Below, in pieces: positions 1 through 64,000 of a stretch of DNA of 64,000 nt. The stretch covers positions 2,646-66,645 of the forward strand of contig QEVM01000001.1 in NCBI GenBank assembly GCA_003576805.1, in the 5' to 3' direction. The stretch is from Pseudomonadota bacterium. GTDB taxonomy: Bacteria > Myxococcota_A > UBA9160 > PR03. The notes beneath the pieces are model-generated. The model made no database searches and was not told the origin of the DNA. It saw nothing but the letters and a program-made list of their open reading frames with translations. Positions within the stretch are counted from its first letter, which is position 1; each line of letters opens with the position of its first letter. The position numbers and the translations under genes were made by a program.

Positions 1-12
1 GCGGCCGCCGCG

Positions 13-822
13 TCAGCGGATCGCCGGCAGCACCGGCGCGAAGATCGGCACCATGTCCGGGCCCTGCCGCAGCGTGTGGCCGCCGTCGACCGCGATCACC
101 TGGCCGGTGATCCAGCCCGCCTCGTCCGCGAGCAGGAACGCGACCAGGTGGGCGACGTCCTCGGGCGTGCCGAGCCGCGCGACCGGCATGCGGCGCAGGT
201 ACTCGTCCACCACCGCCTGGTTGCCGACCATCATGCCCGTCAGCTCGGTCGGCACGAGGCTCGGCATCACGGCGTTCACGCGGATGCCGTGCTCGCCGAG
301 GTCGTCGGCGGCGCAGCGCGTCAGCATGTTCACGCCCGCCTTCGTCGCGCAGTACGCGCTCATCCAGCGGTGCGTCAGCGCGCCCGCGATCGACGAGATG
401 TTCACGATCGCGCCGCCGCCCGCGCGCTGCATCGCGAGCGCCTCGTGGCGCAGCGAGCGGTAGACGCCGGTCAGGTTGACGTCGACCAGCGCCTGGAAGG
501 CGTCGACGCCGCCGTTCAGCACGCTGCCGATGTTGCCCGTGCCGGCGGAGTTCACCGCGAGCCGCAGCGGGCCGCAGCGCGCCTCGGTCTCCGCGACCGC
601 GCGCTCGACGTCGGCTTCGTCCGTCACGTCGCAGCGCACGTACGCGGCGCCCGCGCCGATCTCGCCGGCGGCCTTCGCGAGCACGTCCTCGCGGCGGCCC
701 GCGATCACGACGCGCGCGCCGCCGGCGGCGAGCGCCTTCGCGCAGGCGAGCCCGATCCCGGTGCCGCCGCCGGTCACGAGCGCGGCGCGGCCGTCGAAGC
801 GGGGCGCCGCCGGCGCGCTCAT
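13..822 (-). CDS. SDR family oxidoreductase
   Basis: Last 269 aa of the 13..3690 ORF: [24 protein letters not shown] (TGxxxGxG), NISS...YCATK catalytic pattern. ATG at 822 overlaps the msrB stop by 4 nt. Confidence 0.85.
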
Positions 823-1223
823 CGATCTTCCTTCTTCTCGAGCGCGAGCGCGGCGGAGTTGATGCAGTAGCGCAACCCCGTCGGCTGCGGGCCGTCGGGG
901 AAGACGTGGCCGAGGTGCGCGTCGCACGCCGCGCACAGCACCTCGGTGCGCTGCATGCCGTGGCTGCGATCGGTCTCGGTGCGCACGCGCCCCTCCTCGA
1001 TCGCCTGCGTGAAGCTCGGCCAGCCGCTGCCCGACTCGAACTTGTCGTCCGACGCGAACAGCGCGGCGTTGCAGCACACGCAGCGATAGACGCCCTCGTC
1101 GTGACAGTCCCAGTAGATGCCGGTGAACGCGCGCTCGGTGCCTTTCTCTCGCGTGACCGCGAACTGCTCGGGCGTGAGCTTCGCGCGCCATTCCGCGTCC
1201 GACTTCGACACTTTGTCCGCCAT
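819..1223 (-). CDS. msrB: peptide-methionine (R)-S-oxide reductase MsrB
   Basis: [35 protein letters not shown]..., two CxxC pairs (CVCC, CAAC), GWPSF, RYCINS active site. Start is Met63 of the 819..1409 ORF. Confidence 0.9.
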
Positions 1224-1341
1224 GCGTTCCTCCTGGTTGCGGCTTCGATGCCGATTCCGTCCGAAGGTCGCCCGCTCGCACGCGCGGCGCCACAAGCCGT
1301 GCTGGCGACGCGGCGCTGCTGGCGGTATCCCTTGCGTCCGC

Positions 1342-3660
1342 TTGGACCGAATCGCGCGACTCGTGACGAGGCATCCGCGCTGGGTGGTGGCGGCGGTCCT
1401 CCTGCTCACGCTCGTGCTCGCGCGCGAGCTGCGTCACCTGCGGCTCGAGGTGAAGCTGTCGGACGAGGTCCCGGCGGACCATCCGTACACGCACATCGAC
1501 GATCGGCTCGGCGAGCGGCTCGGCGTGCACCAGACCGCGATCGTCGCGATCGGCGTGCGCGACGGCGACGTCGTGAATCCCGTGACGCTCGGCAAGATCC
1601 GCCGCATCACCGACGGCATGGCGAGGCTGCCGGGGCTGGTGCCGTCGAGCGTGCTCTCGCTGACGGCGCACAACGTGAAGGCCGTCGCGGCCGACGGCGA
1701 CGCGGTGCGCGTCGAGGCGCTCGTGCCCGCGGACGTGCCGGGCGACCCCGCGGCGCTCGCGAAGCTGCGCGCCGACGTGCTCTCGTATCCGATGTACGTC
1801 GGCACCATCGTCACGCCCGACGCGCGCGGCGCGATGATCCTCGGCGACTTCGAGAACGACGCGCCGACCGAGGCGATCACCGAGGCGATCGAGCGGCTCG
1901 CCGCCGCCGAGCGCGACGCGCGCACCGAAATCTGGGTCGGCGGCCAGCCGCCCGCGCTCGCCGCGCTCAACGGCGCGACGCGCGGGATCATCCCGCTCGT
2001 CGCGCTCGCGCTCGCCGTGATCGCGCTCGTGCACTACGAGGCGTTCCGCACGCTGCAAGCCGTCTTCCTGCCGCTCGTCACCGCGGCGCTCTCCGTGGTG
2101 TGGGCGATGGGGATCACCGCCGCGCTCGGCTTCAACCTGACGCCGTGGACCGCGATCACCGCCGTGCTCGTGCTCTCGGTCGCGGCCGGTCACGCGGTGC
2201 AGATCCTGAAGCGCTACTACGAGAGCTACCACGAGCTCGGCGACAACCGCGCCGCGGTCGCGGCGTCGCTGGTGCGCATCGGGCCGGTGATGGCGATCGC
2301 GTGCGGGATCGCGGCGGCCGGCTTCGGCTCGCTCGCCACCTTCGGCATCCCGGCGGTGCGCGACTTCGGCCTGATGGCCGCGTTCGGGGTCCTCTCGACG
2401 CTGGTGCTCGAGCTGACCTTCATCCCCGCGACGCGCGCGCTCCTGCGCGCGCCGCGCTCCGCCGAGGCGCTCGCCGAACGCAGCCACCGCCTGCTCGACC
2501 CGGCGATCGAAGCGCTGACGCGCGCCGTCCTGCGCAGCCCCGCGCGCGTCGTCGCGGTCGCGTGCGCCGCGATCGCGATCGCGCTCGCGGGCATGCTGCG
2601 CATCGAGGTCAACAGCGCGTTCCGCTCCTGGTTCGACGAGGACGCGCCGGTGATCGCCGCCGACAACGCGATCCGCGCGCGCTTCACCGGGACGTCGACG
2701 ATCCGCGTGCTGATCGAGGGAGACTCGCCCGACGCGCTGCTCGAGCCGCAGGTGGTGCGCGGCATGGCCGCGCTCCAGCGCGCGCTCCGCGAGGAGGACG
2801 CGATCACCGGCACGCTCTCGCTCGCCGACTACGTGCAGGTCATGAACCGCGCGATGCACGACGGCGCGGCCGAGGCGTACGCCGTCCCCGACAGCCGCGA
2901 GGCGATCGAGCAGTATCTGCTGCTCTTCGAGCCGGGCGACCTCTCGCGCGTGGTGTCGAGCGACAACCAGACCGCGGCGATCCACGCGCTCTCGCGCAAG
3001 GACCGCGTCGCGTGGGTCGAGGCGCTCTTCGCGAAGCTGCGCGGCGTGGCGGCGCGCGAGTTCCCGCCCGGCGTGCGCGTCGAGGTCGGCGGCGGCGAGC
3101 TCGGCCAGGCGGCCGCCAACAACTCGACCGTCGTGCTGCACAAGCTCGAGAACATGGGCCAGATCGCGGCCGTGATCTTCGTGCTGGCGTCGCTCGTGTT
3201 CCGCTCGCTCGCCGCCGGGCTGCTGGTGCTGGCGCCGCTCGTGTGCGCGGCGCTCGTCAACCTCGGCACGATGGGCTGGATCGGGAGCTGGCTCTCGTTC
3301 GCGACGGCCAGCTACACCGCGATGGGCGTCTCGCTCGGCGCGGACTTCGCGATCTACCTGCTCTTCCGGCTGCGCGAGGAGGCGCGCGCGGGACGCTCGC
3401 TCGAGGCGGCGATCCCGGCCGCGATGCGCACGTCCGGGCGCGCGATCTTCTTCGTCGCGTCGGCGATCGCCGCCGGCAACGCGACGCTGCTCGCCTCCGA
3501 CTTCGCGCTCTGGCGCCAGCTCGGCGGCTACGTCGCGCTGATGATGACGTCGAGCTGCCTCGCGACGCTCGCCGTCGTGCCGGCGCTCGCGCTGCTGGCG
3601 CGCCCGCGCTTCCTCACGGCGCCGGTCGCGGCGCGCGAGCCCGCGTCGCGCGCGGCCTGA
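1342..3660 (+). CDS. MMPL/RND-superfamily membrane transporter (HpnN-like)
   Basis: Two 6-TM bundles separated by soluble domains, typical MMPL N-terminus (L)[21 protein letters not shown]. In-frame TTG at 1342 (GTG at 1363 is an alternative). Confidence 0.8.
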
Positions 3661-3713
3661 GCCGCACGCCGGCTGCGAGGCGCCGGTCACGCGGCCGCGC
3701 CTACCATCGCGGG

Positions 3714-5261
3714 ATGCGCTGTTGGAGCTGGCTCGCGTGCGCCGTCGCCTTCTCGCAGCTCGCCGCCGCCGCGCCGGCGCGCGCGCAGGACGCGCCGCCC
3801 GCGCACCCCGAGGTGCTCGTCGTCGTGAACGCGACGAGCCCGGTGTCCACGGCGATCGGCCGCTACTACGCCGAGAAGCGCGGCGTCCCGCCCGAGCAGG
3901 TGCTCGCGCTCCCGATCCCGCTCGCGGATCCGCAGCTCGGCAACTCGGTGCAGGAGGCGATCGCGAGCCGCGAGGCGTTCGACCGCCAGATCCGCCAGCC
4001 GCTCGAGCGCTTCCTGCGCGAGCGCGACCTCGTGGAGCGCATCCGCATCGTCGTGCTCGCGTCCGGCATCCCGCACCGCTACCAGCCGGGGGCGTGCGTC
4101 TTCGACGCGACCTACGTGCGCGACTGCCCGCGCGCCTCGGTCGACGCCGAGATCGCGGTGCTGTTCTCGCCGCTCGTCGGCGCGCGCGGCATCGGCGCGA
4201 ACGGCGAGGCGGTGAACCCGTACTTCCGTTCGAGCCAGCCGTTCGCGGAGTGGCGCGCCGCCAACCCGGACGCGCCGCTGCGCTACCTGGTCGCGCGGCT
4301 CGCGGCGTTCCAGACGCCGCTCGACGCCGCCACGGGCCAGCCCGCGGACGTGAAGCGCCTCGTCGACGGCGCGCTCGCGCCCGCGCGCAGCGGCAAGGTG
4401 CTGGTGGACGGCGACGCGACGGCGGCGCCGGGGCGGCGCGGGGCGGACGTCGCGCTGGTCGCGCCGGTCGCCGCGCTGCTGTCGCCGCGCGGTGTACGGG
4501 TCCGCTACGACGCGACGCGCAGCTTCGTCGGCGGCGTGCGCGACCTGCTCGGCTACGTCTCGTGGGGCAGCAACGACGGGCACGCCCGGCCCGCGCCGTT
4601 CTACGGCTCGATCGGCGGGCAGGACGTGCCGGGCCGCTTCGCGCCGGGCTCGATCGCGCTCGACCTCGTCAGCACGAACGGACGCACCTTCGTGACGCCG
4701 CCGGCGACGTACGACCAGTCGCTCGCGGCCGACCTGGTGCGGCTCGGCGCGTCGGGCGTCGCCGCCAACGCCTTCGAGCCGATGCTGCTCGGGCTCGCGC
4801 GCGCGCCGCTCTTCTTCCGCCACTATTTCGACGGCGCGCCCGCCATCGAGGCCTACTTCCGCAGCGTCCCCTACCTGTCGTGGACCAACTTCTACGTCGG
4901 CGATCCGCTGCTCGAGAGCGGCGTGCGCATGCTGCCGAGCAAGGACCTGGATGGCGACGGCGTCGCCGACGCGCGCGACAACTGCCGCGAGCAGCCGAAC
5001 CCGACGCAGCGCGACGCCGACGGCGACGGCTTCGGCAACGCCTGCGACGCGGACTTCGACGATGACGGCCGCGTGACGACCACCTGGGGCGGCGTCGGCC
5101 CGAACGGGCCGGGCGATCTCGAGCGGCTGCAGCAGGCGGTGGCGCTGCGCCGCAACGATCCGCTGCTCGACCTCGACGGCGACGGCGACGTGGACGGCGA
5201 CGACGTGACGATCGCGACGCTCGCGCTCTTCCTGCCGCCGGGGCCGGGCGCGGTGGACTGA
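3714..5261 (+). CDS. secreted TIGR03790-like protein with C-terminal thrombospondin-type-3/dockerin-like Ca-binding repeats
   Basis: Signal peptide [25 protein letters not shown]-terminal [26 protein letters not shown] block as I recall for TIGR03790. C-terminus [42 protein letters not shown] and [12 protein letters not shown]. Confidence 0.7.
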
Positions 5262-5906
5262 GCGCGCCGCCCGGCGTCATGCCGGGCGCGTGACACCGAA
5301 CCCGGTCGCTCGACCGCCCCCGCGTCCAGGCGGGTGGCTGCGCCGGAGCGCTCGGCGAGCCAGAGGTTCGCGCGCAGGTGACCGGTCGCGGCGGGCGCGC
5401 GCCACCGCGAGGTGCCCGTGGCGACCGCCGCGAACGGACGAGCTGGTCGGCGAGATGGCGGTCGGTGGTCGCGGGCGTGGCGAGGTCCGCGAGGAGCTCG
5501 TCGGCGACGAAGCGCCTGATCGACGCGGCGCCGCGCCCGCGCGCGCCCGCTGCCCTCCACCCAGACCGCGAGCCCGGCGCCGGGGTGCGCCGCGGTGTCG
5601 TCGTCCTCGCGCGCGATTGCGGCCGCGACGCCGCGCTGCGCGAGGCGCGCGTCGCACGTCGCCGCCATGCGCTCGGCGACGCGGCGCGTTTCATTTCGTC
5701 CTAACACGGCGCTCACGGTTAGTGCGCGAGCGAGCGCAATCGGATCGTGCCAGAGGGGGAGGGCGTGCGGCCCGTTCAGTCGTGCCTATCGCCTCGGATC
5801 CAGCGCGACACCACGCCTGCTGATGCCGGTGCCCCCAACACAGAACAAATGGGCGGTTGCCTACTTTTCAGAGCCTTTGGTTGAACAACGTCGTGAGGAA
5901 TAACAA

Positions 5907-7607
5907 CTAATCAAACGGGTTATTCTCCGCCGCTGGAGTCGCCTCGAGCTCGATTTCTGGCGCTACGGCGGAGGCGGGCAGCAGGCGCCGTAGGCGCTCG
6001 GCCAAGTCCTTCAGGATGGTGGTTCCGGGCGCTTCTTCAGACAACGTGAGGCGCTCCGCTGAGAAGCGAGCAATGAACTGCTTTGCTTCGACGCCTTCGG
6101 CCCGTGCCTGCTCCTCCAAACCAGCATAGTCGGAGAAGTAGCGCCGGAAGACCTGCTCGTAGTCGCCTCCAAAGACAGTGAAGTTGTCTCGGACCACCCA
6201 TTCGCGGGTACCAAGCAGATTAGGAGCTTCGCCATCCTCTACGCCAAGAGCACGTAAAGCTTCCTCGCGTCGGACGCCATCGCTGTCTTCCTGGGAGGTG
6301 TCGTTGTCGAAGACGATGAAGCAAGGAATGTCGTAAACGGAGAATAGGCGGTACCACTTCGCGAGGTTGCCCTTGCCGTGGACAGGAATGACCGCGATTC
6401 CCTCCTTGGCTGTTTCGAGACCCACTCGGCTGAGGAGAACGGGAAGCGCAGCTGCTTCGGTCGGTCCCTCGACAAGTACAACGACCTTCGCAAAGAAACC
6501 TTCAAGGACCTCACGACCAGCATCCTTGGCATAGAAGGGCAGCACATTCTCTGGAGTGCAGAGTCCTGCGCGAAGCCGCATGGCCTCTAGCTTGCCAACC
6601 AGCTCCATTCGGTCTAGCTGCGTGGTCGTAGTTGCGCCTTCGGCATCCTTCCGGACAAGGACGATTCCCTCCAGTCCGAGGAGGTCAACAAAGGCCGGGC
6701 TGTGAGTCGTAAGGAGTATCTGCAAGCCGCCAGCAGCCATTCGGCGAAGCTTGCCTCCCAACCACTGTTGGGCAAGCGGATGGAGATGGGCTTCGGGCTC
6801 CTCAACGATAAGGACGACGCCGCCATGAAACGCTTGCGCGAAGGCGTAAGCAAACGCCATAGCAAGAATCTGCTGCTCGCCAGTTCCAAGCTCTTCAAGC
6901 GCGCGAGCTATCTCGCCTTCCTTCGCGACTAATCGCAGCGCATGGAAGAAGTTGATTGGGTTGTAGGCTTGGAAATCGACCTCAAGCCTATGAGTCATCG
7001 AGCCCGCCAGCTCAAATACTTGAGATTGGAGCGTATCAACAAACGCCTTGAACTCGGGGATGTTGTGAAACTCTGCCGTAACGCTCGCAAAGAGGTCTAG
7101 GAGCTTCCTCTGGACGGCTGCGTTCTCCAATAGCGATTTGTGGAAGCGATGCATGAGCCGACTGAGAAATGTCCACTTCGATCGATAAGAAAGGTGGTAG
7201 TCAAGCTCTCGCTCGGCATGAAGCGCGACGCAAATGCATTGACTGCGGTCCTCATTGCTGATGTATCTCAACCATTCGCGGTCGTAGCCTAGGAATCGCG
7301 GCTCGTTTGAACCCTCCTCGTACTGCCACTTTACCTGGACCCATCTGCCGCCGAGCTTGTCCTCAGGGTCGAAGGCCGCATCAAGCCGGATGGTGACGCT
7401 TCGCTCGCGGCCAAAGAACTCATTGTCGTCTGGCTCGTGGTTGCCGGGCCATATCGGACCGAGGACGAGTTCAATGCCGCGACAAAGATTTGACTTGCCG
7501 GCGTTGTTCTCGCCGAGGAGCACTACAGGTATCCCGACTGGAAATCGGATTCGGGCATCCTGAGCAGAGCGGTAGTTCTGAAGTCTCACTTGCGTAAGCC
7601 GAGCCAT
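5907..7607 (-). CDS. OLD-family ATP-dependent endonuclease (ABC-type ATPase + Toprim)
   Basis: Walker A LLGENNAGKSNL, Walker B/D-loop LIVEEPEAHLHP, H-loop LLTTHSP, Toprim VVLVEGPTEAAALP ... FIVFDNDT. Visibly lower G+C than the flanks. No partner gene adjacent. Confidence 0.85.
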   Translation of the reverse strand: MARLTQVRLQNYRSAQDARIRFPVGIPVVLLGENNAGKSNLCRGIELVLGPIWPGNHEPDDNEFFGRERSVTIRLDAAFDPEDKLGGRWVQVKWQYEEGSNEPRFLGYDREWLRYISNEDRSQCICVALHAERELDYHLSYRSKWTFLSRLMHRFHKSLLENAAVQRKLLDLFASVTAEFHNIPEFKAFVDTLQSQVFELAGSMTHRLEVDFQAYNPINFFHALRLVAKEGEIARALEELGTGEQQILAMAFAYAFAQAFHGGVVLIVEEPEAHLHPLAQQWLGGKLRRMAAGGLQILLTTHSPAFVDLLGLEGIVLVRKDAEGATTTTQLDRMELVGKLEAMRLRAGLCTPENVLPFYAKDAGREVLEGFFAKVVVLVEGPTEAAALPVLLSRVGLETAKEGIAVIPVHGKGNLAKWYRLFSVYDIPCFIVFDNDTSQEDSDGVRREEALRALGVEDGEAPNLLGTREWVVRDNFTVFGGDYEQVFRRYFSDYAGLEEQARAEGVEAKQFIARFSAERLTLSEEAPGTTILKDLAERLRRLLPASAVAPEIELEATPAAENNPFD

Positions 7608-8060
7608 GCACGAGTTTCCTGGGGATTGATGGGCGCGGAACTCTCTAACACGTGAACTTCACGCGCGCCTTCCTGTACAGCTCCGTTCGAAGACGATTCC
7701 AAGTCCAGGCTCGACTTCCCCAGGCGCCCACCGTGGACCTTCGCGCGCGGGTGGAACCGCAGCTCGGCGCTGCCGACAGCCACTCACTTTAGTGGCGCGT
7801 CGCAATGTGCGCGGCGGCGTGCGGGCGCACGTGCTGCGCGCGCACGCCCGGCTTGGCGCGCCGCGCGCGCGCGCGGACCACGCGGAGCAGCGTCCCGGTC
7901 AGCGCCGCCAACGCGACCGAGGACAGGAGCAGGGTGCCTGATCCGGACTGCTCGCTGCCGTCGATCCCGATGAAGGCGCGCTCCGGCCCGGCCCCGCGGC
8001 GATCGCCCTCGCGAGAGTGCCGCGCCGCGCTCGGGGCGGCCGGCCGCCGCAGGCTATTAA

Positions 8061-8100
8061 TCTATAGACTATTGACAATCGAAGCACAGCCGGGCTATCT
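8061..8100 (+). promoter_or_regulatory. putative sigma-70 promoter plus operator for the GntR operon (leaderless transcript predicted)
   Basis: AT-rich patch in a GC-rich background. Perfect palindrome TCTATAGA (8061-8068), TTGACA (8072-8077), 17-nt spacer, CTATCT (8095-8100), then ATG at 8107 with no Shine-Dalgarno. Confidence 0.35.
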
Positions 8101-8106
8101 GGCGGC

Positions 8107-8805
8107 ATGGCCGACCGCGTTCCCGAGACCCGCAGCGACTGGGCCCTGCGCCGGCTCCGCACCGCGATCCTGACCGGCGAGTTCGCGCCCGGGACGCGCC
8201 TGCGGGCGGAGGAGCTCGCGGAGCGCTGGCAGGTGAGCCCGACGCCGCTGCGCGAGGCGTTCCAGCGGCTCGGCGGCGCCCGCCTCGTCGAGGTGAGCCC
8301 GCAGCGCGGCGTGCGCGTCGCGGAGTTCACGCTCGACGACGCCGCGGATCTCTACGCGCTGCGGCTGCGGCTCGAGCCGCCCGCGCTGCGGCAGTCGCTG
8401 CGTCGCAGCGACGACGCGCACCGCGCGGAGATCGCCGCAGCGCACGCGCGGCTCGAAGCCGCGCACTCGCTCGAAGACGGCGCCGAGGCGCACCTCGCGT
8501 TCCACGCGGCGCTGCTCGCGCGCTGCCCGTCGGCGTGGACGCAGCGCGTGATCGCGCTGCTCGCGGAGCACGCGCAGCGCTACGTGCTGCTCGGCGCGCA
8601 GCGCTTCCGCAGCGGGCGCGGGCCCGCCGCGGAGCACGCGGCGCTGCGCGACGCGGCGCTCGCGGGCGACGTCGACGGCGCCGTCGCGACGCTCGAGGAG
8701 CACCTGCGCGGCACGCTCGCGTCGGTGCGCGCCGCGCTCGCGGCCGCGCCGCGCGCAGAGGAGCCGAGTCTCGAGCGCGCCACCCGAAAGGTCCGCCCTG
8801 CATGA
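8107..8805 (+). CDS. GntR family transcriptional regulator (FadR/FCD subfamily)
   Basis: N-terminal winged HTH RLRAEELAERWQVSPTPLREAFQRL, helical FCD-like C-terminal domain. Confidence 0.85.
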   Translation: MADRVPETRSDWALRRLRTAILTGEFAPGTRLRAEELAERWQVSPTPLREAFQRLGGARLVEVSPQRGVRVAEFTLDDAADLYALRLRLEPPALRQSLRRSDDAHRAEIAAAHARLEAAHSLEDGAEAHLAFHAALLARCPSAWTQRVIALLAEHAQRYVLLGAQRFRSGRGPAAEHAALRDAALAGDVDGAVATLEEHLRGTLASVRAALAAAPRAEEPSLERATRKVRPA

Positions 8806-9335
8806 TCGCCCCCATCTCCCGGCCCGGCCGGCTGCACCATCACGCGTTCGTGTCGCGCGATCAGGAGGCGACGCGCCGTTTCTACGAAGAGATCGTGGGC
8901 TTGCCGCTCGTCGCGACGTGGTGCGAGGAGAACGAGGCCGGCGCGTATTGCCACACCTTCTACGAGCTGGCAGACGGCTCCTGCCTCGCGTTCTTCCAGT
9001 TCGCGGATGCGGCTCTCAACGAGTCGCACGCGAAGCTGGCGTCGCCGTCGCCGTTCGACCACGTCGCGCTCGCGGCGACCGACGCGATCCTCGCAGACGT
9101 CACCCGGCGCGCCGAGGGCGCCGGCGTCGCGACGTTCGCGATCGACCACGGCTACTGCCGGTCGCTCTACCTGCGCGATCCCGACGGGCTCGTCGTCGAG
9201 CTCACGGTCGACGACCCGCGCGCGCTCGCCGAGGCGCCGGCGCGCCGCGCGAGCGCCCGCGCCGATCTCGCGCGCTGGCTCGCCGGCGACCGCACGCCGA
9301 TCAACGCGCTGCGCGGCGACGAGGCCGCGCCGTGA
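8802..9335 (+). CDS. VOC (glyoxalase/bleomycin-resistance/dioxygenase) family protein
   Basis: MIAPISRPGRLHHHAFVSRDQEATRRFYEEIVGL...DHVAL...LRDPDGLVVEL. ATGA overlap with the gntR stop. Confidence 0.8.
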   Translation: MIAPISRPGRLHHHAFVSRDQEATRRFYEEIVGLPLVATWCEENEAGAYCHTFYELADGSCLAFFQFADAALNESHAKLASPSPFDHVALAATDAILADVTRRAEGAGVATFAIDHGYCRSLYLRDPDGLVVELTVDDPRALAEAPARRASARADLARWLAGDRTPINALRGDEAAP

Positions 9336-10012
9336 GCGCGCCGCGCAAGCGGCTCACGCTCTCCTTCGACAACGGCCCGTTCGCCGACGTGACGCCCGGC
9401 GTGCTGGACGCGCTCGCCGCACGCGACCTGCGCGCGAGCTTCTTCGTGTGCGGCAAGGACCTGCGCGATCCCGCGCGCCGCGACCTCGTGCGCCGCGCAC
9501 GGAACGCCGGCCACCGCATCGGCAACCACACGCTCACGCACGCGGTCGAGCTCGGCGCGAGCGGCGATCCGGCGGCGCCGGCGCGCGAGATCGACGAGGC
9601 GCAGGCGCTGCTCGGCGAGCTGGCGGCGCCCGAGCGCTGGTTCCGGCCGTACGGCGCGGGCGGCGTGCTCGGGCCGCGCCTGCTCTCGGAGGCCGCGGTC
9701 GCGCACCTGTGCGCGGGCGGCTACTCGCTCGTCGTTTGGAACAGCGTGCCGCGCGACTGGGAGGACCCGGACGGGTGGCCCGCGCGCGCGCTCGCCGACG
9801 TCGAGGCGCGCGACTGGACGCTCGTCGTGCTGCACGACGTCCCGACCGGCGCGATGCGCGCGCTGCCGCGCTTTCTCGACGACGCGCTCGCGCGCGGCAT
9901 CGAGATCACCGACGAGCTGCCGCCCGCGTGCGTCCCGATCCGCTGCGGCGCGCGCGTCGGCGCGCTGGACGGACTCGTCGCGCCCGCGCCCGCACAGGAG
10001 ATCCCCCGATGA
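9332..10012 (+). CDS. polysaccharide deacetylase (NodB homology) family protein
   Basis: LSFDNGP and GNHTLTH motifs. GTGA start/stop overlap with the upstream gene. Confidence 0.8.
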   Translation: MSAPRKRLTLSFDNGPFADVTPGVLDALAARDLRASFFVCGKDLRDPARRDLVRRARNAGHRIGNHTLTHAVELGASGDPAAPAREIDEAQALLGELAAPERWFRPYGAGGVLGPRLLSEAAVAHLCAGGYSLVVWNSVPRDWEDPDGWPARALADVEARDWTLVVLHDVPTGAMRALPRFLDDALARGIEITDELPPACVPIRCGARVGALDGLVAPAPAQEIPR

Positions 10013-10878
10013 AGCTCTGCACCTTCCATTCCGGCGATGCGACGCGCGTCGGTGTCGTCGTGGACGGCGCCGTCGTCGATCTCTCCGAGGCGGCGCCGGC
10101 GCTGCCGCGCGAGATGGCGGCGCTCCTCGCCGCGGGCCCCGAGGCGCTGCGGCGCGCAGCGGCGGCGGCGTCGAACGCGACGCGCCGGCTCGCGCTCGAT
10201 TCGGTGCGGCTCGCGCCGCCGATCCTGCGCCCGCCCAAGCTGCTCGCGATCGGCCTCAACTACGCCGACCACGTCGCCGAGGCCGGCATCGAGCCGCCGA
10301 AGCTGCCGACCGTCTTCAACAAGCAGTCCACCTGCGTCACCGGCCCGCGCGATCCGGTCTGGATGCCGCGCATCTCGCACGTGCTGGACTACGAGGGCGA
10401 GCTCGGCTTCGTGATCGGCCGGCGCTGCCGCCACGTGCCGCGCGAGCGCGCCCACGAGGTGATCGCCGGCTACCTCGTCGTGAACGACGTCACGATCCGC
10501 GACTGGCAGCTCCGCATGCCGACCTGGACGATGGGCAAGTCGTACGACACGCACGGCCCGATCGGGCCGTGGATCACGACCGCGGACGAGGTCGGCGATC
10601 CGCGCGGCCTGCGCCTGCGCACCTGGGTGAACGGCGAGCTGCGCCAGGACTCGAACACGAAGCAGCTGATCTTCGACTGCTCCGCGATCGTCGAGCACCT
10701 GTCCGCGGCGTGCACGCTCGAGGCCGGCGACGTCGTCGCGACGGGAACGCCGGGCGGCGTCGGCATCGCGATGAAGCCGCCGCGGCTGCTCCAGGTCGGC
10801 GACCGCGTGCGCGTCGAGATCGAGGGGCTCGGCGCGCTCGACAACGAGGTCGTCGCCGAGCCGGAGGCGCTCGCATGA
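10009..10878 (+). CDS. fumarylacetoacetate hydrolase (FAH) family protein
   Basis: KLLAIGLNYADH...DYEGELGFVIG...VNDVTIRDWQ...GKSYDTHGPIGPW...TGTPGGVG. ATGA overlap. Confidence 0.9.
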   Translation: MKLCTFHSGDATRVGVVVDGAVVDLSEAAPALPREMAALLAAGPEALRRAAAAASNATRRLALDSVRLAPPILRPPKLLAIGLNYADHVAEAGIEPPKLPTVFNKQSTCVTGPRDPVWMPRISHVLDYEGELGFVIGRRCRHVPRERAHEVIAGYLVVNDVTIRDWQLRMPTWTMGKSYDTHGPIGPWITTADEVGDPRGLRLRTWVNGELRQDSNTKQLIFDCSAIVEHLSAACTLEAGDVVATGTPGGVGIAMKPPRLLQVGDRVRVEIEGLGALDNEVVAEPEALA

Positions 10879-11522
10879 GCGCGCTCACGCTCCACCACAA
10901 CGGCCTCTCGAGCTGCTCGCAGAAGGTGCGGCTCGTGCTCGCGGAGAAGGGCCTCGCGTACGAATCGCGCGAGGTGAACCTCGTCGCCGGCGAGCAGCAC
11001 GCGCCCGAGTACGTGAAGCTGAACCCGAACCACGTCGTGCCGACGCTCGTGCACGACGGCCGCGCGTTCGTCGAGTCGTCGCTGATCGACGAGTACCTGG
11101 ACGAGGTGTTCCCCGATCCGCCGCTCGCGCCCGCCGACGCCGCCGGCCGGCACGCGATGCGCGTGTGGGTGAAGCGGATCGACGAGCAGCTCCAGCCGGC
11201 GGCGGGCGTCGTCACCTACGCGATCGGCGCGCGCCCGGCGGCGCTCGCGCAGCCCGCCGAGGTGCGCGCCGCGAACCTCGCCGCGATCCCCGATCCCGCC
11301 GCCGTGCTGCCCTACGTGCTGCGGCTCGAGCACCTCGCGATGGCGCCGCTCTTCTCGGACGGCGTGCGCCCGCGCGTCGCCGACTGGCTGGCGCGCGTGA
11401 AGGCGCGGCCGAGCTTCGACGCCGCGATCACGGCGTGGGCGCCGGCGCCGATCCTCGCGCTCTTCCGCGCGCAGGGCGAAGCGGCGTGGCCCGCCGTCGA
11501 GCCGCTCGCGCGCGCTTCCTGA
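10875..11522 (+). CDS. glutathione S-transferase family protein (possible maleylpyruvate isomerase or reductive dehalogenase type)
   Basis: Thioredoxin-like N-domain SSCSQKVRLVLAEKGL...NPNHVVPTLV...ESSLIDEYL. ATGA overlap with the FAH gene. Confidence 0.8.
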   Translation: MSALTLHHNGLSSCSQKVRLVLAEKGLAYESREVNLVAGEQHAPEYVKLNPNHVVPTLVHDGRAFVESSLIDEYLDEVFPDPPLAPADAAGRHAMRVWVKRIDEQLQPAAGVVTYAIGARPAALAQPAEVRAANLAAIPDPAAVLPYVLRLEHLAMAPLFSDGVRPRVADWLARVKARPSFDAAITAWAPAPILALFRAQGEAAWPAVEPLARAS

Positions 11523-11534
11523 GGAGCGCTTCGA

Positions 11535-13301
11535 ATGGAAACGATCGACACTCCCGTCGTGATCGTGGGCGGCGGCGGCGCCGGCCTCACGGCGTCGATG
11601 CTGCTCTCGAAGCTCGGAGTCGAATCGCTGCTCGTCAGCGCGCTGCCGACGACCTCCATCCTTCCGAAGGCGCACGTGCTGAACCAGCGCTGCATGGAGG
11701 TCTTCACCGATCTCGGCGTCGCGGACGAGATCTACGCGCGCGGCACACCCGCCGCGAACATGCGCTACAGCGCGTACTATGCGGGCCTCGCCGGACCCGA
11801 TTCGGTGTACGGCCGGCAGATCGGGCGGCTCGAGTGCTGGGGCGCCGGCGGGCTCGACCCGGACTGGGCCTCCGCGAGCCCGTGCCTGCAGGCGAACCTC
11901 CCGCAGATCCGGCTCGAGCCGATCCTGAAGGCGCGAGCCGAAGCGCTCGCGCCGGGGCGCGTGCGGTTCCATCACGAGCTGGTGGACCTCGTCCAGGACG
12001 CGGACCGCGTCACGGCGACGGTGCTCGACAAGGACGCCGGTGCCGAGTACGCGGTGCGCGCCCGCTACCTGCTCGCGTGCGACGGCGGGCGCAGCGTCGG
12101 ACCGAGGCTCGGCGTCCGACTCGAAGGCCCGCGCGACCTCATGCGGATCGTCTCCGTCTACATGAGCGCGGACCTCTCCTCCGTCGCATGCGATCCCGAC
12201 GTGCTGATCCGCTGGATCTGGCTGCCGGACCGCGGCGTCTTCGGCACGCTGGTTCCGATGGGGCCCGATGCCTGGGGCCCCGCCTCGGAGGAGTGGGTCT
12301 TCCATCTCGACTACGAGAACCAGGACACGCGCGCGCTCGACGACACGCGCGTCGTCGCCGACATGAAGGCGGCGCTCGGCCTCTCCGGCGTCGATCCGAA
12401 GGTGCACGTGATCTCGCGCTGGTCGATGGAGGGCATCCTCGCCGACCGATTCCGCGTGGGACGCGTGTTCCTCGTCGGCGACGCGGCACACCGGCATCCC
12501 CCGACGGGCGGGCTCGGCTTGACCAGCGCGGTGCACGACGCCCAGAACCTGTGCTGGAAGATCGCGGCCGTGCTCGCGGGCCACGCGGGCGAAGCCCTGC
12601 TCGACAGCTACGAGCCCGAGCGCCGCGTCGCGGACGGTCGCAACGTGCAGCGCTCGCTCGAGAACGGGATGAACCACCTGGAAGTTGCGCGCGCAATCGG
12701 GATCGCGCCCGAGAACGGGCTCGCGCAGAACCTGGAAGCGCTCCGCAGCGCGCTCGAAGAAGGCGCGCACCGGCGCGCGGTGCTCGCGGCGATCGCGACG
12801 CAGTCGATGGAGTTCCGCGAGCACGCGGTCGAGTACGGCTACGAGTACGCGTCGCCGGCGGTGGTTCCGGACGGCACGCCGCAGCCCGCGCCGCTCGACC
12901 CGGTCCGCGTCTACGTCCCGAGCACGCGGCCCGGCGCGCCGCTCCCGCACGCCGAGCTCGACGACCTCGACGGCCGCCGCGTGCCGATCTCACGGCTCGT
13001 GCGGCCCGGCCGCTTCCTGCTGATCGCGGGCGAGGACGGCAAGGCGTGGTGCGACGCCGCGGCGATCGTCGCCGCGAAGGCCGGCGTGCCGATCGACGCG
13101 ATCCGCATCGGCCATCTCGACGGCGACTTCCGCGATCCGCGCTGCGCGTGGCTGCGCCGCCGCGAGATCACGAGCCGCGGTGCAGTGCTGGTGCGGCCCG
13201 ACCGCTTCGTCGGATGGCGCAGCCTGGACGCGGCCGCGGATCCGGTCGGCGCGCTCGCCCGCGCGCTCGCGCAGATTCTCGGGGGCCCGGCCCCTTCGTG
13301 A
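11535..13301 (+). CDS. FAD-dependent aromatic-ring monooxygenase (PheA/TfdB phenol hydroxylase family)
   Basis: VVIVGGGGAGLTASMLL dinucleotide fold, GRVFLVGDAAHRHPPTGGLG FAD motif, C-terminal thioredoxin-like domain. 588 aa. Confidence 0.9.
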   Translation: METIDTPVVIVGGGGAGLTASMLLSKLGVESLLVSALPTTSILPKAHVLNQRCMEVFTDLGVADEIYARGTPAANMRYSAYYAGLAGPDSVYGRQIGRLECWGAGGLDPDWASASPCLQANLPQIRLEPILKARAEALAPGRVRFHHELVDLVQDADRVTATVLDKDAGAEYAVRARYLLACDGGRSVGPRLGVRLEGPRDLMRIVSVYMSADLSSVACDPDVLIRWIWLPDRGVFGTLVPMGPDAWGPASEEWVFHLDYENQDTRALDDTRVVADMKAALGLSGVDPKVHVISRWSMEGILADRFRVGRVFLVGDAAHRHPPTGGLGLTSAVHDAQNLCWKIAAVLAGHAGEALLDSYEPERRVADGRNVQRSLENGMNHLEVARAIGIAPENGLAQNLEALRSALEEGAHRRAVLAAIATQSMEFREHAVEYGYEYASPAVVPDGTPQPAPLDPVRVYVPSTRPGAPLPHAELDDLDGRRVPISRLVRPGRFLLIAGEDGKAWCDAAAIVAAKAGVPIDAIRIGHLDGDFRDPRCAWLRRREITSRGAVLVRPDRFVGWRSLDAAADPVGALARALAQILGGPAPS

Positions 13302-13316
13302 ACTCCAGGAGAATCC

Positions 13317-14231
13317 ATGTCCCTCCACCGCCTCCGCTCGCTCACGCTCGGCGTGCCCGCCGCGGCGCTCGACGCCGTGCGCGGCTTCTACCGCGACTTC
13401 GGCCTCGCCGAGACGCGCCCCGGCCGCTTCGACACGCAGGACGGCGGCGAACAGCTCCGGCTCGCCGAGGCGCCGCGCCGCGCGCTGCTCGCGCTCGAGG
13501 TGGGCGTGGACGACGCCGACGACCTCGGCCGCGTGGCGGCGTCGCTCGCGAAGCTCGGCGTCGCGTGCGAGCGGGACGGCGCGTCGCTGCGCGCGGTCGA
13601 GCCGGTGACCGCGATCGGTGTCGCACTCGTGGTGGAGCCGCGCGTGGCGCAGAAGCCGCCGCCGCCCGTCGCGCCGAACCGGCCGGGCGAGCCGGTGCGC
13701 GTCGACGCGCGCGCGCCGGCCGTCACGGCGGCCGCCGCGCGGCCGCGCCGGCTCTCGCACGTGGTCGTCACGTCGACCGACTGCGCGGCGTCGCGGCGCT
13801 TCTTCACCGACGGCCTCGGCTTCCGGGTGAGCGACGAGATCGCGGGCATCGGCGCGAGCTTCATGCGCTGCTCGACCGACCACCACAACGTGCTGGTGCA
13901 GCCGGGCCCGTTCTCGTTCGTGCACCACACGGCGTGGGAGATGGACGACGTCGACGCGGTCGGGCGCGCCGCGGCCGCGATGGTCGCGGCCGACGCGTCG
14001 CGCCACGTCTGGGGCCTCGGCCGCCACGCGATCGGCTCGAACTACTTCTGGTACCTGCGCGACCCGGCGGGCACCTTCGCCGAGTACTCGAGCGACCTCG
14101 ACGTGATCGCCGACGCCGAGGCGTGGAAGGTGGCGGCCTCGTCGCCCGTGAACGGGCTCGCCGCGTGGGGCCCGCCGGTGCCCGCGTCGTTCCTCGCGCC
14201 GGAGGACATCGTCGCGCTGGCGCGCGGCTGA
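13317..14231 (+). CDS. two-domain VOC-type extradiol ring-cleavage dioxygenase (LinE/PcpA-like by architecture)
   Basis: Two glyoxalase-like halves. LSHVVVTSTD...FMRCSTDHHNV...HHTAWEMDD...YLRDPAGTFAEY metal-ligand pattern. Confidence 0.8.
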   Translation: MSLHRLRSLTLGVPAAALDAVRGFYRDFGLAETRPGRFDTQDGGEQLRLAEAPRRALLALEVGVDDADDLGRVAASLAKLGVACERDGASLRAVEPVTAIGVALVVEPRVAQKPPPPVAPNRPGEPVRVDARAPAVTAAAARPRRLSHVVVTSTDCAASRRFFTDGLGFRVSDEIAGIGASFMRCSTDHHNVLVQPGPFSFVHHTAWEMDDVDAVGRAAAAMVAADASRHVWGLGRHAIGSNYFWYLRDPAGTFAEYSSDLDVIADAEAWKVAASSPVNGLAAWGPPVPASFLAPEDIVALARG

Positions 14232-14242
14232 CCGGGCACGAC

Positions 14243-15052
14243 TCACGCGCGCTCCGCGCCCGGCACCTCCTGTCCCGTCGCGAACGCCGCAAGGTCCGCG
14301 GCGAAGAGCGCGGGCAGCTCCCAGTGCGGCGCGTGTCCCGCGTCGTAGAACTTCGACACGGCGCCGGGGATCTGTGCGGCCAGCGCGCGCTGCTCCTCCT
14401 GCGGGAAGATCTCGTCCTTGTTGCCCCACGCGATCCACGTCGGGCACGAGATCGAGCCGAGCGGGTGCGAGGGCCGCCAGGCGACGAGGCCGGCCAGCGC
14501 GGCGCGCCACACGTGCGCGGGCGCCTTCGCGGTCTCGCCCAGGATGGTGCGCATCACGTCGGCTGCGAGCGGGCGCGACAGCGTGCCGGCCTGAAAGGTC
14601 TCGGCGAAGAGGCGGTCGACCGGATCGACGAGGCCGTCGACGTCGCGTTGCAGGCCGCGCAGCGCGTCGTTGTCCGCGGTGGTCGCGCCGCCGACGAGCG
14701 CGAGGCGCGACACGCGGTGCGGGTGCGAGAGCGCGAGCTCGAGCGCGACGAAGCTCCCCATCGAGTGGCCGCACGCGACGGCGCGCTCGAGGCCGAGCAT
14801 GTCGAGCAGCGCGACGGCGTCGTCCGCGAAGCCCGCGACGGTGTAGGAGCCCTCGGGCTTGCCCGAGTCCCCGTGGCCGCGCTGCGACGGCGCGATCGCG
14901 CGCAGGCCCGCCGGCAGCGCCGCGACGACGCCGGCGAACGAGTACCAGGAATCGACGTAGCCGTGCAGGAAGAGGACGGGATCGCCGTCGCCCGCGTCGA
15001 GGTACTCGAGCTCGACCCCGGTCGGGAGCGCGGCGCGCGAGAGCACCGGCAT
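14243..15052 (-). CDS. alpha/beta hydrolase
   Basis: MPVLSRAALPTGVELEYLDAGDGDPVLFLHG, nucleophile elbow GHSMGS, C-terminal GHAPHWE. Start is Met41 of the ORF. Confidence 0.85.
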   Translation of the reverse strand: MPVLSRAALPTGVELEYLDAGDGDPVLFLHGYVDSWYSFAGVVAALPAGLRAIAPSQRGHGDSGKPEGSYTVAGFADDAVALLDMLGLERAVACGHSMGSFVALELALSHPHRVSRLALVGGATTADNDALRGLQRDVDGLVDPVDRLFAETFQAGTLSRPLAADVMRTILGETAKAPAHVWRAALAGLVAWRPSHPLGSISCPTWIAWGNKDEIFPQEEQRALAAQIPGAVSKFYDAGHAPHWELPALFAADLAAFATGQEVPGAERA

Positions 15053-15059
15053 CGGCGTC

Positions 15060-15461
15060 TCAGATCTCGGCGACGTGGTGCCACATGTCGGCGCAGCACC
15101 TCCACGCGCCGTCCGGGCCCTTGCGGAACGCCTCGTTCGTCTCGCCGCGCCAGCGCTGCGTCGCGCCGCCATGCGGTGTCACCGACAGCGTGTAGTTGCC
15201 CGTCACGTAGCCGTAGTCGCCGGACGCTTCGATGCGGATCACGTCGAGCTGGAACTCGACCTTGCCCGAGTCGTAGAAGGCCTGGAAGAACTTGCGGATC
15301 TCGTCGCGGCCCTCGATGTGCGGCGTGTCGGGCGGCAGCGCGTGGGCGTCCTCGGTGTAGAAGAGCTCGGCGAGCTCGGCGAGCCGGCCCGCGTTGAAGA
15401 GCACGTCCCACTGCTTGCGGACGGCTGCGATCGCGGCGACGGCGGAAGGGTCGCTCGGCAT
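15060..15461 (-). CDS. SnoaL-like/DUF4440 (NTF2-fold) protein
   Basis: AAIAAVRKQWDVLFNAGRLAELAELFYTEDA... pattern. ATG at 15461 is preceded by GAGGAG. Confidence 0.7.
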   Translation of the reverse strand: MPSDPSAVAAIAAVRKQWDVLFNAGRLAELAELFYTEDAHALPPDTPHIEGRDEIRKFFQAFYDSGKVEFQLDVIRIEASGDYGYVTGNYTLSVTPHGGATQRWRGETNEAFRKGPDGAWRCCADMWHHVAEI

Positions 15462-15667
15462 GCGGACTCCTCGTCGGAATGGGCTCATGCTTCCATCGCC
15501 GGAGCGCTCGGGTCAAGGCGAAACGCCGCGCGCGCGGCGATCGCGACATGTCGCGATTCGCGCACGGCTGCGCGGCAGCGCGCGCGACGAGCCCGAAACG
15601 ATCTGCGCCGGCCCTCCGCGATGGAGTAGTCTCGCGTGCGCACCTCGGCGCAGGGCGGCGCGTGCGG

Positions 15668-17857
15668 ATGCCACTCGCCCGGCCGTACCAGAGAGCAGGC
15701 TCGCGGGTGACCGAACGCCAGGACGACCTGCTGGAAGACGGCGGCGCTGCGCGCGCCGGCCCGGTTCCGGCGCGCGGACCCGCCTGGGCGCTGCGCGCGC
15801 TCGCCGCGGTCGCCGGCGTGCTCGCGGCGGCGACGCTCGTCCTGCTGCTCGTCTGGGGCCGGGGCCGCGTGGTCGTCGAGCTCGCGTGGTTCAACGCGTT
15901 CGTCTTCACGCTGCAGGCGGTGACCTGCGCGGCCACGAGCGTGCTCGTGCTCGGTCGCCACGGCGTGCTGCGCGACCCGGCGTCGTACTGGACCGGCGTC
16001 GCCTTCGCGGGCTACGGAATCGCGCTCGGCTTCTACGTGCTCGCGTGGCCCGGCACGCTGCCGGACGACGCGTCGCTCGTCGCGGAGCTGCCCGGCACCG
16101 CGGCGTGGTTCTCGCTGCTCGCCCCGTTCCTGTTGTGGGCCGGGCTGCTCGCCGCCGCCGTCGCGCGATGGCCCGGCGAGGATTCCTTGCGCGGAGGGCG
16201 CTGGATCGCGTCGATCGCGGCGTGGCTCGGCGGCACGATCGCCGTCTGCTCCGTCGCGATCGCCTTCGAGGCGGCGCTGCCGCCGCTCGTCCTCGCGGAC
16301 GGCCGCTTCACGCCCCTGCTCGGGGCGAGCAACGCGCTGCTGGCCGCGCTGTTCGCCGCCGGCACCGCGATCGCGGCGGCGCGCTCGCGGCGCACGGGCG
16401 ACGGCCTGCCCGCGCTGACGGCGTTCATGCAGCTCGCCTTCGCGTTCGTGTTCGTGTGGATGGCGATCGGGACGGTCCGCTACGGACCGTGGTGGTACCT
16501 CGCGCGCGGCGCGCTGACCGCCGGCGCGTTCGTGGTGTTGGTCGGCCTGCTGGCCGACTACGTGGGGCTGCTCCGCCGCGAGCACGCGAAGTCGCGCCGG
16601 CTGAGCGCGCGCTCCGCCGAGCTGGCCGCGATCGAGACGAGACTTCGCGAGCACAATGCCGAGCTGCGGCGGGCGCACGCGCAGCTCGAGGAGATGGACC
16701 AGCGGAAGAACGAGTTCATCGCGGTGCTCTCGCACGAGCTCCGCAACCCGCTCGCGCCGATCGTCAACGCGCTCTTCGTGCTCGAGCGCAGCGATCCGGC
16801 GGCGCCGCAGACGCAGCGCGCGCACGCGCTGCTCGCGCGGCAGGTGGGCCATCTCACGCGCCTGCTCGACGACCTGCTCGACGTGACCCGCATCGGCCGC
16901 GGCAAGGTCGCACTGCGCCGGAGCGCCCTCGACCTGTGCGCGCTGGTGCGCGAGTCGGTCGACGATCGCCGCGGGCTGATGCAGGAGCGCGGCGTCGAGC
17001 TCGCCGTCGCGTTGCCGCCGGAGCCGGTCTGGGTCGACGGCGACGAGACGCGGCTCGCGCAGGTCGTCGGCAACCTGCTGCAGAACGCCGCCGCGTTCAC
17101 GCCGCCGGGCGGACGCGTGACGCTCTCCCTGACAAAGAATGGTGACGGCGCGGAGGTCCGCGTGCGCGACACCGGCCCGGGCTTCGAGCCCGCGCTCGTG
17201 GAGCGGCTGTTCGAGCCGTTCACCCAGATCGGGGTCGCGACGCCGGGCTGGACGGGCGGGCTCGGGCTCGGGCTCGCGATCGTGAAGGGTCTCGTCGAGC
17301 TGCACGGCGGGCAGGTGTCCGCCGCGAGCGCCGGGCCCGGCCGCGGCGCCGAGTTCACGATCCGGCTGCCCGCCGTGGCGCGGCAGCAGGACGCGCGCGG
17401 CGCGTCTCCGCGCGACGTCGCCGCGGTCGCGCGCCGGCGCGTGCTCGTGGTCGACGACAACCGCGACGCCGCCGAGTCGCTCGCCGCGGTCGTGCAGCTG
17501 CTCGGACACGAGGTGCAGCTCGCGTTCGACGGCGCGCAGGCGCTCGACGTGGCGCGCAAGACGGCGCCGCACGTCGTGCTCTGCGACCTCGGCATGCCCG
17601 GCATGAACGGCTACGACGTCGCGCGCGCGCTGCGCGCCGAGCACGGGAGCGCCCTGCGCCTGGTCGCGGTCAGCGGCTACGCGCAGCCGGGCGATCGGCG
17701 CGCGGCGGCCGAAGCGGGCTTCGACGGGCACCTCGCGAAGCCGCCGGAGCCCCAGGCGATCGAGCGCGAGATCGCTCGCTGCGCCGAGCGCGCGCCCGCG
17801 AAGCGCGGAGGGGCTCCGGTCGCGATCGAACGCAGACGCGACGACCTGAGCGATTAG
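15668..17857 (+). CDS. hybrid sensor histidine kinase (multi-TM sensor, HisKA, HATPase_c, C-terminal receiver)
   Basis: About 8 predicted TM helices, H-box FIAVLSHELRNPLAPI, G-boxes GLGLGLAIVKGLVELHGG, receiver VLVVDDNRDAAES...VLCDLGMPGMNG...K. Start uncertain (15548 or 15668). Confidence 0.85.
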   Translation: MPLARPYQRAGSRVTERQDDLLEDGGAARAGPVPARGPAWALRALAAVAGVLAAATLVLLLVWGRGRVVVELAWFNAFVFTLQAVTCAATSVLVLGRHGVLRDPASYWTGVAFAGYGIALGFYVLAWPGTLPDDASLVAELPGTAAWFSLLAPFLLWAGLLAAAVARWPGEDSLRGGRWIASIAAWLGGTIAVCSVAIAFEAALPPLVLADGRFTPLLGASNALLAALFAAGTAIAAARSRRTGDGLPALTAFMQLAFAFVFVWMAIGTVRYGPWWYLARGALTAGAFVVLVGLLADYVGLLRREHAKSRRLSARSAELAAIETRLREHNAELRRAHAQLEEMDQRKNEFIAVLSHELRNPLAPIVNALFVLERSDPAAPQTQRAHALLARQVGHLTRLLDDLLDVTRIGRGKVALRRSALDLCALVRESVDDRRGLMQERGVELAVALPPEPVWVDGDETRLAQVVGNLLQNAAAFTPPGGRVTLSLTKNGDGAEVRVRDTGPGFEPALVERLFEPFTQIGVATPGWTGGLGLGLAIVKGLVELHGGQVSAASAGPGRGAEFTIRLPAVARQQDARGASPRDVAAVARRRVLVVDDNRDAAESLAAVVQLLGHEVQLAFDGAQALDVARKTAPHVVLCDLGMPGMNGYDVARALRAEHGSALRLVAVSGYAQPGDRRAAAEAGFDGHLAKPPEPQAIEREIARCAERAPAKRGGAPVAIERRRDDLSD

Positions 17858-17890
17858 ACTCGGCCACGAGGACGGAAGGAGCGTTCGATC

Positions 17891-18319
17891 ATGCCCACAC
17901 GCAAGGCGCGCGCGATCTGGGAGGGGAGCCTCCAGAAGGGGACCGGCAAGATCCGTCTCGACAGCGGGGCTTGCGAAGCGCCCTACTCGTTCGGATCGCG
18001 CTTCGAGGCGGGGCAGGGCACCAACCCGGAGGAGCTGCTCGCGGCGGCGCACGCCGGCTGCTTCGCCATGGCGCTCTCGCTGGCGCTCGGGAAGGCGGGA
18101 TTCTCGCCCGAGCGGATCGACGCCGAGGCGCACGTGTCGATCGAGCCGGCGGACGGCGGATTCGCGATCCGCTCGAGTCGCCTCACCTGCGAAGCGCGCG
18201 TGCCCGGCATCGACGAGGCGACCTTCGCGCGACACGCGGAGGAGACGAAGCTCGGCTGTCCCGTCTCGAAGGCGCTCGCCAGCATCGAGATCACGCTGGA
18301 GGCGCGGCTGACTCGCTGA
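17891..18319 (+). CDS. osmC: OsmC family peroxiredoxin
   Basis: TNPEELLAAAHAGCFAMAL...KLGCPVSKAL, the two conserved Cys. GGAAGGAG RBS. Confidence 0.9.
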   Translation: MPTRKARAIWEGSLQKGTGKIRLDSGACEAPYSFGSRFEAGQGTNPEELLAAAHAGCFAMALSLALGKAGFSPERIDAEAHVSIEPADGGFAIRSSRLTCEARVPGIDEATFARHAEETKLGCPVSKALASIEITLEARLTR

Positions 18320-18359
18320 GTGGGCGCACGCTGGCGGCGGCGAACCTGCGCGAGCGCGG

Positions 18360-18797
18360 CTACGACGCCTCGAGCAGCTCGCGCAGCGGCCGGCGACGCC
18401 TCGCGACGAGATCTGCGAGCGTATGGCGGTCGAGCACCGCGAGGAAGGCGGCGAGCGCCTCGTGCAACACGCCGCGCAGTCCGCACGCCGGCTCGATCGC
18501 ACACAGGCTGCGCCCCGGATCGAAGCACTCGACGAGCGCCATGCTCTCCTCCGTCGAGCGGATCACGTCGCCGACGCCGATCTCCTCCGGACGGCGCGCC
18601 AGCCGCAAGCCCCCCCGGCGCCCTCGGACCGTCTCCACGTAGCCGCGCAGGCCGAGGTGATGCACCACCTTCATGAGGTGGGCCTTCGAGATGTCGAAGC
18701 GCCGGGCGATCTCCTCGATCGTCACGAGGCGCTCGGGCTCGAGCGCGAGGTACGTCAGCACGCGAAGCGTGTAGTCGCTGAAGTAGGTGAGCTGCAC
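18360..18797 (-). CDS. Rrf2 family transcriptional regulator (NsrR/IscR-like, 3-Cys cluster ligands)
   Basis: MQLTYFSDYTLRVLTYLA...ISKAHLMKVVHHL... and C-x7-C-x5-C (CFDPGRSLCAIEPAC). GTG start. Confidence 0.9.
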   Translation of the reverse strand: MQLTYFSDYTLRVLTYLALEPERLVTIEEIARRFDISKAHLMKVVHHLGLRGYVETVRGRRGGLRLARRPEEIGVGDVIRSTEESMALVECFDPGRSLCAIEPACGLRGVLHEALAAFLAVLDRHTLADLVARRRRPLRELLEAS

Positions 18798-18834
18798 GGG
18801 CCTCCGCTCTCGTTGCAGTCGTGGTAGAAAGGAC

Positions 18835-18847
18835 TATACCGCGTATA
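18835..18847. promoter_or_regulatory. inverted repeat TATAC-CGC-GTATA in the Rrf2/cupin divergent intergenic region (candidate operator)
   Basis: Seen directly. It is the only AT-rich symmetric element between the divergent starts at 18797 and 18868. Confidence 0.35.
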
Positions 18848-18867
18848 TCTTATTCGGAGGAGCCGCC

Positions 18868-19293
18868 GTGCTGACCGAATTCTCGCGTCCGTTCCGCCCG
18901 ATCGAGCTGAGCCCGGAGACGCTCGCGTTCTTCTCGTTGCCGGCGCTCGCCGAAGGCCTGAAGCGCGAGGACGAGTACCTGCGCAGCGGCGTGTCGGCGA
19001 TCACGCTCGCGCGCGACGAGCACGTGACGCTCGTGCTCGTCGCGTTGCGCAAGGGCGCGGTGATGCGCGAGCACCGGGCGCCTTCGGCGGCGAGCGTGGT
19101 GGTGCTCTCCGGTCGCGTGGACTTCACGGGAGGCGACGGCGCCAGCGCCACGCTCGAGCCGGGATCGCTGGCCTGCTTCTCCGCCGACGTGGCGCACGCC
19201 GTCGAGGCGCGCGAGGACGCCGTGTATCTCGTGAACATCGGCGGCCGCAGCCGCCCGAGCGCCGCCGCGCCCGCCGATTCCACCCCGCAGTGA
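18868..19293 (+). CDS. cupin domain protein
   Basis: GAVMREHRAPSAASVVVLSGRVDF...GSLACFSADVAHAVEA cupin motifs. GTG preceded by GGAGGAG. Confidence 0.7.
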   Translation: MLTEFSRPFRPIELSPETLAFFSLPALAEGLKREDEYLRSGVSAITLARDEHVTLVLVALRKGAVMREHRAPSAASVVVLSGRVDFTGGDGASATLEPGSLACFSADVAHAVEAREDAVYLVNIGGRSRPSAAAPADSTPQ

Positions 19294-19303
19294 GGAGACT
19301 CCG

Positions 19304-19774
19304 ATGACCGAGCACGCGATCCCCGCCGCCGCGTCCGTGACCGACGTCCTCGGTCTCGATCACCGGCGTCTCGACGCCGTTCTCTCCGCCGCCAAGCAGG
19401 CGTTGCACGCCGGCGACGTCGCGCGCGGTGCCGAGCGATTCGCCGCGTTCCGCGCCGGACTCGAGCGCCACATCGCCGTCGAGGAGGAGATCCTCTTCCC
19501 CGCGTTCGAGGCGGCCACGGGCATGGCGCAGGGCGGCCCCACGCACGTGATGCGCCTCGAGCACCGCGAGCTCCGTGCGCTCATGGCGGAGATCGGCTCC
19601 GCGCTGGAAGGCGCGTTGGATGGCCCCCTCACGACGCCGCTGGCGGCGCTGACCGCGCGCATCTACGCGCACAACGGCAAGGAGGAGCGAATCCTCTACC
19701 CGGCGATCGACCAGATCGCGCGCGGCGACGACACCCTGGACGCGCTGCTGGAGAAGGTCACGAGCGCGCTCTGA
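19304..19774 (+). CDS. hemerythrin (HHE cation-binding) domain protein
   Basis: LDHRRLD...LERHIAVEEEILFP...HVMRLEHREL...HNGKEERILYP. Confidence 0.85.
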   Translation: MTEHAIPAAASVTDVLGLDHRRLDAVLSAAKQALHAGDVARGAERFAAFRAGLERHIAVEEEILFPAFEAATGMAQGGPTHVMRLEHRELRALMAEIGSALEGALDGPLTTPLAALTARIYAHNGKEERILYPAIDQIARGDDTLDALLEKVTSAL

Positions 19775-19789
19775 AGCCGCGCGGTCCGC

Positions 19790-20986
19790 TCAGCCGGGCG
19801 TCGCGGGCAGCGACGGCGGCTCCGCCGGCGCCCGCCGCGGCGCGCGCAGGAAGGCCGTGATCTCGTCGCGCCGCGCGTGCACGTCGGCGCGGCCGATCTC
19901 GACGAGCCGCTGGCAGAACGCGGCGTCGAAGAGCAGGTAGGTCGCGAGCTCGGTGGTGGCGTCGTCCGGGCCGAGCCCGCGCATCAGGTAACGGACGATC
20001 GGCGGGATGCGGTGCTCGAGCGCGGCCGCGATCTCGCGGAACGAGCGCGACGGCGAGATCCACAGCACGTCCACCCAGCGGAACGGGTGCTCGGACGCCG
20101 GCGTGGGCGAGGCGAGCACGCTCTGGTTCACGCGCCCGCTGTGCTCGAAGTCCACCTCGATCGCGTCGAGCATGACGGCGTCGAGCAGCGCGCCCGCGAC
20201 CTCGGCGATCGTCGGCGCGGCGCGCCGGCCGGCGCGCGCCTTCTCGGGCGGCAGGCCCGCGCGCCGCACGCCGATCGCGACCACGCGCTCGGCGCCCAGG
20301 TGGATCGCGGGCGACAGCGGCGCGGTGTTGCGGATCGAGCCGTCGCCGAAGTGGCGCCCCTCGATCTCGACGGACGGGAAGAAGATCGGGATCGCGCTCG
20401 ACGCCATCAGGTGCTCCACCCCGATGCGCGTGCGCTCGACGCTCCAGCGCCCGCGCCGCCACAGCGGCGTCGAATCCGTGCAGTCCACGAAGATCACGCC
20501 GTCGCCGGTGTGGAGATTCGTCGCCGGGATCGCGAGCGCGCGCAGCAGCCCGGCATCCAGGTTCTTCTCGATGTCCGCGAACGGCAGCCGGCGCGCGAGC
20601 AGCGCTCGCAGCGGCGCGGTGTCGAGCAGCGCCTTGGGCGCGACGCGCCGCAGCAGCCCGCCGAACGAGAGGTCGCGCACCCAGCGCGCGCCGATCCCGC
20701 CGAGCGAGCGCAGGTCGGTGCGGAACACCTGGCTCGGCTCGATCTCCGACCAGATCGACGCGAGCAGCGCGAGCCCCTGCGCCGGCTCGTCGATCGCCGC
20801 CGCGAGCGCGCCCGCGTTCAGCGAGCCCGCGCTCGAGCCCACGACGATCTCGACCGGGTGCTCGGGCCCGAAGAGGCCGAGCTCGTGCAGCGCTTGCAGG
20901 ACGCCCACCTGATACGCGCCGCGGGCCCCGCCGCCGGAGAGGACGAGCGCGGTGATGGGCTGCGCGGGCGTCGCGCCCAATCGCAT
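19790..20986 (-). CDS. patatin-like phospholipase
   Basis: LVLSGGGARGAYQVG oxyanion motif, GSSAG serine elbow, FGDGS Asp dyad. Confidence 0.9.
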   Translation of the reverse strand: MRLGATPAQPITALVLSGGGARGAYQVGVLQALHELGLFGPEHPVEIVVGSSAGSLNAGALAAAIDEPAQGLALLASIWSEIEPSQVFRTDLRSLGGIGARWVRDLSFGGLLRRVAPKALLDTAPLRALLARRLPFADIEKNLDAGLLRALAIPATNLHTGDGVIFVDCTDSTPLWRRGRWSVERTRIGVEHLMASSAIPIFFPSVEIEGRHFGDGSIRNTAPLSPAIHLGAERVVAIGVRRAGLPPEKARAGRRAAPTIAEVAGALLDAVMLDAIEVDFEHSGRVNQSVLASPTPASEHPFRWVDVLWISPSRSFREIAAALEHRIPPIVRYLMRGLGPDDATTELATYLLFDAAFCQRLVEIGRADVHARRDEITAFLRAPRRAPAEPPSLPATPG

Positions 20987-20989
20987 GCC

Positions 20990-21406
20990 TCAGCGGCTCG
21001 CGCGCGCCGCGCGCTCGCCCGCATCGCCGCGGCGCTCGAGCAGCACGTAGCCGGGCAGGTCGAGCGCGCGGAAGACGGGCCGCAGCGCGGCGGGCAGGCG
21101 GGTCGCGGCGGCGCCGAACGCGACGATCCGCGGACTGCGCAGCGCGACGCGCCGGCCGCTCTGCTCGATCTCGCCGCCGTGCGCGGCGAGCAGGTTGCGC
21201 GCCCAGTCCACGTCGCGGCCGTAGGTCAGCGGGATCACGAAGCCCTTCGCCGTCGCGAACGCCAACACCGGCGTGTGATACGAGCGGCCGCTCGTGCGCC
21301 CGACGTGGTGCACCACCGCGAGCGGCGGCACCCGCCACGCGAAGGTCCGCATCAGCGGATTCGTGAAGACGCGGTTCACGCGGCGCAGGAAGCGGGGGAG
21401 GTGCAT
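20990..21406 (-). CDS. deazaflavin (F420H2)-dependent nitroreductase/quinone reductase family protein (DUF385)
   Basis: NRVFTNPLMRTFAWRVPPLAVVHHVGRTSGRSYHTPV...YGRDVDWARNLLA, typical DUF385 pattern. Confidence 0.8.
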   Translation of the reverse strand: MHLPRFLRRVNRVFTNPLMRTFAWRVPPLAVVHHVGRTSGRSYHTPVLAFATAKGFVIPLTYGRDVDWARNLLAAHGGEIEQSGRRVALRSPRIVAFGAAATRLPAALRPVFRALDLPGYVLLERRGDAGERAARASR

Positions 21407-21415
21407 GCGCGGATT

Positions 21416-22330
21416 CTAATCCAAGGGCGCTGCGCGCCGTCGGCGCGCCGCTTCGGCCGTGCGCGCGCCGCGCACGGCGTGCGGCTCGTAGCGCTGCACC
21501 ACCAGCGACGCGATGCGCCGCGACAGCTCGCGCGGAGCCAGCCGGCTCATCGCCGCGACTGCGCGATTCGGCAGCCCGGGTACGCAGACGATCGCGCCGC
21601 GCCGCAGCGCCGCGAGCGACGCCTGCACCACGGCGTCCGGCTCCATCCAGAGCAGTCCGGGAACGGACCCGACGTCGGCGCCCGCGATCTCGAAGATCTC
21701 GGTGTGGGTGAGGCCCGGGCAGAGCGCCTGCACGCGCACCCCCGTGCCGCGCAGCTCCTCCGCGAGCGCCTCGGTGAAGCTGTTGAGGAACGCCTTCGCG
21801 CTCGCGTACACCGCGAAGTACGGATACGGCTGGAACGCGGCCATCGACGACACGTTGATCACGGCGCCGCGCCGCCGGCGCAGCATGCGCGGCAGCACCG
21901 CCAGCGTGAGGCGCGTGACCGCGACGACGTCGAGGCGGATCTCCGCGTCCACGTGCTCGGGATCGCGCGCCGCGAACGCGCCCAGCGTCCCGGCGCCGGC
22001 CGCGTTCACGAGCAACTCGAGCCGCGCGTCGCCCGCGAGCCGCCGCTCGAGACGCGCCAGCGACGCCGCGTCGGTGAGGTCGGCCTGGACGACGTCGACC
22101 CGGACGCCCGGGTGGGCGCGGCGCAGCCGCTGCGCGAGCGCGCGAAGGCGGTCGACGCGCCGCGCCACGATCGCGAGGTCCCAGCCGTCGCGCGCGAGCG
22201 CCTCCGCGAAGGCGAGCCCGATGCCCGAAGACGCGCCCGTGACGACGGCGCGGCGGGTCGCGGGCGCGCGCGGGTTGGAGCGGGCGCGTGACGAGGTCTT
22301 TCGGGCTGCCGCGGCGCTTCGGGTCGCCAT
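21416..22330 (-). CDS. SDR family oxidoreductase
   Basis: AVVTGASSGIG, NVSS...YASAKAF. Confidence 0.85.
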   Translation of the reverse strand: MATRSAAAARKTSSRARSNPRAPATRRAVVTGASSGIGLAFAEALARDGWDLAIVARRVDRLRALAQRLRRAHPGVRVDVVQADLTDAASLARLERRLAGDARLELLVNAAGAGTLGAFAARDPEHVDAEIRLDVVAVTRLTLAVLPRMLRRRRGAVINVSSMAAFQPYPYFAVYASAKAFLNSFTEALAEELRGTGVRVQALCPGLTHTEIFEIAGADVGSVPGLLWMEPDAVVQASLAALRRGAIVCVPGLPNRAVAAMSRLAPRELSRRIASLVVQRYEPHAVRGARTAEAARRRRAAPLD

Positions 22331-22385
22331 CTCCCACGGCTAGCACGTCGGGCGAGGGACGGCCTCGGCTTTCACGGCGCTCCGG

Positions 22386-23948
22386 TCATTGGATTCCGAA
22401 CCTCCGCATCTTCTTGTAGACACTGAAGTCGTCGCGGAATACGCCTATGCGGACGGAGACGACTTCGAGAACGGGTCGCTTGCCGCTAGGCGGCGGCACC
22501 TTTTGGACGCGGACGCGGATTCGGAAGTCGCGCAGGATCGCGCGCTTCTGGTCGCGCTCGAGGGCGCTCCAGGACGCGAAGACGTCGACGAGTGCGGCCA
22601 GGACTTGATCGTCGATCTCGATGTCCTCGCCTTGCCTCGCTGCGAGCGCCTCGAGGGCTGCGCGCTCGCCGTCGATCGCCTCGGCGCGCTTCTGCGTTTC
22701 GCGGAGGTCTACGAGACCCGCCACGTGAGCATCGATCAAGCGCCGCCGCTGATTCTCGAGCTCGACCATCCGCCGAGCGATCTCCGACGGCGCTTCCGAG
22801 GCTCGTGACTCGGTCTCGCGAAGGCTCTCTGCCACGAGCCGCTCGAGGACCTCCGCCGATCCCAGCCGATGCGCGAGGGCTTCGTCGATTCGGGCGTCGG
22901 CGAAGCGGATCGAGATCGTTCCTGTGGTGCAGCCCTTGGTGGGACAGTTGTACTGCGGCCGCTCCCACGATTGCCGCTGCGCGGAGGTCGTTCGCCAGAC
23001 GCCTCCGCGGTGCCAGAGGTGGCAACCACAAGCGGCGCACTCGAGGACACCGGCGTACGTCCCGTCCATCGTGTCGGGGTCGCGTCGCGGAGGGCGCTTC
23101 GGACCACGGGCGCCGACTAGCTCTTGGGCGCGCACCCAATCCGCGGCCGCGATGAGGGGCGGATCGAGCACGACGTGCTCGTAGGTGTCCTCCGGCCGGC
23201 GCGGCGACGGTCGTCCCTTTTGCCAGCACCGATCGACTCGATAGATCCCCTTGTAGAGCGGCTGGCCGAGAATGCTCCGGACCGCCCAGGACCGATTCGC
23301 CGACGACCCAGAACCGATTCCCGTTCTGCGCGCGATCTCCGCGAAGGGCAGGGTCCCCTCGCATTCGAGCCAGATGCGAAACACTTCACGAACGCGCTCG
23401 GCTTCCGGGAAGACATAGGACCAGCCCGCCTTCCGATCGAAGCGCACGCCGCGGGGCATCCCGACGGTTCCCTCGGCACGCACGCCGCGCTCGCGTCGCT
23501 TGCGCTCGCGTCCTCGCCGCGTGCGCTCGATGATGCGCCGGCGCTCTTGCCCGCTCAGCTCGCCCTGAAGCACCGACATCAGAGCGCCGGCGTCCTCGGC
23601 CGGGTCGTACACACCTCCGGCCGTGAAGAGCTGGGAACCGGTTTCGGCGAACGCATCGAGGATCGCGTAGTCGGAGAAGCGACCGCGCCGAAAGAGCCGA
23701 TCGAAGTCCGCGACTATCACCGCGCGAGCACGACCGGCTCGGAGATCGTTCAGGACGCGGGCGAAGCGCTGGTCGGCGAGCACCGCAGCGCCCGAGACGC
23801 CTTCGAGCTCGACCCACTCGATCACCTCGAGTGCGTGGGCTCGGGCGATCTGTGCGCACACTTCGCGCTGCGCCGGAAGACCTTGTCGCTCCGGGCCCGC
23901 CTGAGCCTCGCTACTCACTCTCAGGAGCGCGATTGCCCTTCTGGTCAT
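22386..23948 (-). CDS. large serine recombinase
   Basis: Resolvase catalytic domain RAIALLRVSSEAQ...ARAVIVADFDRLFRRG, recombinase domain, zinc-ribbon CAACGCH...CPTKGC, coiled-coil C-terminus. Start taken at Met18 (23948). Confidence 0.9.
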   Translation of the reverse strand: MTRRAIALLRVSSEAQAGPERQGLPAQREVCAQIARAHALEVIEWVELEGVSGAAVLADQRFARVLNDLRAGRARAVIVADFDRLFRRGRFSDYAILDAFAETGSQLFTAGGVYDPAEDAGALMSVLQGELSGQERRRIIERTRRGRERKRRERGVRAEGTVGMPRGVRFDRKAGWSYVFPEAERVREVFRIWLECEGTLPFAEIARRTGIGSGSSANRSWAVRSILGQPLYKGIYRVDRCWQKGRPSPRRPEDTYEHVVLDPPLIAAADWVRAQELVGARGPKRPPRRDPDTMDGTYAGVLECAACGCHLWHRGGVWRTTSAQRQSWERPQYNCPTKGCTTGTISIRFADARIDEALAHRLGSAEVLERLVAESLRETESRASEAPSEIARRMVELENQRRRLIDAHVAGLVDLRETQKRAEAIDGERAALEALAARQGEDIEIDDQVLAALVDVFASWSALERDQKRAILRDFRIRVRVQKVPPPSGKRPVLEVVSVRIGVFRDDFSVYKKMRRFGIQ

Positions 23949-24606
23949 CCGTGATCCCGCGCTGATGACGAACGCATCGTACCACTGCCTCGGGGTCACC
24001 GGACTCGAGCGCCCGGCGAAGCTCCTCGTCCCGTTGGCGATGGATGTTCAGCACGGTTCGAACCGCTCGTCGCACCTCGGGCTCGGGTTTCAAATTCACG
24101 CATGACTCCGGCGACAATACGCAGTGGCGTGGTCAGCCGGCGTCAGAGCAAAGTCCATGCCGCACGCTTCTCCAATCTCCCGAGCGGAACGTGCCGCTCG
24201 CCACCAATGTCAGCGTTCTTTGGTCCCCGGTCTCTAGCCAGCAGTGACCAAAGTTCGCGCTTCAGCCCCGTCGCGATGGACGACGACTCACCGCGAAGCT
24301 CCGATGGCTGCCGACCGCTCGTTTTCCTCTTCTCGTGTCGCGACTGTGCTGACCTCGGACGTCGTGCAGGTCTGCAGCGCCCTCGAGACGACCGCGCTCA
24401 CCGAGGCCGCAGGAAAGCCGCTCAATTCCTGCGCCCTTATCGGCGAATCTGCTTCTCTTGGCTGCTCTTGGCTTTCAAAAAATCATTTTAATCCGAGTGC
24501 TTAGCGCGGGTCGTGCCGGTGTAGTGGCCACGCCGTGGGCCTTCAGCCCTCGCCAGGGGAATGCCGGTTGGATCGCGTTTCGAGCCTGGCTCGTCGCCTC
24601 ACCGAG

Positions 24607-26882
24607 ATGAGCGTCCGGCGTCCGTGGCTCACGGTCGTGGTGGGGCTCGGGCTCACTGCGGTGTTGCTCACGCAGGCGGCGCGGCTCACCAGCTAGGTCG
24701 GGTACGCCGCGTACTTCGGCCCCGACGATCCCGCCGTCGAGCGGCTTTCGGATCTCTTCGAAGAGTTCGACAGCGGGCTGCACGTGCTCGTCGTGTTCGG
24801 GTGTCCAGGGAGCAATACGTGCGCGTCGGTCCGCGAGCGTGGTGCGCTCGAGTTCATCGGGCGACTGCAGCGAGATCTCGATCGGCTGCCGAACGTTCGC
24901 AAGACGCGGAGCGTCCTGAATGCGCCGATCCTTGTTGCACCGCTCGAGACGCGGACGATCGCCGAGCGCGACGACGAAGGCGCGTATGCACTGACGTCGG
25001 ACTGGGAGGCGCTCGTCGAGCGATCGCTCTCCGAGCCGTTCCTCGCGAACGTCGTGGTGTCGAAGGACGGGAAGACCGGCGGTGTCATCGTCGAGCTGCA
25101 GTCGCTCGCGAGCCAGCCCGTTCGCGAAGTCGTGCACGCCATCCTCGAACTCGTACCTCGATACGAGGAGGAACTCGGCAGCGAGATCTACGTCGCGGGT
25201 GATCCCGTCTGGACCGTTGTCTCGGACGACGACCTCGACTCGGACTCGCTGAACCTGACGGTCCTGATGTTCGTGCTCATAGCAGCGATCCTGTGGGGCT
25301 TCTTCCGCGACGTCTGGCTCACGATCCTTCCCGTCGTCGCCGTGGGTGGCCTCACGATCGCGATTCACGGCGTGTTGGCGCTCCTCGCGTTTCCCATGAC
25401 GTCGATCCTCGCGGCGCTGCCGCCGTTGCTCGTCGTCATTGCGATCACGGCTTCGATCCATCTCATCACGGCGTTCCTCAGGCACCGCGATCTTTCGCCC
25501 GCCGATGCGCTGGTTCGCGCCGCCGACGAGGTCGGCCCCGGGTGTCTCTGGGCTTCGTTCACGACCGCGGCGGGATTCGCGTCGTTCCTGGTGAGCGATC
25601 TCGCGAGCTTCCGGCAGTTCGGCCTTACCGCTGGCATGGGACTTGGGCTCGCGTTTCTGGGCACCTTCACGCTGCTGCCCGCACTGCTGTGTCTCCGGCC
25701 GCCGCGCATTCACGGCGGCGACGACATCCGACTCGGCGCGGTGCGAGACCTGCTCAACGCGGCGCTCACGGCAGTGAAGACGCGTCCGGCATTCGTGCTC
25801 GCGACGGGCGGCGTCGTACTGGTCGGGCTCGCGTGTGGGATCCCGCGCCTCTACTACGAAGTCGACTTCGGCGACCAGTCGCTCGTTCTGCGCTCCGTCC
25901 GCTTCATGGAGGAGAACTTCCGACGCCCGATGACGACCGAGCTCGTCGTAACCGTTCCGGAAGGCAAGCGGATCTACGACGAAGACACGCTGCGACTGCT
26001 GCGGCGCCTCGAGAGCTACTTCGATCACGAACCGAGCACCGGCTCGCGTGGAGCTTCCTCGACTTCCTCGCCGAGGCATACCGGACCGACCATGGCCAGA
26101 GCCCCGAGTCCTTCGAGGAACTCGTGGCGGCAGCGTCCGCCCAGATGCCGATCGTCGCCTCGCACGAGTTTCTGGAGCGAGTCGGCTTCGGACGCCCCGG
26201 ATGGAACCCGCACCTATCGCGACCGCGCGCGCGTTTCGATCCATCGCAGCTGGCTCAATGGCCAGGAGCAGATCCCGTACGTCGAGCGGCTTCGCGACTT
26301 CGTCGCCGAGGTCAACCGCGACGTGGCAGGGCAGGGCTACAAGGTCGAGTTTGCTGGCGGCCTCGAGCTCGCCGCCCTCGCCGAGCAGCGCATCCGCGAC
26401 ACGCAGTGGGGGAGCTTCGGGGGGCGTTCGGCGTCGTAGCGGTGACGCTCTGGGCACTGCTCTGGTCGTCGCCAGGGCTCGCTGCTTTGGCAACTCTTTG
26501 CAATCTGCTTCCCGTGCTTGCGCTACTTGGAGTGATGGGCTGGCTCGGCATCGCCGTCGACCCGGCGAACACGATGGTCGCGGCCGTGCTGATCGCCATC
26601 AATGACGACGACACCATCCACATGTCGCTCCGGTATCAGCGGGAGCGCCGCTCCGGCAAGAGCCGCCTCGACGCGATAACGACTGCGATCAAGACCGTGG
26701 GCGACGCGGTCGTCGTCACGAGCATCTGCCTCGCCCTCGGCTTTGCGGTCTTGATGTTCTCGAACTGGGGCGGGCTCGTGGCGTTCGGGCTCCTCGCGAG
26801 CCTAGGCATCGTCATGGCGCTTCTCGCCGTTCTGCTCCTCCTGCCGGCCGCGCTGCTCCAGCGCGAAGGAACGAGGGTGTAG
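24607..26882 (+). pseudogene. MMPL/RND-superfamily transporter, disrupted (in-frame TAG plus at least 3 frameshifts)
   Basis: MSVRRPWLTVVVGLGLTAVLL..LTS*VGYAAYFGPDDP has TAG at 24694-24696. The MMPL sequence then continues by switching between the 24784 and 25293 frames near 26045-26055, 26190-26200 and the G6 run at 26419-26424. Confidence 0.75.
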
Positions 26883-26884
26883 CC

Positions 26885-29558
26885 GTGATGAGTTGGGCAA
26901 AGGCGAGACCCTGGCTCGTCGCGGCCGTGGTGGCCTTGCCCTGGATCGTCGTCTGGCCTTCCGCCGACGCATTGCTCGATCCCGTTCGCGGCGTCGACGC
27001 TCCCATCGACAGCTCGCTCCGCGTCCCATTCGGCGCCGCCTTCCTCGCGACCGCGAACGCAGACTTTTAGACACACGATCGCGTTCTCGACGCAACACTG
27101 GTTGATGGCGATCAGGTCCTCGTGCCGAGCAGCCGGAAGGCACTCTGGGACGCACTGGACGAGTCCCCTGCGGAGTCCATGCACTTCCACGTGGCGCGAG
27201 GTCGAACGACGGCAACCGCTCACGCGAGCCGCGCTCCTCTCTCCGGATGGCAGATCATCAGCCGGAACTGGCCTCTCACCTTCCTCGGCGGCTCGTTCCT
27301 GCTCTTCGGCTTGACCATCGCGCTCGGAAGTCGGCACCCCGTCGCCTCATCTCTGTTCGGCGTGACGTGGTGCATCGGCGCGAACCTGCTCGCTCAGCTC
27401 GATCTCGTCCTTCCCGAGGATCCGGGCGTCCACGGCGTTGCTTCGCTGCGCGCGCGGCTCGGCGTGGTGTCGCTGACGCTCCTTCCGGCCGCGGTGATCC
27501 ACCTCGCCATGCGCTTCCCGGTCGTAGCGCCGCGCCTGCGGTCCTCGGCGGTCGCGGCTATGCCGTACGTCTTCTGGCTCTTTCCGGCCGGCTTCGCGCA
27601 GCGGCATCTCGGCGACGCGACGTTCCTGAACACACTCGAAAAGGTCACCGTCGGCGCGACCTTCGTCGCGGCCGGCATCCTGGCGATCGGAAGCCTCACC
27701 TCGATCCGGAACATGACGCCCATCGAGCGCGCGCGAACGCGGGCGCTGCTCTTCGGTCTCGGGCTCGGTAGCGCCGTGCCTCGTGTGCTTCGTGTCGGGC
27801 GACAAGCCGCCGGCCGAACTGCGGACGCCACTCGTGCTCTCGCTGCTCGCGTTCCCGGCTGCGATCTCGTGGGCGGTGGTGCGCTACCGCCTCCTCGATC
27901 CGCCCGCCTGGGCGCGGAGCGCGTTCCTGACGGGGCTCACGGCACTCGTCGCGCTCCTCGGTGCGAGTGGGCTGGTCGCGCTCGCGTCGTCGCTGATCGG
28001 CGAGCCTGCGGCAGCGCTCTCGGCAGAGGTGGTTCCGGTCGCGTTGACCACCGCGATCCTCTATCAGCTGCTGCACCTCGGGCTTCGGCGCAGCGCCGGG
28101 AGCCGCGTGCTTCGCGAGCGGGCGTTCGAGCACTTCCTCGAAGCGGCGAGTCGAGAGATGGCGGCAGCGCGCGATCCGAACGAGGTGCTCGACCGCATCG
28201 ACTCGTTGGTTCGCGCCCATCTCGGCGCGAGTTCGGTCCAATGCGTGACCGATCTCGCTGGCGCGCTCGATGGCACGCCACTCGTCCGTCGCGGGCTCGA
28301 CCTCTGGCTGGGCGAAGGTGCACCCGTCGATCGCATGGTGCGGTCGAGCACCCGCGCCGAGGATCCCGGCCCCGAGCTGCCCGAGATCGTCCTGCCGTTG
28401 ACGCCGCCAGATATGCCCAACGCGCTGGTCGTCCTCAGCTCGCGCAGCGACGGACTCCCCTACGACGACGAGCACGAGCGCATGCTCGCGAGCCTCCGCC
28501 ACATCGCGACCAACGCGCTGCAGGCCTCGGCGACGACCGCACACCTCGAAGCCCGGGTCGAGGAGAAGACGAGTTCGCTCGAGCGCGCGCTCGCCGACCG
28601 GCAGGCGGTGCTCCACTCCGCGCGCGCCATCTGCGAGGCTGGCGACGTCGGCGCGGTCCGCGAGACGATTCGTGAGTTCGCGGTCCTGCGTGGCCTCTCG
28701 GATGGCAACGACGCGCTCGCGCCTTCGCGGCACGAAGAGCTGCTGCCTCAGCTCGCGACACTGTCGGCCTTCGCCGACCTTGCGATTGGCCGCCTCGAAC
28801 TCCTCGCCGAGCTGAAGCGCGAAGTCGAGCAACAAGCACAGGAGATCGCCGAGATCAGCCCGCGCCGGCTCCATGCGGAGTTCGTCCGCGGCGCCGCGCA
28901 CGAGCTTCGAAAGCCCACCGAGACGGTGCGCAGCCGCGTCGAGCAGCTCGCCGCCTCGCTTCCGCCGGAACTCTCTCCGACAGTCGAGCGCATCCGCGCC
29001 GCGAGCCGGGAGATGTCGCGGCGGCTGGATCTCCTGCTCTTCCACTCCGGGCTCCGGCTCGACCTCCAGCGCATCGACCTGATCCGTATCGTCGACGACG
29101 CCGTCGCGGCGACGCGCGCGAGTGGCGCGGTCCGCGACGTTCGCGTCCACCACGAGCTGCCGCGCCTGCGGATGCTCGCGGACCCGAGCCGACTTCTCTC
29201 CGTCGTCGAGAACCTGCTCGACAACGCGGTCAAGGCGACAGAGCCGGGCCAGCGGATCTCGGTTCGCACCTCGCTCGAGCGCAATCGCAGCCACCGCGGC
29301 AACTGGGTCCGACTCGACGTGCTCGACGAAGGGCGCGGGATCTCGCCCGAGCAGCTCGATCAGATCTTCGAGCCGGGCGTCGCCTTCGAGGCGAGCGGGT
29401 TCGGGCTCGGCCTCTCCCTGTGTCGCGAGATCGTGCGCATGCACGGCGGCTCGATCGCGGTGGAGTCGCAGCGCGGATGTACGGTGTTTCGCATTCGGCT
29501 TCCGCAGTTCCGTTCGGGGGAAGGCGATGACGGCAATGGCCGCGATTCTGCTGGTTGA
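26885..29558 (+). pseudogene. membrane sensor histidine kinase, disrupted (in-frame TAG plus one frameshift)
   Basis: The 61-aa ORF (signal/TM, ...TANADF) and the ORF at 27122 share a frame, separated only by TAG at 27068-27070. The frame switches near 27770-27790 (..LFGLGLGSAVP / CFVSGDKPPAEL..). Downstream H-box AAHELRKPTE and HATPase [18 protein letters not shown] are intact. Confidence 0.7.
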
Positions 29559-30636
29559 GGACCACGAGGCGACGCGCTCGCAGCTCACGGGCGAGCTCGA
29601 GTCGTCGGGCTACCGCGTCGTCGCCGCGCGCGACGGGCGCGAAGCGTTGGAGGCACTCCGCAGCGCACCCGTCGACCTGATCCTCAGCGATTACCGCATG
29701 CAGCCGATGGACGGGCTCTCGCTGCTCCGCGCCGTGCGCAAGACGCTCGAGGTCCCTTTCGTGCTGTACAGCGCTGGCGCCGACGCCCAGGCGGTCTTCG
29801 CGGCAGGCCGCGCCGGCGCGGTGCGCTTCCTCGAGTTCCCGTTCCGCGTCGCGGACCAGCTACTCCCGACGATCGCCGACACGCTCGCGTCTCGGGGCGC
29901 ACGCGAGCGCTCCGAACGCCGCGTCGGCGCCGAGCGCTTGATCGGATCCTCGGCCGCGATGCGTCGCGTGAAGGCGACCATCCGTCGCATCGCGCCCACC
30001 GCGACGACCGTCCTGATCCACGGCGAGACCAGTACCGGGAAGGAGCTCGTCGCGCGCGCGATCCACGAGGAGAGCGGTCGCGGTGCCTTCGTCTCGGTGT
30101 CGGTGCCGGAGCTATCCGACGGTGTCATGGAGAGCGAGCTCTTCGGCCACACGCGTGGCTCGTTCACGGGAGCGGTCGCGTCGCGCCAGGGACTCTTCGA
30201 GGCCGCGAGCGGCGGCACGCTCTTCCTCGACGAGATTGGCGACACACCGCTGCCCGTCCAGGTGAAGCTCCTCCGCGCGCTCGAGACGCGCGAGGTCCGC
30301 CCCGTCGGAGGAACGACTTCCCGCCGCGTGGACGTACGCATCGTCGCCGCAACCAATCGGGACCTCGCCGAGATGTCGCGCCGAGGCGCCTTCCGCGAGG
30401 ATCTCTTCTACCGCCTCCGCGGCGCAACGATTCAGCTGCCGTCGCTGCGCGCGCGGACGCGCGTGCGAGCCGTACCGCGAGTGGATCGAGGGCTCCGCGG
30501 CCCGCGGGCGCGACGCCGTGGCGATCTGGCGCGACCGGGTCCTCCAGGTCACCGTCTCCCCGTCGTCGGGGACGATCAGGGCCCCTCCAGCGACGCCTCA
30601 CTGCGATCTCCGCAGGATCGTGAGGAACGGCGCTGA
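29527..30636 (+). pseudogene. sigma-54-dependent response regulator (NtrC family), C-terminally truncated
   Basis: Receiver (LLVEDHE...[13 protein letters not shown]), AAA+ Walker [15 protein letters not shown], Walker B LFLDEIG. Family similarity stops after [16 protein letters not shown] (about nt 30456). The lid and HTH are absent and the remaining ORF is unrelated sequence. Confidence 0.75.
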
Positions 30637-31207
30637 CGTGAACGAAGAACCTCTCCGCGGAGCCGTGGCTGTCGGTACGACCGCCGACCTTGCGCGCTCG
30701 GCGCGCCGCGAGCGCAAGGCCGACGAGGAAGATCCCGTGGGCGGGGACGCCGATCAGCCAGTGGCCGGTGCGCCAGATTGGCTCCGTCGCGGCGACGTGG
30801 CCGAAGCGGAGCTCCCAGACGAAGAAGTCCCAGGGTGCGTAGATGGGTGCGACGGCGCAGGCGACGCAGAGGAGAGTCAGGGCAAGCAGGGACGGGGCGA
30901 AGCGTCGAGTGCGGGCGTGTGTCAGCGAAGCAAGCGCCGCTCCTCCCGCGCCGATCGCGGCGAAGAGCAGCCAAGGCTGCAGCGCCATGGACGGCGCGAA
31001 GAGCGGCGGCCCGAGCGCCGGCTGATACGCGAGCTTCCACGCCGCCCACTGGGTCCCGGCCCAGAGAACCAGGACGAGGGCGCCGAGCACGCCGACGAGG
31101 GAACCGACGAAGATGCCGGTGGCGGTGTTCCGCCGGCCGGAGGAGGGGAGGCGGTAGAGGCGAGTAGCAGACACGGCGCGCTTCCCCGTGGCGGGAACGC
31201 CGGTCAC
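30608..31207 (-). pseudogene. traG: TraG/VirD4-type coupling protein, N-terminal membrane fragment only
   Basis: GTQWAAWKLAYQPALG, IYAPWDFFVWELRFG and SHGSAERF match the TraG N-terminal blocks as I recall them (ATQYFAH.F.YQPALG, YAPWSIL.W, HGSARWA). There is no Walker A (PTRSGKG) or NTPase domain. The rest of the 347-aa ORF is antisense to the regulator gene. Confidence 0.65.
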
Positions 31208-31242
31208 CCGAGGGGTGGTGAGAGTATATCGCGGTAGGGGCG

Positions 31243-31385
31243 GTCAGCGTCCGTCGGCCGCGGTCCTGCTCGTGCTCGAGGTGGTCGAGCGCTCTCGACA
31301 GGATCGCCATCTGCTGAGCAGACCTGATCCGCTGAGGAGACCTGTGATCGGGCGTGTGCACGCGGAAGGTGAGCGGACAACTGCG
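31243..31385 (-). pseudogene. remnant of the 3' end of a second, diverged relaxase gene
   Basis: Encodes ..AILSRALDHLEHEQDRGRR, versus ..LTWALDDVEHEQDRGRER* at the end of the intact relaxase. By hand alignment 31256-31292 matches 42916-42952 at 32/37 nt, plus GTCAGCG 7/7. A 1-nt insertion displaces the stop frame. Confidence 0.55.
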
Positions 31386-31579
31386 GGCGAGCCAAGTGTT
31401 TCCGCGGGCTCAGACTCGCCTAGGAGGACCCTAAGAAATCCGGCGCGCGCTCCCGGACCATCCCCCGCATCGGGCACGAGGCGTTGTGCGCGCTCGTGGG
31501 CGCTTGGCGTCCTCCAGAACTGCCGGAGGGCGCGAGCACGGGCAAGGTCCGGGCTGAACGTGCTCTCGCATTGTGAGTA

Positions 31580-32248
31580 GTGTCCGGTATCTTGGCGGTA
31601 ACTGTGGTTACTACAAAGTCGCGCCCGCATCTTCTCCAGCGCAAGGAACGGCAAATCGCGCTTCGGCGCGAGCACATCCTCCAGGCGGCGGCTTCCGAGT
31701 TCGCGAGCAAGGGCTTCGACAGCGCGCAGGTTGGTGCGATTGCGTCCCAGGCCGAGGTCTCCTTGGCGAGCGTGTACGCGCTGTTCCCCAGTAAGGAGCA
31801 GCTGTTTCACGCGGTGATCGAGACGACGGCCCGGTCGATGCGCGATGCGGTTCGCGCGCGGGTCGAGGACGTTGCGGATCCGAGCGAGCGATTGCTGGCG
31901 CTCATCGACTCGCTGTTCGCCTGCTTCGAGGCGAACGGCGATCTGCTTCGGATCTATGCGCGCGCGACGCACGGTCTGCCGTGGCGGATTCGGCAGAGCA
32001 TGGGCGACTCGGCCCAAGAGATCTTCTCCGAGTTTACGAATTGGGTTCGGGATCTCGTTAGCGACGCACTACGACATGGTCGCTTTGGCGATGTCAGCAG
32101 CGAGGCACTCTGCCTCGCATTGATCGGCTCCGTCACAACGGCAGCGGCGGCGGTTGCGGAGGAGACCACGAGCCATTCCCTCGCAGAGATCGCCGCAGGA
32201 GTTCGTTCGCTCTTTTCGCGGCTGCTCGACGGAGGAGCTGACAGATGA
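31580..32248 (+). CDS. TetR/AcrR family transcriptional regulator
   Basis: RREHILQAAASEFASKGFDSAQVGAIASQAEVSLASVYALFPSKEQLF HTH. Start uncertain (GTG 31580 or 31604). Confidence 0.85.
   Translation: MSGILAVTVVTTKSRPHLLQRKERQIALRREHILQAAASEFASKGFDSAQVGAIASQAEVSLASVYALFPSKEQLFHAVIETTARSMRDAVRARVEDVADPSERLLALIDSLFACFEANGDLLRIYARATHGLPWRIRQSMGDSAQEIFSEFTNWVRDLVSDALRHGRFGDVSSEALCLALIGSVTTAAAAVAEETTSHSLAEIAAGVRSLFSRLLDGGADR
31598..31611. promoter_or_regulatory. inverted repeat GTAAC-TGTG-GTTAC overlapping the possible TetR start (candidate operator)
   Basis: Seen directly. 5-bp arms, positioned at the 5' end of the TetR-efflux operon. Confidence 0.3.
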
Positions 32249-33342
32249 AGCTCGCGCAGCTCATCCCCGCGCTCGCGATCGCCGCGTTTGCATGCAGCTC
32301 GCAGGAGGCCACCCCGTCCGCCGGCCAGAAACAAGCGGAGCCGATCGCAGTCGCGACCGCGATTGTCATGGCCGAAGAGTGGGCAGAACCGATCATCGGG
32401 ACCGGAACGGTCGCGGCCAGCAAGACCACCGACATCGGTCCGCTCGTCAGTGGCGTGATCGACGAGATCTTCGTCGCAGTCGGGAATCGCGTGCCTGCCG
32501 GAGCCCCGCTCTTTCATACGCGCGCCAACCACTACGAGAACCGCGTTGCCCAAGCGGAGTCGCAGCTGCGGCTCGCTCGCGCGGAAGTCGTGAACGCATC
32601 GCGCGAGCGCGGGCGCATCGGAGAGCTACACGAGAAGCACGTCGCATCGGATCAGCGCCGGGACGAGGTCGGCACCGCGTGGGAGATTGCGACCGCGCGG
32701 CGTGACCTCGCGGAAGCGATGCTCGCGGAGGCACGCCAGGATCTCGCCGACACCCTCGTCCGAGCGCCGTACGATGCCGTCATCACGCAGCGCTACGTGG
32801 ACGAGGGTACGATGCTGACGACGATGCTCTCGAGCTCGGCTCGTGTCGTCCAGATCATGAAGGTCGACCTCGTCATCGCGATCGTGCAGCTCCCTGAGAT
32901 CCACCTGCCCCGTATCCATGTGGGAACGCCGTCACGAGTGCGTGTCGCTGGAACAGCCACCGACTACGAGACCTATGTTGCCGTGTTGAACGATCGGGCA
33001 GATCCAGTCTCTCGGGCGTTCGAGGTGCGGCTCCCCATCGAAAACAAGGACCACACCCTCAAGCCCGGCCTGTCGGTCGAAGCGGAGCTCCGACCGGAGG
33101 CACGCAAGATCTCCACCCTCGACCGCGCGGCCGTGCTCGGGAGCGGTGAGTCCCGCTGGGTGTTCGTGCCGGAGGGAGATCACGCGGCACGCCGCGAGGT
33201 CCGCGTTCGCGAACTCGACGCGAGGCGCCTCGAAATCGTGGAAGGACTCATACCCGGGGATCAGGTGCTGGTTGGTTCGGATCTTTCGCGACTCGAGCCG
33301 GGCGTCCCGATCCGCATCGAGGGTTCCGTTGCGGATCGCTGA
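32245..33342 (+). CDS. efflux RND periplasmic adaptor (membrane fusion) lipoprotein
   Basis: Lipobox AIAAFAC, coiled-coil hairpin region, barrel-sandwich and beta-barrel segments. ATGA-type overlap with the TetR stop. Confidence 0.85.
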   Translation: MKLAQLIPALAIAAFACSSQEATPSAGQKQAEPIAVATAIVMAEEWAEPIIGTGTVAASKTTDIGPLVSGVIDEIFVAVGNRVPAGAPLFHTRANHYENRVAQAESQLRLARAEVVNASRERGRIGELHEKHVASDQRRDEVGTAWEIATARRDLAEAMLAEARQDLADTLVRAPYDAVITQRYVDEGTMLTTMLSSSARVVQIMKVDLVIAIVQLPEIHLPRIHVGTPSRVRVAGTATDYETYVAVLNDRADPVSRAFEVRLPIENKDHTLKPGLSVEAELRPEARKISTLDRAAVLGSGESRWVFVPEGDHAARREVRVRELDARRLEIVEGLIPGDQVLVGSDLSRLEPGVPIRIEGSVADR

Positions 33343-36300
33343 TGTCTCGATTCACCGGCCCGTCTTCGCGACGATGCTGGTTGGCAGCCTCGTTGTGCTC
33401 GGGGCCGTCTCGTACGGTCGTCTCGGGGTCGACCTCTTTCCGCACATCGAGTTCCCCTACGTAGCCGTCACGACGACTCTCGAGGGCGCCTCGCCCGACA
33501 CCATCGAGACCGAGGTGACCGACGTCATCGAGGAGGCACTGAACACGATCTCAGGGATCGAGGAGCTCCGCTCGGTGAGCTCCGAAGGTCTCTCGCAGGT
33601 CTTCCTTCAATTCGAGCTCGATGAGGACCCGGACGTGAAGGCGCAGGACGTGCGCGACAAGGTCGCGCGCGCCCGCGGCAAGTTGCCCGTCGATGCCGAG
33701 TCGCCGATCGTCGAGAAGATCGACCCCGACGCCGCGCCGATCCTCTCCGTCATGGTGGCGGGCCAGCTTCCGGTTCGTGAGCTCACCGATTTCGCGAAGC
33801 GCGTGGTCAAAGAGCGACTCCAGCGTGTACCCGGAGTGGGGTCGATCACGATCGTCGGTGGGCGGGAGCGCGAGATCCGCGTCTGGGCCGACGGTCCACG
33901 CATGCGTAGCCACGGACTCGCTGTCGACGAGGTGATTGCTGCGCTACGCGCCGAGCACGCCGAGGTGCCAGGAGGCTCGCTCGAAACAGGCGGCGGCCTC
34001 TCCGAGTTCGCGGTGAAGACGAAGGGGGAGGTCGAGTCAGTCCGTGGATTCGAAGGGATCACGGTTGCGTTCCGCGAGGGCCAGGCGACACGTTTGCGCG
34101 ACGTTGCGCGCGTCGAAGATGGCATGGAGGACGAGCGGTCCTACGCGGAACTGGATGGAACCCCCGGCGTCGCCCTCGAGGTTCGCCGGCAATCCGGACG
34201 GAATACCGTCGAGGTTGCGCGGCAGGTGAAAGCGGTCGTAGCCGAACTCCAGGGCGCAGCGCCAGCTGGCGTGGGCATCACCGTCGCGCGCGACATTTCA
34301 CGCTTCATCGAGGCGTCGGCTCACGACGTGGCCGTGGATGTCTTCCTGGGCGGGCTTCTGGCGGTGCTCGTAACGCTCGTGTTTCTCCGGAGCACGCGCG
34401 CGACGCTGATCGTCTCCGTCGCGATCCCCGCATCGATCGTCGCCACCTTCTTCCTCTTCTATCTGATGGGTTTCACGATCAACATCCTGACGCTGCTCGC
34501 GCTGTCCCTATCGACCGGGCTCCTGGTGGACGACGCAATCGTCGTCCTCGAGAACATCCATCGGCACATCGATGCGGGGATGTCTCCGCTCGAAGCTGCT
34601 TCTGCGGGGACGGCCGAAGTCGCGGGGGCCGTGATCGCGGCGACCGCAGCGGTGCTCGCGGTGTTCGTCCCGATCGCCTTCATGGAGGGCGTGATCGGGC
34701 GCTTCTTCTTCGAATACGGCCTCGCGATCTCCTTCGCCGTCGCCGTCTCGCTTCTGGTCGCGGTGACGCTCACGCCCACGCTCTGCGCGCGCGTGCTTCG
34801 ACGCGAGGAGCACCACGGGCGGGTCTTCCAGTGGTTCGACGACACCTACCGGGGCTGGGATGTTGGGTATGGAAAGGTCCTGGACCGGGCCCTCCAGCAT
34901 CGGCCTCTCGCGCTGTTGGTCGCCCTCCTGTCGATCCCCGTTGGTGTTCTCTTTGCGACAGGGGTTCCACTCGAGTTCTCAGGGAGAGTCGACCGAAGCG
35001 AGTTCGAGGGCATCGTCGAGCTTCCGCAGGGCGCCGGCGTCGGCGAAGCCAAACAGGTGGCTGCTCGAATCGGGCAGGCGCTTCGCGAAGTTCCCGGGGT
35101 GTCGACCACCTTCGTGTCGGTCGGCGGTGGAAGCCGCGGCGCCATCAACGAGATCAGCCTCTACGCCGGCCTGACCCCGAAGAACGCACGGGACGAGAGC
35201 CAGCTGGCCATCATGGAACTCGCGCGCGAGTCAGTCCGCCGCGCTGTTCCGAACGCGAAGAGCGTCAATGTGAACGAGGTCTCGTGGATCTCCGGAGGCG
35301 GCTTCACCTCGTACAACATGGAGTACGGAGTCCAGGGAGCAGATCTTGCAACACTGCAGAAGTTCACTGACGCAATCGTCACCCGCATGCGCGCCGACCC
35401 CAGCTTCATCGATACGAAGTCCAGCTTCGACCTCGGGAAGCCAGAGGTCCAGCTCCACATCGATCGCGCCCGGGCTGCCGACCTGGACGTCTCGACGAGG
35501 ACGCTCGCCAACACGGTCCGAGCCGTGGTGGGCGGAATGGACGTCGCGACCTACGAGGAAGATGGCACGCGCTACGACGTGCGATTGCGCGGCGAGGAGT
35601 CGCAGCGGGACAACCTGGCTGCACTGAGCCAGATCCAGGTGCGCTCCGCGAGCGGCGGGCTCGTGGAACTCGCGAACGTCGCAACCCTTCACATCGCCAG
35701 CGGTCCCGCGCGAATCGACCGCCTGAATCGTTCCCGCAAGATCTCGATCGTCGCCAACAACCCGGAGCACGTGGCACTCGGAATCGCCGTGAATCGACTC
35801 GACGAGATCGCGGCCGAGGTCGGGCTCCCGCCCGGCTACACCGGCGCGCACGAAGGCACCGCCAAGCGGATGAAGGACTCCGCACGAGCGGTGCTCTTTG
35901 CGTTCGCGATGGCGCTCGTTGCGCTCTATATGATCCTGGCCAGCCAGTTCAACAGCTTCCTGCAGCCGGCCGTGATCATGTTGACCGCACCACTCTCGTT
36001 CTCAGGCGCTTTTGCAGCGCTCTGGGTCACGGGCACACAGATGAGCATCTTCGCGCAGATCGGGCTCGTCGCGTTGATGGGCCTCGTGATGAAGAACGGC
36101 ATTCTGCTCGTGGACTACGCGAATCAGCTGCAGAAGCAGGGCGCGAGTACGCGCGACGCCATCCGCAACGCGGGTCCCGTTCGCCTGCGACCCGTCTTGA
36201 TGACGACCGTGGCGACGATTGCGGGCATGTTCCCGGTCGCGCTGGCGACGAGTGATGGATCCGAGTGGCGGAATCCGATGGGGATCCTCGTGATCGGCGG

Positions 36301-36463
36301 GCTCACGTCATCGACGGTGCTGACCCTGGTCGTGGTGCCTGTGGCGTACACGTACGTGGACGACATTCGCAACGCGCTGGCCCGCGCGAAGACGCTCGGC
36401 GGGCGGCTGGCTCCCGCCGCTCAGCGTCTACTCGGTGAGATTCGCTCTCGTCGGAAAGCGTAG
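33329..36463 (+). CDS. efflux RND transporter permease (AcrB/HAE1-like)
   Basis: (M)RIADVSIHRPVFATMLVG N-terminus, 12-TM/two-porter-domain layout, conserved GLLVDDAIVVLENI and LVMKNGILLVDYAN. In-frame TTG start at 33329. Confidence 0.9.
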   Translation: MRIADVSIHRPVFATMLVGSLVVLGAVSYGRLGVDLFPHIEFPYVAVTTTLEGASPDTIETEVTDVIEEALNTISGIEELRSVSSEGLSQVFLQFELDEDPDVKAQDVRDKVARARGKLPVDAESPIVEKIDPDAAPILSVMVAGQLPVRELTDFAKRVVKERLQRVPGVGSITIVGGREREIRVWADGPRMRSHGLAVDEVIAALRAEHAEVPGGSLETGGGLSEFAVKTKGEVESVRGFEGITVAFREGQATRLRDVARVEDGMEDERSYAELDGTPGVALEVRRQSGRNTVEVARQVKAVVAELQGAAPAGVGITVARDISRFIEASAHDVAVDVFLGGLLAVLVTLVFLRSTRATLIVSVAIPASIVATFFLFYLMGFTINILTLLALSLSTGLLVDDAIVVLENIHRHIDAGMSPLEAASAGTAEVAGAVIAATAAVLAVFVPIAFMEGVIGRFFFEYGLAISFAVAVSLLVAVTLTPTLCARVLRREEHHGRVFQWFDDTYRGWDVGYGKVLDRALQHRPLALLVALLSIPVGVLFATGVPLEFSGRVDRSEFEGIVELPQGAGVGEAKQVAARIGQALREVPGVSTTFVSVGGGSRGAINEISLYAGLTPKNARDESQLAIMELARESVRRAVPNAKSVNVNEVSWISGGGFTSYNMEYGVQGADLATLQKFTDAIVTRMRADPSFIDTKSSFDLGKPEVQLHIDRARAADLDVSTRTLANTVRAVVGGMDVATYEEDGTRYDVRLRGEESQRDNLAALSQIQVRSASGGLVELANVATLHIASGPARIDRLNRSRKISIVANNPEHVALGIAVNRLDEIAAEVGLPPGYTGAHEGTAKRMKDSARAVLFAFAMALVALYMILASQFNSFLQPAVIMLTAPLSFSGAFAALWVTGTQMSIFAQIGLVALMGLVMKNGILLVDYANQLQKQGASTRDAIRNAGPVRLRPVLMTTVATIAGMFPVALATSDGSEWRNPMGILVIGGLTSSTVLTLVVVPVAYTYVDDIRNALARAKTLGGRLAPAAQRLLGEIRSRRKA

Positions 36464-36476
36464 TCGAGGAAGGTGC

Positions 36477-36959
36477 ATGAAGCGGAAATGGATCGAATCC
36501 TATGACGTGTCGATCGCGCAGGGACTGTTCGCGGCGAACGCAAGCCTCGACGGACTCCCTGGTTTCCTGGGCGCGCAATTCGCCGAGTTCGGTCCTGGCA
36601 GGCTGCGCATCGAAATGCCGGTTCGGTCGGAGTTATTGACGCCGTTCGGGAGCTTGCACGGTGGTGTTCTGGCCGCACTCTGCGATCACGCACTGGGCTG
36701 CGTCTGTTATCCGCACATGCGCCGGGGACACTGGGCAGCGACGACGGAGTTCAAGCTCAACTATCTCGCTCCGGTGCGGTCCGGAACGGTACAGGTCGAA
36801 GCGCAGATCGTCTCCATGACGCGCACGACGGCGGTGGTCCGCATCGATGTGCACAATGAGGATCGACTCGCGGCCGTCGCCCAGGGGACGGTGTTGATTC
36901 GCGAAGGCCCAGCGGCGTCTAGCGAGCGAGCGCAGTCGGAAGCGACGCCAGGCGGCTGA
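36477..36959 (+). CDS. PaaI-family (hotdog fold) thioesterase
   Basis: FGSLHGGVLAALCDHALG...TTEFKLNYLAPV. GAGGAAGG RBS before ATG 36477. Confidence 0.8.
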   Translation: MKRKWIESYDVSIAQGLFAANASLDGLPGFLGAQFAEFGPGRLRIEMPVRSELLTPFGSLHGGVLAALCDHALGCVCYPHMRRGHWAATTEFKLNYLAPVRSGTVQVEAQIVSMTRTTAVVRIDVHNEDRLAAVAQGTVLIREGPAASSERAQSEATPGG

Positions 36960-38142
36960 AGATCGCGAAGCGCTCCCAGCGGACCTGCTCCTCCACTACG
37001 TGTGCACCCGGCGGAAGGAAGCTCAAGGCGGCGTCGAACATGCACGCGAGCTCCGTGCGAGCGAGGTTTACGCCGAGGCAGTAGTGCGGCCCATGACCGA
37101 AAATCGCGAGGTCGCGCGTATCGCGGCGGATGTCGAAGCGATCCGGGTCGGGGAAGACGGCCGGGTCGCGATGGGCTCCGAGGAAGCTCAGGAGAAGGAT
37201 CTGTCCCTTCCGAATGGTCTTGCCGCATAGTTCGAAATCGCGAATCGCGTAGCGCGGTAGCCCCAGCGATCCGAAGTCGAAGCGCAGAATCTCGTCCACC
37301 GCGTTCGGCATCAAGCGACCGTCCCCGCGCAGCAGCTCCATCTGATCAGGGTGCGCGAGGAGCGTGCGGAGGCCGTGCGTGCCGCCGATCGTCGTGGTCT
37401 CGGTGCCGGCTGCGACCAGACCCGCCACCATGAGCACGATCTCGTCGGTGCTCATCTGGTCGTTCTCGTCGTGCGTGAGCACGAGATCCGACACGAGATC
37501 TTCCTGCGGCTGCTTGCGTCGCTCGCCGGCCAGCGCCCGCACGTATTCGCAGAGTTCCGCCATCGAGTCTTCGGATCGCTTCCGCTCCTCCGCACTGAGG
37601 AACGGGCTGATTCCGCGCACGGCGTCGCGGCCGAGCTGTCGCCAGTGAAGCTCGTCGTCGCCCTTGGGCGGAACGCCCGTGATGCGACCGATGACCGTGT
37701 TGGGAATCGGCTCCGTGAACTCGTCATACAGGTCGACGACGCCGTCGCGGTCTCGGAGTGGTCGCGCGAATTCTTCGACGACGGCCCGGACCTGGCTCTC
37801 CATGCGCTTCACGGCCCGCGGCGTGAGCGCGGCCGAGACGAGGCGGCGCATGCGTGCGTGTTGATCCGGAGGCGCCGCGAACGGGCTGTTCTCGGCGATC
37901 CAGCGTGCCACGGAGCCCTCGGGAGGTGCGCTGTAGTGCTCGTACGCACGCCGGTCGTTGGTCACGTTCGGATCCGTGAAGAGCCGTCGTACGTCGTCCC
38001 AGCGCGTGATGATCCAAGCATTGAATCCGGGCAGCAGGTGAACGGGGTCCTCGTCGCGCACTCGCGCGAGTACGGCTGCCGGATTCTCGAAGTACTCGTC
38101 GGTGAGGAACGGGTCAGGCGCGAGCGCGTTCGGTGCTGCCAT
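36919..38142 (-). CDS. cytochrome P450
   Basis: AGTETT I-helix, ExxR (EILRFD), heme loop FGHGPHYCLGVNLA. ATG 38142 preceded by GGGAGG. The start lies 29 nt inside the upstream P450. Confidence 0.9.
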   Translation of the reverse strand: MAAPNALAPDPFLTDEYFENPAAVLARVRDEDPVHLLPGFNAWIITRWDDVRRLFTDPNVTNDRRAYEHYSAPPEGSVARWIAENSPFAAPPDQHARMRRLVSAALTPRAVKRMESQVRAVVEEFARPLRDRDGVVDLYDEFTEPIPNTVIGRITGVPPKGDDELHWRQLGRDAVRGISPFLSAEERKRSEDSMAELCEYVRALAGERRKQPQEDLVSDLVLTHDENDQMSTDEIVLMVAGLVAAGTETTTIGGTHGLRTLLAHPDQMELLRGDGRLMPNAVDEILRFDFGSLGLPRYAIRDFELCGKTIRKGQILLLSFLGAHRDPAVFPDPDRFDIRRDTRDLAIFGHGPHYCLGVNLARTELACMFDAALSFLPPGAHVVEEQVRWERFAIFSRLASLPTALAR

Positions 38143-39433
38143 GGGACCTCCCATTTCGAGCGGGCGTGAAGTGGATCGGGAGGCGCTTCGGGCCGCGCAG
38201 CAGGAACGAGTCGATGTAGGGCACGTTCGGCTCCGCCAGCTCGAAACCGGCCATCGCGCCGAGCAGCTCCTCGAAGGCGACGCGCGCCTCGAGCCGGGCG
38301 AGCGAGGCACCGAGGCAGAAGTGGATCCCAAAGCCGAATCCGAGATGCACGGTGTTGCTGCGCTCGATGTCGAATCGGTCGGGATCGGGGAACTGGCGCT
38401 CGTCGCGGTGCGCGGCGCCGATGCACGGCAAAACCGTCGAGTCCTTTGGGATTCGCACGCCGGCGAGTTCGGTATCGCGCGTCGCGCGTCGGAAGAGAAT
38501 CTGGATCGGGGCGTCGTAGCGGAGGATCTCTTCGACGAGTGCGGGGATTCGCTCCGGCTCTTGCTGCACCGCAGACAGCTGGGCTGCATTCCGCGACAAG
38601 GCGATCATTCCGTTGCCGATCAGGTTCGTCGTGGTCTCGTTCCCGGCGATCAGCAACAGGACGACGAACATCAGGACCTCCGTGGTAGAGAGCGCGGCCT
38701 CGCTCGCCTCGGCCGCAACGAGGGTCCCGATCAGATCGGAGCGCGGCTCGCTGCGCCTGCGTTCGATGGCCGTGCGCAGGTAGGCGTCGAGCTCGCGAAA
38801 GGCCTCGAACACGGTCTCTGGGCGGAGCCCTTCGGTCGATCCCGAGCCGCTCTGGATCAAGACGTCCGACCAGCGCTTGAAGTCTGCGCGGCGCTCGGTC
38901 TCGATCCCGAGGAGCTCTGCAATCACGGTGACGGGGAGCGGAATCGAGAAATCATGGACGAGGTCCATCTCACCCTTCTCGCGGACCGGCTCGAGACACG
39001 CGCGCGCGATCTCGCGAATACGCGGCTCAAGCGCTGCGATCCGCTTCGGTGTGAAGCCGCGGTTCACGAGACTGCGAAGCGGACCGTGGATCGGCGGGTC
39101 GGACGCGATCAGCATGCGGGACTTCAGAAATTCGCCGAGCGGGATTGGCATCTGCTGGAAGAGTTCGAGCATGCGCGCCGCATCGGCGCCTTGAAAGCCG
39201 AGCCCCGACGCCTGCGTGCCGACTCCGAGACCGCTCATCATGATCGTCATCATCGCGGTCGACGAGAACAAGTCGGGCTGCTTGAACACGCGCATCACGT
39301 CGTCGTAGCGAGTCACCATGAAGAATCCGCTCGGCTCGGACCGATACACCGGAGCCTCGCGGCGCAGTCTCTCGTAGTGCGGATAGGGATCCTTCGAGAT
39401 CTGCGGGTCAAACGGATCGATGGCGATGCTCAT
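38114..39433 (-). CDS. cytochrome P450
   Basis: AGNETTTN, EILRYD, FGFGIHFCLGASLA. Close paralogue of the next gene. Confidence 0.9.
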   Translation of the reverse strand: MSIAIDPFDPQISKDPYPHYERLRREAPVYRSEPSGFFMVTRYDDVMRVFKQPDLFSSTAMMTIMMSGLGVGTQASGLGFQGADAARMLELFQQMPIPLGEFLKSRMLIASDPPIHGPLRSLVNRGFTPKRIAALEPRIREIARACLEPVREKGEMDLVHDFSIPLPVTVIAELLGIETERRADFKRWSDVLIQSGSGSTEGLRPETVFEAFRELDAYLRTAIERRRSEPRSDLIGTLVAAEASEAALSTTEVLMFVVLLLIAGNETTTNLIGNGMIALSRNAAQLSAVQQEPERIPALVEEILRYDAPIQILFRRATRDTELAGVRIPKDSTVLPCIGAAHRDERQFPDPDRFDIERSNTVHLGFGFGIHFCLGASLARLEARVAFEELLGAMAGFELAEPNVPYIDSFLLRGPKRLPIHFTPARNGRSHGSTERARA

Positions 39434-40701
39434 GCGACACTCCGATGCGGGGCGAAGCGGATCGGAAGTGACCGCGGTCCGCGGAGGAGATTCGACTCGA
39501 TCACGTTGACCTCCTCGGCGTCGAGGCGGAAGTCGCGGCAGCGATCGAAGAGGGTCTCGAACGCAACTCGTGCTTCCAACCGAGCGAGCGCTGCACCGAG
39601 GCAGAAGTGGATGCCGTGGCCGAACGCCACGTGCTCTCGGGACTTGCGATCGATGTCGAAGCGATCCGGCTCCGGGAACTGCCGCTCGTCGCGGTTCGCA
39701 GACGCGAAGAGCACCATGAGGAAGGCGTCCTTCGGCAGCTTCGTGCCGCCCAGCTCCACCTCCTCGACCACCTTGCGCGGGATGCCCTGGATTGGCGAGT
39801 CGTAACGGAGCGCCTCTTCGAGCATCGCCGGGATTCGCGAGCGGTCGGCGGCGACACGTTCCATCACATCCGGGTGCGCGAGCATCGCTCGCATCGCGTT
39901 GCCGATCAGATTCGTCGTCGTCTCGTTGCCTGCAATCAGCAGGAGGACGATGAACGATAGAACCTCGCCGCCCGTGAGTGCGTCGCCTTCCTCGGCTTGC
40001 GTGAGGATGCTGATCAGATCGTCACGTGGGCTGCTCCTCCGCGCCGCGACAACCGACTCGATGTAGTCGGCCATTTCGTCCGCCGCAGCGGCCACCTCTG
40101 CGCGACCGAAGGCCTGTGACGTTCCGGAGAGCCCGATCACGATTGCATCGGACCAGTGCTTGAATCGCTCGCGGCGCTCGGGCTCGACACCCAGGAGCTC
40201 CGCGATCACGGTCACCGGAAACGGAATCGCGAAGTCCTTCACCAGGTCCATCTGCCCGGTGGCGACGACTGAATCCAAGCATGTCTCGGCGATCGCGCGG
40301 AGGCGGGGCGCCAGCGCAGACATGCGCCTCGGGGTGAAGCCGCGGTTCACGAGGTTACGCAGCCGCGTGTGATCCGGGGGGTCTGTCGCGATCATCATCG
40401 ACGACTGGAGAAGCCGGTGGCCCGCGAGCGCGCCCGAGTTCGGGCCGAAGCTGATGCCGCCACCTTGGGCGAGGATCTGAAGCGCTGTCGAGGAGAAGAC
40501 CTCGGGTCGATGAAGCACTGAGCAGACGTCGTCATAGCGCGCGACGGCGTAGAACGGAGCGCCAGGCAGAATCTGGTGGATCGGCGACTCGCGTCGCATC
40601 GCGGCGTAGTACGGATACGGGTCGTGCCGGACCGTTGGTAGCAACGGGTTGTAGTCACTCGCCGACACGAGGTTCTTGGACGACAGAGCGGGAATCGACA
40701 T
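39430..40701 (-). CDS. cytochrome P450
   Basis: AGNETTTN, EALRYD, FGHGIHFCLGAALA. 4-nt overlap with the downstream P450. Confidence 0.9.
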   Translation of the reverse strand: MSIPALSSKNLVSASDYNPLLPTVRHDPYPYYAAMRRESPIHQILPGAPFYAVARYDDVCSVLHRPEVFSSTALQILAQGGGISFGPNSGALAGHRLLQSSMMIATDPPDHTRLRNLVNRGFTPRRMSALAPRLRAIAETCLDSVVATGQMDLVKDFAIPFPVTVIAELLGVEPERRERFKHWSDAIVIGLSGTSQAFGRAEVAAAADEMADYIESVVAARRSSPRDDLISILTQAEEGDALTGGEVLSFIVLLLIAGNETTTNLIGNAMRAMLAHPDVMERVAADRSRIPAMLEEALRYDSPIQGIPRKVVEEVELGGTKLPKDAFLMVLFASANRDERQFPEPDRFDIDRKSREHVAFGHGIHFCLGAALARLEARVAFETLFDRCRDFRLDAEEVNVIESNLLRGPRSLPIRFAPHRSVA

Positions 40702-40719
40702 CCAGGCTTCCTCCTGGGC

Positions 40720-42030
40720 CTACGCCCTTCCACGGCTTCGGAATTCGAGATGGGCGTACTCTGCGCGCGCCTCGGCAAGCGCTCCCTCGACGCGGTCTGC
40801 AAGGGATCGCACACCCGTCCAGATCCACCGCTCCGGCGCGACCTCTTCGAGATCTCCGAGCGCCGCGAGGTCCTGCACCCATGCAGCTGCCTCGTCGTGC
40901 GCGATCACGAGACGGAACGTGCTGCCTCCGACCTTCCAGATCGGGTAGTGCGAGCGACCGCCCCACGCTAGGTCGAGAACGCGCATGGCTTCGCTCGTGT
41001 GCTCTTCGAGGACGGAGTAGATCGCGGGAATGCGCTCCGAGAAGATCTCGAGATCGCGCATCGCCATCCGCTTGGGATTTGTGAAGACGATCTCGTGGCT
41101 CGGGTACGAGATGTCCTCGTCCACGTCGAGCGCGAGCAGGCGCCGACTCGATTCGAGGTAGCGGAGCACGCCGCAGTGCTCGGGCGGCACACCGGCGAGG
41201 GAAGCGAGCGTCCCCGGTGTGACGAGTGAAGTCGTCGCCGGAAGCCACATGTCGCCCGTGATGAGATGACCGCGATCGACGCGCACGCAGAGATGACCGG
41301 GAATGTGGCCGTCGAAGCGCAGGAGCTCGATGCGGCCGTCGGCGAGCGAAACGACCTCGAGACCAGGATCGATCTCCTGGTCCACCCGGAGCGGCCCCTC
41401 GTCCATGCTGCCCCAGGGCGCACGATCGAAGTCGAGGCCCGAGTTGCGCATGAGCGCGAGGTAGTGATCGCGGATCTCGCCCGTGAGACGTTCTACATCG
41501 ACGTCGATCCCGCAGTCTCGGAAGAAGGGGATCCGAGTCCGCAGGAAGGACTCACGGCGCGCGACCAAGGGGAAAAGTTCGCTCGTGTAGCGGTGGGCAA
41601 CCGTGGTCGCGCCGCTCCCGAGCGCTTCGATGGCGGCGTGACCTCCCGCGTGATCGAAGTGCGCGTGCGTGTAGATCGCGATGATCGGTCGCTCGCCGAG
41701 ACTTCGGCCTTCCGCGCGCACGATCTCTTCGAGCGTTTCCGGAAAGATCTCGGGCGCCGTCGTCCTATAGGTCGAATCGACGACGAACAGGAAGTCGGGA
41801 AGCGAGACGATGTGGCAGGCGACCGAGAACGAGCTTGCGCCGATGGGAGTTCCGCCCTCACCAAAACGCTCCTGCAGGTAGCGCGAGGTCGGCGTGTCGA
41901 AACGGTCGAGGACCACCGCGAGGGGGCTCGGCATGCGGCCACCAGGGCCCGAGAAGGCACCCGACTCGGCCTCGATGCGATAAATGCGAAGACCGTCCCT
42001 GCTGCGTGCTGCCTCGCGCGATTGGATCAT
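40720..42030 (-). CDS. MBL-fold metallo-hydrolase with long C-terminal extension
   Basis: IYTHAHFDHAGG (HxHxDH), later GHIPGH and ..HEIVF.. ligand candidates. 436 aa. Confidence 0.8.
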   Translation of the reverse strand: MIQSREAARSRDGLRIYRIEAESGAFSGPGGRMPSPLAVVLDRFDTPTSRYLQERFGEGGTPIGASSFSVACHIVSLPDFLFVVDSTYRTTAPEIFPETLEEIVRAEGRSLGERPIIAIYTHAHFDHAGGHAAIEALGSGATTVAHRYTSELFPLVARRESFLRTRIPFFRDCGIDVDVERLTGEIRDHYLALMRNSGLDFDRAPWGSMDEGPLRVDQEIDPGLEVVSLADGRIELLRFDGHIPGHLCVRVDRGHLITGDMWLPATTSLVTPGTLASLAGVPPEHCGVLRYLESSRRLLALDVDEDISYPSHEIVFTNPKRMAMRDLEIFSERIPAIYSVLEEHTSEAMRVLDLAWGGRSHYPIWKVGGSTFRLVIAHDEAAAWVQDLAALGDLEEVAPERWIWTGVRSLADRVEGALAEARAEYAHLEFRSRGRA

Positions 42031-42665
42031 GTGGATTCATCCGGCAAGGCGACCTCAGCGGCGAGATCGGGCCACGCTTCCGGTCGCAGCACGCCGAAGA
42101 GCAGCACGCGCTTCACCTCGCGGGCTAGGCGCTCGGTGGCGCGTTCCATGGCCTCAGGAGTCTCGTGTGCGGCACGCGCGAGCAGTGGCCAGAGAATGCC
42201 GACGCTCATCAACACGTAGCCAAGCATTTCCACATCGACACCGGGCTGCGCTTTCGCGTTGCTGGTGATCCGCCGCAGCTCGCCGAGGTATTGCTCCCAG
42301 GCATCGCGGGGAAGCGGATTTGCCGAGATGAGCTGATGGAGAGTGAGTTGCGTGACTTCGGGGTGCTCGACGAAGAACCGCGCCATGTGGTCGATCCGTT
42401 CGCCGATCGGCATCGGTGCGACGAGCATGCGAGCCACGTCCTGAGCCAGGTCCGCAAACACGGCGGCGACGAGCTCGTCGCGCGTTCGGAAGTGCTGATA
42501 GGCCGTCGTCCGGTTGAGCGTCGCCCGGTGCGCCACCTCTGAGACGGTGACGGCTGCGGGGCCTCGCTCCGCCATGAGCTCGCGTGCGGTGCGCAGTAGG
42601 CGCTCGCGACTGGACCGGTAGTCACGGCGTCGGATCCGGTCGGGCAGTTGCGTCGGCTTCGGCAT
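42027..42665 (-). CDS. TetR/AcrR family transcriptional regulator
   Basis: SRERLLRTARELMAERGPAAVTVSEVAHRATLNRTTAYQHFRTRDEL HTH. 4-nt overlap with the MBL gene. Confidence 0.85.
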   Translation of the reverse strand: MPKPTQLPDRIRRRDYRSSRERLLRTARELMAERGPAAVTVSEVAHRATLNRTTAYQHFRTRDELVAAVFADLAQDVARMLVAPMPIGERIDHMARFFVEHPEVTQLTLHQLISANPLPRDAWEQYLGELRRITSNAKAQPGVDVEMLGYVLMSVGILWPLLARAAHETPEAMERATERLAREVKRVLLFGVLRPEAWPDLAAEVALPDEST

Positions 42666-42700
42666 CAGAAGCCGAGCCTATCCAATTCTCACAATTAAAG

Positions 42701-42716
42701 TCAACATCGGTGTTGA
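42701..42716. promoter_or_regulatory. perfect inverted repeat TCAACA-TCGG-TGTTGA upstream of the TetR-MBL-P450 operon (candidate TetR operator)
   Basis: Seen directly in an AT-rich patch about 36 nt upstream of the TetR start codon. Confidence 0.4.
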
Positions 42717-42904
42717 ACTTCTAGAGCTGCCGACCCGCTGGCGATGGCCGCGTCCCCGAGCCACCGGATCTCCGGAGAACGGCCCACCGGCCAAAACAAA
42801 CGTACCGGCCGCCAGGAGAGCCTCCCGCGAGCCACCGAGCGGATTCTCGGAGTCAACTCAGCGGTGTGTAGGTGACCTGGGCCTGTTGCCCTAGACGGGC
42901 GTCG

Positions 42905-44860
42905 TCAGCGCTCGCGACCGCGGTCTTGCTCGTGCTCGACATCGTCGAGCGCCCAGGTGAGCGTTCGACGCTCGCGGCTTTCCTGCTCCGCGGTGACCTC
43001 GGCCCGCGCGCGGACGGCATGGCCCACCTCGAGGTCTCGGCGGTCCGTCGGGACTGCGGTCAACTCCTGCCCGGTGTCGAGTACGACGTAGCTCTTGCCG
43101 TCGTCGTCGACGGCGTAGCCGACGACGGGGCCTTGGTGGGCGCGGCCGGGCTCGGCCCTGGTCGTACTGCTCTCCTTGCCATGGATGCGCTCCAAATCAC
43201 GCAGCGTCGTCGGAACGCGCTCGCCGCGAATCATTCTTCCCTCGACCATCCGCTCCGCTCCTTTCTCGACTTCATAGGTTCTCTCGGCTCCTTCGTCGCG
43301 ACTTCGACGCAGGAGGCCCTCCCGCTCGAGCACAGGTCCGCGCGCGCGGACTGCGGCGCGCCATTGGCGGAAGAAGCCGCGGCGGTCGGGGGCCGGAGAG
43401 GGAAGGGCGCCGGTCTCTCGCACGGATCGAAGGGCATCGCGGTCGAGCAAGGTGGAGGCGGTCTCCGCGCGCTTCAAGTCGCGTAGCGGGCCATGCTCGA
43501 GGATCTCGGTCCGCATCGCGCGGTCTCCGGTGCGGGTGGCCGCGCCGCCGCGCAGTGTCACAACGGAGCCGGGCCGGAGGCGGCCCTCTCCGCGGGCCGT
43601 GACGATCTCCGTTGTCTGCGGGATCAGATGGCGACGGCCATCCGTGCCCTCGACGATCAGCAGCGGCTCGTCGCGGGACTCGTCGATCCCGCCTCCGGTC
43701 ACGCGGCCCGTGACCTCCACGCCCGCCAACATACGCGTCAGCACCACCGGCGCGTCCCGATCGGACACCAAGGTGCGCGAGCGCGCGAGGCTCTTCTGCA
43801 CGTCACCAGCGATCTGGATCTGCCGGAGCGCCGGGACAAGTTCGGGGGAGAGGTGCCAGCGTTTGGGTCCAAGCCGTTCTGCGAGGCCGATGCTTTCCAG
43901 ATACTGAAGCCTACGCAGGTCCTGCTGCCGACGCTCTTGGGCGACGGGTCGCGACGGCACCCCATCGTCGAAGGACACGGTCCCACCCGCGTCCGCTCGT
44001 CCGAGGAGCGAGCGGTCGATCTCCGTGAGCCGCGGCGCCGAGATCGCATTCTCGCGCGCTCGCCGGTACTCGTGCTCCTGCCGATGCCCGAGCGTCCGCG
44101 TCAGGAGCTCCTGACTGCGCGCCCGAATGCCCGTCCGGATGTAGTCGCGCGCGAGGAGGAGGGCCTTGCCTTCCTCGTCTACGCCGCGCACCACGATGTG
44201 TACGTGAGGGTGCGCCGTGTCGTGGTGATCGATCGCCACCCACTCGAGCCGGGTGCCAAGATCGTACTCGATCTGCGCCATCAGCTGCCGCGCGTGGCCG
44301 CTGAGATCGGCCCGCGCCCCTGCCTCGGGTGAGACGACGATCTTCCAGAGGCGCGCATCGCCGGCCTTCTGCCAAGCGTCGAGCCGCTCGGGAAGGTCGA
44401 GGTCATCGCGCTCCGCATCGAATCCCAGCCCCCGCGCGTCCTCGCGCTGTGCACCCGCGCGGCTCAGGTAACGGCCCTGTGCCCGCCAGGCTCCGCGTCC
44501 CTTATTCCGCGCGAACGACATCTTCACGAGGCTGCGCTGTTGGAGCGGTGACGACGTGGTCGTGAACGCGATGGGGCCTCGAGCGCGCCGGTGTCCGCGC
44601 TGATGCGCGCCGAGCTCCGCGGACAGGCGCTGCAGTGCCCGAGCTGACCGCCCTCCGCTCTCGCGCGCGATCCGCGAAGGTCGCAGACGCATCGAGGGAG
44701 CGTCCCGATCGGAGGTCGAGCGACTACCACTTCGTTGCGCGAGCGCCGGCGACGAGAGTTCGGGGCCACGCTTGTGCTCTCTGTGGTGGCCATGATCAAC
44801 CGCCTGGCCGGCATCCGATCGCGCCGAGCCAGGCTTCGCGGTCGGCGACCGCGGGCTCAC
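42905..44860 (-). CDS. conjugative relaxase (VirD2/MobP-like relaxase domain with large C-terminal extension)
   Basis: RLWKIVVSPE...WVAIDHHDTAHPHVHIVVRGVD histidine-triad motif. N-terminal MRLRPSRIARE block typical of ICE relaxases of this type. The ATG at 44860 overlaps the traF stop by 4 nt (alternative start 44692). Confidence 0.8.
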   Translation of the reverse strand: MSPRSPTAKPGSARSDAGQAVDHGHHREHKRGPELSSPALAQRSGSRSTSDRDAPSMRLRPSRIARESGGRSARALQRLSAELGAHQRGHRRARGPIAFTTTSSPLQQRSLVKMSFARNKGRGAWRAQGRYLSRAGAQREDARGLGFDAERDDLDLPERLDAWQKAGDARLWKIVVSPEAGARADLSGHARQLMAQIEYDLGTRLEWVAIDHHDTAHPHVHIVVRGVDEEGKALLLARDYIRTGIRARSQELLTRTLGHRQEHEYRRARENAISAPRLTEIDRSLLGRADAGGTVSFDDGVPSRPVAQERRQQDLRRLQYLESIGLAERLGPKRWHLSPELVPALRQIQIAGDVQKSLARSRTLVSDRDAPVVLTRMLAGVEVTGRVTGGGIDESRDEPLLIVEGTDGRRHLIPQTTEIVTARGEGRLRPGSVVTLRGGAATRTGDRAMRTEILEHGPLRDLKRAETASTLLDRDALRSVRETGALPSPAPDRRGFFRQWRAAVRARGPVLEREGLLRRSRDEGAERTYEVEKGAERMVEGRMIRGERVPTTLRDLERIHGKESSTTRAEPGRAHQGPVVGYAVDDDGKSYVVLDTGQELTAVPTDRRDLEVGHAVRARAEVTAEQESRERRTLTWALDDVEHEQDRGRER

Positions 44861-45411
44861 TTGGGATCACCTGCCGATCGCGTCATCAGCGGGCGAGCGA
44901 TCGCGACGATGCTCGCGGCGGAGACGGGCCCGAAGTAGCGGCTATCCCAGCTGCGCTCGCGACGAATGCCGAGAAGCCAGACCTCACCGTCGCAGACGAG
45001 GCGGCGCCCGAAGGGGACGTGCTCGAGCGGGCGGCCGAGGCTGTCCGTCGAGTGACGTCGCGAGCGATCGACGACTCGACCGTTGACGGCGAGGAAGTCG
45101 CGCTTCAGCTCGACGTCGTCGCCGGCGACTGCGATCACCTGCTTGAGCACCGGGCTCGTTCCACTCGAGCACGAGCCGGCCGACAGGTATCCGCGGGCGA
45201 ATCCGAGAGCTGCGACCCAGTCCGGCAGGCAAGCCGCGACCAAGTCGTTCCGCTCGATGCCGGCCGCGCGTTGGATCGAGTAGACGCCCAGAGGTGCCGA
45301 GGTCGTCCAGTTGATGCGAACCGGCAGCGCGGTAGCGAGCCAGATCGTGGTCGAAGCGGCCGCGATCGCGGGGATCGCGGCGGCGCGGCGCTTTGCAGGT
45401 CCGACCGACAC
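44857..45411 (-). CDS. traF: S26-family signal peptidase, conjugal TraF type
   Basis: N-terminal TM, NWTTSAPLGVY, VKQVIAVAGDDV, SWDSRYFGPV motifs. Confidence 0.8.
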   Translation of the reverse strand: MSVGPAKRRAAAIPAIAAASTTIWLATALPVRINWTTSAPLGVYSIQRAAGIERNDLVAACLPDWVAALGFARGYLSAGSCSSGTSPVLKQVIAVAGDDVELKRDFLAVNGRVVDRSRRHSTDSLGRPLEHVPFGRRLVCDGEVWLLGIRRERSWDSRYFGPVSAASIVAIARPLMTRSAGDPK

Positions 45412-45418
45412 TCGCGAC

Positions 45419-45649
45419 TCATTGCGGCCGCGGTGGCGTCGCTTCGGACGTGGACCGCCGGCGACCGCCTTCGATGCACGCCTCGAGATCCTTGACGTCG
45501 TACCGCACCGAGTGCCCGAGCTTCACGAAGCGCGGACCGCTGCCCTGCAGACGCCACTTCTGGAGCGTCCGCATGCTCACCCCGAGCAGCTCCGAGGCAT
45601 CGCGCACCGTGACGAGTCGAGACACGGGCCGCTGCTTCCGCAAGGCCAT
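45419..45649 (-). CDS. helix-turn-helix DNA-binding protein (AlpA/excisionase-like)
   Basis: LVTVRDASELLGVSMRTLQKWRLQGSGPRFVKLGHSVRYDVKDLEACI. Confidence 0.75.
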   Translation of the reverse strand: MALRKQRPVSRLVTVRDASELLGVSMRTLQKWRLQGSGPRFVKLGHSVRYDVKDLEACIEGGRRRSTSEATPPRPQ

Positions 45650-45877
45650 GCCGATCGGGCGAGGCGCCGAACGGCGGTGATCGCGCTAGCCGGTGCGCAC
45701 GAGGGGTCTGGCGGCGCGGTGCTGGCGGGCACTGGCGGCGGGTCCACTGCCAGCGGCACCGGCGGGCAACCCGCCGGGTTGAGCCGCTCCGGGATTGCCG
45801 GAGCCTGGAGTCATTGACCCCGATGGGGAAATCACGGAGGTCGCAGCGAGCCATCGATCCCGCGACAGCCTTGGCCT

Positions 45878-47200
45878 CTACTTGTAGAGCCCCTCGCGCG
45901 TCAGCCCGAGCGTGCGCGCGGTGGCGGCGCGGCGGTTGCCGTGGGCGTCGAGTGCGCGGCGGATCAGCCAGGCCTCGACGCGCGCGACCTGCGCGCGCAG
46001 CGTCTGCGGACCCTCGTGCGCGGTCGACTCCTGCACGGGGCGCAGGGCGCCCTGCAGGCGCTCCGAGAGATGGCGCTGCGCGATCGACTCGCCAGACTCC
46101 GCGAGCGCGAGCGCGTGCTGCATCTCGTTCTCGAGCTCGCGCACGTTGCCGGGCCAGTGGTAGGCGAGCAGCAGGTCGGCGGCGGCGCGCGAGAGGTGGC
46201 AGCCGGGCTTGGCTTCGCGCTCGCCGTGCAGGCGCAGGAAGTGCTCGGCGAGCGGCACGACGTCGTCGGCGCGCGCGCGCAGCGGCGGCACGTTGATGCG
46301 GAACACCGCGAGCCGGTAGTAGAGGTCCTCGCGGAAGCGGCCGCGCGCGACCTCCTCGCCGAGCGTGCGGTTGGTGGCGGCGACGACGCGCACGTCGACC
46401 TTGCGCGCCTTCGCGCCGCCGACCGGGCGCACCTCGCGCTCCTGGAGCGCGCGCAGCAGCTTCGCCTGGAGCGACGGCGAGGTCTCCCCGATCTCGTCGA
46501 GGAAGAGCGTGCCGCCGTCGGCCGCCTCGAAGAGGCCGGGCTGGCTGCGGTCGGCGCCGGTGAAGGCGCCCTTCACGTGGCCGAACAGCTCGCTCTCGAG
46601 CAGCGTCTCGGGGAACGCCGCGCAGTTGACCGCGACGAACGCGCCCCGCCGGCGCGGCGAGCCGTCGTGGATGGCGCGCGCGAGCACCTCCTTGCCCGTG
46701 CCGGTCTCGCCGGTGAGGAGCACGGTCGCGTGCGAGGCGGTGGCGCGCTCGACGAGCGCGAGCACGTCGCGCATCGGGGCGCTGCGCGCGAGCAGGCGCC
46801 GGCCCGCGACGCCGTCCGCCGGCGTGCGGATCGGCGCGGGCGGCACCACGGCGGCGAGGAGATCGCGCAGCGACGCGCCGTCGGCCTCGCCGCGCGCACA
46901 CACGGCGGTGGCGCCGGCGCTGCGCAGCACGACGCTGCTGGTCGCGCTGGTCGCGGGCAGGCGGACCAGGATCGGCGGGCAGGCGCCGCGGCCGGCCTGG
47001 CGCAGGCGCGCCACCGCTTCGCGCGCGGGGCGGTCCGCGTCGGCGTCGAGCACGATCGCGTCGAACGCCGAAAGCGGCAGCGCGGCGGCGTCCTCGGCGT
47101 CGCGCGCCCACGCGACGTCGAGCAGCGGCGACTCCGCGACGCCCTCGCTGCGCAGCGTCTCGGCCCGGCCCACGAACAGGATCGATCGGATGCGGTCCAC
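45878..47200 (-). CDS. sigma-54-dependent transcriptional activator (EBP) with atypical receiver-like N-domain
   Basis: GETGTGKE, GAFTGA, LFLDEIG, RFREDLYYRL, WPGNVRELEN, C-terminal HTH NRRAATARTLGLTREGLYK. GTG 47200 preceded by AGGGAG. The N-domain starts ILFVG, without the usual acidic pair. Confidence 0.9.
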   Translation of the reverse strand: MDRIRSILFVGRAETLRSEGVAESPLLDVAWARDAEDAAALPLSAFDAIVLDADADRPAREAVARLRQAGRGACPPILVRLPATSATSSVVLRSAGATAVCARGEADGASLRDLLAAVVPPAPIRTPADGVAGRRLLARSAPMRDVLALVERATASHATVLLTGETGTGKEVLARAIHDGSPRRRGAFVAVNCAAFPETLLESELFGHVKGAFTGADRSQPGLFEAADGGTLFLDEIGETSPSLQAKLLRALQEREVRPVGGAKARKVDVRVVAATNRTLGEEVARGRFREDLYYRLAVFRINVPPLRARADDVVPLAEHFLRLHGEREAKPGCHLSRAAADLLLAYHWPGNVRELENEMQHALALAESGESIAQRHLSERLQGALRPVQESTAHEGPQTLRAQVARVEAWLIRRALDAHGNRRAATARTLGLTREGLYK

Positions 47201-47388
47201 GTGGCTCCCTCGCTCGTCCCCCGCGCGAGGCAGGAAGAGCAAGGGACGTGCCCGCCCGCGTGGACGCCGGGCCACGCTGATCGATGCTGAGCGGGCGACG
47301 GCGGTTCGCTGACGACGAGCGCGAGCGAAGGCGTATCGCGCATACGTCGAGCGAAGCGCGAGGAAGTCAGCGGGCCGCCGGCGCGCGC

Positions 47389-48012
47389 TCAGTGCACCAC
47401 GAGCACCGGCTTGCGCGTCTCGCCGATCACGCGGTGCGAGAGCGAGCCGAGCACCGCGCCGCTGAACGCGCCGAGCCCGCGGCTGCCCATCACGACGAGG
47501 TCGGCCTTCTCGGCGGCGTCGGCGATCGCGCGCGTCGGCGGCTTCATCTCGACGCGTCCCACGTGCGGAACGCCGGCCGCCTCGCAGATGCGCCCGCAGC
47601 GCTCGAGCTGCGCGATCGCGTCCTTGCGCAGCGTCTCCTCCATCTTGCCGATGTCGAGCCCGAGCCGCGTCGCGCCGGCGAACGCGCTGTCGAGCGGCAG
47701 CAGCCGGATCACGGTGGGATCGATCGCGGAGATCAGCGTGAGCCGTCCGCCGGTCACCTTCGCGATCGAGGTGGCGAGCTCGACCGCGCGCAGCGACGGG
47801 CCGGAGCCGTCCACCGCGACCACGATCTCGCGCGGCGCGGCGGGCAGGGCGGACGGTGCGGCCGGCTTCACGCCCTCCGCGCGCTCGTGCTCGCTCTCGG
47901 TCGAGATCGCGCAGCGCAGCGAGCAGTAACGCTCGGAGCCCTGCGCGGTCGGGAACTCGACGGCGGTCTCCTCGGGGACGTGCGCTCCGCACACGGGGCA
48001 CTTCATCATCAT
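47389..48012 (-). CDS. universal stress protein with N-terminal zinc-ribbon
   Basis: MMMKCPVCG...YCSLRC, then a UspA domain (IVVAVDGS...VVMGSRGLGAFSGAVLGSLSHRV). AAGGAG RBS. ATGA overlap with the ppsA stop. Confidence 0.8.
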   Translation of the reverse strand: MMMKCPVCGAHVPEETAVEFPTAQGSERYCSLRCAISTESEHERAEGVKPAAPSALPAAPREIVVAVDGSGPSLRAVELATSIAKVTGGRLTLISAIDPTVIRLLPLDSAFAGATRLGLDIGKMEETLRKDAIAQLERCGRICEAAGVPHVGRVEMKPPTRAIADAAEKADLVVMGSRGLGAFSGAVLGSLSHRVIGETRKPVLVVH

Positions 48013-50420
48013 GCCGTTCTCCTTTCGCTGTCCGGGGTCTCGCCCGCGAGCGTGCGCTCGAGCTCGGCGACGCGCAGGCGCGTCGCGAGCGCGACGTCGC
48101 TCGAGAGCGAGAGGCTGTCGATGCCGGCGCGCACCAGCAGCTCGGCGATCGCGGGGTGGTCGCTCGGCGCCTGGCCGCAGATGCCGATCTTGCGCCCGGC
48201 GCGGCGCGCGCCCTCGACCGCCATGCGCAGCGCCTTCACGACGGCGGGGTTCCGCTCGTCGAAGGCGCCGGCGAGGATGCCGGAGTCGCGGTCGACGCCG
48301 AGCACGAGCTGCGTCAGATCGTTCGAGCCGATCGAGAAGCCGTCGAAGTGCGCGGCGAACTCGTCGATCAGGAGCACGTTCGCCGGGATCTCGCACATCA
48401 CGTAGATCTCGAGCCCGTGCTCGCCGCGCACGAGGCCGTGCTTCGCCATCTCGGCCTGCACGCGCACGGCTTCGTCCACGCTGCGGCAGAACGGGATCAT
48501 CACGATCACGTTCGCGAGCCCCATCTCCTCGCGCACCTGCTTGATCGCGCGGCACTCGAGCGCGAAGCCCTCGCGGTAGGCGTCGTGCGCGTAACGCGAA
48601 GCGCCGCGGAACCCGATCATCGGGTTCTCCTCCTCCGGCTCGAAGAAGGCGCCGCCGAGCAGGCCCGCGTACTCGTTGGTCTTGAAGTCGGAGAGGCGCA
48701 CGATCACGGGGCGCGGATGGAAGGCCGCCGCGAGCCGCGCGACGCCCTCCGCCAGCTTCTCGACGAAGAAGGTCGCGCCGTCCGGGTAGCCGCGCGTCTT
48801 CTCGGCGATCGCGCGGCGCGTCGCGTCGTCGGTGCGCTCGGGGTGCACGAGCGCCATCGGGTGGACGCCGATCGCGTTCATGATGATGAACTCCTCGCGC
48901 GCGAGGCCGACGCCGTCCACGGGCAGGAACGAGAGCGCGAACGCCTGCTCGGGATCGCCGACGTTGACCAGGATCTGGGTGCGCGTCGGCGGGATCTCGC
49001 GCGCGTCCACCTCGCTGCGCTCGAAGGCGAGCACGCCGTCGAAGACGCGGCCCGTCTCGCCGTCCGCGCACGACACCGTGACCGGCTCGCCCGGCTGCAG
49101 CACCGCGGTCGCGTTGCCGGCGCCCACCACGCACGGGATGCCGAGCTCGCGGCTCACGATCGCCGCGTGGCAGGTGCGCCCGCCGCGGTCGGTCACGATC
49201 GCCGCGGCGGTGCGCATGATCGGCTCCCAGTCGGGATCGGTCATGCCCGTCACGAGCACCGAGCCCGGCTCGAACGACGTCATCTGCGATGCGTGGTCGA
49301 GCCGTGACACCGGGCCCGCGCCGATCTGGGTGCCGACCGCGCGGCCCGTGACGCGCACCGCGCCCTGCTCCTTCAGCCGCCAGGTGACGAGCTTCGCGAC
49401 GTCGCGGTGCGAGTGCGCGGTCTCGGGGCGCGCCTGCACGATGAAGAGCTTTCCGCTCGGCCCGTCCTTGGCCCACTCGATGTCCATCGGCCGCGGCTCG
49501 CCGGCGCGCTCGCCGTAGTGCTTCTCGATCGCGATCGCCTGGCGCGCCAGCTCGGCGGTCTCCTCGCGCGAGAGCACGAACTGGCGGCGCAGCGCCTCGG
49601 GCACGGTCACGTTGCGCACGCCGCGCGAGCCGCCCTCGTCGTACACCATCGCGACTTCCTTCGAGCCGAGGCGCCGCGCGATCTCGCGGCCGGTCGGCTT
49701 GAAGACGACGTACTCGTCCGGGTTGGTGACGCCCTGCACGATGTTCTCGCCGAGCCCGTAGATCGCGGTGATCAACACCACGCGGTCGAAGCCGCTCTCG
49801 GTGTCGAGCGTGAAGAGCACGCCGGCGCCCGCCTGGTCGGAGCGCACCATCTTCTGGACGCCGATCGAGAGGTACACCTTCTCGTGCTCGAAGCCGCGCT
49901 CGGCGCGGTACGAGATGGCGCGGTCGGTGAAGAGCGACGCGAAGCAGCGCCGGCACGCCTCCACCAGGTTCGCCGCGCCGTGCACGTTGAGATAGGTCTC
50001 CTGCTGGCCGGCGAAGCTCGCGGTCGGCAGGTCCTCGGCCGTCGCGCTCGAGCGCACGGCGACGTCCGTCGCCTCGGAGCCGTACTGGCGCGAGAGCTCC
50101 GCGTAGGCCGCTTCGAGCTCTCGCAGCACGGCGGGCGGGAAAGGCGCCTCGCGCAGCGCGCTGCGGGCGAGCGCGCCGCAGGCGCGCAGCGAGTCGACGT
50201 CGTTCGGGTCGAGCGGCGCGAGCGCGCCGCGCAGCCGCTCGCGCACGCCCGGGCCGTCGAGCAGCGCGCGGTACGCGTCGGCGGTGAGCGCGAAGCCGTC
50301 GGGCACCGAGACGCCGAGCGGCGCGAGCGAGCCGATCATCTCGCCGAACGAGGCGTTCTTGCCGCCGACGAGCGGCAGGTCGTCGAGCGAGAGGGTTCGG
50401 AACGGCCGGACGTACCGCAT
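48009..50420 (-). CDS. ppsA: phosphoenolpyruvate synthase (pyruvate, water dikinase)
   Basis: VGGKNASFGEM ATP-grasp start, phosphohistidine swivel GGRTCHAAIVSRELGIP, PEP-utilising TIM barrel GSNDLTQ. Start at Met41 (50420; 50444 possible). Confidence 0.9.
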   Translation of the reverse strand: MRYVRPFRTLSLDDLPLVGGKNASFGEMIGSLAPLGVSVPDGFALTADAYRALLDGPGVRERLRGALAPLDPNDVDSLRACGALARSALREAPFPPAVLRELEAAYAELSRQYGSEATDVAVRSSATAEDLPTASFAGQQETYLNVHGAANLVEACRRCFASLFTDRAISYRAERGFEHEKVYLSIGVQKMVRSDQAGAGVLFTLDTESGFDRVVLITAIYGLGENIVQGVTNPDEYVVFKPTGREIARRLGSKEVAMVYDEGGSRGVRNVTVPEALRRQFVLSREETAELARQAIAIEKHYGERAGEPRPMDIEWAKDGPSGKLFIVQARPETAHSHRDVAKLVTWRLKEQGAVRVTGRAVGTQIGAGPVSRLDHASQMTSFEPGSVLVTGMTDPDWEPIMRTAAAIVTDRGGRTCHAAIVSRELGIPCVVGAGNATAVLQPGEPVTVSCADGETGRVFDGVLAFERSEVDAREIPPTRTQILVNVGDPEQAFALSFLPVDGVGLAREEFIIMNAIGVHPMALVHPERTDDATRRAIAEKTRGYPDGATFFVEKLAEGVARLAAAFHPRPVIVRLSDFKTNEYAGLLGGAFFEPEEENPMIGFRGASRYAHDAYREGFALECRAIKQVREEMGLANVIVMIPFCRSVDEAVRVQAEMAKHGLVRGEHGLEIYVMCEIPANVLLIDEFAAHFDGFSIGSNDLTQLVLGVDRDSGILAGAFDERNPAVVKALRMAVEGARRAGRKIGICGQAPSDHPAIAELLVRAGIDSLSLSSDVALATRLRVAELERTLAGETPDSERRTA

Positions 50421-50455
50421 GCGACGCGCCTCCACCGCGAACATCGGTGTTGCGG

Positions 50456-50471
50456 TGCAGGGATCGAGCCA
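50456..50471 (-). promoter_or_regulatory. sigma-54 (-24/-12) type promoter candidate for ppsA-usp
   Basis: Minus strand reads TGGCTCG-ATCC-CTGCA, versus consensus TGGCACG-N4-TTGCA with GG/GC spacing correct. It sits 36 nt upstream of ATG 50420, with a GGAGG RBS between. An EBP gene lies just downstream of the operon. Confidence 0.4.
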
Positions 50472-50596
50472 AGCGCGCACGTGCGAAGCGAACGCGCGCG
50501 GCGTCCGCTCGCGGCGCGCGACTGCGGCGATGCGCCACAACTGGGGTCGGGCGCAACAGCGCGCGGTGCTGGCGTATGCTGCGCCGCGGAGGCGCG

Positions 50597-51418
50597 ATGA
50601 CGAGTCCCGATCGACTGCGCGAGGGCTTCGCCGTCGCGATCACGGGCGCGGCGGGCGGCATCGGCTCGGCGCTGGCGCGCGCGTTCGCGCGCCGCGGCGC
50701 GCGCGTCGCGCTGCTCGACCTGCCGGGGCCCGCGCTCGACGCGCTCGCCGCCGAGCTCCGCGCGAGCGGCGCCGACGCGCTCGCGCTTGCGTGCGACGTC
50801 ACCGACGCCGCGCAGACGCGCGCCGCGACGGCCGCCGCCGTCGCGCGCTTCGGCGGGCTCGACGTCGCGATCGCGAACGCCGGCATCACGCACATCGGCC
50901 GCTTCGCGGAGACCGACGCCGCCGTGCTGCGACGCGTGATGGACGTCAACTTCTTCGGCGCGGTGCACCTCGCGCAGGCCGCGGCGGAGCCGCTCGCGGC
51001 GCGGCGCGGCGTCCTCGTCGTGGTGTCGAGCGTGGCGGGCTTCGCGCCGCTCGCGGGGCGCGCCGGCTACGCGGCCAGCAAGCACGCGCTGCACGGGCTC
51101 TTCGCGTCGGTGCGCGTCGAGTGGCGGCGGCGCGGCGTGCAGGTGCTGATCGCGTGCCCGAGCTTCGTCGCGACCGACATCGGCAAGCGCGCGCTCGGGC
51201 CCGACGGCGGCGCGCCGCGCGACGCGCGCACGACGACCGGGAAGCCCGCGTCGCCGGACGCGGTCGCGGAGGCGATCGCGCGCGCGGCGATCGCGCGCCG
51301 CCGCTTCCTCGTGCTCTCGCCGGTCGGCGTCGCGTCCTGGTGGCTCGCGCGCCTGTGGCCCGCGGGCTACGAGCGCATCATGGAGCGACGGCTGCTGCGC
51401 GGCGAAGCCGCGCCGTAG
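50597..51418 (+). CDS. SDR family oxidoreductase
   Basis: AITGAAGGIG, VSSVAG...YAASKHAL. Confidence 0.85.
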   Translation: MTSPDRLREGFAVAITGAAGGIGSALARAFARRGARVALLDLPGPALDALAAELRASGADALALACDVTDAAQTRAATAAAVARFGGLDVAIANAGITHIGRFAETDAAVLRRVMDVNFFGAVHLAQAAAEPLAARRGVLVVVSSVAGFAPLAGRAGYAASKHALHGLFASVRVEWRRRGVQVLIACPSFVATDIGKRALGPDGGAPRDARTTTGKPASPDAVAEAIARAAIARRRFLVLSPVGVASWWLARLWPAGYERIMERRLLRGEAAP

Positions 51419-53024
51419 CCGCGAGCGCGCCGAGCGCGCACGCCGCGGCGAGCGCGCCGCTCGGCTCGGGCGCGGCGCGCGCGAAGCCGCCGCGCCCGGT
51501 GGGCCAGACGACGCGCGCCTGCGACGAGCCGGGGATCTCGTACGCGACGAGCCCCGTGTGCGCGGTGTTCACGATCACCTCGAGGTTCGCGTCGGCGTCG
51601 AGCTGCGCGAGCGTCGGCGCGGCGAGCGCGCCGTCCCAGCTCGCGGTCGAGCGCGGCAGCGCCGTGCGCGCGCGCTCCTGGCCGAGCGCGCCGGCGATCA
51701 CCAGGTCGCCGCTCGCGCCGCTCGCCTTGTCGGTCCACGTCGCGAACAGCACCTCGGCGGCGCCGTCGCCGTCGAGGTCCGCGACGACGGGCTCGGACGC
51801 GAAGCGCTTGCGGTCCGGGTCGGCGTCGTTGCTGACGTCGAACGGCCACGCGCCGTGCTCGGCGCCGTCGAGCCAGAAGGCGTGGACGCGGCCGTCGTAC
51901 GACGCGTACAGGATCTCCTTCGCGCCGTCGCCGTCGAGGTCGGCGAGCACCGGGTTCGCCTCGGCGGACTCGATCTCCTCGTAGTCGAGCGAGAGCGGCG
52001 CGGCGAACGCGTCGGGCGCGGGCGGCGTCGTCCAGTCGTGCGGCCCGGCGCGCCAGCGCGTGCGGTCGGCGGCGAACACCATCGGCACCTGGAAGAGCTG
52101 CGGGTAGCCGTCCGCGCGGCAGTCGTAGAAGCCGCCGACGATCACGATCTCGTTCGCACCGTCGCCGTCGAGGTCGCCGATCGCGGGCGCCGCGTCGGCG
52201 AAGTTCGGGCGCGGCTCGAGCGGCGGCCCGGCGGCGCAGTTGGCCCAGCCGCGCAGGTCCACGGCCGGGTCCCAGTGCACGCCGACCTGCGCCCAGGTCT
52301 TGCCCGCTCCGTAGATCGCGCTCGCGGCGAGCGGCGCGCCGTCGTCGCCGAACGCGGCGAGGTAGTGCACGTCGCTCGACGCCGCGATCTCGAGCTCGCC
52401 GTCGCCGTCGAGGTCGCCCGCCGCGAGGTTCTGGTTGTACGCGCCCGCGGCCCAGCCGGCGTCGCCGGAGGCGAGGCGCGGCCAGCCGGCGCGCACCGCG
52501 CCCGAGCCGTCCAACACGGTCCACGTGGGCCGCGCGCCCGAGCTGCTGCCGGACGTCGCAGCCGTCAGCAGCTCGTGCGCGCCGTCGCCGTCGAGGTCCG
52601 CGACCGCGAGCGTGCGCATCTCGCCCGTCGCGAACGGGCTCACCGGCCAGCCGGGCCGCAGCGCCCCCGACGCGTCGAGCACGGAGAGCGCGTCGTACTG
52701 CACGACCGCGATCTCGCGCGCGCCGTCGCCGTCGACGTCCGCGACTGCGACGGCGGGCCAGATGCGGCCGGCCGATCCCGCCGGCGGATACGTCCACGCC
52801 AGCGCGCCGGTGTCGCCGCGCACCGCGAGCAAGCGCGCGCCGCCGCCGAGCACGAGCGGCGCGCCGTCCGTCTCGACGAGCGCGGGCGACGCGTACCACG
52901 CGCGGTCGCAGTACGAGCTCGCGCAGCGCTGCCACTCCAGCACGGGCGCGGCGATCTCGGCGCGCGCGGAGGGCGCGGCGCACGAAACGAAGAGCGCGAT
53001 CCCGGCTGCGGCGAAGCTGCGCAT
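51378..53024 (-). CDS. FG-GAP/VCBS repeat protein with PEP-CTERM sorting signal
   Basis: Signal peptide, six D[LV]DGDGxxE[IL] loops spaced about 60-80 aa apart, C-terminal PEPSGALAAACALGALAATARLRR (PEP + TM + Arg cluster). Start at Met38 (53024) or Met31. Confidence 0.8.
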   Translation of the reverse strand: MRSFAAAGIALFVSCAAPSARAEIAAPVLEWQRCASSYCDRAWYASPALVETDGAPLVLGGGARLLAVRGDTGALAWTYPPAGSAGRIWPAVAVADVDGDGAREIAVVQYDALSVLDASGALRPGWPVSPFATGEMRTLAVADLDGDGAHELLTAATSGSSSGARPTWTVLDGSGAVRAGWPRLASGDAGWAAGAYNQNLAAGDLDGDGELEIAASSDVHYLAAFGDDGAPLAASAIYGAGKTWAQVGVHWDPAVDLRGWANCAAGPPLEPRPNFADAAPAIGDLDGDGANEIVIVGGFYDCRADGYPQLFQVPMVFAADRTRWRAGPHDWTTPPAPDAFAAPLSLDYEEIESAEANPVLADLDGDGAKEILYASYDGRVHAFWLDGAEHGAWPFDVSNDADPDRKRFASEPVVADLDGDGAAEVLFATWTDKASGASGDLVIAGALGQERARTALPRSTASWDGALAAPTLAQLDADANLEVIVNTAHTGLVAYEIPGSSQARVVWPTGRGGFARAAPEPSGALAAACALGALAATARLRRAAAVAP

Positions 53025-53135
53025 GCTGCGGTCCTCGGCACGCATCGGCCGCCGCGCCGTTCGGCATGACGGAACGCAGCGCGCGCGCAGCGGCGCGCCT
53101 TGTGGCGCGGCCCGGATCGCGGGTATGTTCCGCAT

Positions 53136-53963
53136 ATGAGCTCAGCGTTCCAGGATACGGAACAACCTGCAGAGGCGGCGCCGCTCGACGCCACCTCGAG
53201 CGTCGAGAAGGCGCTCGACGTGCTGTTCCACGTCGCGGGCGCGGGCAGCGCCGGCGTGTCCGAGATCGCGCGCGCGCTCGCGCTGCCGAAGTCGACGGCG
53301 CACCGGTTGCTGGCGGCGCTCGGCCGGCGCGGCCTCGTCGAGCGCGACGCCGCCGGCCGCTACAAGCCGGGACTGCGCATTCTCTCGCTCGGGCTCGGCG
53401 TGCTCGAGCGCGAGCCGGTCGTCGCGGCGGCCCGCCCCGTGCTCGAGGCGGAGGCCGAGGCGATCGGCGAGACGCTCTTCGTCACCGCGGCGCGCGCGGG
53501 CCGCATCGTGGTGCTCGACAAGGTCGAGGGCACCGGTTTTCTGCGCGCGGCGCCGCGCGTCGGCTCCACCGTGCCGGTGCACGCGACCGCCGTCGGCAAG
53601 CTGCAGCTCGCGTTCGCGCCGGAGGATGTCGCGTTGCCGGACGGCGCGTGGCCGCGCTTCACGCCGCGCACGCCGACGTCGCGCCGCGCGCTCGAGCGCG
53701 AGGTGGCGCGCGCGCGCCGCCGCGGCTGGGCGGAGAACCGCGAGGAGTGGATGCCGGGACTGGTCGTGGTGGCGGCGCCGGTCGTCGCGGCGGGGCGCAT
53801 GCAGGCGACGCTCGCGCTCGCGGCGCTGTCGGTGCGGCTGCCCGCGGCCAAGACGGAGCGCGTCGCCAAGCGGCTGGTCGCCGCCGCCGCGCGCATCGGC
53901 GCGCGGCTCGAAGGGACCGCAGGGCGCGAAGCGCCGGGCCCTCTGGTCGGGAGGACGGGATGA
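53136..53963 (+). CDS. IclR family transcriptional regulator
   Basis: SVEKALDVLFHVAGAGSAGVSEIARALALPKSTAHRLLAAL HTH plus IclR effector domain. Confidence 0.85.
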   Translation: MSSAFQDTEQPAEAAPLDATSSVEKALDVLFHVAGAGSAGVSEIARALALPKSTAHRLLAALGRRGLVERDAAGRYKPGLRILSLGLGVLEREPVVAAARPVLEAEAEAIGETLFVTAARAGRIVVLDKVEGTGFLRAAPRVGSTVPVHATAVGKLQLAFAPEDVALPDGAWPRFTPRTPTSRRALEREVARARRRGWAENREEWMPGLVVVAAPVVAAGRMQATLALAALSVRLPAAKTERVAKRLVAAAARIGARLEGTAGREAPGPLVGRTG

Positions 53964-54826
53964 AGGTGTGGATCGACGGAGCCATCGTGGACGCGGCGGA
54001 CGCGCGCATCCCGGTGCTGGATCACGGCCTGCTCTACGGCGACGGCGTCTTCGAGGGCATCCGCGCCTACGGCCGCGCGGTGTTCCGGCTCGACGACCAC
54101 CTGACCCGCCTCGCCACCTCCGCGCGCGCGATCGGGCTCGTGCTGCCGAAGCCGCTCGCGGAGATCCGCGAGATCGTGCTGGGCACGCTGCGCGCGCTCG
54201 GCCGCGACGACGCGTACGTGCGGCTCGTCGCGACGCGCGGCGTCGGCGCACTCGGCGTCGATCCGACGACGTGCCCGCAGGCGGGCCTCTTCTGTCTCGC
54301 GGCCGAGGCGGTGATCTATCCGCCCGAAAAGCTCGCGGACGGGCTCGACCTGGTGACGGTGAGCGTGCGGCGCCCGGCGCTCGACGCCGTCGACCCGCAG
54401 GTGAAGAGCCTCAACTATTTGAACAACGCGCTCGCCAAGCAGGAGGCGAAGGCGCGCGGCGCCGACGAGGCGCTGCTCCTGAACGCGGCGGGCACGGTCG
54501 CGGAGGCGAGCGTCGCCAACGTCTTCGCGGTGTCGGGCCGCGCGCTCGCGACGCCGCCGCCGACCGACGGCGCGCTCGCCGGCATCACGCGGCGCAGCGT
54601 GCTCGAGGTCGCGCGGCAGCAGGGCTTCGCGCCGCTCGAGCGCTCGCTCTCGCGCGTCGACCTGCTCGGCGCCGACGAGGTGTTCCTCACCGGCACCGGC
54701 GCGGGCGTCGTGCCGGTGCGCTCGCTCGACGGCCAGCCGATCGGCGCGGGCGAGCCGGGTCCCGCGTTCGCGCGCCTGCGGGCCGCCTTCCTCGCGCTCA
54801 CCAAGACGCTCGGCGTTCCGTTCTAG
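53960..54826 (+). CDS. ilvE: class IV aminotransferase (branched-chain amino acid aminotransferase-like)
   Basis: LDHGLLYGDGVFEGIRAY...VKSLNYLNNALAKQEA...EASVANVF...GITR. ATGA overlap with the iclR stop. Confidence 0.8.
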   Translation: MKVWIDGAIVDAADARIPVLDHGLLYGDGVFEGIRAYGRAVFRLDDHLTRLATSARAIGLVLPKPLAEIREIVLGTLRALGRDDAYVRLVATRGVGALGVDPTTCPQAGLFCLAAEAVIYPPEKLADGLDLVTVSVRRPALDAVDPQVKSLNYLNNALAKQEAKARGADEALLLNAAGTVAEASVANVFAVSGRALATPPPTDGALAGITRRSVLEVARQQGFAPLERSLSRVDLLGADEVFLTGTGAGVVPVRSLDGQPIGAGEPGPAFARLRAAFLALTKTLGVPF

Positions 54827-54842
54827 CGCGGCGCCGCGGCGC

Positions 54843-55361
54843 ATGGCGATCGCGATCCGGCCCGAGCGCGCGAGCGATCGCGACGCGATCTTCGCGCTCC
54901 ACGCGCGCGCCTTCCCGAGCGACGCCGAGGCGCGCCTCGTGGACGCGCTGCGCGACGCCGGCGCCGCGCGCGTGTCGCTGGTCGCGGAGGAGGAGGCGCG
55001 CGTCGTGGGCCACGTGCTCTTCAGTCCGGTGCGCGTGGCGGCGCCGAACGGCGCGGAGTTCGCCGCGCTCGGGCTCGCGCCGATGGCGGTCGATCCCGCG
55101 CGCCAGCGCGCGGGCGTGGGCGGCGCGCTGGTGCGCGCCGGGCTCGCGGCGTGCCGCGCGGATCGACACGTGCTGGTGTTCGTGCTCGGGCACCCCGCGT
55201 ACTACCCGCGCTTCGGCTTCGAGCCGGCGGCGGCGCACGGCTTCTCCTACGCGGGCGGCCGCGCGTACGACGCCGCGTTCTTCGTCGCCGCGCTCGCGCC
55301 GGGCGCGCTCGCCGGCCGCGCCGGCGTCGTCCACTTCCACGCGGCGTTCGCGGCGCTGTAG
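54843..55361 (+). CDS. GNAT family N-acetyltransferase
   Basis: VGHVLFSPV...LAPMAVDPARQRAGVGGALVRAGL...GHPAYYPRFGF. Confidence 0.8.
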   Translation: MAIAIRPERASDRDAIFALHARAFPSDAEARLVDALRDAGAARVSLVAEEEARVVGHVLFSPVRVAAPNGAEFAALGLAPMAVDPARQRAGVGGALVRAGLAACRADRHVLVFVLGHPAYYPRFGFEPAAAHGFSYAGGRAYDAAFFVAALAPGALAGRAGVVHFHAAFAAL

Positions 55362-56015
55362 CTAGGGCTGCAATCGCTCCGCGCGCCAGGCGCCGCCGCG
55401 AAAGCCGTCTCCGTCCGGTGTCAGCGCGCGCGACGAGGCGAGCCGGTCGTGCAGGCGTCCCGGCCGCGACGCCCACAGCTCGAGGCGCTCGATCCAGACG
55501 CGGTAGCCGCCCCAGTGCGGCGGCCGCGCGATCGCGCCGCCGGGCGCGCCGGCCGCGACGCGCTCGTAGCGCGCGACCAGCTCGGCGCGCGACGCGATCG
55601 GGCGGCTCTGCTCGCTGCTGGCGGCGGCGATCCGGCTCTCGGGATGGCGCGCCGCGAAGTAGGCGTCGGAGTCGGCCTCGGACGCGCGCGTGACCGGTCC
55701 TTCGAGGCGCGCCTGGCGCCCGAAGCGGTCCCAGTGGAAGACGAGCGCGGCGTGCGGGTGCGCGGCGAGCGCGCGGCCCTTGCGGCTGGTGCGGTCGGTG
55801 TAGAAGGTCGCGACGCCGGCGGCGGCGTCGAGCGCGCGCACCGCGACGATGCGCGCCGACGGCCGCCCGTCGGGATCGACGGTCGCGAGCGCCGCCGCCT
55901 CGGGCTCGTCGATCGCGCCGCAGGCGCGCGCTTCGTCGAGCCACGCGCGCAAGAAGGGCAGGGGATCGGCGGGCGGATCGCCGGCCAGCCACGCATCGCG
56001 CAGCGCGGGCTGCAT
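55362..56015 (-). CDS. pdxH: pyridoxamine 5'-phosphate oxidase
   Basis: LATVDPDGRPSARIV...RKGRALAAHPHAALVFHW...RQARLEG...WGGYRV...ELW...RLHDR...RLQP. Confidence 0.85.
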   Translation of the reverse strand: MQPALRDAWLAGDPPADPLPFLRAWLDEARACGAIDEPEAAALATVDPDGRPSARIVAVRALDAAAGVATFYTDRTSRKGRALAAHPHAALVFHWDRFGRQARLEGPVTRASEADSDAYFAARHPESRIAAASSEQSRPIASRAELVARYERVAAGAPGGAIARPPHWGGYRVWIERLELWASRPGRLHDRLASSRALTPDGDGFRGGAWRAERLQP

Positions 56016-57196
56016 CAGCCGCCCGAGGTCTCGTCCTCGGCCTCGCAGCCGGGCGGCGTGGGATCGTCGCGGTCGGCGAGCCAGCCCTCGGGCAGCACCA
56101 CGCGCTGGCGCCCGCCGCTCTTACCGCGCGGCACGCGCATCGCGGCGGGCGGGAACGGCTCGTCGTGCGTCACCTCGGCGAGCACGGCGCGCAGCGCGCC
56201 CAGCGTCTCGACGGCCATGATGCGCGGCCGCAGCTTCGATCCGCCGCGAAACCCCTTGGTGTACCAGCCGCCGTGCTGGCGGAACATGCGCACGCCGCGC
56301 CGCTCGCCGAACCAGCCGCACAGCAGCTCGGCGTGCTCGAGCATCAGCGCGATCACCGCCTGGAGCGACGGCGGGTCGGCGGGCTCGCGGCCCTCGAAGA
56401 CGTCGGCGAGGTCGCGGAACAGCCAGGGACGGCCGAGGCAGCCGCGGCCGACCACGACGCCGTCGCAGCCGGTCGCGCGCAGCATGCGCAGCGCGTCGTG
56501 CGCCTCCCAGACGTCGCCGTTGCCGAGCACCGGGATCGTGCGCACGGCGTCCTTGAGGCGCGCGATCGCGTCCCAGTCCGCGCTGCCGTCGTAGAGCTGC
56601 GCGGCGGTGCGCGCGTGCAGCGCGACGGCGGCGCAGCCCTCGTCCTCGGCGATGCGGCCGGCGTCGAGGAAGGTCTCGTGCGCGGCGTCGATGCCGATGC
56701 GGAACTTGATCGTGACCGGCACCGCGCCCGCGTTGCGCACCGCGGCCGCGACGATGCGCCGCAGCAGCGCGCGCTTCCACGGCAGCGCCGAGCCGCCGCC
56801 CCGGCGCGTCACCTTGCGCACCGGGCAGCCGAAGTTCATGTCGATGTGGTCGACGTGCCCTTCGCCGACCAGCCACGCGACCGCCTCGCCGAGCGAGACG
56901 GGATCGACGCCGTAGAGCTGCAGGCTGCGCGGCTTCTCGTCGGGCGCGAACGCCGCGAGGTGCAGCGTCTTCGCGTTGCCCTCGACGAGCCCGCGCGCCG
57001 TGATCATCTCCGAGACGTAGAGGCCCGCGCCGAAGCGCCGGCACAGCGTGCGGAACGGCACGTTGGTGACGCCCGCCATCGGCGCCAGCACGACCGGCGG
57101 CCACACCGCGAGCGGGCCGATCGCGATCGGGCGGAACTCGCCCGGCTGCGCGACCGGGACGTCGCGGTTCTGCTCGCTGCGGTAGACCGGGTTCAC
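56015..57196 (-). CDS. dus: tRNA-dihydrouridine synthase
   Basis: LAPMAGVTN.PFR, IDMNFGCPVRKV, LHARTAAQLYDGSADW, GNGDV. Confidence 0.85.
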   Translation of the reverse strand: MNPVYRSEQNRDVPVAQPGEFRPIAIGPLAVWPPVVLAPMAGVTNVPFRTLCRRFGAGLYVSEMITARGLVEGNAKTLHLAAFAPDEKPRSLQLYGVDPVSLGEAVAWLVGEGHVDHIDMNFGCPVRKVTRRGGGSALPWKRALLRRIVAAAVRNAGAVPVTIKFRIGIDAAHETFLDAGRIAEDEGCAAVALHARTAAQLYDGSADWDAIARLKDAVRTIPVLGNGDVWEAHDALRMLRATGCDGVVVGRGCLGRPWLFRDLADVFEGREPADPPSLQAVIALMLEHAELLCGWFGERRGVRMFRQHGGWYTKGFRGGSKLRPRIMAVETLGALRAVLAEVTHDEPFPPAAMRVPRGKSGGRQRVVLPEGWLADRDDPTPPGCEAEDETSGG

Positions 57197-58077
57197 GACG
57201 TCGAGCTGCGCGCCGGCTCCACGATGCTCTTCGCGAGATCGTCGAGCCGCGCGACGAGGCCGTCGCGGTCGCCCGCCACCACGAGCAGGATCACCTGATC
57301 GACGCCGGCGTCGCGGTAGCGGCGCACGGCGTCGAAGTCGACCGGCTGCATGTAGGGCGAGATGCTGACCTGGATCTCGGAGCGCGTGCGGCCCGCCTTC
57401 GCGAGGAAGCGGTCGAGGCGCGCGAGGTGCGACGGCACCGCGTCGGGGAGCAGGTTGAAGCCGTACCAGCCCTGGCCGAGGTCCGCGACGCGGCGCAGCG
57501 CGGCGTCACTCTCGCCGCCGAAGTGGATCGGCGGGTGCGGCTTCTGCACCGGCTTCGGGTTCTGGCGCAGCGGCTCGAACGAGTAGAACGTGCCCTGATG
57601 GGACGACACGGGCTGCGTCCAGAGCGCCTGCATCGCGGCGAGGTAGTCGCGCGTGCGCGCCGCGCGCTGCTCGAAGGGAACGTCGCAGGCGCGGAACTCC
57701 TCGGCGAGCCAGCCGACGCCGACGCCGAAGTCGAAGCGCCCTTTCGAGAGCCAGTCGACGGCCGCCACCTCTTTGGCGGTGTAGACGGGGTTGCGCTGCG
57801 GCACGAGACAGATGCCGGTGCCGAGCCGAATGCGCGACGTGCGCGCCGCGAGGAAGGCGAGCGCGGTGAACGGCTCCAGCATCCCGCTCTCGCCGCCCGC
57901 CGGGATCTTGCCGTCGGCCGCGTACGGATACTGCGAGGCGTACTCGTCGAAGAGCACGACGTGCTCCGCGACCCAGAGCGAGTGGAAGCCGCGCTCCTCG
58001 GCGGCGGTGCCGAGCGCGTTCAGGTAATCGGGCGTCGAGAACGGGTTGGCGAGCGCCGCGAAGATGCCGATCTGCAT
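57193..58077 (-). CDS. LLM-class (luciferase-like) F420-dependent oxidoreductase
   Basis: FHSLWVAEHV, RIRLGTGICLVPQRNP, GRFDFGVGVGW, PPIHFGG. 4-nt overlap with dus. Confidence 0.85.
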   Translation of the reverse strand: MQIGIFAALANPFSTPDYLNALGTAAEERGFHSLWVAEHVVLFDEYASQYPYAADGKIPAGGESGMLEPFTALAFLAARTSRIRLGTGICLVPQRNPVYTAKEVAAVDWLSKGRFDFGVGVGWLAEEFRACDVPFEQRAARTRDYLAAMQALWTQPVSSHQGTFYSFEPLRQNPKPVQKPHPPIHFGGESDAALRRVADLGQGWYGFNLLPDAVPSHLARLDRFLAKAGRTRSEIQVSISPYMQPVDFDAVRRYRDAGVDQVILLVVAGDRDGLVARLDDLAKSIVEPARSSTS

Positions 58078-58146
58078 CCGGTCTCCTCCTCGAGACCGTC
58101 GGGTCTAGCACGTTCGCGGCGCGCGCGGCGCCGCGGCGGCGCGCGC

Positions 58147-61100
58147 TCAGCGCTGCGCCGACTTCGCGGGCTTCTTCTTGGCGGGAGCGGGCTTCTTCGC
58201 GGCCTTGGCGGCGCCGCCCGACCAGTACGCGTCGAACGAGCCGCAGTCGAGCGAGCCCAGCGACGGCGGCGCGGGCGTGCCCGCCTTCACGGCGACCGGC
58301 GCGGTGCCCTGGAAGGCGCGGTCGATCTTGCCGTCGAAGTTCGCGTCCTCGTCCTGGCGCACGACGGCGTCGCCCGAGAAGGTCTGGATCACGTCGGGGC
58401 GCCGGTCGCCGTTGGTGTCGGCCTCGAGGCGCACGCGCACGCCGTTCTCGTAGACCTCGCGCTGGTCGGGCTTGCCGTTGCCGTCGGTGTCGAGGATCGC
58501 CTGCGTCACCTGACCGCCCGCGACGAGCGCGCGCGCGTCGAGCCGGCCGTCGCCGTTGGTGTCCAGACACTGCGCCGTGACGCTGCCGTCGGCGGCGAGG
58601 AAGAGCTTCTTGTTGGGCCGCGCGGCGCCGCCCTCGATCAGCTCCTGCGTCGCCGCGACGCCGGCTTCGAAGCGCGTCACCACGTCGGCCTTGCCGTCGC
58701 CGTCGGTGTCGCGCGCCTCGCGCACCGGCTGACCGCCCTCGAACGCGACCCAGCTGTCGACGCGGCCGTCGCCGTCGGCGTCGCGCGCCTCTTCCGCCGA
58801 CGCCGGCTTGCCGTCGACGAACGTCGCGACCGCCTCGGGCTGGCCGTCGCCGTCGCGGTCCTCGCGCTTCTCGACGACCTGGCCGTTGGCGTCGAGCACG
58901 ACCCAGGTGTCGACCCTGCCGTCGCCGTTCGCGTCGAGCTCCTGGAGCTGGCTGCCGTCCTTCTGGGCGCGGCTCGTCGCGTCCATCGTGCCGTCGAAGT
59001 CGGTGTCCTGCTGCGTCTGGAGGAGCTGGTCGCCGCGGAACGTCGCGACGATGTCGGCGCGCCCGTCGGCGTTGCTGTCCTTCTCGGTGCGCACGCGCAC
59101 GCCGTTCTCGAAGAGCGTCGCGAGCTCGCGCTTGCCGTCGCCGTCGCCGTCCTCCTCGATGCGGGCGGGCTTGCCGGCGGCGTCGAAGACGGTGAGCACG
59201 TCGGGCTTGCCGTCGCCGTCGCGGTCCTCGCTCTGGCGCGCCTTGACGCCGTTCTCGTACTCGACGACGACGTCCGCCTTGCCGTCGCCGTTGGTGTCGG
59301 CCTCGGTGCGCTGCGGCCGGCCGGCGGAGTCGAGCTTCGTGGTGGTCGAGCCCTCGAAGCGCCCGTCGCCGTCGCGGTCCGACTCTTCCTTGACGAGCAC
59401 GCCGCCCTGATAGACGCGCGCCACGTCGGCGCGGCCGTCGCCGTTGGTGTCGACCTCCTCGCGCGCCGGCTTGCCGTCGCGGTCGAACACGACCCACGCG
59501 TCCGGCCGGCCGTCGCCGTCGGTGTCGCGCTCCTGCTTCGCCTGCTTGCCGTCCTGGAAGGTGAGCACCGTGTCGAACGCGCCCTTGCCCTGCGTGTCGC
59601 GCTCCTGGCGCACGGGCTGGCCGTTCTCGAAGACGGTCGCGACGTCGAGCTTGCCGTCGCCGTTGGTGTCGCGCTCCTCGCGCAGCGGGACGCCGGCGCG
59701 GTACGTGGTGCGCACGTCGACCTTGCCGTCGTGGTCGGTGTCCTTCTCGTCGGCGGTGACGTTGCCGTCGGCGTCGAGCGTGCCCTTCACGTCGGGCTTG
59801 CCGTCGAAGTCGGTGTCCTCGGAGAAGCGCGCGGGCTTGCCGCCGGCGAACTCGACGAGGCGGTCCGGCTTGCCGTCGGCGTTCTTGTCCTCCTCGACCT
59901 TCACCGGCTGGCCCGACGCGTCGCTGGTGCGCCAGGTGTCGACGCGGCCGTCGCGGTTGGTGTCGGTGAGGAGGCGCGTCTCCTTGCCCGTCGCCGGATC
60001 GAGCGTGACCCAGGTGTCGACCTGGCCGTCGCGGTCCCGATCCTGCTCCTGCTTCTCCATCTTCTCGTTCGGGTCGAAGAAGTTCCACAGGTCGATGCGG
60101 CCGTCGCCGTCCTCGTCGATCTCGACGCGCTGGAGCCGTCCCTCGCCGCGGATCTCGACGCGCGAAGGCTGGCCGGACTTGCCGACACTCGTGCGCTTCT
60201 GGAGCTCGCCGTCGCGGTACTCGCCGGCGGTCTCGAAGCTGCCGTCGCCGTCGGCGTCCACCTGCTCGCGCACGAGCTTCTCGTTCGCGCCGAACTCGTA
60301 GACGGCGTCGATCTTGCCGTCGCCGTTGCGGTCCTCTTCCTGCTTCGCCTTCTTGCCGTTCGCGAAGGTGACGAAGGTGTCGGGCTTGCCGTCGCCGTTG
60401 GTGTCGGCCTTCGAGCGCGCCGGCTCGCCGCCCGCGTACTCCGTGACGAGGTCCGGCTTGCCGTCGCCGTTCTCGTCCTTCTCCTCGCGCACCTTCTGCC
60501 CGCCCGAGAACTCGCGCACGAGGTCGAAGCGGCCGTCGCCGTTGGTGTCGTGGCGCTCGCGCGCGACCTTGCCCTGCGCGTCGAACTCGGCGACGAACTC
60601 CGGCTTGCCGTCGCGGTTGGCGTCGCGCACCTGCTCCTGCTCGACGCCGCCCTTGAACTCGCTGATGGTGTCGGTGCGGCCGTCGCCGTCGCTGTCGGCC
60701 TCGCGCGCGACCGGCTTGCCGCCCTCGTAGCGCGTGACGAGGTCGAACTTGCCGTCGCCGTTCGTGTCCTCCTCGACGCGCACCTTGACGCCGTCCTGGT
60801 ACACGATCGCGGCGTCGATCTTGCCGTCGTCGTCGGTGTCCTGCTCCTCGCGCAGCGGGCGGCCCTCGGCGTCGTACTCGGCGCGCGCGTCGGGCTTGCC
60901 GTCGCCGTCGTGGTCCTCTTCGGCGCGCTGGCGCTTGCCGTTCTGGTAGAACACCCAGCGGTCGATCTTGCCGTCGCCGTTGGTGTCGGCCTCTTCCTTC
61001 GCGGGCTGGCCCGCGGCGTCGAACACGAGCACGGCCTCGGGCTTGCCGTCGCGGTTCTTGTCCGCCTTCTGCACGGCCGGCTGGCCGCCCTGGAACTCGA

Positions 61101-61425
61101 TCGTCTCGTCGGGCTTGCCGTCGCCGTCGGTGTCGCGCTCCTGCTTCACGGTCTGGCCCGCGGCGTCGTACGTCACGACCGTGTCCATGCGGCCGTCGAA
61201 GTCCGCGTCCTTCTCGGCGCGCGCCGGCTTGCCGCCGCGGTAGGTCACGATCTCGTCGAACTTGCAGTCCTTGTTGTTGTCGGCGCGCTTCTCGGCGAGC
61301 TCTTCCTTGTCGTCGTAGAGCAGCTCGACGGGCGCGCACTTCTTGGCCGACTGCGCGTGCGCGGGCGCAGCGGCGGCCAGGCCCAGAGCAGCCAGGGCGA
61401 CGGCGAGGAGCGGAGCTCGGTGCAA
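58147..61425 (-). CDS. secreted protein of ~39 tandem DxDxDG calcium-loop/hairpin repeats with basic K/A/P tail (family not recognised)
   Basis: In-frame TTG at 61425 (GGAAGG 8 nt upstream) gives signal peptide MHRAPLLAVALAALGLAAAAPAHA. Then come repeated units such as DTNGDGKFDLVTRYEGGKPVAREA. Ends AAKAAKKPAPAKKKPAKSAQR. Confidence 0.8.
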   Translation of the reverse strand: MHRAPLLAVALAALGLAAAAPAHAQSAKKCAPVELLYDDKEELAEKRADNNKDCKFDEIVTYRGGKPARAEKDADFDGRMDTVVTYDAAGQTVKQERDTDGDGKPDETIEFQGGQPAVQKADKNRDGKPEAVLVFDAAGQPAKEEADTNGDGKIDRWVFYQNGKRQRAEEDHDGDGKPDARAEYDAEGRPLREEQDTDDDGKIDAAIVYQDGVKVRVEEDTNGDGKFDLVTRYEGGKPVAREADSDGDGRTDTISEFKGGVEQEQVRDANRDGKPEFVAEFDAQGKVARERHDTNGDGRFDLVREFSGGQKVREEKDENGDGKPDLVTEYAGGEPARSKADTNGDGKPDTFVTFANGKKAKQEEDRNGDGKIDAVYEFGANEKLVREQVDADGDGSFETAGEYRDGELQKRTSVGKSGQPSRVEIRGEGRLQRVEIDEDGDGRIDLWNFFDPNEKMEKQEQDRDRDGQVDTWVTLDPATGKETRLLTDTNRDGRVDTWRTSDASGQPVKVEEDKNADGKPDRLVEFAGGKPARFSEDTDFDGKPDVKGTLDADGNVTADEKDTDHDGKVDVRTTYRAGVPLREERDTNGDGKLDVATVFENGQPVRQERDTQGKGAFDTVLTFQDGKQAKQERDTDGDGRPDAWVVFDRDGKPAREEVDTNGDGRADVARVYQGGVLVKEESDRDGDGRFEGSTTTKLDSAGRPQRTEADTNGDGKADVVVEYENGVKARQSEDRDGDGKPDVLTVFDAAGKPARIEEDGDGDGKRELATLFENGVRVRTEKDSNADGRADIVATFRGDQLLQTQQDTDFDGTMDATSRAQKDGSQLQELDANGDGRVDTWVVLDANGQVVEKREDRDGDGQPEAVATFVDGKPASAEEARDADGDGRVDSWVAFEGGQPVREARDTDGDGKADVVTRFEAGVAATQELIEGGAARPNKKLFLAADGSVTAQCLDTNGDGRLDARALVAGGQVTQAILDTDGNGKPDQREVYENGVRVRLEADTNGDRRPDVIQTFSGDAVVRQDEDANFDGKIDRAFQGTAPVAVKAGTPAPPSLGSLDCGSFDAYWSGGAAKAAKKPAPAKKKPAKSAQR
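58303..61281 (-). repeat. intragenic tandem repeat array, unit about 72-75 nt (about 39 units)
   Basis: Recurrent plus-strand cores such as cttgccgtcgccgttggtgtc at a regular spacing of about 72 nt. Protein-level period is 24-25 aa. Confidence 0.75.
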
Positions 61426-61427
61426 CT

Positions 61428-62654
61428 TCAGCCTTCCGGGGTGAGCGAGAAGGTGCCGGTGAGCCGGCGGTTGGCGAGGCAGCGCACGCGGTCCGACATC
61501 GGCGGGAAGGGCGACGCGGCGCGCAGCGCCTCGACGACGCTGTTGCCGACGGCCGAGTTGGAGGCGTTCACGAGCTTCACGCTCGTCGCGGAGCCGGAGA
61601 CGTCGAGCTGCCAGCTGAGCGTCGCGCGCGCGGATTTCTGCATCGAGGGCGGCGCGACCCAGCGCGCCAGCGTGCGCTGGCGGATCTGCTCCTGATAGGC
61701 GCGCACCTCGGGGCGGCTGTCGCAGTCGGGCGTGTCGCCGCCGAGCGTGGTGCCGTCGCCGCCGGGGCCGCGCAGGTTGCCGGTGCCGACGCGCGTGTCG
61801 ACGCTCGCGAGCCGCTCGCCGTCCGGGCTGCCGAGCACGTCGCGGCCGGTGACCGCGCCTTCGCGCACCGACGAGCCGTCGCCGCTGCGCACGACCGTGC
61901 CCGCGCCGACGCTGTTGCCGCCGGTGGCGATCGCCTTGGGCCCGACCGACGCGCCCACCGCGCCGCCCGCGGCGTTGACGGGACCGCGCACCGCGGGCGC
62001 CGCGACCGAGCCGACGTCGATCTGCCGCGGCGCCGACGGCGCCGCCACGTTGGTCACGGCCTGCACGGTCTCGACCGCGACCGACGACGTGCGGATCTCG
62101 CGCGGCGCGGAGACCGCGGATTGCAGCTGCTTCATGTCGAGCGTCGGCGCGGCGACGTTCGGCGACGCCTGCTGGATCACCGACGGGTTCACGACCTGCG
62201 GCTGCACCGCCTGCGCGGACGGCGCGAAGTTCACGCTGCGCCGCTCGGCGAGCGCCTTCGGCGCCGCAGCGGGCTTGGGCGCCGGCGTCGGTGCGGGCCT
62301 CGGCGCGGGCGCCGGCGGCTTCTCCACGACCTTCTCGATCTTCTCGACCTTCGGCGCGGGCGGCGGCGGGGGCGGCGGCGGCGCCTCCTTCACCAGCTCG
62401 ATCGGAATCACCTCTTCCTCTGGCTCGACCGGCACGACCCACGCGATCGCGACGCACAGCAGCAGGACCGCGACGTGCAGCCCGCCCGAGACGAGCGCGG
62501 CCAGCGTGCGGCGGCGGCGGCCCTCCGGCTCGGGCAGCTCGATCCCCGGGAAGCGGCGCGTCGGCGCGCCGCGCGCGGCCGCGCCGAGCCGCAGCGTGCG
62601 CAGCGGCGTGGGGCGCGCCTCGCGGCGCCGGAATCCGGGAGAGGAAGAGCTCAT
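61428..62654 (-). CDS. TonB/TolA-like energy-transducer protein
   Basis: Cytoplasmic N-terminus, single TM LAALVSGGLHVAVLLLCVAIAWVV, Pro-rich spacer EAPPPPPPPPAPKVEKIEKVVEKPPAPAPRPAPTPAPKP, C-terminal TonB_C-like domain (..ATLSWQLDVSGSATSVKLVNASNSAVGNSVVEALRAASPFPP). Start at Met52. Confidence 0.75.
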   Translation of the reverse strand: MSSSSPGFRRREARPTPLRTLRLGAAARGAPTRRFPGIELPEPEGRRRRTLAALVSGGLHVAVLLLCVAIAWVVPVEPEEEVIPIELVKEAPPPPPPPPAPKVEKIEKVVEKPPAPAPRPAPTPAPKPAAAPKALAERRSVNFAPSAQAVQPQVVNPSVIQQASPNVAAPTLDMKQLQSAVSAPREIRTSSVAVETVQAVTNVAAPSAPRQIDVGSVAAPAVRGPVNAAGGAVGASVGPKAIATGGNSVGAGTVVRSGDGSSVREGAVTGRDVLGSPDGERLASVDTRVGTGNLRGPGGDGTTLGGDTPDCDSRPEVRAYQEQIRQRTLARWVAPPSMQKSARATLSWQLDVSGSATSVKLVNASNSAVGNSVVEALRAASPFPPMSDRVRCLANRRLTGTFSLTPEG

Positions 62655-63105
62655 GCAGATCGTTCTCGGCTGCTCCGCAGAGTCGCCGCTGGAGCCGGCG
62701 GCGTCGAGTTGCGCGCGTCCTGCACCGGGACGGATGCGCGCTGCACGCTCACGCGTTCCGTCCGGCGCGAGATCGTTGGATGCGCGAGCTGCGCGAATGC
62801 TTCGCATCCGGCGCCGTCGAAGGACGCTCGCGAGGCGGCGTGCGCAACGCGCTGGAAGCCGCTCCGCAAGTTGCGAACGAGGCGCGCACGCGAGCTCTCG
62901 GAAATTCGAACGCAGGCTCGAACGAAGTCCGCGAAGTGCTCGCCATGTCTCGCGAATCCATCATGCGCGCGAATCGTAGACTGCGCGGCGTCGGCGTGTC
63001 AACGCGCGCGTGATCGTGTTTGAATCGCGCTCTCGCGTTCGGATAAGATGAGCCGCTCGCTGGCCGGGGAAAGACATCCCGCGCGGCGATCGAACACCGC
63101 TGGAG

Positions 63106-63804
63106 GTGCCGAAGTTGGACGTCGCAACGATCGCCCGAATGATCCAGGATGGCTGGCTCACGACGGCGCCGCTCGCGCTCTGCTCGATCCTGGTGCTCGC
63201 GATCATGATCGAACGCTGGCTGCGCTACCGCGGCATCGAGAAGCAGACGCGCGAGCTCACGCGCGGCGTGGTCGAGGCGCTCGGCAAGCGCGACCTCTCC
63301 ACCGCGAACGCGCTGTGCCAGACCTCGAAGACGCCGATCGCGCAGATCTTCCGCGAAGGACTCGCGTGGAAGAACATCGCGCTCGAGGACCTCGAGCGGA
63401 TCCTCGCGACGTCGCGACAGGAGACGGTGTCGGAGCTGCGGCGCGGCGTGTGGGTGATCGGCACGATCGGCTCGCTCGCGCCCTTCATCGGCCTGTTCGG
63501 CACCGTGGTCGGCATCATGAAGGCGTTCCACCAGATCGCGGTCGAGGGCTCGGGCGGCTTCGAGGTGGTGGCGGCCGGCATCTCGGAGGCGCTGATCGCG
63601 ACCGCGGTCGGCCTCGGCGTCGCGATCATCGCGCTCGCCTTCTACAACTACCTGAACGTGAAGATCGGCCTGATCGGCAACGGCTTCGCGCGCGCCTGCG
63701 AGCGCCTGGTCCAGGCGCTGCTCTACGTCGAGTCGTCCGGCCCCGCGCCGGACGTGCGCGGCAACGCACCGGAGGTCGGCCGTGGCCATCCACTCCCTGC
63801 CTAG
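63106..63804 (+). CDS. exbB: MotA/TolQ/ExbB proton-channel protein
   Basis: Three TM segments, LGTIGSLAPFIGLFGTVVGIMKAF, ISEALIATAVGL. TTG at 63115 (8 nt after GGAGG) is an alternative start. Confidence 0.85.
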   Translation: MPKLDVATIARMIQDGWLTTAPLALCSILVLAIMIERWLRYRGIEKQTRELTRGVVEALGKRDLSTANALCQTSKTPIAQIFREGLAWKNIALEDLERILATSRQETVSELRRGVWVIGTIGSLAPFIGLFGTVVGIMKAFHQIAVEGSGGFEVVAAGISEALIATAVGLGVAIIALAFYNYLNVKIGLIGNGFARACERLVQALLYVESSGPAPDVRGNAPEVGRGHPLPA

Positions 63805-64000
63805 CGCCGACGAGTCGACCGGCGACGACATCGTCGCCGAGATCAACATCACGCCGCTGACCGACATCTTCCTCGTCCTGCTGATCATCTTCATGGTCAC
63901 CACGTCGGTGATCTCGAGCCAGGGCAAGGAGGTCGACCTGCCGAGCTCGGCGGTCGCGTCGCAGACACCGGCCGGCGTCACCGTCACGCTCTCCGCCGAC
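63782..64000 (+). CDS. exbD: ExbD/TolR biopolymer transport protein (3'-partial at window end)
   Basis: GTG after GGAGG. EINITPLTDIFLVLLIIFMVTTS is the ExbD/TolR signature. Overlaps the exbB stop. Confidence 0.75.
   Translation, partial: MAIHSLPSADESTGDDIVAEINITPLTDIFLVLLIIFMVTTSVISSQGKEVDLPSSAVASQTPAGVTVTLSAD

Follow-up and report, generated by a model that had tools for sequence, protein, structure and literature searches.

A sigma54 activator gene as the integration site of a probable ICE remnant carrying a large serine recombinase

Introduction

Can an island with a large serine recombinase (LSR) at one end, conjugative DNA processing genes at the other and no mating pore be traced to a self-transmissible element, and might it still move? 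The locus that raises this question lies within a 64,000 nucleotide stretch of DNA (the window), in which a first-pass annotation had placed a degenerate element at 22378-45816. An island is indeed present there, with ends that differ from those first given by ~36 bp on the left and ~65 bp on the right, att junction mapping now placing it from 22414/22415 to 45882/45883 (~23,468 bp). Its G+C content is 64-71% against ~75% in the flanks, its GC3 is 0.74-0.85 against 0.88-0.99, and window positions 12386-30234 are 100% identical to an independent Logan contig. The island is very probably the remnant of an ICE in which a transfer backbone of the ICEMlSymR7A/Tn4371 type was combined with an LSR integration module.

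The integration site

Comparison with relatives lacking the island, advised at the outset as the way to fix its ends, was carried through with three empty sites (L095, L096 and L099), each an intact sigma54 gene end with no element, against which the junctions were mapped. Either end of the island is marked by a 12-bp core, TCTACAAGnAGA, found at 22409-22420 and again at 45877-45888, and on the minus strand the two copies are TCTACAAGAAGA in attL and TCTACAAGTAGA in attR, the latter with AA at 45882-45883. Exact copies of TCTACAAGNAGA occur nowhere but at the two ends of the island (0.06 matches expected by chance), and no third full att core was found between them. AA is probably the crossover dinucleotide (22414-22415 in attL), and in attR it has on either side 9-nt arms that are 89% complementary, the element-side arm being kept in L003.

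The gene entered is a host sigma54 activator (bEBP) gene (45878..47272, minus strand) that contains attB, has Sigma54_activat (1.7e-70) and HTH_8 domains, and is matched in L095 and L003 by orthologues whose flanks are syntenic. Intact orthologues have the C-terminus ...REGLYKKMRRFGIE, the window gene ...REGLYK and the LSR ...SVYKKMRRFGIQ, and across genomes the sigma54 gene product ends YKKMRRFGIE where the ICE is absent against YK* where it is present, the LSR itself ending YKKMRRFGIQ*. The window gene is thus 8 codons shorter, with a TAG stop (45878-45880) supplied by the element, and its displaced 3' end (KMRRFGIQ and stop; 22386..22412, minus strand) now forms the last 8 LSR codons. An attB rebuilt from both island ends agrees with the L095 sequence in 56 of 69 nt and in 20 of 22 aa. 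Probably the host gene is still functional after losing 8 codons, and an att site in the tail of a bEBP gene may not have been described before. The case that relatives have the same content everywhere, with no empty site, had been held up as speaking against a mobile origin; instead content differs among related genomes, and the three sites above are empty.

The left end recombinase was recognised correctly at first pass. Its reading frame (22386-23999, minus strand) scores 69.2 bits for the Resolvase and 25.2 bits for the Recombinase domain, both exceeding Pfam cut-offs, and with its true start at the Met codon at 23948 the gene encodes an intact integrase of 520 aa (22386..23948) whose exact protein is also on an independent Logan contig. 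Homologues P0122 and P0123 are of equal length and 86% and 76% identical respectively, and the top NCBIfam match is XisF, far under the XisF cut-off. The same host-type tail is present in 12 of 17 sampled LSR homologues; one homologue, in a phage-like element, lacks such a tail and ends at a palindromic attP-like site. Integration very probably took place by LSR-mediated recombination between an attP lying across the LSR stop codon, for which a perfectly palindromic core TCTAC-AA-GTAGA was reconstructed, and an attB in the last codons of the host activator gene (...CTCTAC-AA-GAAGATG...). In this event the 3' ends were exchanged, the host gene then stopping 8 codons early and the LSR frame acquiring the KMRRFGIQ tail.

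Transfer genes, cargo and the internal deletion

At the right end, and all on the minus strand, are an HTH_17/excisionase-family protein of 76 aa (45419..45649; HTH_17 3.8e-10), traF for an intact S26 pilin-processing peptidase (44857..45411; 131.9 bits on TIGR02771, TraF_Ti, against a cut-off of 100.25) and an intact RlxS-like MOBP relaxase (42905..44860; Relaxase and DUF3363). The relaxase is 651 aa in its long form or 595 aa if translated from the Met codon at 44692, has the histidine motif HHDTAHPHVH in its translation and has homologues of the same length that are 81-89% identical; its best NCBIfam match is RlxS NF041267 (4.8e-70), at 237 bits not reaching the equivalog cut-off of 850. 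The HTH-traF gap is 7 nt, and within GTGA the stop codon of traF overlaps the start of the long-form relaxase, likewise in L092, so that profile matches and spacing agree with the intact three-gene unit described before, and, taken with the LSR, with the retention of recombinase and DNA processing genes. The order rdfS-traF-rlxS is conserved in ICEMlSymR7A-type ICEs (PMC8627217), and the HTH_17 protein, in the rdfS position, is a candidate recombination directionality factor (TIGR01764 excisionase domain 6.8e-4, under its cut-off). It may not be the directionality factor of the LSR, because L003 has no HTH_17 gene and a 235-aa ORF instead.

Of the coupling protein gene a stump is left (30656..31174, minus strand). 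BLASTP aligns it to residues 1-173 of a 710-aa TraG, with 84% identity to the L004 protein (E 2e-90) and 65% to that of L005, homology stopping exactly after 'HGSA'; truncation was therefore rightly noted, at 173 codons and not the ~185-200 first estimated. The reported lack of trb and virB genes was upheld, the window yielding no trb gene by tblastn with nine Trb proteins of close relatives and no trb/virB domain when every main ORF and the six-frame gaps were scanned against Pfam.

The stump lies 11.7 kb from the relaxase with a cargo block of ~11 kb between, an interval known as a variable cargo region in ICEMlSymR7A/Tn4371-type ICEs (PMC2789088, PMC8627217). By Pfam this block comprises a TetR regulator (TetR_N), an HlyD-type membrane fusion protein (HlyD_D23), an AcrB-type RND pump (ACR_tran, 2.5e-278) and a 4HBT thioesterase (31580..36959, plus strand), then three cytochrome P450 genes (p450), an MBL-fold hydrolase (Lactamase_B) and a further TetR regulator (TetR_N; 36919..42665, minus strand). 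Beside the recombinase, on the plus strand, are an MMPL/RND transporter pseudogene (24565..26879; identity 72-77% with the L009 MMPL of 776 aa), a histidine kinase pseudogene with HATPase_c (26930..29558; 67-71% identical to the 902-aa L009 kinase) and a truncated response regulator/sigma54 AAA+ activator (29527..30463) that retains codons 1-311 of 442, is 87% identical to the L009 regulator and has lost the AAA lid and C-terminal region. Each of the two pseudogenes is interrupted by an in-frame stop (near 24694 in the transporter, near 27068 in the kinase) and by a frameshift (near 26421-26466 and near 27762-27787, respectively), lesions that rest on assemblies possibly from the same reads. 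All three genes are element-owned and are pseudogenes in the window.

Homology to L006 and L009 ends at 30463 and resumes in traG at 30656, the 192-bp filler between (30464..30655) having no convincing match among the fetched loci. It appears that one deletion, later than integration, joined cargo regulator codon ~311 (~30463) to traG codon 173 (30656). This single event would have taken the rest of traG, TP_0789-like and DUF3419 cargo genes and the whole trb operon, the neighbouring transporter and kinase genes then acquiring their stop codons and frameshifts afterwards.

Relatives and their gene order

What the deletion removed is suggested by L009 and L010, in which LSR, MMPL, kinase, regulator, TP_0789-like and DUF3419 genes and then a trb operon (trbB, C, D(VirB3), E(VirB4), J, L, F(VirB8), G(CagX) and I) form one low-GC island. 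The LSRs of such trb-bearing relatives are 76-86% identical to that of the window; these complete operons and the single attB reconstituted from the island ends sustain the earlier claim of a formerly self-transmissible element that lost its pore. In L003, from the same metagenome as L009, traF and an 81%-identical relaxase abut the orthologous sigma54 gene, with host synteny spanning window positions 45857-57947. Given their shared sample, matching divergence and complementary content, we infer that the L003 and L009 contigs are two ends of one element, LSR, trb, traG and relaxase occurring together on no single contig among the relatives. Host proteins encoded in both relatives are 70-87% identical to those of the window in ICE-free L095 against 61-81% in ICE-bearing L003, and ICE proteins of the window are 81-87% identical to those of L003, L006 and L009. 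On these identities the distribution of the ICE is patchy, ICE-free L095 being closer to the window than ICE-bearing L003.

The first-pass expectation that relaxase, traG and trb follow in that order is true of the wider family, in which, as on an annotated plasmid, the order runs traF, relaxase, traG, a CopG-like gene and trbB onward (cf. PMC2789088, PMC8627217). It fails in the closest relatives, where traG is followed by opposite-strand ArdC and RadC and not by trbB, and where the trb operon seems to face traG in convergent orientation instead of trailing it. In the sister elements L004, L005 and L012 the relaxase-traG backbone is the same and the site occupied is tRNA-Thr, not the sigma54 gene.

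Comparison with known systems

Tn5397 is a conjugative element with an LSR (TndX) at one end, and it and the streptococcal serine-integrase ICEs differ from the window island in having other relaxase and T4SS types. An LSR at one end and site-specific insertion into a gene are shared with serine-integrase ICEs and IMEs of Firmicutes and Mesorhizobium (PMC4701971, PMC8627217), for Mesorhizobium a likeness that rests on counts and not on att sites. These counts are one ICE and five IMEs with a serine recombinase (PMC8627217), and so the pairing with this transfer module, flagged at first as unexpected, is unusual and not unprecedented.

ICEMlSymR7A and Tn4371 (MOBP1 RlxS, IncP/Ti-like trb T4SS) share with the island the operon of excisionase-type HTH, traF (S26) and RlxS/DUF3363, variable cargo between relaxase and traG, the TraG coupling protein (PMC2789088, PMC8627217) and, through the relatives of the island, trbBCDEJLFGI. 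They differ in having a tyrosine integrase (IntS or Int(Tn4371)) in place of an LSR, a tRNA or 8-bp Tn4371 target in place of a protein-coding 3' end, and Alpha- or Betaproteobacteria as hosts in contrast to Myxococcota-like MAGs; further, the window has no repA, parA or DUF2840 genes between HTH and traF, and trb is apparently inverted relative to traG in its closest relatives.

The SPbeta (SprA), skin (SpoIVCA) and fdxN (XisF) elements are likewise LSR-bounded and sit inside host coding sequence, from which it follows that excision here would restore the host gene. Unlike them, the window insertion displaces only the last 8 codons of its host gene, and the element is conjugative in origin and not a prophage or developmental element.

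Origin and present activity

The island is unable to transfer itself. With att sites, LSR, rdfS-like gene, traF and relaxase all kept, and both att sites and the LSR looking intact, it is plausible on sequence grounds that a circle of ~23.5 kb might be excised and then mobilised in trans by a related ICE supplying coupling protein and pore. Only slightly less than an even chance is given to the island being now fixed and immobile, its open recombinase, relaxase, traF and HTH frames merely not yet mutated. In favour of immobility, three adjacent cargo genes have already become pseudogenes, selection on transfer is relaxed to judge from the deletion, the added 8-aa tail may affect the LSR, the directionality factor is uncertain given L003, and no oriT was identified. 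Set against this, LSR, relaxase, traF and HTH amount to ~3.8 kb of coding sequence without lesions when nearby cargo has at least 4 in ~5 kb, and relatives share the att cores and flanking arms, which are intact. Immobility bears solely on what the island does now, and an origin as an ICE remnant is compatible with it.

As to that origin, two unrelated elements might have lain side by side, one with the LSR and the MMPL, kinase and regulator genes and the other a relaxase-traG mobilisable element, a deletion then running into both. The two blocks are never on one contig in any relative, and the backbone, being at tRNA-Thr in L004, L005 and L012, can exist without this LSR. Such a juxtaposition is nonetheless improbable: the outer island ends rebuild one attB with no further full core between, the relaxase end in L003 occupies the same sigma54 attB that the LSR targets, and the halves are complementary, the LSR-side island of relatives having a T4SS but neither relaxase nor coupling protein within 20 kb, and the loci on the relaxase side lacking a T4SS. 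Least probable is an integrative mobilisable element by design, its pore never present and a helper always needed, which would suit the present content (integrase, relaxase and no T4SS, the definition of an IME) and the lack of trb genes over the 3-7 kb that follow traG in L004, L005 and L092, but relatives sharing LSR and cargo have a full trb operon, and pore loss is secondary because a traG broken off at codon 173 is now joined to a cargo gene that is itself truncated.

An ICE remnant, the preferred reading, is operationally an IME. Like other decayed ICEs and ICE-derived genomic islands it has lost mating pore genes by internal deletion and kept integrase and relaxase, a commonplace end for such elements from which it differs in nothing conceptual; the case is unusually well delimited, with both breakpoints and both att sites mapped and an insertion site that can be placed with unusual exactness.

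For the excised circle, the attP junction is predicted to read ...GTGTCTACAAGTAGAGGCC...

Composition and gene content of the island

The G+C content is about 75% across the window and drops to 64-71% at roughly 22.4-45.9 kb, and GC3 passes there from 0.88-0.99 outside the island to 0.74-0.85 inside it. Likely genes were chosen by GC3 and then profile-scanned against Pfam and NCBIfam; tRNA and Rfam scans of the whole window gave zero matches. The limits of the island lie at 22414/22415 and 45882/45883, about 23,468 bp apart, between an SDR gene on the left (21416-22330, minus strand) and on the right the gene of a sigma54 activator (bEBP) with a C-terminal HTH_8 domain (45878-47272, minus strand).

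The left end is occupied by a large serine recombinase, or LSR (22386-23948, minus strand), with Resolvase and Recombinase domains and 520 aa counted from the Met at 23948. It is followed on the plus strand by an MMPL transporter pseudogene (24565-26879), a histidine kinase pseudogene (26930-29558) and a truncated response regulator with a sigma54 AAA+ domain (29527-30463), and then on the minus strand by a traG stump (30656-31174). Next come a TetR regulator, an HlyD-type fusion protein, an AcrB-type RND pump and a 4HBT thioesterase (31580-36959, plus strand), and three P450s, an MBL-fold hydrolase and a second TetR regulator (36919-42665, minus strand). This 11-kb cargo (RND efflux pump, three P450s, MBL-fold hydrolase and two TetR regulators) looks undamaged, and the island remnant may owe its retention to it. 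The right end, all on the minus strand, consists of a relaxase (42905-44860; Relaxase and DUF3363 domains, top NCBIfam match RlxS at 4.8e-70), a TraF S26 peptidase (44857-45411; TIGR02771) and a 76-aa HTH_17 or excisionase-family protein (45419-45649).

Integration into the sigma54 activator gene

A genome scan with the flanking sigma54 activator as query yielded MAGs that share the right-flank synteny of the window, over nine genes in L095 and fewer in L096 and L099. ICE genes are absent downstream of the sigma54 activator gene in all three, and in L095 and L096 that position holds ordinary metabolic genes (by Pfam) of uniform G+C; an apparent recombinase match downstream of the L095 activator gene was spurious, Pfam assigning ordinary housekeeping genes there. 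There is, then, an empty site to be found, the attB of L095, L096 and L099, and comparison with such island-free relatives, which the first-pass annotation had proposed as the route to the exact ends, delivered them through alignment of the 3' ends.

Read up to the stop codon, the activators of the ICE-free genomes end in ...REGLYKKMRRFGIE (L095), ...LYKKMQKYAIT (L096) and ...LHKKLKRLGVE (L099), and those of the window and of L003, a locus related at the relaxase end, finish at ...REGLYK. The recombinase reading frames end in ...DDFSVYKKMRRFGIQ (window), ...YKKMRRFRIS (L006) and ...YKKMKRFGIE (L007), the latter two being relatives at the LSR end. From the alignment of these tails it follows that the element entered the last codons of the activator and that the 27 nt so displaced now close the recombinase reading frame. 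Integration into the activator gene thus took the form of a tail exchange. At the two swap sites (22386-22412 and 45878-45880) the sigma54 activator loses 8 residues of its HTH_8 tail, and the integrase gains them.

At attL the sequence is GTGTCTAC-AA-GAAGATGCGGAGG, with the core at 22409-22420, and at attR, read on the minus strand, GGGCTCTAC-AA-GTAGAGGCCAAGGCTGTCGCGG, with the core at 45877-45888; the two island ends have 11 of 12 bp in common. The core TCTACAAGNAGA occurs mismatch-free only at 22409-22420 and 45877-45888, and a third site with one mismatch lies within the recombinase gene at 23246-23257, making 3 matches where 0.06 are expected. Around the AA at 45882-45883 attR has 9-nt arms that are 89% complementary. 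Joining the outer halves reconstructs an attB that agrees with the intact gene end of L095 at 56 of 69 nt and 20 of 22 aa, and joining the inner halves gives an attP that is a perfect palindrome, TCTAC-AA-GTAGA, spanning the recombinase stop codon. Short dyad att sites without long direct repeats are, judged from sequence, what a serine integrase is expected to leave, and the crossover would lie at the AA dinucleotide. Excision would yield an attP junction ...TTCAGTGTCTACAAGTAGAGGCCAAGGCTGTCGCGG... and a repaired attB ...GAGGGGCTCTACAAGAAGATGCGGAGGTTCGG..., and the integrase would then be predicted to have 512 aa and to end in ...SVYK, against 520 aa in the integrated form.

A blind search for terminal repeats by local alignment of both ends did no better than shuffled sequence, because a core of 12 bp with one mismatch is too short for statistical detection; the att core was first recognised by the empty-site comparison and afterwards confirmed as a motif. 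Because what lies downstream of the activator gene is not constant from one genome to the next, the window, L006 and L007 have different genes beyond the recombinase. On the other side, the roughly 5.9 kb to the right of the sigma54 gene (47272-53155), which include a PEP/pyruvate-utilising enzyme (48009-50540) and an FG-GAP repeat protein (51378-53135), have no counterpart at the corresponding position of L003 and match L095 at the FG-GAP gene only, so the neighbourhood of the sigma54 gene is variable on its right side too. Within that stretch a 373-aa reading frame (47284-48405, plus strand), coding-like in its GC3 and matching no family, overlaps an opposite-strand upstream extension of the activator reading frame, and is probably spurious in such high-GC DNA.

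The recombinase and its family

The LSR scores 69.2 bits on PF00239 and 25.2 bits on PF07508, both exceeding the cut-off, and has an RVSS motif close to its N-terminus. PF13408 scored on several LSR homologues and not on the window LSR, in whose translation the Cys clusters CAACGC...CPTKGC are visible. No Phage_integrase domain, and hence no tyrosine integrase, was found in the island by Pfam. The nearest homologues, 86% (L006/L009) and 76% (L007/L010) identical, sit at a low-GC island edge, and the shift in composition falls in each case at the recombinase stop codon.

The family sample inspected comprised 17 homologues, 43-86% identical, plus one at 30%. An activator-type tail YKKM[KR]R[LFH]GI, or a close variant, ends 12 of the 17, and 3 of 17 terminate at ...YK. 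Of these three, L175 is integrated and has TAG where AAG had been, and L177 has a GTCTAC-AA-GTAGAT terminus without the activator tail, in an attP-like state within a phage-like element. The idea that the ...YK integrases are a circular attP form joined to rdfS-traF-rlxS was abandoned, L175 being integrated, L177 phage-like and neither linked to a relaxase. In L177 the 45%-identical integrase ends a phage-like gene set (1-11530; PDDEXK, SMC-like ATPase, DUF2303 and HerA-like), and the attP-like palindrome is located at its integrase stop codon.

From tails and termini, the LSR family appears to be dedicated to bEBP 3' ends and to be carried by more than one kind of mobile element. It is possible, and we put it at somewhat short of an even chance, that these recombinases form a so-far undescribed clade dedicated to the last codons of sigma54 activators (LYKKMxRxGI), with attP lying over their own stop codon, so that integration exchanges C-terminal tails and excision reverses the exchange. 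Such a clade would serve as an exchangeable cassette of Myxococcota-like mobile elements, trb-type ICEs here and the phage-like L177 elsewhere, and the tail swap might tie integrase activity or regulator function to the state of integration.

The DNA-processing operon and the loss of the mating pore

The intact HTH-TraF-relaxase reading frames that the first-pass annotation placed at the right end are there and tightly spaced, and the order HTH_17, traF and RlxS-like relaxase is that of the rdfS-traF-rlxS operon. TraF scores 131.9 bits on TIGR02771 (cut-off 100.25). The relaxase reaches 237 bits on the RlxS equivalog model NF041267, short of the cut-off of 850 and over model positions 18-409 of 654, and on this profile evidence is a distant relative of RlxS and not an equivalog. 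From its place at the rdfS position the HTH_17 protein is a candidate directionality factor, although the gene is missing from L003. No oriT was identified, the intergenic regions giving only short, unconvincing inverted repeats.

That traG is truncated and the pore genes are absent was also borne out, with 173 codons kept against the 185-200 claimed. The stump (31174 to 30656) corresponds to residues 1-173 of a 710-aa TraG, is 84% identical to the TraG of L004 (E 2e-90) and 65% identical to that of L005, and its similarity ends exactly past an HGSA motif, so that the type IV coupling protein is incomplete in the window (codons 1-173 of about 710) with the entire ATPase domain gone. A tblastn search of the stump against plasmids gave no match, and it was identified through the TraG of the related contigs instead. 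The stump is real but does not adjoin the relaxase; it lies 11.7 kb away, past the cargo. The 212-aa reading frame following the relaxase was ruled out as a traG fragment, Pfam assigning it to a TetR regulator.

None of TrbB, C, D, E, J, L, F, G and I from close relatives matched the window by tblastn, Pfam scans of the main island reading frames gave no Trb or VirB homologue, and six-frame scans of the gaps 23990-24800, 26400-27800 and 30400-31600 contained no mating-pore genes. With trbC gone TraF is left without a substrate, and it is probably retained only through its operon position.

Relatives carrying the missing parts

The closest relaxases, at 65-89% identity, come from metagenomes and Myxococcota MAGs. 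Three of the related contigs (L004, L005 and L092) have the order (HTH_17), TraF, relaxase, variable cargo, a 315-336 aa protein, full-length TraG and a 154-179 aa protein; the conserved traG neighbours of 315-336 aa and 161-179 aa have no NCBIfam annotation. L003 carries the most weight: it is syntenic with window 45857-57947, and past the orthologous sigma54 activator it has TraF and a relaxase at 81% identity to that of the window. A related element, its cargo different, therefore occupies this chromosomal position in a second organism. L003 also has part of a second relaxase copy (17035-17334), 71% identical over residues ~388-487 and placed 5 kb downstream of the complete gene.

In L006/L009 and L007/L010, genes for an MMPL protein (776 aa), a kinase (~900 aa) and a regulator (442 aa) adjoin the LSR as in the window, and after these come a TP_0789-like and a DUF3419 gene. 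Outward of DUF3419, L009 and L010 have a complete operon of trbB, trbC, VirB3, VirB4/TrbE, trbJ-like, trbL, VirB8, CagX and TrbI, so that an element owning the window-type recombinase does carry a mating pore. L009 and L003 are separate contigs that share metagenome 3300045912, L003 stopping at its contig start, and we infer a single element of more than 55 kb of which they are opposite ends.

In the closest relatives trb is present and does not adjoin traG. Among loci of the wider family from a metagenome scan with TraG, traG followed by trbBCDEJLFGI was seen in L014, L016, L017, L021, L022 and L037, and the colinear order traF, relaxase, traG, trb is found also on an annotated Bradyrhizobium plasmid. 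In seven loci (L014, L016, L017, L021, L022, L031 and L066; TraG 56-63% identical) trbF/trbG lie upstream of traF and trbB-L downstream of traG, which points either to a trb operon divided by the DNA-processing genes or to circular plasmids.

Sister elements with the same HTH-traF-relaxase-traG backbone adjoin a tRNA-Thr(CGT) gene (L004 579-654, L005 4225-4300 and L012 1524-1599). None of their fetched flanks showed an integrase, and presumably they use one other than the LSR; the integration module has therefore been exchanged within the relaxase-traG backbone family. The cargo slots of related elements are defence-like, and the window slot holds efflux and P450 genes. Those of L004 (3776-6980 and 11810-13608) carry DUF4062, ThiF and an E2-like gene, and an OLD-TOPRIM and UvrD pair resembling Gabija; that of L003 (11938-14484) carries an MBL-fold protein of 848 aa that matches Avs1a weakly.

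Deletion and decay

Similarity to the response regulator of the relatives ends at window 30463, with 311 of 442 codons kept, and TraG homology begins at 30656. For the 192 bp of filler at the junction (30464-30655) no match was obtained, whether to the response regulator, to traG or to the loci fetched. A single deletion between 30463 and 30656 could have produced the present state; it would have removed the 3' end of the regulator, the TP_0789-like and DUF3419 genes, the trb operon, the trb-traG interval and the 3' three-quarters of traG. Decay is seen also in the MMPL gene, where an in-frame stop lies near 24694 and the frame shifts near 26421-26466, and in the kinase gene, whose in-frame stop lies near 27068 and whose frame shifts near 27762-27787. 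An independent Logan assembly is 100% identical to the window over 17.8 kb, which makes errors in the assembly of the window alone an unlikely source of these lesions.

Mobility, distribution and comparison with known systems

Where a gene occurs in both relatives, the host proteins of L095, which lacks the element, share 70-87% identity with those of the window and those of the ICE-bearing L003 share 61-81%, making L095 the closer to the window host. ICE proteins of the window and of L003/L006/L009 are 81-87% identical. Taken with the intact empty site, so patchy a distribution speaks for acquisition by horizontal transfer or for precise loss, and against an ancient fixed island.

The ATPase domain of the coupling protein and all pore genes are lost, and the LSR, relaxase, TraF and HTH reading frames and both att cores are intact. 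The gene content is like that of an IME, integrase and relaxase being present and an own T4SS missing, and this state arose by deletion. The island could still excise and then be mobilised by a related ICE providing TraG and Trb functions.

The rdfS-traF-rlxS operon is remarkably conserved over ICEMlSymR7A-type ICEs and plasmids (PMC8627217), and Tn4371-family ICEs have the layout traF, RlxS-like relaxase, variable cargo region, traR, traG and trbBCDEJLFGI (PMC2789088). The window element has the same backbone but a serine integrase where that type has a tyrosine one (IntS, or Int of Tn4371); unlike that type it targets a protein-coding 3' end, lacks repA, parA and DUF2840 genes, and has Myxococcota-like hosts. 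The first-pass annotation found a serine recombinase on such a transfer module unexpected, and the combination is indeed rare yet on record, Mesorhizobium having five IMEs and one ICE with serine recombinases on this backbone (PMC8627217). The literature searched held no description of a sigma54 activator attB or of such ICEs in Myxococcota, which counts as a weak negative.

The evidence supports a decayed ICE of known transfer type with a serine integrase. As such the island is ordinary, and its value lies in full delimitation, by att sites, deletion breakpoints, empty site and T4SS-bearing relatives. Beyond the Alpha- and Betaproteobacteria from which it was known, the rdfS-traF-rlxS/trb backbone is in circulation among high-GC Myxococcota-like bacteria, for which conjugative elements have been little described, and it swaps integration modules, with tRNA-Thr used in the sisters and a serine integrase here. 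Among the by-products the most interesting is the att pair, which can be read with precision and belongs to an LSR clade that seems to aim at the conserved 3' end of sigma54 activator genes with attP over the integrase stop; being readable straight from the DNA, the att pair offers a testable integrase and attachment-site pair for genome engineering of high-GC bacteria.

Elsewhere in the window a solitary gene for a 566-aa OLD-family ATPase/TOPRIM nuclease (5907-7607, minus strand; AAA_21, AAA_15 and OLD-like_TOPRIM) sits in an islet of 58-62% G+C (6001-8000) within the 75% G+C host DNA, and looks like a separately acquired defence-type gene.

Follow-up and report, generated by a model that had tools for sequence, protein, structure and literature searches.

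A displaced relaxase 3' end upstream of a traG stub, probably left by old recombination between related conjugative elements

Introduction

Why should the 3' end of a relaxase gene be found twice, once on each side of 11.6 kb of cargo? The question is raised by a stretch of bacterial DNA of 64,000 nucleotides (the window), in which a preliminary description made from the sequence alone had noticed two diverged copies of the relaxase terminus. It proposed that two related elements had accreted or recombined, the relaxase/traG junction being a possible hotspot for cargo capture. Here we analyze the repeat, the genes around it and the corresponding junctions in related elements, which come from metagenome contigs or MAGs throughout.

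Results

Comparison of the window with itself by BLASTN recovered the reported similarity and lengthened it: positions 31238-31292 and 42897-42952 form a direct repeat with 47/57 identical nucleotides (82.5%, E 2.4e-5). The core (31256-31292 versus 42916-42952) is identical at 32 of 37 positions, and the string GTCAGCG is found complete, 7/7, in both copies (31243-31249 and 42904-42910), with a 1-nt indel between the two blocks, all as described before. Copy 1 (42897..42952, minus strand; BLASTN and simulation) comprises the last 15 codons of the intact relaxase, its stop and 8 nt downstream. Copy 2 (31244..31292, minus strand; BLASTN, Smith-Waterman and simulation) is a relic of a relaxase 3' end, a pseudogene fragment of 49 nt in which the indel adds one nucleotide before the TGA and puts it out of frame. 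The minus-strand peptides, ..ALDDVEHEQDRGRER* for copy 1 and ..ALDHLEHEQDRGRR for copy 2, had also been given correctly.

With copy 2 as the query, copy 1 was the top match in the window at 47.3 bits, and the next real match scored 30.7. The best matches in 200 simulated Markov-1 windows had a mean of 27.5 bits (sd 2.2) and a maximum of 36.2, so the suspicion that the similarity might not exceed chance fell away. The relaxase end, compared with the 400 nt upstream of traG, gave a Smith-Waterman score of 34, the shuffled null being 11.9 (sd 1.5). The preliminary description was right not to regard the repeat as a fresh target-site duplication, the mark of which is short identical repeats: the copies are diverged, with indels, and their longest identical run is 13 nt (TCGAGCACGAGCA). 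No repeats beyond that of the relaxase end were found at the cargo boundaries. An inverted match of 514 nt (29983-30472 versus 46754-46253) was considered as a mobile-element repeat and rejected, as it stems from two regulators with paralogous sigma-54 AAA+ domains.

Each copy also contains a palindrome, GCTCGAC-ATC-GTCGAGC in one and GCTCGA-GGTGG-TCGAGC in the other, taken earlier for a short hairpin kept in both. The palindromes are present and 78.7% of cells are paired, yet covariation is below the shuffle mean. We rejected a functional structure on these grounds; the conserved L-D-D-V/L-E-H codons account for the palindrome.

The repeat lies in an island of ~23 kb (~22.4-45.7 kb) over which GC content drops from ~75% to 65-70%, the whole window having 71% GC. 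The order in the island is HTH gene, traF, relaxase, cargo, relaxase remnant, traG stub and serine recombinase. The HTH gene is small (76 aa; 45419..45649, minus strand) and excisionase/RdfS-like (Pfam HTH_17, 40.3 bits, cutoff 27), with homologues as small ORFs upstream of traF in contigs L062 and L073. It is followed by traF (44857..45411, minus strand; Pfam Peptidase_S26), which encodes a conjugative signal peptidase scoring 131.9 bits on TIGR02771 TraF_Ti (cutoff 100.25) and overlaps the relaxase start by 4 nt. The intact relaxase (42905..44860, minus strand; 651 aa) is probably of the RlxS type and matches Pfam Relaxase (MobA/VirD2) and DUF3363, both above cutoff; its top NCBIfam family is relax_RlxS, at 237 bits and thus under the cutoff of 850. 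At the amino acid level it is 89% identical to P0003 on L062, and the DUF3363 relaxases returned from the plasmid database were all distant, with no more than 45% identity over half the protein, and stood in other contexts. The left edge of the island is occupied by a large serine recombinase (22386..24047, minus strand; Pfam Resolvase and Recombinase), the sole recombinase in the island. We found no T4SS domains among the island ORFs scanned, no parA, parB or repA among the ORFs scanned, and no trb genes in the island. The island appears to be what is left of a decayed integrative conjugative element (ICE) with a transfer backbone of the RlxS-relaxase/TraF/IncP-type-TraG kind.

The cargo has the composition proposed for it, TetR-MFP-RND-thioesterase and TetR-MBL-3xP450 (Pfam). 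Module 1 (31580..36959, plus strand) encodes a TetR regulator (31580-32248), a membrane-fusion protein (32245-33342), an RND pump (33329-36463) and a 4HBT thioesterase (36477-36959), the starts of the last two being borrowed from P0123/L074 (99% amino acid identity). Module 2 (36919..42665, minus strand) encodes a TetR regulator (42027-42665), a metallo-beta-lactamase-fold protein (40720-42030) and three cytochromes P450 (39430-40701, 38114-39433 and 36919-38142), with P450 boundaries borrowed from the near-identical contig L074. This contig spans the interior of the cargo and neither window junction; in a homologue search with the RND pump it was the only near-identical match, an internal fragment, with the next best at 71%, and the search informed on neither the junctions nor the origin of the cargo. 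No recombinase or transposase was detected by Pfam in 31293-42904.

Between the relaxase stop and the cargo lies an 83-nt segment (42822..42904, minus strand; BLASTN) common to contig L059, of which positions 10005-11008 match the window from 43822 to 42822 at 88%. L059 carries a relaxase truncated at the 5' end, in surroundings that show no collinearity with the window, and is informative only for these 83 nt; a tblastx comparison of the two gave only noise in high-GC sequence and was discarded. L062 shares only the first 12 nt of the segment, its match stopping at 42893.

On the other side of the cargo, copy 2 leads into a conserved pre-traG leader (31175..31243, minus strand; alignment), formed by a CCGCGATATACT box and, immediately ahead of the GTG start, the inverted repeat TTCCCGCC..GGGAA. 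The leader is kept in 11/11 aligned traG upstream regions, slot filled or empty. The traG gene itself is a 5' stub of 173 codons (30656..31174, minus strand; tblastn), covering the TM region and ending ..TDSHGSA just before the GSARWA motif. That the stub is real, as had been proposed, follows from its homology to residues 7-174 of L001 TraG (31159 to 30656, 50.6%, E 1e-43) and to residues 1-173 of L073 TraG (31174 to 30656, 64.7%; tblastn). It also matches the NCBIfam N-terminus of IncP-type TraG (E 1.4e-11) and is 84% identical in amino acids to P0001; no further TraG homology was found in the window. Copy 2 does lie close to traG, but the gap of 37 nt given for it was wrong: by homology the gene starts at the GTG at 31174, not at 31207, and the gap is 69 nt. 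Between cargo and traG there is only the 49-nt remnant and the 69-nt non-coding leader, with no traR, and a promoter and terminator scan of 30900-31700 returned nothing. Since the 173-codon frame of the stub is still open, the divergence between the two copies must mostly predate pseudogenisation.

Across relatives, relaxase and traG are adjacent in more than 30: traF-relaxase-traG is contiguous in L001, L066 and L068 and in ~30 Binataceae-type loci. Unrelated DNA comes right after the relaxase in seven (L062, L063, L064, L070, L071, L072 and L073), and in five of the seven, contiguous sequence shows the cargo stopping just upstream of traG. The slot contains DUF4062/ThiF/E2/HTH genes in L062 (5.3 kb), SNase and rhomboid genes in L064/L065 (4.2 kb), genes for six PEP-CTERM proteins in L070 (4.1 kb), ECF sigmas, AraC and a methyltransferase in L072 (4.8 kb), and one gene in L073 (1.2 kb). 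The contigs of L071 (ECF sigma and IS91 transposase) and L063 (at least 5.3 kb) end before any traG. Such an alignment of junctions had been suggested together with the idea of a cargo hotspot, which it bears out. On these sequences, the relaxase appears normally to run directly into traG, and the gap appears to serve as a cargo slot in one sub-clade of elements. The TraG of L062 passes PRK13876 (681 bits, cutoff 674), and in L062, L064 and L073 the ~5-8 kb that follow traG contain no trb genes.

The window backbone matches L062 on both sides of the cargo (45344 to 42893 at 87.5%; 31234 to 30657 at 84.7%), and the host side of L063 is syntenic with the window at ~80% nucleotide identity. L063 has a second, internal relaxase fragment of 273 nt, 5.3 kb downstream of its intact gene and 94.5% identical to it. 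In L073, the single cargo gene is flanked by an imperfect direct repeat of 36 nt, made of the relaxase stop and intergenic sequence (score 20; null 11.4, sd 1.5). The remnants in L062, L064 and L070 are ~12-17 nt long, none of them individually significant.

Close relatives of the window relaxase end in ..W[AV][LI]DD[VLIA]EHERDRGRGR*, so the doubt whether the C-terminal motif is part of the relaxase gene can be set aside; the motif belongs to the relaxase family. Copy 2 is a relaxase 3' terminus, as proposed, at the spot expected for a relaxase stop ahead of traG. Its best counterpart is the relaxase 3' end of L063 (45/49 identical, E 5e-12), followed by that of L064 (85.7%), and it is 82% identical to its own neighbour, copy 1; this lineage assignment rests on few sites, 49-57 nt in all. 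Copy 2 has the clade-typical CTC (Leu) codon, while GTC is shared by copy 1, L062 and L059. Both window copies have a Gln codon (CAA/CAG) where all relatives, the remnant of L060 among them, have Arg (CGG), which hints at gene conversion, or at copies closer to each other than we propose below.

A metagenome pattern scan with the traG-start motif returned only three contigs: the empty-slot L068, one chance match, and L060 (JGI 3300031834, Ga0315290_10149219), which carries an orthologous remnant ahead of traG with the identical 5' breakpoint. This contig begins 124 nt upstream of the remnant, and its positions 125-794 match the window from 31326 to 30656 at 84.3%. The non-relaxase sequence beside the remnant (31293..31370, minus strand; pairwise alignment and MAFFT) is common to L060 for at least ~65 nt and includes an 18-nt local tandem duplication not found there. 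As the remnant and its breakpoint are shared with an independent contig, the scar event is older than the split between the window and L060. The copies do bracket the cargo block, as first noticed, but since L060 shares the remnant the present cargo need not have made the scar.

Discussion

Taken as a whole, the scar is best explained by old recombination between two related elements in a decayed ICE, a reading to which we give a probability of about 0.65. What was observed is that the repeat is homologous, that copy 2 is of relaxase origin, that traG survives as a stub, that the slot varies and that the remnant is shared; how the recombination ran, and in which order the events came, is inferred. 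A relaxase gene would once have reached traG, and copy 2 would be its 3' end, since displaced and shifted out of frame. Two related elements would have recombined through one crossover within the relaxase gene or next to it and a second, illegitimate one that joined the DNA 49 nt ahead of the stop of the resident relaxase. The insert would then have been bordered at one edge by an intact relaxase complete with its own 3' end, and at the other by the old 3' end joined to the traG leader. The content of the slot would have turned over after the scar event. Later, traG would have been cut at 30656 and the T4SS genes lost, leaving an element that could no longer transfer itself. The participation of two related elements, put forward in the preliminary description, is favoured by the closer match of copy 2 to L063 than to its neighbour and by the second relaxase fragment of L063; against this, sliding-window identity to L062, L063, L064 and L066 revealed no mosaic breakpoint in the intact traF-relaxase.

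It is conceivable, if rather unlikely, that no second element was involved, and that the relaxase 3' end and the intergenic sequence were doubled when cargo first entered the slot in the sub-clade's ancestor. The downstream copy would then have survived fused to the traG leader/promoter, while copy 1 diverged under selection. One ancestral event is suggested by the contrast between filled-slot elements, all of which have ..C(C/G)GCTGA 9-11 nt upstream of the CGCGATATACT box, and empty-slot elements, in which the relaxase stop is 33-60 nt from that box. The pre-traG strings of L062 and L073 are moreover very alike despite relaxases 89% and 66% identical to that of the window, and the Gln codon is common to both window copies. 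Such a local duplication is at odds with the greater similarity of copy 2 to the intact L063 relaxase end, with its lack of the GAT-GTC state common to copy 1, L062 and L059, and with empty-slot L066, which at 72% relaxase identity falls among filled-slot elements at 66-89%; the extra fragment in L063 indicates that second relaxase copies do arise here.

We regard as improbable a model in which the relaxase stop region is an attachment or homology site for circular cargo with a relaxase-end-like arm, integrated in Campbell fashion through ~50 nt of homology or by a dedicated recombinase, with hybrid repeats on each side and cargo that could be released. The cargo of every filled element starts 0-14 nt past the relaxase TGA and stops just upstream of a second ..GCTGA, imperfect direct repeats surround it, of 57 nt in the window and 36 nt in L073, the breakpoint of copy 2 is at the 5' edge of the palindrome GCGCTCGAC, and the two copies share their 13-nt run. 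However, the window cargo has neither recombinase nor transposase and no other boundary repeats, the junction sequences after the stop have no common motif, and the palindrome is accounted for by codons. The remnant varies in length (49 nt versus ~12-17 nt), unlike a fixed att site; this variation, with no recombinase in 31293-42904, also speaks against integrase-mediated insertion at the gene's 3' end with attL and attR. Slightly less credible still is that the stop-codon region is a dedicated capture site where cargo cycles as circles between imperfect repeats; if it were, the relaxase/traG slot would be an integron-like exchangeable cassette position across Myxococcota ICEs. It is very improbable that GC-rich DNA produced the similarity by chance, or that the assembly is a chimera of two contigs joined at a short stretch of relaxase sequence common to both. 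In favour of these, a window this rich in GC yields more random matches, the DNA may come from a metagenome assembly, in which repeats are typical chimera points, and the L063 contig stops shortly past its second relaxase fragment. Neither explanation, however, agrees with a score well above the simulated maximum, with the match of copy 2 to the independent L063 relaxase or with the same remnant-traG arrangement on L060, and copies 18% diverged would not be collapsed by an assembler.

Recombination between related elements remains our preferred reading. The remnant itself is then the scar of a recombination event in an element now dead, and no new mechanism. It is a handy marker for the polarity and relative age of cargo gain, and could serve to locate the boundaries of slots automatically. 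The cargo of the slot is very diverse, from efflux pumps and P450s to ThiF/E2-type genes, PEP-CTERM proteins, ECF sigma factors and a nuclease. The analysis appears to extend the layout of traF-RlxS, cargo and traG from proteobacterial Tn4371-type ICEs to high-GC, probably Myxococcota, genomes. To our knowledge, conjugative elements of Myxococcota have barely been described, and we know of no report of a relaxase 3'-end remnant at the traG-side junction for Tn4371.

ICEs of the SXT/R391 family have a conserved backbone with fixed intergenic slots, hotspots for variable DNA, that hold unrelated cargo, and recombination between ICEs, through hybrids formed by tandem elements, yields mosaics. Their backbone is unrelated to that of the window, with a MOBH relaxase and an F-type T4SS, and no gene-end remnant is known to us to mark their hotspots.

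The slot itself is already known, as it matches the variable region of Tn4371-family ICEs, which are organised as traF-relaxase-variable region-traR-traG-trb (Toussaint 2003; Ryan et al. 2009, PMC2789088). Their traF comes directly before an RlxS/VirD2-like relaxase (DUF3363), after which lie the variable region, in which RND efflux pumps and enzymes of degradation are common, and then an IncP-type traG; the window has this order too, with a relaxase that is probably of the type. Hosts of that family are beta- and gamma-proteobacteria, whereas the host of the window is a high-GC bacterium, probably of Myxococcota, and its relaxase falls well short of the RlxS cutoff. Tn4371-family elements have traR ahead of a full-length traG, followed by trbBCDEJLFGI, while the window retains 173 traG codons without traR or trb genes; they also have the tyrosine recombinase int(Tn4371), an 8-bp attB (TTTTTCAT) and parA/parB/repA, where the island has only the serine recombinase. 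ICEMlSymR7A-type ICEs of Mesorhizobium have the order rdfS-traF-msi107-rlxS, and recombination, duplication and pseudogenisation are frequent between related elements (PMC8627217). The window may resemble them in the succession of a small excisionase-like HTH gene (placed by its HTH_17 match), traF and a relaxase that is probably of the RlxS type. It lacks the msi107 transglycosylase between traF and the relaxase, which overlap instead, and in the relatives studied here traG is beside the relaxase and not in a distant trb cluster as in ICEMlSymR7A. The backbone of the window appears to follow the same logic as those of Tn4371 and ICEMlSymR7A.

Gene content of the island

The window has a GC content of 71% and contains an island of lower GC (65-70%) from ~22.4 to ~45.7 kb. 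On the minus strand, the island encodes an excisionase-type HTH_17 ORF (45419-45649), traF (44857-45411; TIGR02771, above cutoff) and an intact relaxase of 651 aa (42905-44860) with MobA/VirD2 nuclease and DUF3363 domains, whose top NCBIfam model is relax_RlxS. The 11.6-kb cargo follows, with TetR (42027-42665), MBL-fold (40720-42030) and three P450 genes (36919-40701) on the minus strand, and TetR, MFP, RND pump and thioesterase genes (31580-36959) on the plus strand. Beyond it lie a frame-broken relaxase remnant (31244-31292) and a traG stub (30656-31174), both on the minus strand, then plus-strand genes for a sigma-54 response regulator (29122-30636), a histidine kinase (27783-29558) and an MMPL protein (24697-26439), and a minus-strand large serine recombinase (22386-24047).

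Elsewhere in the window, the gene for an OLD-family nuclease of 566 aa (5907-7607, minus strand; AAA_15/AAA_21 and OLD-like TOPRIM) lies in a low-GC stretch (~6.0-8.0 kb), an islet of 58-62% GC within a region of ~75% GC, and resembles a defence-type gene gained in a separate event. The minus strand also encodes two large proteins with FG-GAP repeats (58147-62748 and 51378-53141). In the former (1533 aa), tandem repeats of 147/291 nt with a strong AT skew span 60376-61171, and FG-GAP repeats are the source of most self-BLAST matches of the window. An inverted 514-nt self-match (29983-30472 and 46754-46253) was rejected as a mobile repeat, as it reflects paralogous sigma-54 AAA+ domains of two proteins.

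A second relaxase 3' end next to traG

The preliminary description had reported, from hand alignment, that 31256-31292 resembles the relaxase end at 42916-42952, and this was confirmed: 32 of 37 positions are identical, GTCAGCG occurs in both copies, and a 1-nt indel separates the matching blocks. The minus-strand peptides are ..ALDHLEHEQDRGRR and ..ALDDVEHEQDRGRER*, respectively. Self-BLASTN gave a longer match, 31238-31292 to 42897-42952 (47/57 identical, direct orientation, E 2.4e-5). With the remnant as query, the relaxase end was the top match in the window (47.3 bits; next real match, 30.7), while the best matches in simulated windows (Markov-1, n=200) averaged 27.5 bits (sd 2.2, max 36.2). 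When the relaxase end was aligned locally to just the 400 nt upstream of traG, the score was 34, against a shuffle null of 11.9 (sd 1.5). The similarity thus far exceeds chance for this base composition.

The shared C-terminal motif does belong to the relaxase gene, close relatives ending in ..W[AV][LI]DD[VLIA]EHERDRGRGR*. Matches to independent intact relaxases identify the remnant as a relaxase 3' end: it is 91.8% identical (45/49; E 5e-12) to the end in L063 and 85.7% to that in L064, two related loci, compared with 82% to the window's own (57-nt match). Homology begins exactly at GCGCTCGAC, and upstream of this breakpoint the sequence has no relation to relaxase genes. A short way upstream of the remnant, 18 nt are locally duplicated in tandem (CAGGTCTCCTCAGCGG / ATCAGGTCTGCTCAGCAG; ~31308-31325, minus strand); this duplication is absent from L060, a contig with the orthologous remnant. 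Most of the 12 relaxase 3' ends compared contain the hairpin palindrome (78.7% of cells paired), and covariation among these ends was below the shuffle mean; the palindrome is accounted for by codons of the conserved peptide L-D-D-V/L-E-H that are reverse complements of each other.

By homology, the stub is a genuine N-terminus of TraG. TraG of L001 (residues 7-174) aligns to 31159->30656 with 50.6% identity (E 1e-43), and that of L073 (residues 1-173) to 31174->30656 with 64.7%; homology stops just short of the GSARWA motif. No further TraG sequence or T4SS genes were found in the window. Since homology places the traG start at a GTG codon (31174), the stop of the remnant lies 69 nt upstream of it, and not 37 nt as initially proposed. 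The end of traG homology is 20 nt (30636-30656) from the stop of the convergent response-regulator gene, and the HK/RR/MMPL block (24.7-30.6 kb) occupies the place of the remaining traG and expected T4SS genes. In the traG leader (31175-31243, minus strand), a CCGCGATATACT box is followed by CCCCTCGGATGACCGG and, directly before the GTG, by the inverted repeat TTCCCGCC..GGGAA. The leader is also kept upstream of traG in L001, L060-L062, L064, L066, L068, L070, L072 and L073; because it occurs with both empty and filled slots, it is probably a traG promoter or operator.

The relaxase/traG slot in related elements

The comparators are metagenomic contigs or MAGs throughout. The order traF-relaxase-traG with a short spacer, found in L001, L066, L068 and ~30 more distant Binataceae-type loci, is ancestral. 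In the window's own clade (relaxases 66-89% aa identical), the relaxase is followed by unrelated DNA. With traG at the far end, this amounts to 5.3 kb in L062, the closest relative (DUF4062, ThiF, E2-like, HTH), 4.2 kb in L064/65 (SNase, rhomboid), 4.1 kb in L070 (six PEP-CTERM proteins), 4.8 kb in L072 (ECF sigmas, AraC, methyltransferase) and 1.2 kb in L073 (one gene). In L071 (ECF sigma, IS91 transposase) and L063 (at least 5.3 kb; an 848-aa MBL-fold protein and others) it runs to the contig end, with traG not confirmed. L062 matches both cargo flanks of the window (45344->42893, 87.5%; 31234->30657, 84.7%) and nothing inside the cargo. The proposal that the relaxase/traG junction is a hotspot of cargo capture was therefore correct. 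Independent assembly support, from the near-identical fragment L074, covers the cargo interior (33.1-38.9 kb) and neither junction.

The slot cargo of L062 (3776-7246) has a defence-like look (DUF4062, ThiF/E1-like, Prok-E2_E), and a Gabija-like pair (OLD-TOPRIM ATPase and UvrD helicase) is found downstream of its traG (11810-13608). A more distant branch of Myxococcota MAG loci (L002-L019) has long DUF3363 relaxases without nearby traF or traG, and a tyrosine or serine recombinase within ~1 kb after the relaxase; in L002 an IS91 transposase precedes the relaxase. These loci resemble mobilisable elements of small size.

Relative age and probable origin of the scar

The remnant recurs, with an identical 5' breakpoint, on the independent contig L060, where TraG has 84% identity to the stub. 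Upstream of the remnant, L060 and the window also have in common a non-relaxase stretch of at least ~65 nt (L060 125-794 aligns to 31326->30656, 84.3%). The scar therefore predates the split of the two elements, and the present cargo is not necessarily its maker. The remnant retains clade-typical states, e.g. CTC (Leu), where the window relaxase, L062 and L059 have GTC, and the traG stub is still an open frame of 173 codons; these observations, the former from ~49 nt, suggest that the copies differ mostly because they come from different lineages, and not through decay in place.

Two relatives point to recombination between related elements. L063, which is syntenic with the host side of the window (its right flank, from the sigma-54 EBP onward) at ~80% nt, has a second, internal relaxase fragment of 273 nt (17062-17334). 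This fragment shares 94.5% identity with the intact relaxase of L063, follows that gene at a distance of 5.3 kb downstream, and stops 125 nt short of the contig end. In L073, an imperfect direct repeat of 36 nt, made up of relaxase stop and intergenic region, lies on either side of the only cargo gene. Combining this with the lineage states of the remnant and with L060, we favour such recombination as the origin of the scar, one of the two readings (accretion or recombination) in the preliminary description, although the intact relaxase shows no mosaic breakpoint. One crossover would have fallen in or next to the relaxase, and the second event would have been an illegitimate join. A further complication is a codon that reads Arg (CGG) in every relative, the L060 remnant included, and Gln in both copies of the window (CAG in 31244-31292, CAA in 42905-42952); gene conversion over a short tract between the two copies could account for it, as could a G>A change that arose in parallel. 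In all filled-slot elements a ..GCTGA string lies 9-11 nt upstream of a conserved CGCGATATACT box, a pattern that a single ancient duplication would also explain. The cargo limits, 0-14 nt after the TGA and just before a second GCTGA, weakly suggest site-specific or cassette insertion; such insertion is, however, at odds with finding no recombinase, no fixed remnant length and no common junction motif.

Comparison with Tn4371-family elements

The hotspot has already been described in Tn4371-family ICEs, in which a variable region (pumps, catabolic genes) separates the relaxase from traR-traG-trb and was judged likely to be an insertion or recombination hotspot (PMC2789088). The window element shares with them traF beside the relaxase and the variable slot after it. 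Its relaxase scores 237 bits against the RlxS model, below the cutoff of 850. In contrast, it has no traR before traG, no trb and no par/rep genes, and a large serine recombinase instead of a tyrosine integrase. Because of these differences the element, which is decayed, falls outside the Tn4371 family as strictly defined; in its workings it resembles a Tn4371/ICEMlSymR7A-type backbone whose post-relaxase slot holds the cargo.

Follow-up and report, generated by a model that had tools for sequence, protein, structure and literature searches.

This locus raises the question of what role an exported protein built almost entirely of short acidic repeats may play when its gene adjoins those of a proton-driven envelope motor. 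Within the window, the 64,000-nucleotide stretch of DNA analysed here, the 1092-residue repeat protein is encoded on the minus strand at 58147..61425, from a TTG start codon at 61425 to a stop codon at 58147..58149. This start codon follows the upstream gene's TGA by 2 nt, with a GGAAGG ribosome-binding site before it. A sigma-70-like promoter match (TTGACA-18-TACGAT; 62973..63002, minus strand) lies upstream of this pair of genes; one such match was found against 0.0 expected from shuffles, as a match to the consensus only. GC content per codon position in the stop-to-stop frame (58147..62748) is 0.80/0.52/0.87, as expected of genuine coding sequence in a genome of 73% GC. An initial annotation of this DNA had raised the concern that the frame might be an artefact, for instance if opposite-strand ORFs were the real genes. 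Long ORFs in the other frames of this region failed the filter on GC per codon position, and orthologues with 43–64% identity keep the repeat gene's frame, which answers that concern. The translation begins with the clean Sec signal peptide that had been described (residues 1–24; 61354..61425, minus strand), cleaved at AHA/QS and without a lipobox. The repeat protein is thereby confirmed as a genuine exported protein, and its frame is no artefact.

The mature chain is a single unbroken array of 41 hairpin units of 24–27 residues (residues 49–1050; 58276..61281, minus strand), preceded by a degenerate N-terminal cap unit. The expression D.[DN].[DN]G..[DE] gives 36 matches at a spacing of 24–27 residues, so that the full DxDxDGxx[D/E] loop is present in 36 of the 41 units; where the gap between matches widens to 47–49 residues, one degenerate or loop-less unit lies inside it. 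Three further units have degenerate loops (DNNKDC at residue 49, DTQGKG at 610 and DTNGDR at 1003), and two are loop-less. These are unit 16 (residues 414–436; 60118..60186, minus strand), which orthologues have in the same place and where pLDDT is lower, and unit 37 (residues 930–954, ...RPNKKLFL...QCL; 58564..58638, minus strand), which is conserved in orthologues and holds Cys953. The same array had previously been counted as 39 units. The recount gives 41 since the two loop-less units had been taken for large insertions in units 15 and 35, and the longer unit 26 becomes unit 27, of 27 residues. The unit consensus is D-T-[ND]-G-D-G-[KR]-[P/hydrophobic]-D-x-[VW]-x-x-[FY]-(D)-x-x-G-x-P-x-R-x-E-x. 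Orthologues at 43% identity retain the units, their order, the loop-less units and the cysteines, and unit number is constant at 41–42. Mean identity is 45% between orthologous units versus 35% between paralogous ones.

AF2 models the array as one β-hairpin per unit, with strands of 5–7 residues and no helices. Confidence for the whole chain is pLDDT 80.9 and pTM 0.38, and for residues 30–536 it is pLDDT 92.3 and pTM 0.64. The loop has a DxDxDG-type Ca2+ ligand pattern and appears from its sequence to be the integrin/FG-GAP β-hairpin version, DxDxDGxxD. Because the model is all-β, we assign it to this type and not to the helix-loop-helix EF-hand with its 12-residue loop; of the earlier EF-hand/FG-GAP proposal, the ligand pattern and its FG-GAP version therefore stand and the EF-hand does not. 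EF-hand_5 reached 14.6 bits against a cut-off of 25.9, profile matches in the PDB (polcalcin and others) covered the loop alone at E ≥ 0.01, and similarity to lanmodulin and EF-hands is weak. The other calcium-binding repeats were excluded previously, and we agree: the regular expression for the RTX nonapeptide GGxGxD finds none in the repeat protein, and thrombospondin type-3 repeats follow a Cys-rich DxDxDGxxDxxDxC pattern with disulfides in each repeat, whereas this chain has only 4 cysteines in 1092 residues. In most units, each loop would be expected to chelate one Ca2+ ion.

The loop invites comparison with ordinary FG-GAP/VCBS proteins, in which pairs of units would form the four-stranded blades of several β-propellers, the reading that automatic annotation would give. 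Integrin-type propellers use the same DxDxDGxxD hairpin-loop ligands, and Pfam FG-GAP_3 (PF13517) matches ten stretches of the repeat protein at 64.3 bits, above its cut-off of 26.9, the best stretch covering the full 61-position model and spanning three loops. Many weaker homology-search matches are also FG-GAP proteins. However, the profile match is loop-driven, and two orthologues do not reach the cut-off (P0001, 15.2 bits; L008, no match). The neighbouring ORF at 51378..53141, which matches FG-GAP/FG-GAP_3 and was correctly regarded as a genuine FG-GAP protein, has a period of about 60 residues, the size of a four-stranded blade, whereas the repeat protein offers two strands per 24 residues. 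No propeller is modelled: the AF2 array is uniform, two alternating unit types are not seen, and Foldseek places DDB1-type propellers at E ~1e-8, far below the YD shells at 1e-22. The earlier view of the 24-residue unit as a loop plus a single hairpin, too short for an FG-GAP blade, is borne out, and a propeller protein is very improbable.

The affinity of the array lies elsewhere. The top Foldseek ranks are Rhs, teneurin and Tc YD shells (E down to 4.5e-22), and phmmer aligns the repeat protein with P0017 at E = 4e-35. P0017 is a genuine RHS_repeat (E = 1.3e-34, 118 bits) and YD_repeat_2x (61 bits) protein whose units read DxDGDGxxD...TYxYDAAGN, and BLASTP aligns them with the repeat protein's units in a common register. 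An [FYL]-D-x-x-G core occurs in 10/41 units and aligns with the YDAAG of P0017. The YxYD motif is absent, as the initial annotation had noted; units without the core have a shorter turn. The annotation's dismissal of YD/RHS repeats was nonetheless premature. This YD/RHS sub-type, represented by P0017 and P0094, likewise has one hairpin per unit and a DxDGDGxxD loop at the inter-hairpin turn. The repeat-protein unit differs in being about two residues shorter (TY--DAAG versus TYAYDAAG), in having lost the YD core in most units and in its extremely regular period of 24–25 residues. The RHS_repeat (PF05593) and YD_repeat_2x (TIGR01643) profiles do not match it at E ≤ 10, whereas the positive control P0017 scores. 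On the best explanation, each unit derives from a YD/RHS-type hairpin by shortening and by conversion of the inter-hairpin turn into a calcium loop.

This kinship raises the possibility that the ribbon of hairpins closes into an Rhs/teneurin-like YD shell of about 84 strands enclosing periplasmic cargo or a ligand. Besides the sequence link, Rhs cores are the best Foldseek matches, with alignments of about 1080 columns; the array, at about 1000 residues, equals them in length (targets of 1020–1050), and the constant unit number of orthologues would suit a closed shell. Against this, superposition on Rhs shells gives TM-scores of only 0.07–0.18 and rmsd values of 37–53 Å, the confident half-model included, so that Foldseek puts YD shells first while the predicted curvature differs from that of the Rhs cocoon. 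The strands have only 5–7 residues, and cousins of about 600 residues, with about half the units, occur in the same gene context. The aspartyl autoprotease motif DPxGL, a toxin domain, a plug and a T6SS context are all lacking. An Rhs toxin core was also considered directly and rejected: no DP.G[LIVM] was found by regular expression, only about 40 residues lie beyond the array, and the protein holds no other Pfam domain. Overall, a closed shell is quite unlikely.

Both ends of the array bear distinct features. The degenerate N-terminal cap unit (residues 25–48; 61282..61353, minus strand) is recognizable in the sequence and in the AF2 strands E33–37 and E43–48; pLDDT falls below 50 at residues 1–28. 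Its Cys30 lies exactly 24 residues ahead of Cys54, which takes the place of Gly at the sixth position of the loop in unit 1. The C-terminal cap (residues 1051–1071; 58213..58275, minus strand) has a conserved ...LDCGxF..[FY]W motif containing Cys1061. The four cysteines, 30, 54, 953 and 1061, thus sit near the two ends, as previously described, and these conserved pairs, together with the signal peptide, fit an oxidising periplasm. The Lys/Pro/Ala-rich tail AAKAAKKPAPAKKKPAKSAQR (58150..58212, minus strand) is present as reported, but it is predicted to be disordered and is not found in orthologues. The mature protein has a mass of 116 kDa, a pI of 4.5 and a net charge of −85.

The strongest clue to function is the gene neighbourhood. 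Immediately upstream lies a gene for a TolA/TonB-like force transducer (61428..62654, minus strand), whose product has a transmembrane helix with SxxxH, a Pro-rich spacer and a TonB_2 C-terminal domain; its likely start is the ATG at 62654, and the longest ORF reaches 62807. Divergently transcribed are exbB, for a MotA/TolQ/ExbB proton channel (63052..63804, plus strand), and the N-terminus of exbD (63782..64000, plus strand), recognized by eye by comparison with ExbD of locus L092 and cut short where the window ends. This arrangement, tonB-like gene followed by repeat gene and divergent from exbB-exbD, characterizes the Myxococcota long family in 6/6 loci with upstream sequence (the window, L007, L008, L009, the P0001 contig and L092), and translations from P0003 and P0011 have a TonB-like C-terminus immediately upstream. 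In the Desulfobacterota short family of cousins of about 600 residues, the repeat gene comes first in the order rep-exbB-exbD-tonB, as seen in all four inspected exbB-linked loci (L001, L010, L011 and L093). Among the 66 metagenomic short-family loci for which 700 nt or more of downstream sequence was available, 64 have exbB on the same strand, starting no more than 520 nt beyond the repeat gene; of the remaining two, one has exbB at a distance of 4.2 kb and the other lacks it. One relative, P0006, is an exception and is not beside Ton genes. Repeat-matching segments also occur within TonB-dependent receptors (P0024, P0031 and P0035), and in P0024, the one receptor inspected, about seven units precede the TonB box on its N-terminal side, in a location that is periplasmic. 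Gene adjacency is linkage and not mechanism. Still, because the long and short families are almost always encoded beside the motor, the repeat family probably represents a periplasmic component, so far undescribed, of the TonB/ExbB/ExbD envelope motor. The initial annotation, which proposed a high-capacity Ca2+ solenoid or a matrix scaffold, overlooked this linkage.

Profile searches bear on a different reading, that of a surface or secreted polymer-binding adhesin like Leptospira Lsa25.6, with the Ton genes either energising export or unrelated. The earlier statement that no family could be assigned is only partly right, as FG-GAP_3 and DUF6802 score above threshold, Lsa25.6 falls just below and the YD/RHS alignment adds a further link. 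DUF6802 (PF20615) matches nine stretches of the repeat protein at 46.3 bits against a threshold of 27, is also passed by L008 (27.6 bits) and P0005 (36.7 bits), and is the Pfam model that matches most consistently across the family; it has no known function, and no mention of it was found in the literature searched. No further Pfam domain was found in the repeat protein by the Pfam profile search. MORN_2, which underlies the JGI label MORN_2 / YwqK on relatives, was rejected, with no match to the repeat protein at E ≤ 10 and a sole match among relatives to P0012 (E = 0.022), below cut-off. YD repeats are often extracellular. The NCBIfam equivalog model NF050087, Lsa25.6 family adhesin, represents the closest named family, and Lsa25.6 is reported to be a fibrinogen-binding surface protein (PMC8657130), not a periplasmic one. 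The model matches the repeat protein at 140.2 bits (E = 6e-41) in 13 partial stretches, and relatives score 31–112 bits. However, 140.2 bits is below the cut-off of 150, and the repeat unit is shared with this model of about 196 positions, as with DUF6802, over only about four units (positions 57–148), compared with the 41 units of the Ton-linked repeat protein. Inspection showed neither a lipobox nor an outer-membrane barrel nor an RTX-type motif, and the Pfam and NCBIfam searches gave no secretion-related domain. The near-universal linkage to TonB/ExbBD operons and the presence of the same units in a TonB-dependent receptor, on its periplasmic side, further argue against an adhesin, which is unlikely.

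A periplasmic location would also suit a cation buffer that sequesters metal for TonB-dependent metal or cobalamin uptake. The 36 acidic loops and the strongly negative charge and low pI favor such a role, as does the weak resemblance of the loop to lanmodulin and EF-hands. TonB-dependent receptor genes lie near the short-family operons examined, with Peripla_BP_2/FecCD/ABC transporter genes, TP_methylase genes and a DUF4198 gene among the further neighbors. This proximity is weak evidence, because exbB-exbD-tonB operons commonly adjoin uptake loci, and no metal-uptake genes were found nearby in the Myxococcota long-family loci examined. Moreover, orthologues have only 18–19 loops of the strict Ca type out of about 42. 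The strict loops have thus been halved in number while the number and order of units are maintained, which indicates that the geometry of the scaffold is conserved and not its binding capacity. Ca2+ at every site is therefore dispensable, selection is unlikely to have acted on Ca2+ capacity, and a dedicated buffer is rather unlikely.

We favor, with a probability of roughly 0.5, a calcium-stiffened periplasmic β-ribbon that acts as an accessory of Ton-like motors. A very acidic chain would be exported by Sec and would fold as a continuous run of about 42 β-hairpins, successive hairpins being joined by the nine-residue DxDxDGxxD loops. Periplasmic Ca2+ may lock adjacent hairpins into a stiff ribbon of fixed length, and disulfides may cap it at both ends. 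Such a ribbon could serve as a dedicated periplasmic partner of the TolA/TonB-like transducer and the ExbB/ExbD proton motor. As a flat meander, it would measure about 40 nm in the long family (about 42 hairpins) and a little over 20 nm in the short family (roughly half as many); these lengths are calculated from 4.8 Å per strand and are not read off the model. It is more doubtful that this Ca2+-rigidified ribbon of fixed length is an unrecognized fourth structural component of widespread TonB/TolA-ExbB-ExbD machines in Myxococcota and Desulfobacterota. If so, it may span or measure the periplasm, either guiding the transducer or passing its force to the outer membrane.

Other envelope motors offer a parallel to such an accessory. 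In tol-pal, TolB, a β-propeller, is encoded after tolA, and the Vibrio TonB2 system includes the membrane protein TtpC. Like these, the repeat gene is an extra non-motor gene at a fixed operon position beside exbB/exbD/tonB-like genes, and like tolB the Myxococcota repeat gene directly follows the TolA/TonB-like gene. The likeness is one of gene position; neither protein is related to the repeat protein in sequence or fold, and no Pal-like partner was seen for it. Structurally, the confident half-model superposes best overall on the single-layer β-sheet of Borrelia OspA with engineered extensions (PDB 2fkj), at a target-normalised TM-score of 0.37, which is below 0.5 and the highest to any solved structure; sequence matches are weak. 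OspA, a lipoprotein, differs from the repeat protein in lacking Ca loops and repeat periodicity, but both consist of charge-rich hairpins that lack a conventional hydrophobic core.

The repeat protein studied here, a 1092-aa product encoded on the minus strand (58147..61425), begins at a TTG codon preceded by a GGAAGG ribosome-binding site and lying 2 nt past the TGA stop of the upstream gene. The stop-to-stop frame containing it (58147..62748) has a codon-position GC of 0.80/0.52/0.87, as expected in a 73% GC genome, which argues for a real gene; none of the long ORFs in the remaining frames passed the same filter. With its start, ribosome-binding site and regular loops, the locus is the real repeat ORF proposed in the initial annotation, and the signal peptide (ending ...AAAPAHA/QS), the four cysteines (residues 30, 54, 953 and 1061) and the Lys/Pro/Ala C-terminal tail described there are all present in the translation. 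Compared with the orthologues, the tail is found in this genome only. Searching the mature protein (116 kDa, pI 4.5, net charge -85) with the regular expression D.[DN].[DN]G..[DE] identifies 36 loops, spaced 24-27 residues apart. The few double-length gaps are each accounted for by a loop-less unit or by a degenerate loop (DTQGKG, DTNGDR). Counted from unit 1 (DNNKDC, residue 49), the array comprises 41 units; it is the array first described as 39 units with "insertions" in units 15 and 35, and the earlier count is thus revised. Residues 25-48 look like an additional degenerate cap unit.

The unit follows the consensus D-T-[ND]-G-D-G-[KR]-[P/hydrophobic]-D-x-[VW]-x-x-[FY]-(D)-x-x-G-x-P-x-R-x-E-x. 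Ligands at positions 1, 3, 5 and 9, together with Gly at 6, reproduce the spacing of the DxDxDGxxD hairpin loop known from integrin-type FG-GAP repeats. AlphaFold2 modeling of the whole protein on a 13-sequence alignment gave a mean pLDDT of 80.9 (pTM 0.38), and residues 30-536 reached 92.3 (pTM 0.64). For the latter model, shifted windows of the protein were aligned to deepen the input MSA, in which MAFFT put the overlapping windows back at their true positions. Both models fold each unit as a single β-hairpin (two strands, 5-7 residues each) that leads into a nine-residue loop; the array has ~82 strands and no helices.

Foldseek matched the whole and half-length models best to Rhs cores, teneurin YD shells and Tc toxin BC cocoons (top E 4.5e-22 for the whole model), with DDB1 propellers reaching only ~1e-8. 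The AlphaFold and Foldseek check suggested in the initial annotation thus returned one hairpin per unit, with YD shells ranked above propellers, and a propeller reading of the protein was rejected on these results. Local similarity to YD shells might suggest that the protein closes into one, but TM-scores against such shells are only 0.07-0.18, and a closed YD shell is very unlikely. Globally, the half-length model superposes best on engineered OspA, an extended single-layer sheet (TM 0.37); overall shape, whether rod, coil or shell, was gauged from TM-score and rmsd values alone.

Family profiles place the repeat among known kinds, contrary to the earlier view that no family could be assigned. 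Two Pfam models exceed their cut-offs, FG-GAP_3 (64 against 26.9 bits) and DUF6802 (46 against 27 bits), while the NCBIfam "Lsa25.6 family adhesin" model falls just below its own (140 against 150 bits), through 13 partial matches to about four units of the model. A surface adhesin like Lsa25.6 is accordingly one reading of the protein, and an unlikely one. The FG-GAP_3 score, which would favor a plain FG-GAP propeller protein, comes from the loops; two orthologues, P0001 and L008, fall below the cut-off, and the loop pattern is shared with FG-GAP repeats but the predicted fold is not a propeller. We consider this alternative highly improbable. The profile search proposed earlier, with the unit and the whole protein, succeeded for Pfam families and not for the PDB: among solved structures, the whole sequence has no significant match (best OspA, E = 0.07; lanmodulin, E = 0.12), and a two-unit profile finds only EF-hand loops at E of at least 0.01.

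The sequence, too, points to YD repeats, through P0017, a bona fide RHS_repeat and YD_repeat_2x protein found by homology search (E = 4e-35), whose units read DxDGDGxxD...TYxYDAAGN. In the pairwise alignment, ...VVTY--DAAGQ...DTDGDGKPD of the repeat protein lies opposite ...IKTYAYDAAGN...DRNGDGQLD of P0017, and an [FYL]-D-x-x-G core is kept in 10 units. Given this link, these cores and the Foldseek ranking of YD shells, we interpret the unit as a YD-type hairpin that has been shortened and in which the turn between hairpins is a predicted calcium loop. RHS and YD profiles from Pfam and NCBIfam nevertheless do not score on the protein, and the DPxGL autoprotease motif (by regular expression) and a toxin domain are absent. 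Regular expressions likewise found no RTX, TSP3, Rhs core or YxYD motif, in agreement with the earlier remark on RTX and TSP3. The repeat combines elements of known kinds, a YD hairpin and an integrin-type calcium loop; it is already covered, without a function, by DUF6802 and partly by the Lsa25.6 model. This defines a repeat class that no solved structure matches by sequence.

Conservation of the array was assessed across orthologues. Genome collections yielded three, from Myxococcota and "Deltaproteobacteria" MAGs, with 43-64% identity, and P0001 (1145 aa) is an additional one. The two full-length orthologues aligned, L008 and P0001, keep the unit order, both loop-less units, the end motifs and the cysteines, and carry one unit more, bearing an extra Cys pair. 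Orthologous units share 45% identity, compared with 35% between paralogous units and only 23% between these outside the loop, and therefore the repeat shows neither recent expansion nor concerted evolution. The array is ancient, and its design is fixed.

Cysteine pairs lie exactly one unit (24 residues) apart, at C30/C54 here, 889/913 in L008 and 927/951 in P0001, and the downstream Cys occupies loop position 6 in place of Gly (DNNKDC, DTRADC, DTHGDC). This spacing and replacement suggest that disulfides between neighboring loop regions may stand in for Ca2+ at the Cys-bearing loops. Strict DxDxDGxx[DE] loops number 36 in the protein and 18-19 in L008 and P0001, where in many loops position 3 is Thr or position 6 is substituted. 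The orthologues would accordingly differ roughly two-fold in the number of Ca2+ ions they are predicted to bind. The conserved trait appears to be geometry and not Ca2+ capacity. That the protein is a periplasmic cation or metal buffer in service of uptake is rather unlikely.

The gene is linked to a Ton-type motor in the window and in its relatives. It directly follows the gene of a TolA/TonB-like transducer (61428..62654, minus strand). The transducer combines an SxxxH-bearing transmembrane helix with a Pro-rich spacer and a TonB_2 C-terminal domain, and among NCBIfam models it scores best, though below threshold, to the TolA C-terminus (tolA_full), slightly ahead of tonB_Cterm. A segment of ~180 aa rich in Ala, Val, Ser and Gly separates its Pro-rich spacer from the C-terminal domain. 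A putative sigma-70-like promoter match lies upstream of the pair, and exbB and exbD are transcribed divergently from it. The same arrangement recurs in other members of this long family, at four loci (L007, L008, L009 and L092) and on the P0001 contig. In L008 and on the P0001 contig, exbD adjoins a GldG-like ABC-2 transporter cluster with ABC_transp_aux (in L008:351-3411 together with ABC_tran and an ABC-2 permease), and in L009:102-1654 only ABC ATPase and ABC-2 permease genes occupy that place; the window ends short of the equivalent region. DUF4340, which usually accompanies GldG-like systems, is combined with units of the same type in another relative, P0030.

Downstream, a luciferase-like oxidoreductase gene (57193..58077) and a Dus gene (56015..57196) follow on the same strand after a 70-bp gap, and the search for terminator-like sites on this strand found none. 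These genes are syntenic in L009, and L007 stops before that point. L008 and L092 carry PGI and pentose-phosphate genes instead, and because of this replacement the luciferase-like and Dus genes probably have no functional link to the repeat gene.

A shorter family of about 540-630 aa, from Desulfobacter, Desulfobacula, Desulfotignum and Desulfovibrio, shows the same association. Its gene is the first in an operon followed by exbB, exbD and tonB, often with a TonB-dependent receptor and uptake genes adjacent. A metagenome scan with an alignment of this ~600-aa family recovered 80 loci at 30-48% identity, of which the 66 that extend 700 nt or more past the end of the repeat gene were counted. 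In 58 of these 66, exbB begins no more than 400 nt after the repeat gene and in the same orientation; it overlaps the end of the repeat gene in three, lies within 520 nt in three, is 4.2 kb away in one and is missing from only one. In one further relative, P0006, Ton genes are not adjacent. In P0305 (398 aa), short-family units continue directly into the transmembrane helix and TonB_C domain of a TonB, and neither exbB nor exbD intervenes; either the repeat is truly fused to TonB, or a deletion or an assembly artefact has joined the two.

The unit also occurs in TonB-dependent receptors (P0024, P0031 and P0035, with Plug and barrel). In P0024, the only one of these read, about seven units immediately precede the TonB box (...LEAVTVTERPA...) as an N-terminal extension, and they are predicted to be periplasmic in location. 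For the repeat protein, the analysis shows the export signal, the predicted hairpin-plus-loop anatomy, the fixed unit number, the conserved cysteines and the TonB/ExbBD linkage. Beyond these, Ca2+ would fill most loops and thereby stiffen the ribbon, the protein would remain periplasmic, and its joint role with the TolA/TonB-like transducer would be that of a scaffold, a spacer or a docking surface close to the TonB box. We give this Ca2+-stiffened periplasmic ribbon, taken as a whole, a probability of about 0.5; we are more confident of the structural description and of the functional linkage than of the whole, and less so of the specific scaffold role.

To our knowledge, TonB/ExbB/ExbD and Tol are the only routes by which inner-membrane energy reaches the outer membrane in diderm bacteria, and how the transducer crosses, and does work in, the periplasm is still debated. 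Near-obligate motor linkage in two phyla, together with units on the TonB-box side of receptors, makes the repeat protein a concrete candidate for a missing periplasmic component of Ton/Tol-type motors. Were it merely a structural periplasmic or surface repeat protein, the result would be a useful re-annotation of modest importance. Literature searches found DUF6802 in no paper and nothing relevant on MORN with ExbB and TonB or on ExbB/ExbD accessory proteins, and a 2025 MBE survey covering periplasmic force transducers is silent on proteins of this kind. The 41-unit architecture and its near-obligate coupling to a Ton-type motor in two phyla are thus not described in the searchable literature.

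The family is not rare, since 114 cluster representatives match at E <= 1e-30 and 1936 at E <= 1e-10. Its members are named "hypothetical protein" or mislabeled "antitoxin YwqK" in all sources; JGI lists the short family (P0004, P0007, P0009, P0122 and others) as "antitoxin component YwqK of YwqJK toxin-antitoxin module". Pfam searches of the protein and its relatives gave no MORN_2 hit in support, and the label looks like a repeat-driven mis-annotation. The unit class is now spread over "hypothetical protein", "FG-GAP-like", "YwqK antitoxin", DUF6802 and "Lsa25.6 adhesin". Up to 16 separate unit stretches occur in proteins of 2000-4800 aa (P0134, P0230, P0197, P0242 and others), so the hairpin-plus-calcium-loop repeat is used in giant proteins too. 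P0014 fuses HEAT repeats to such units, and in its genome (L005:2096-6334) exbB-exbD is followed by a 1412-aa protein with HEAT-like repeats throughout, which may be a different repeat-protein accessory of the Ton motor.

Across the whole window, Rfam and tRNA scans found no Rfam family or tRNA. GC content falls from ~73% to 65% over 24001..44000 and to 60% at 6001..8000, and these stretches may be acquired or otherwise atypical regions.
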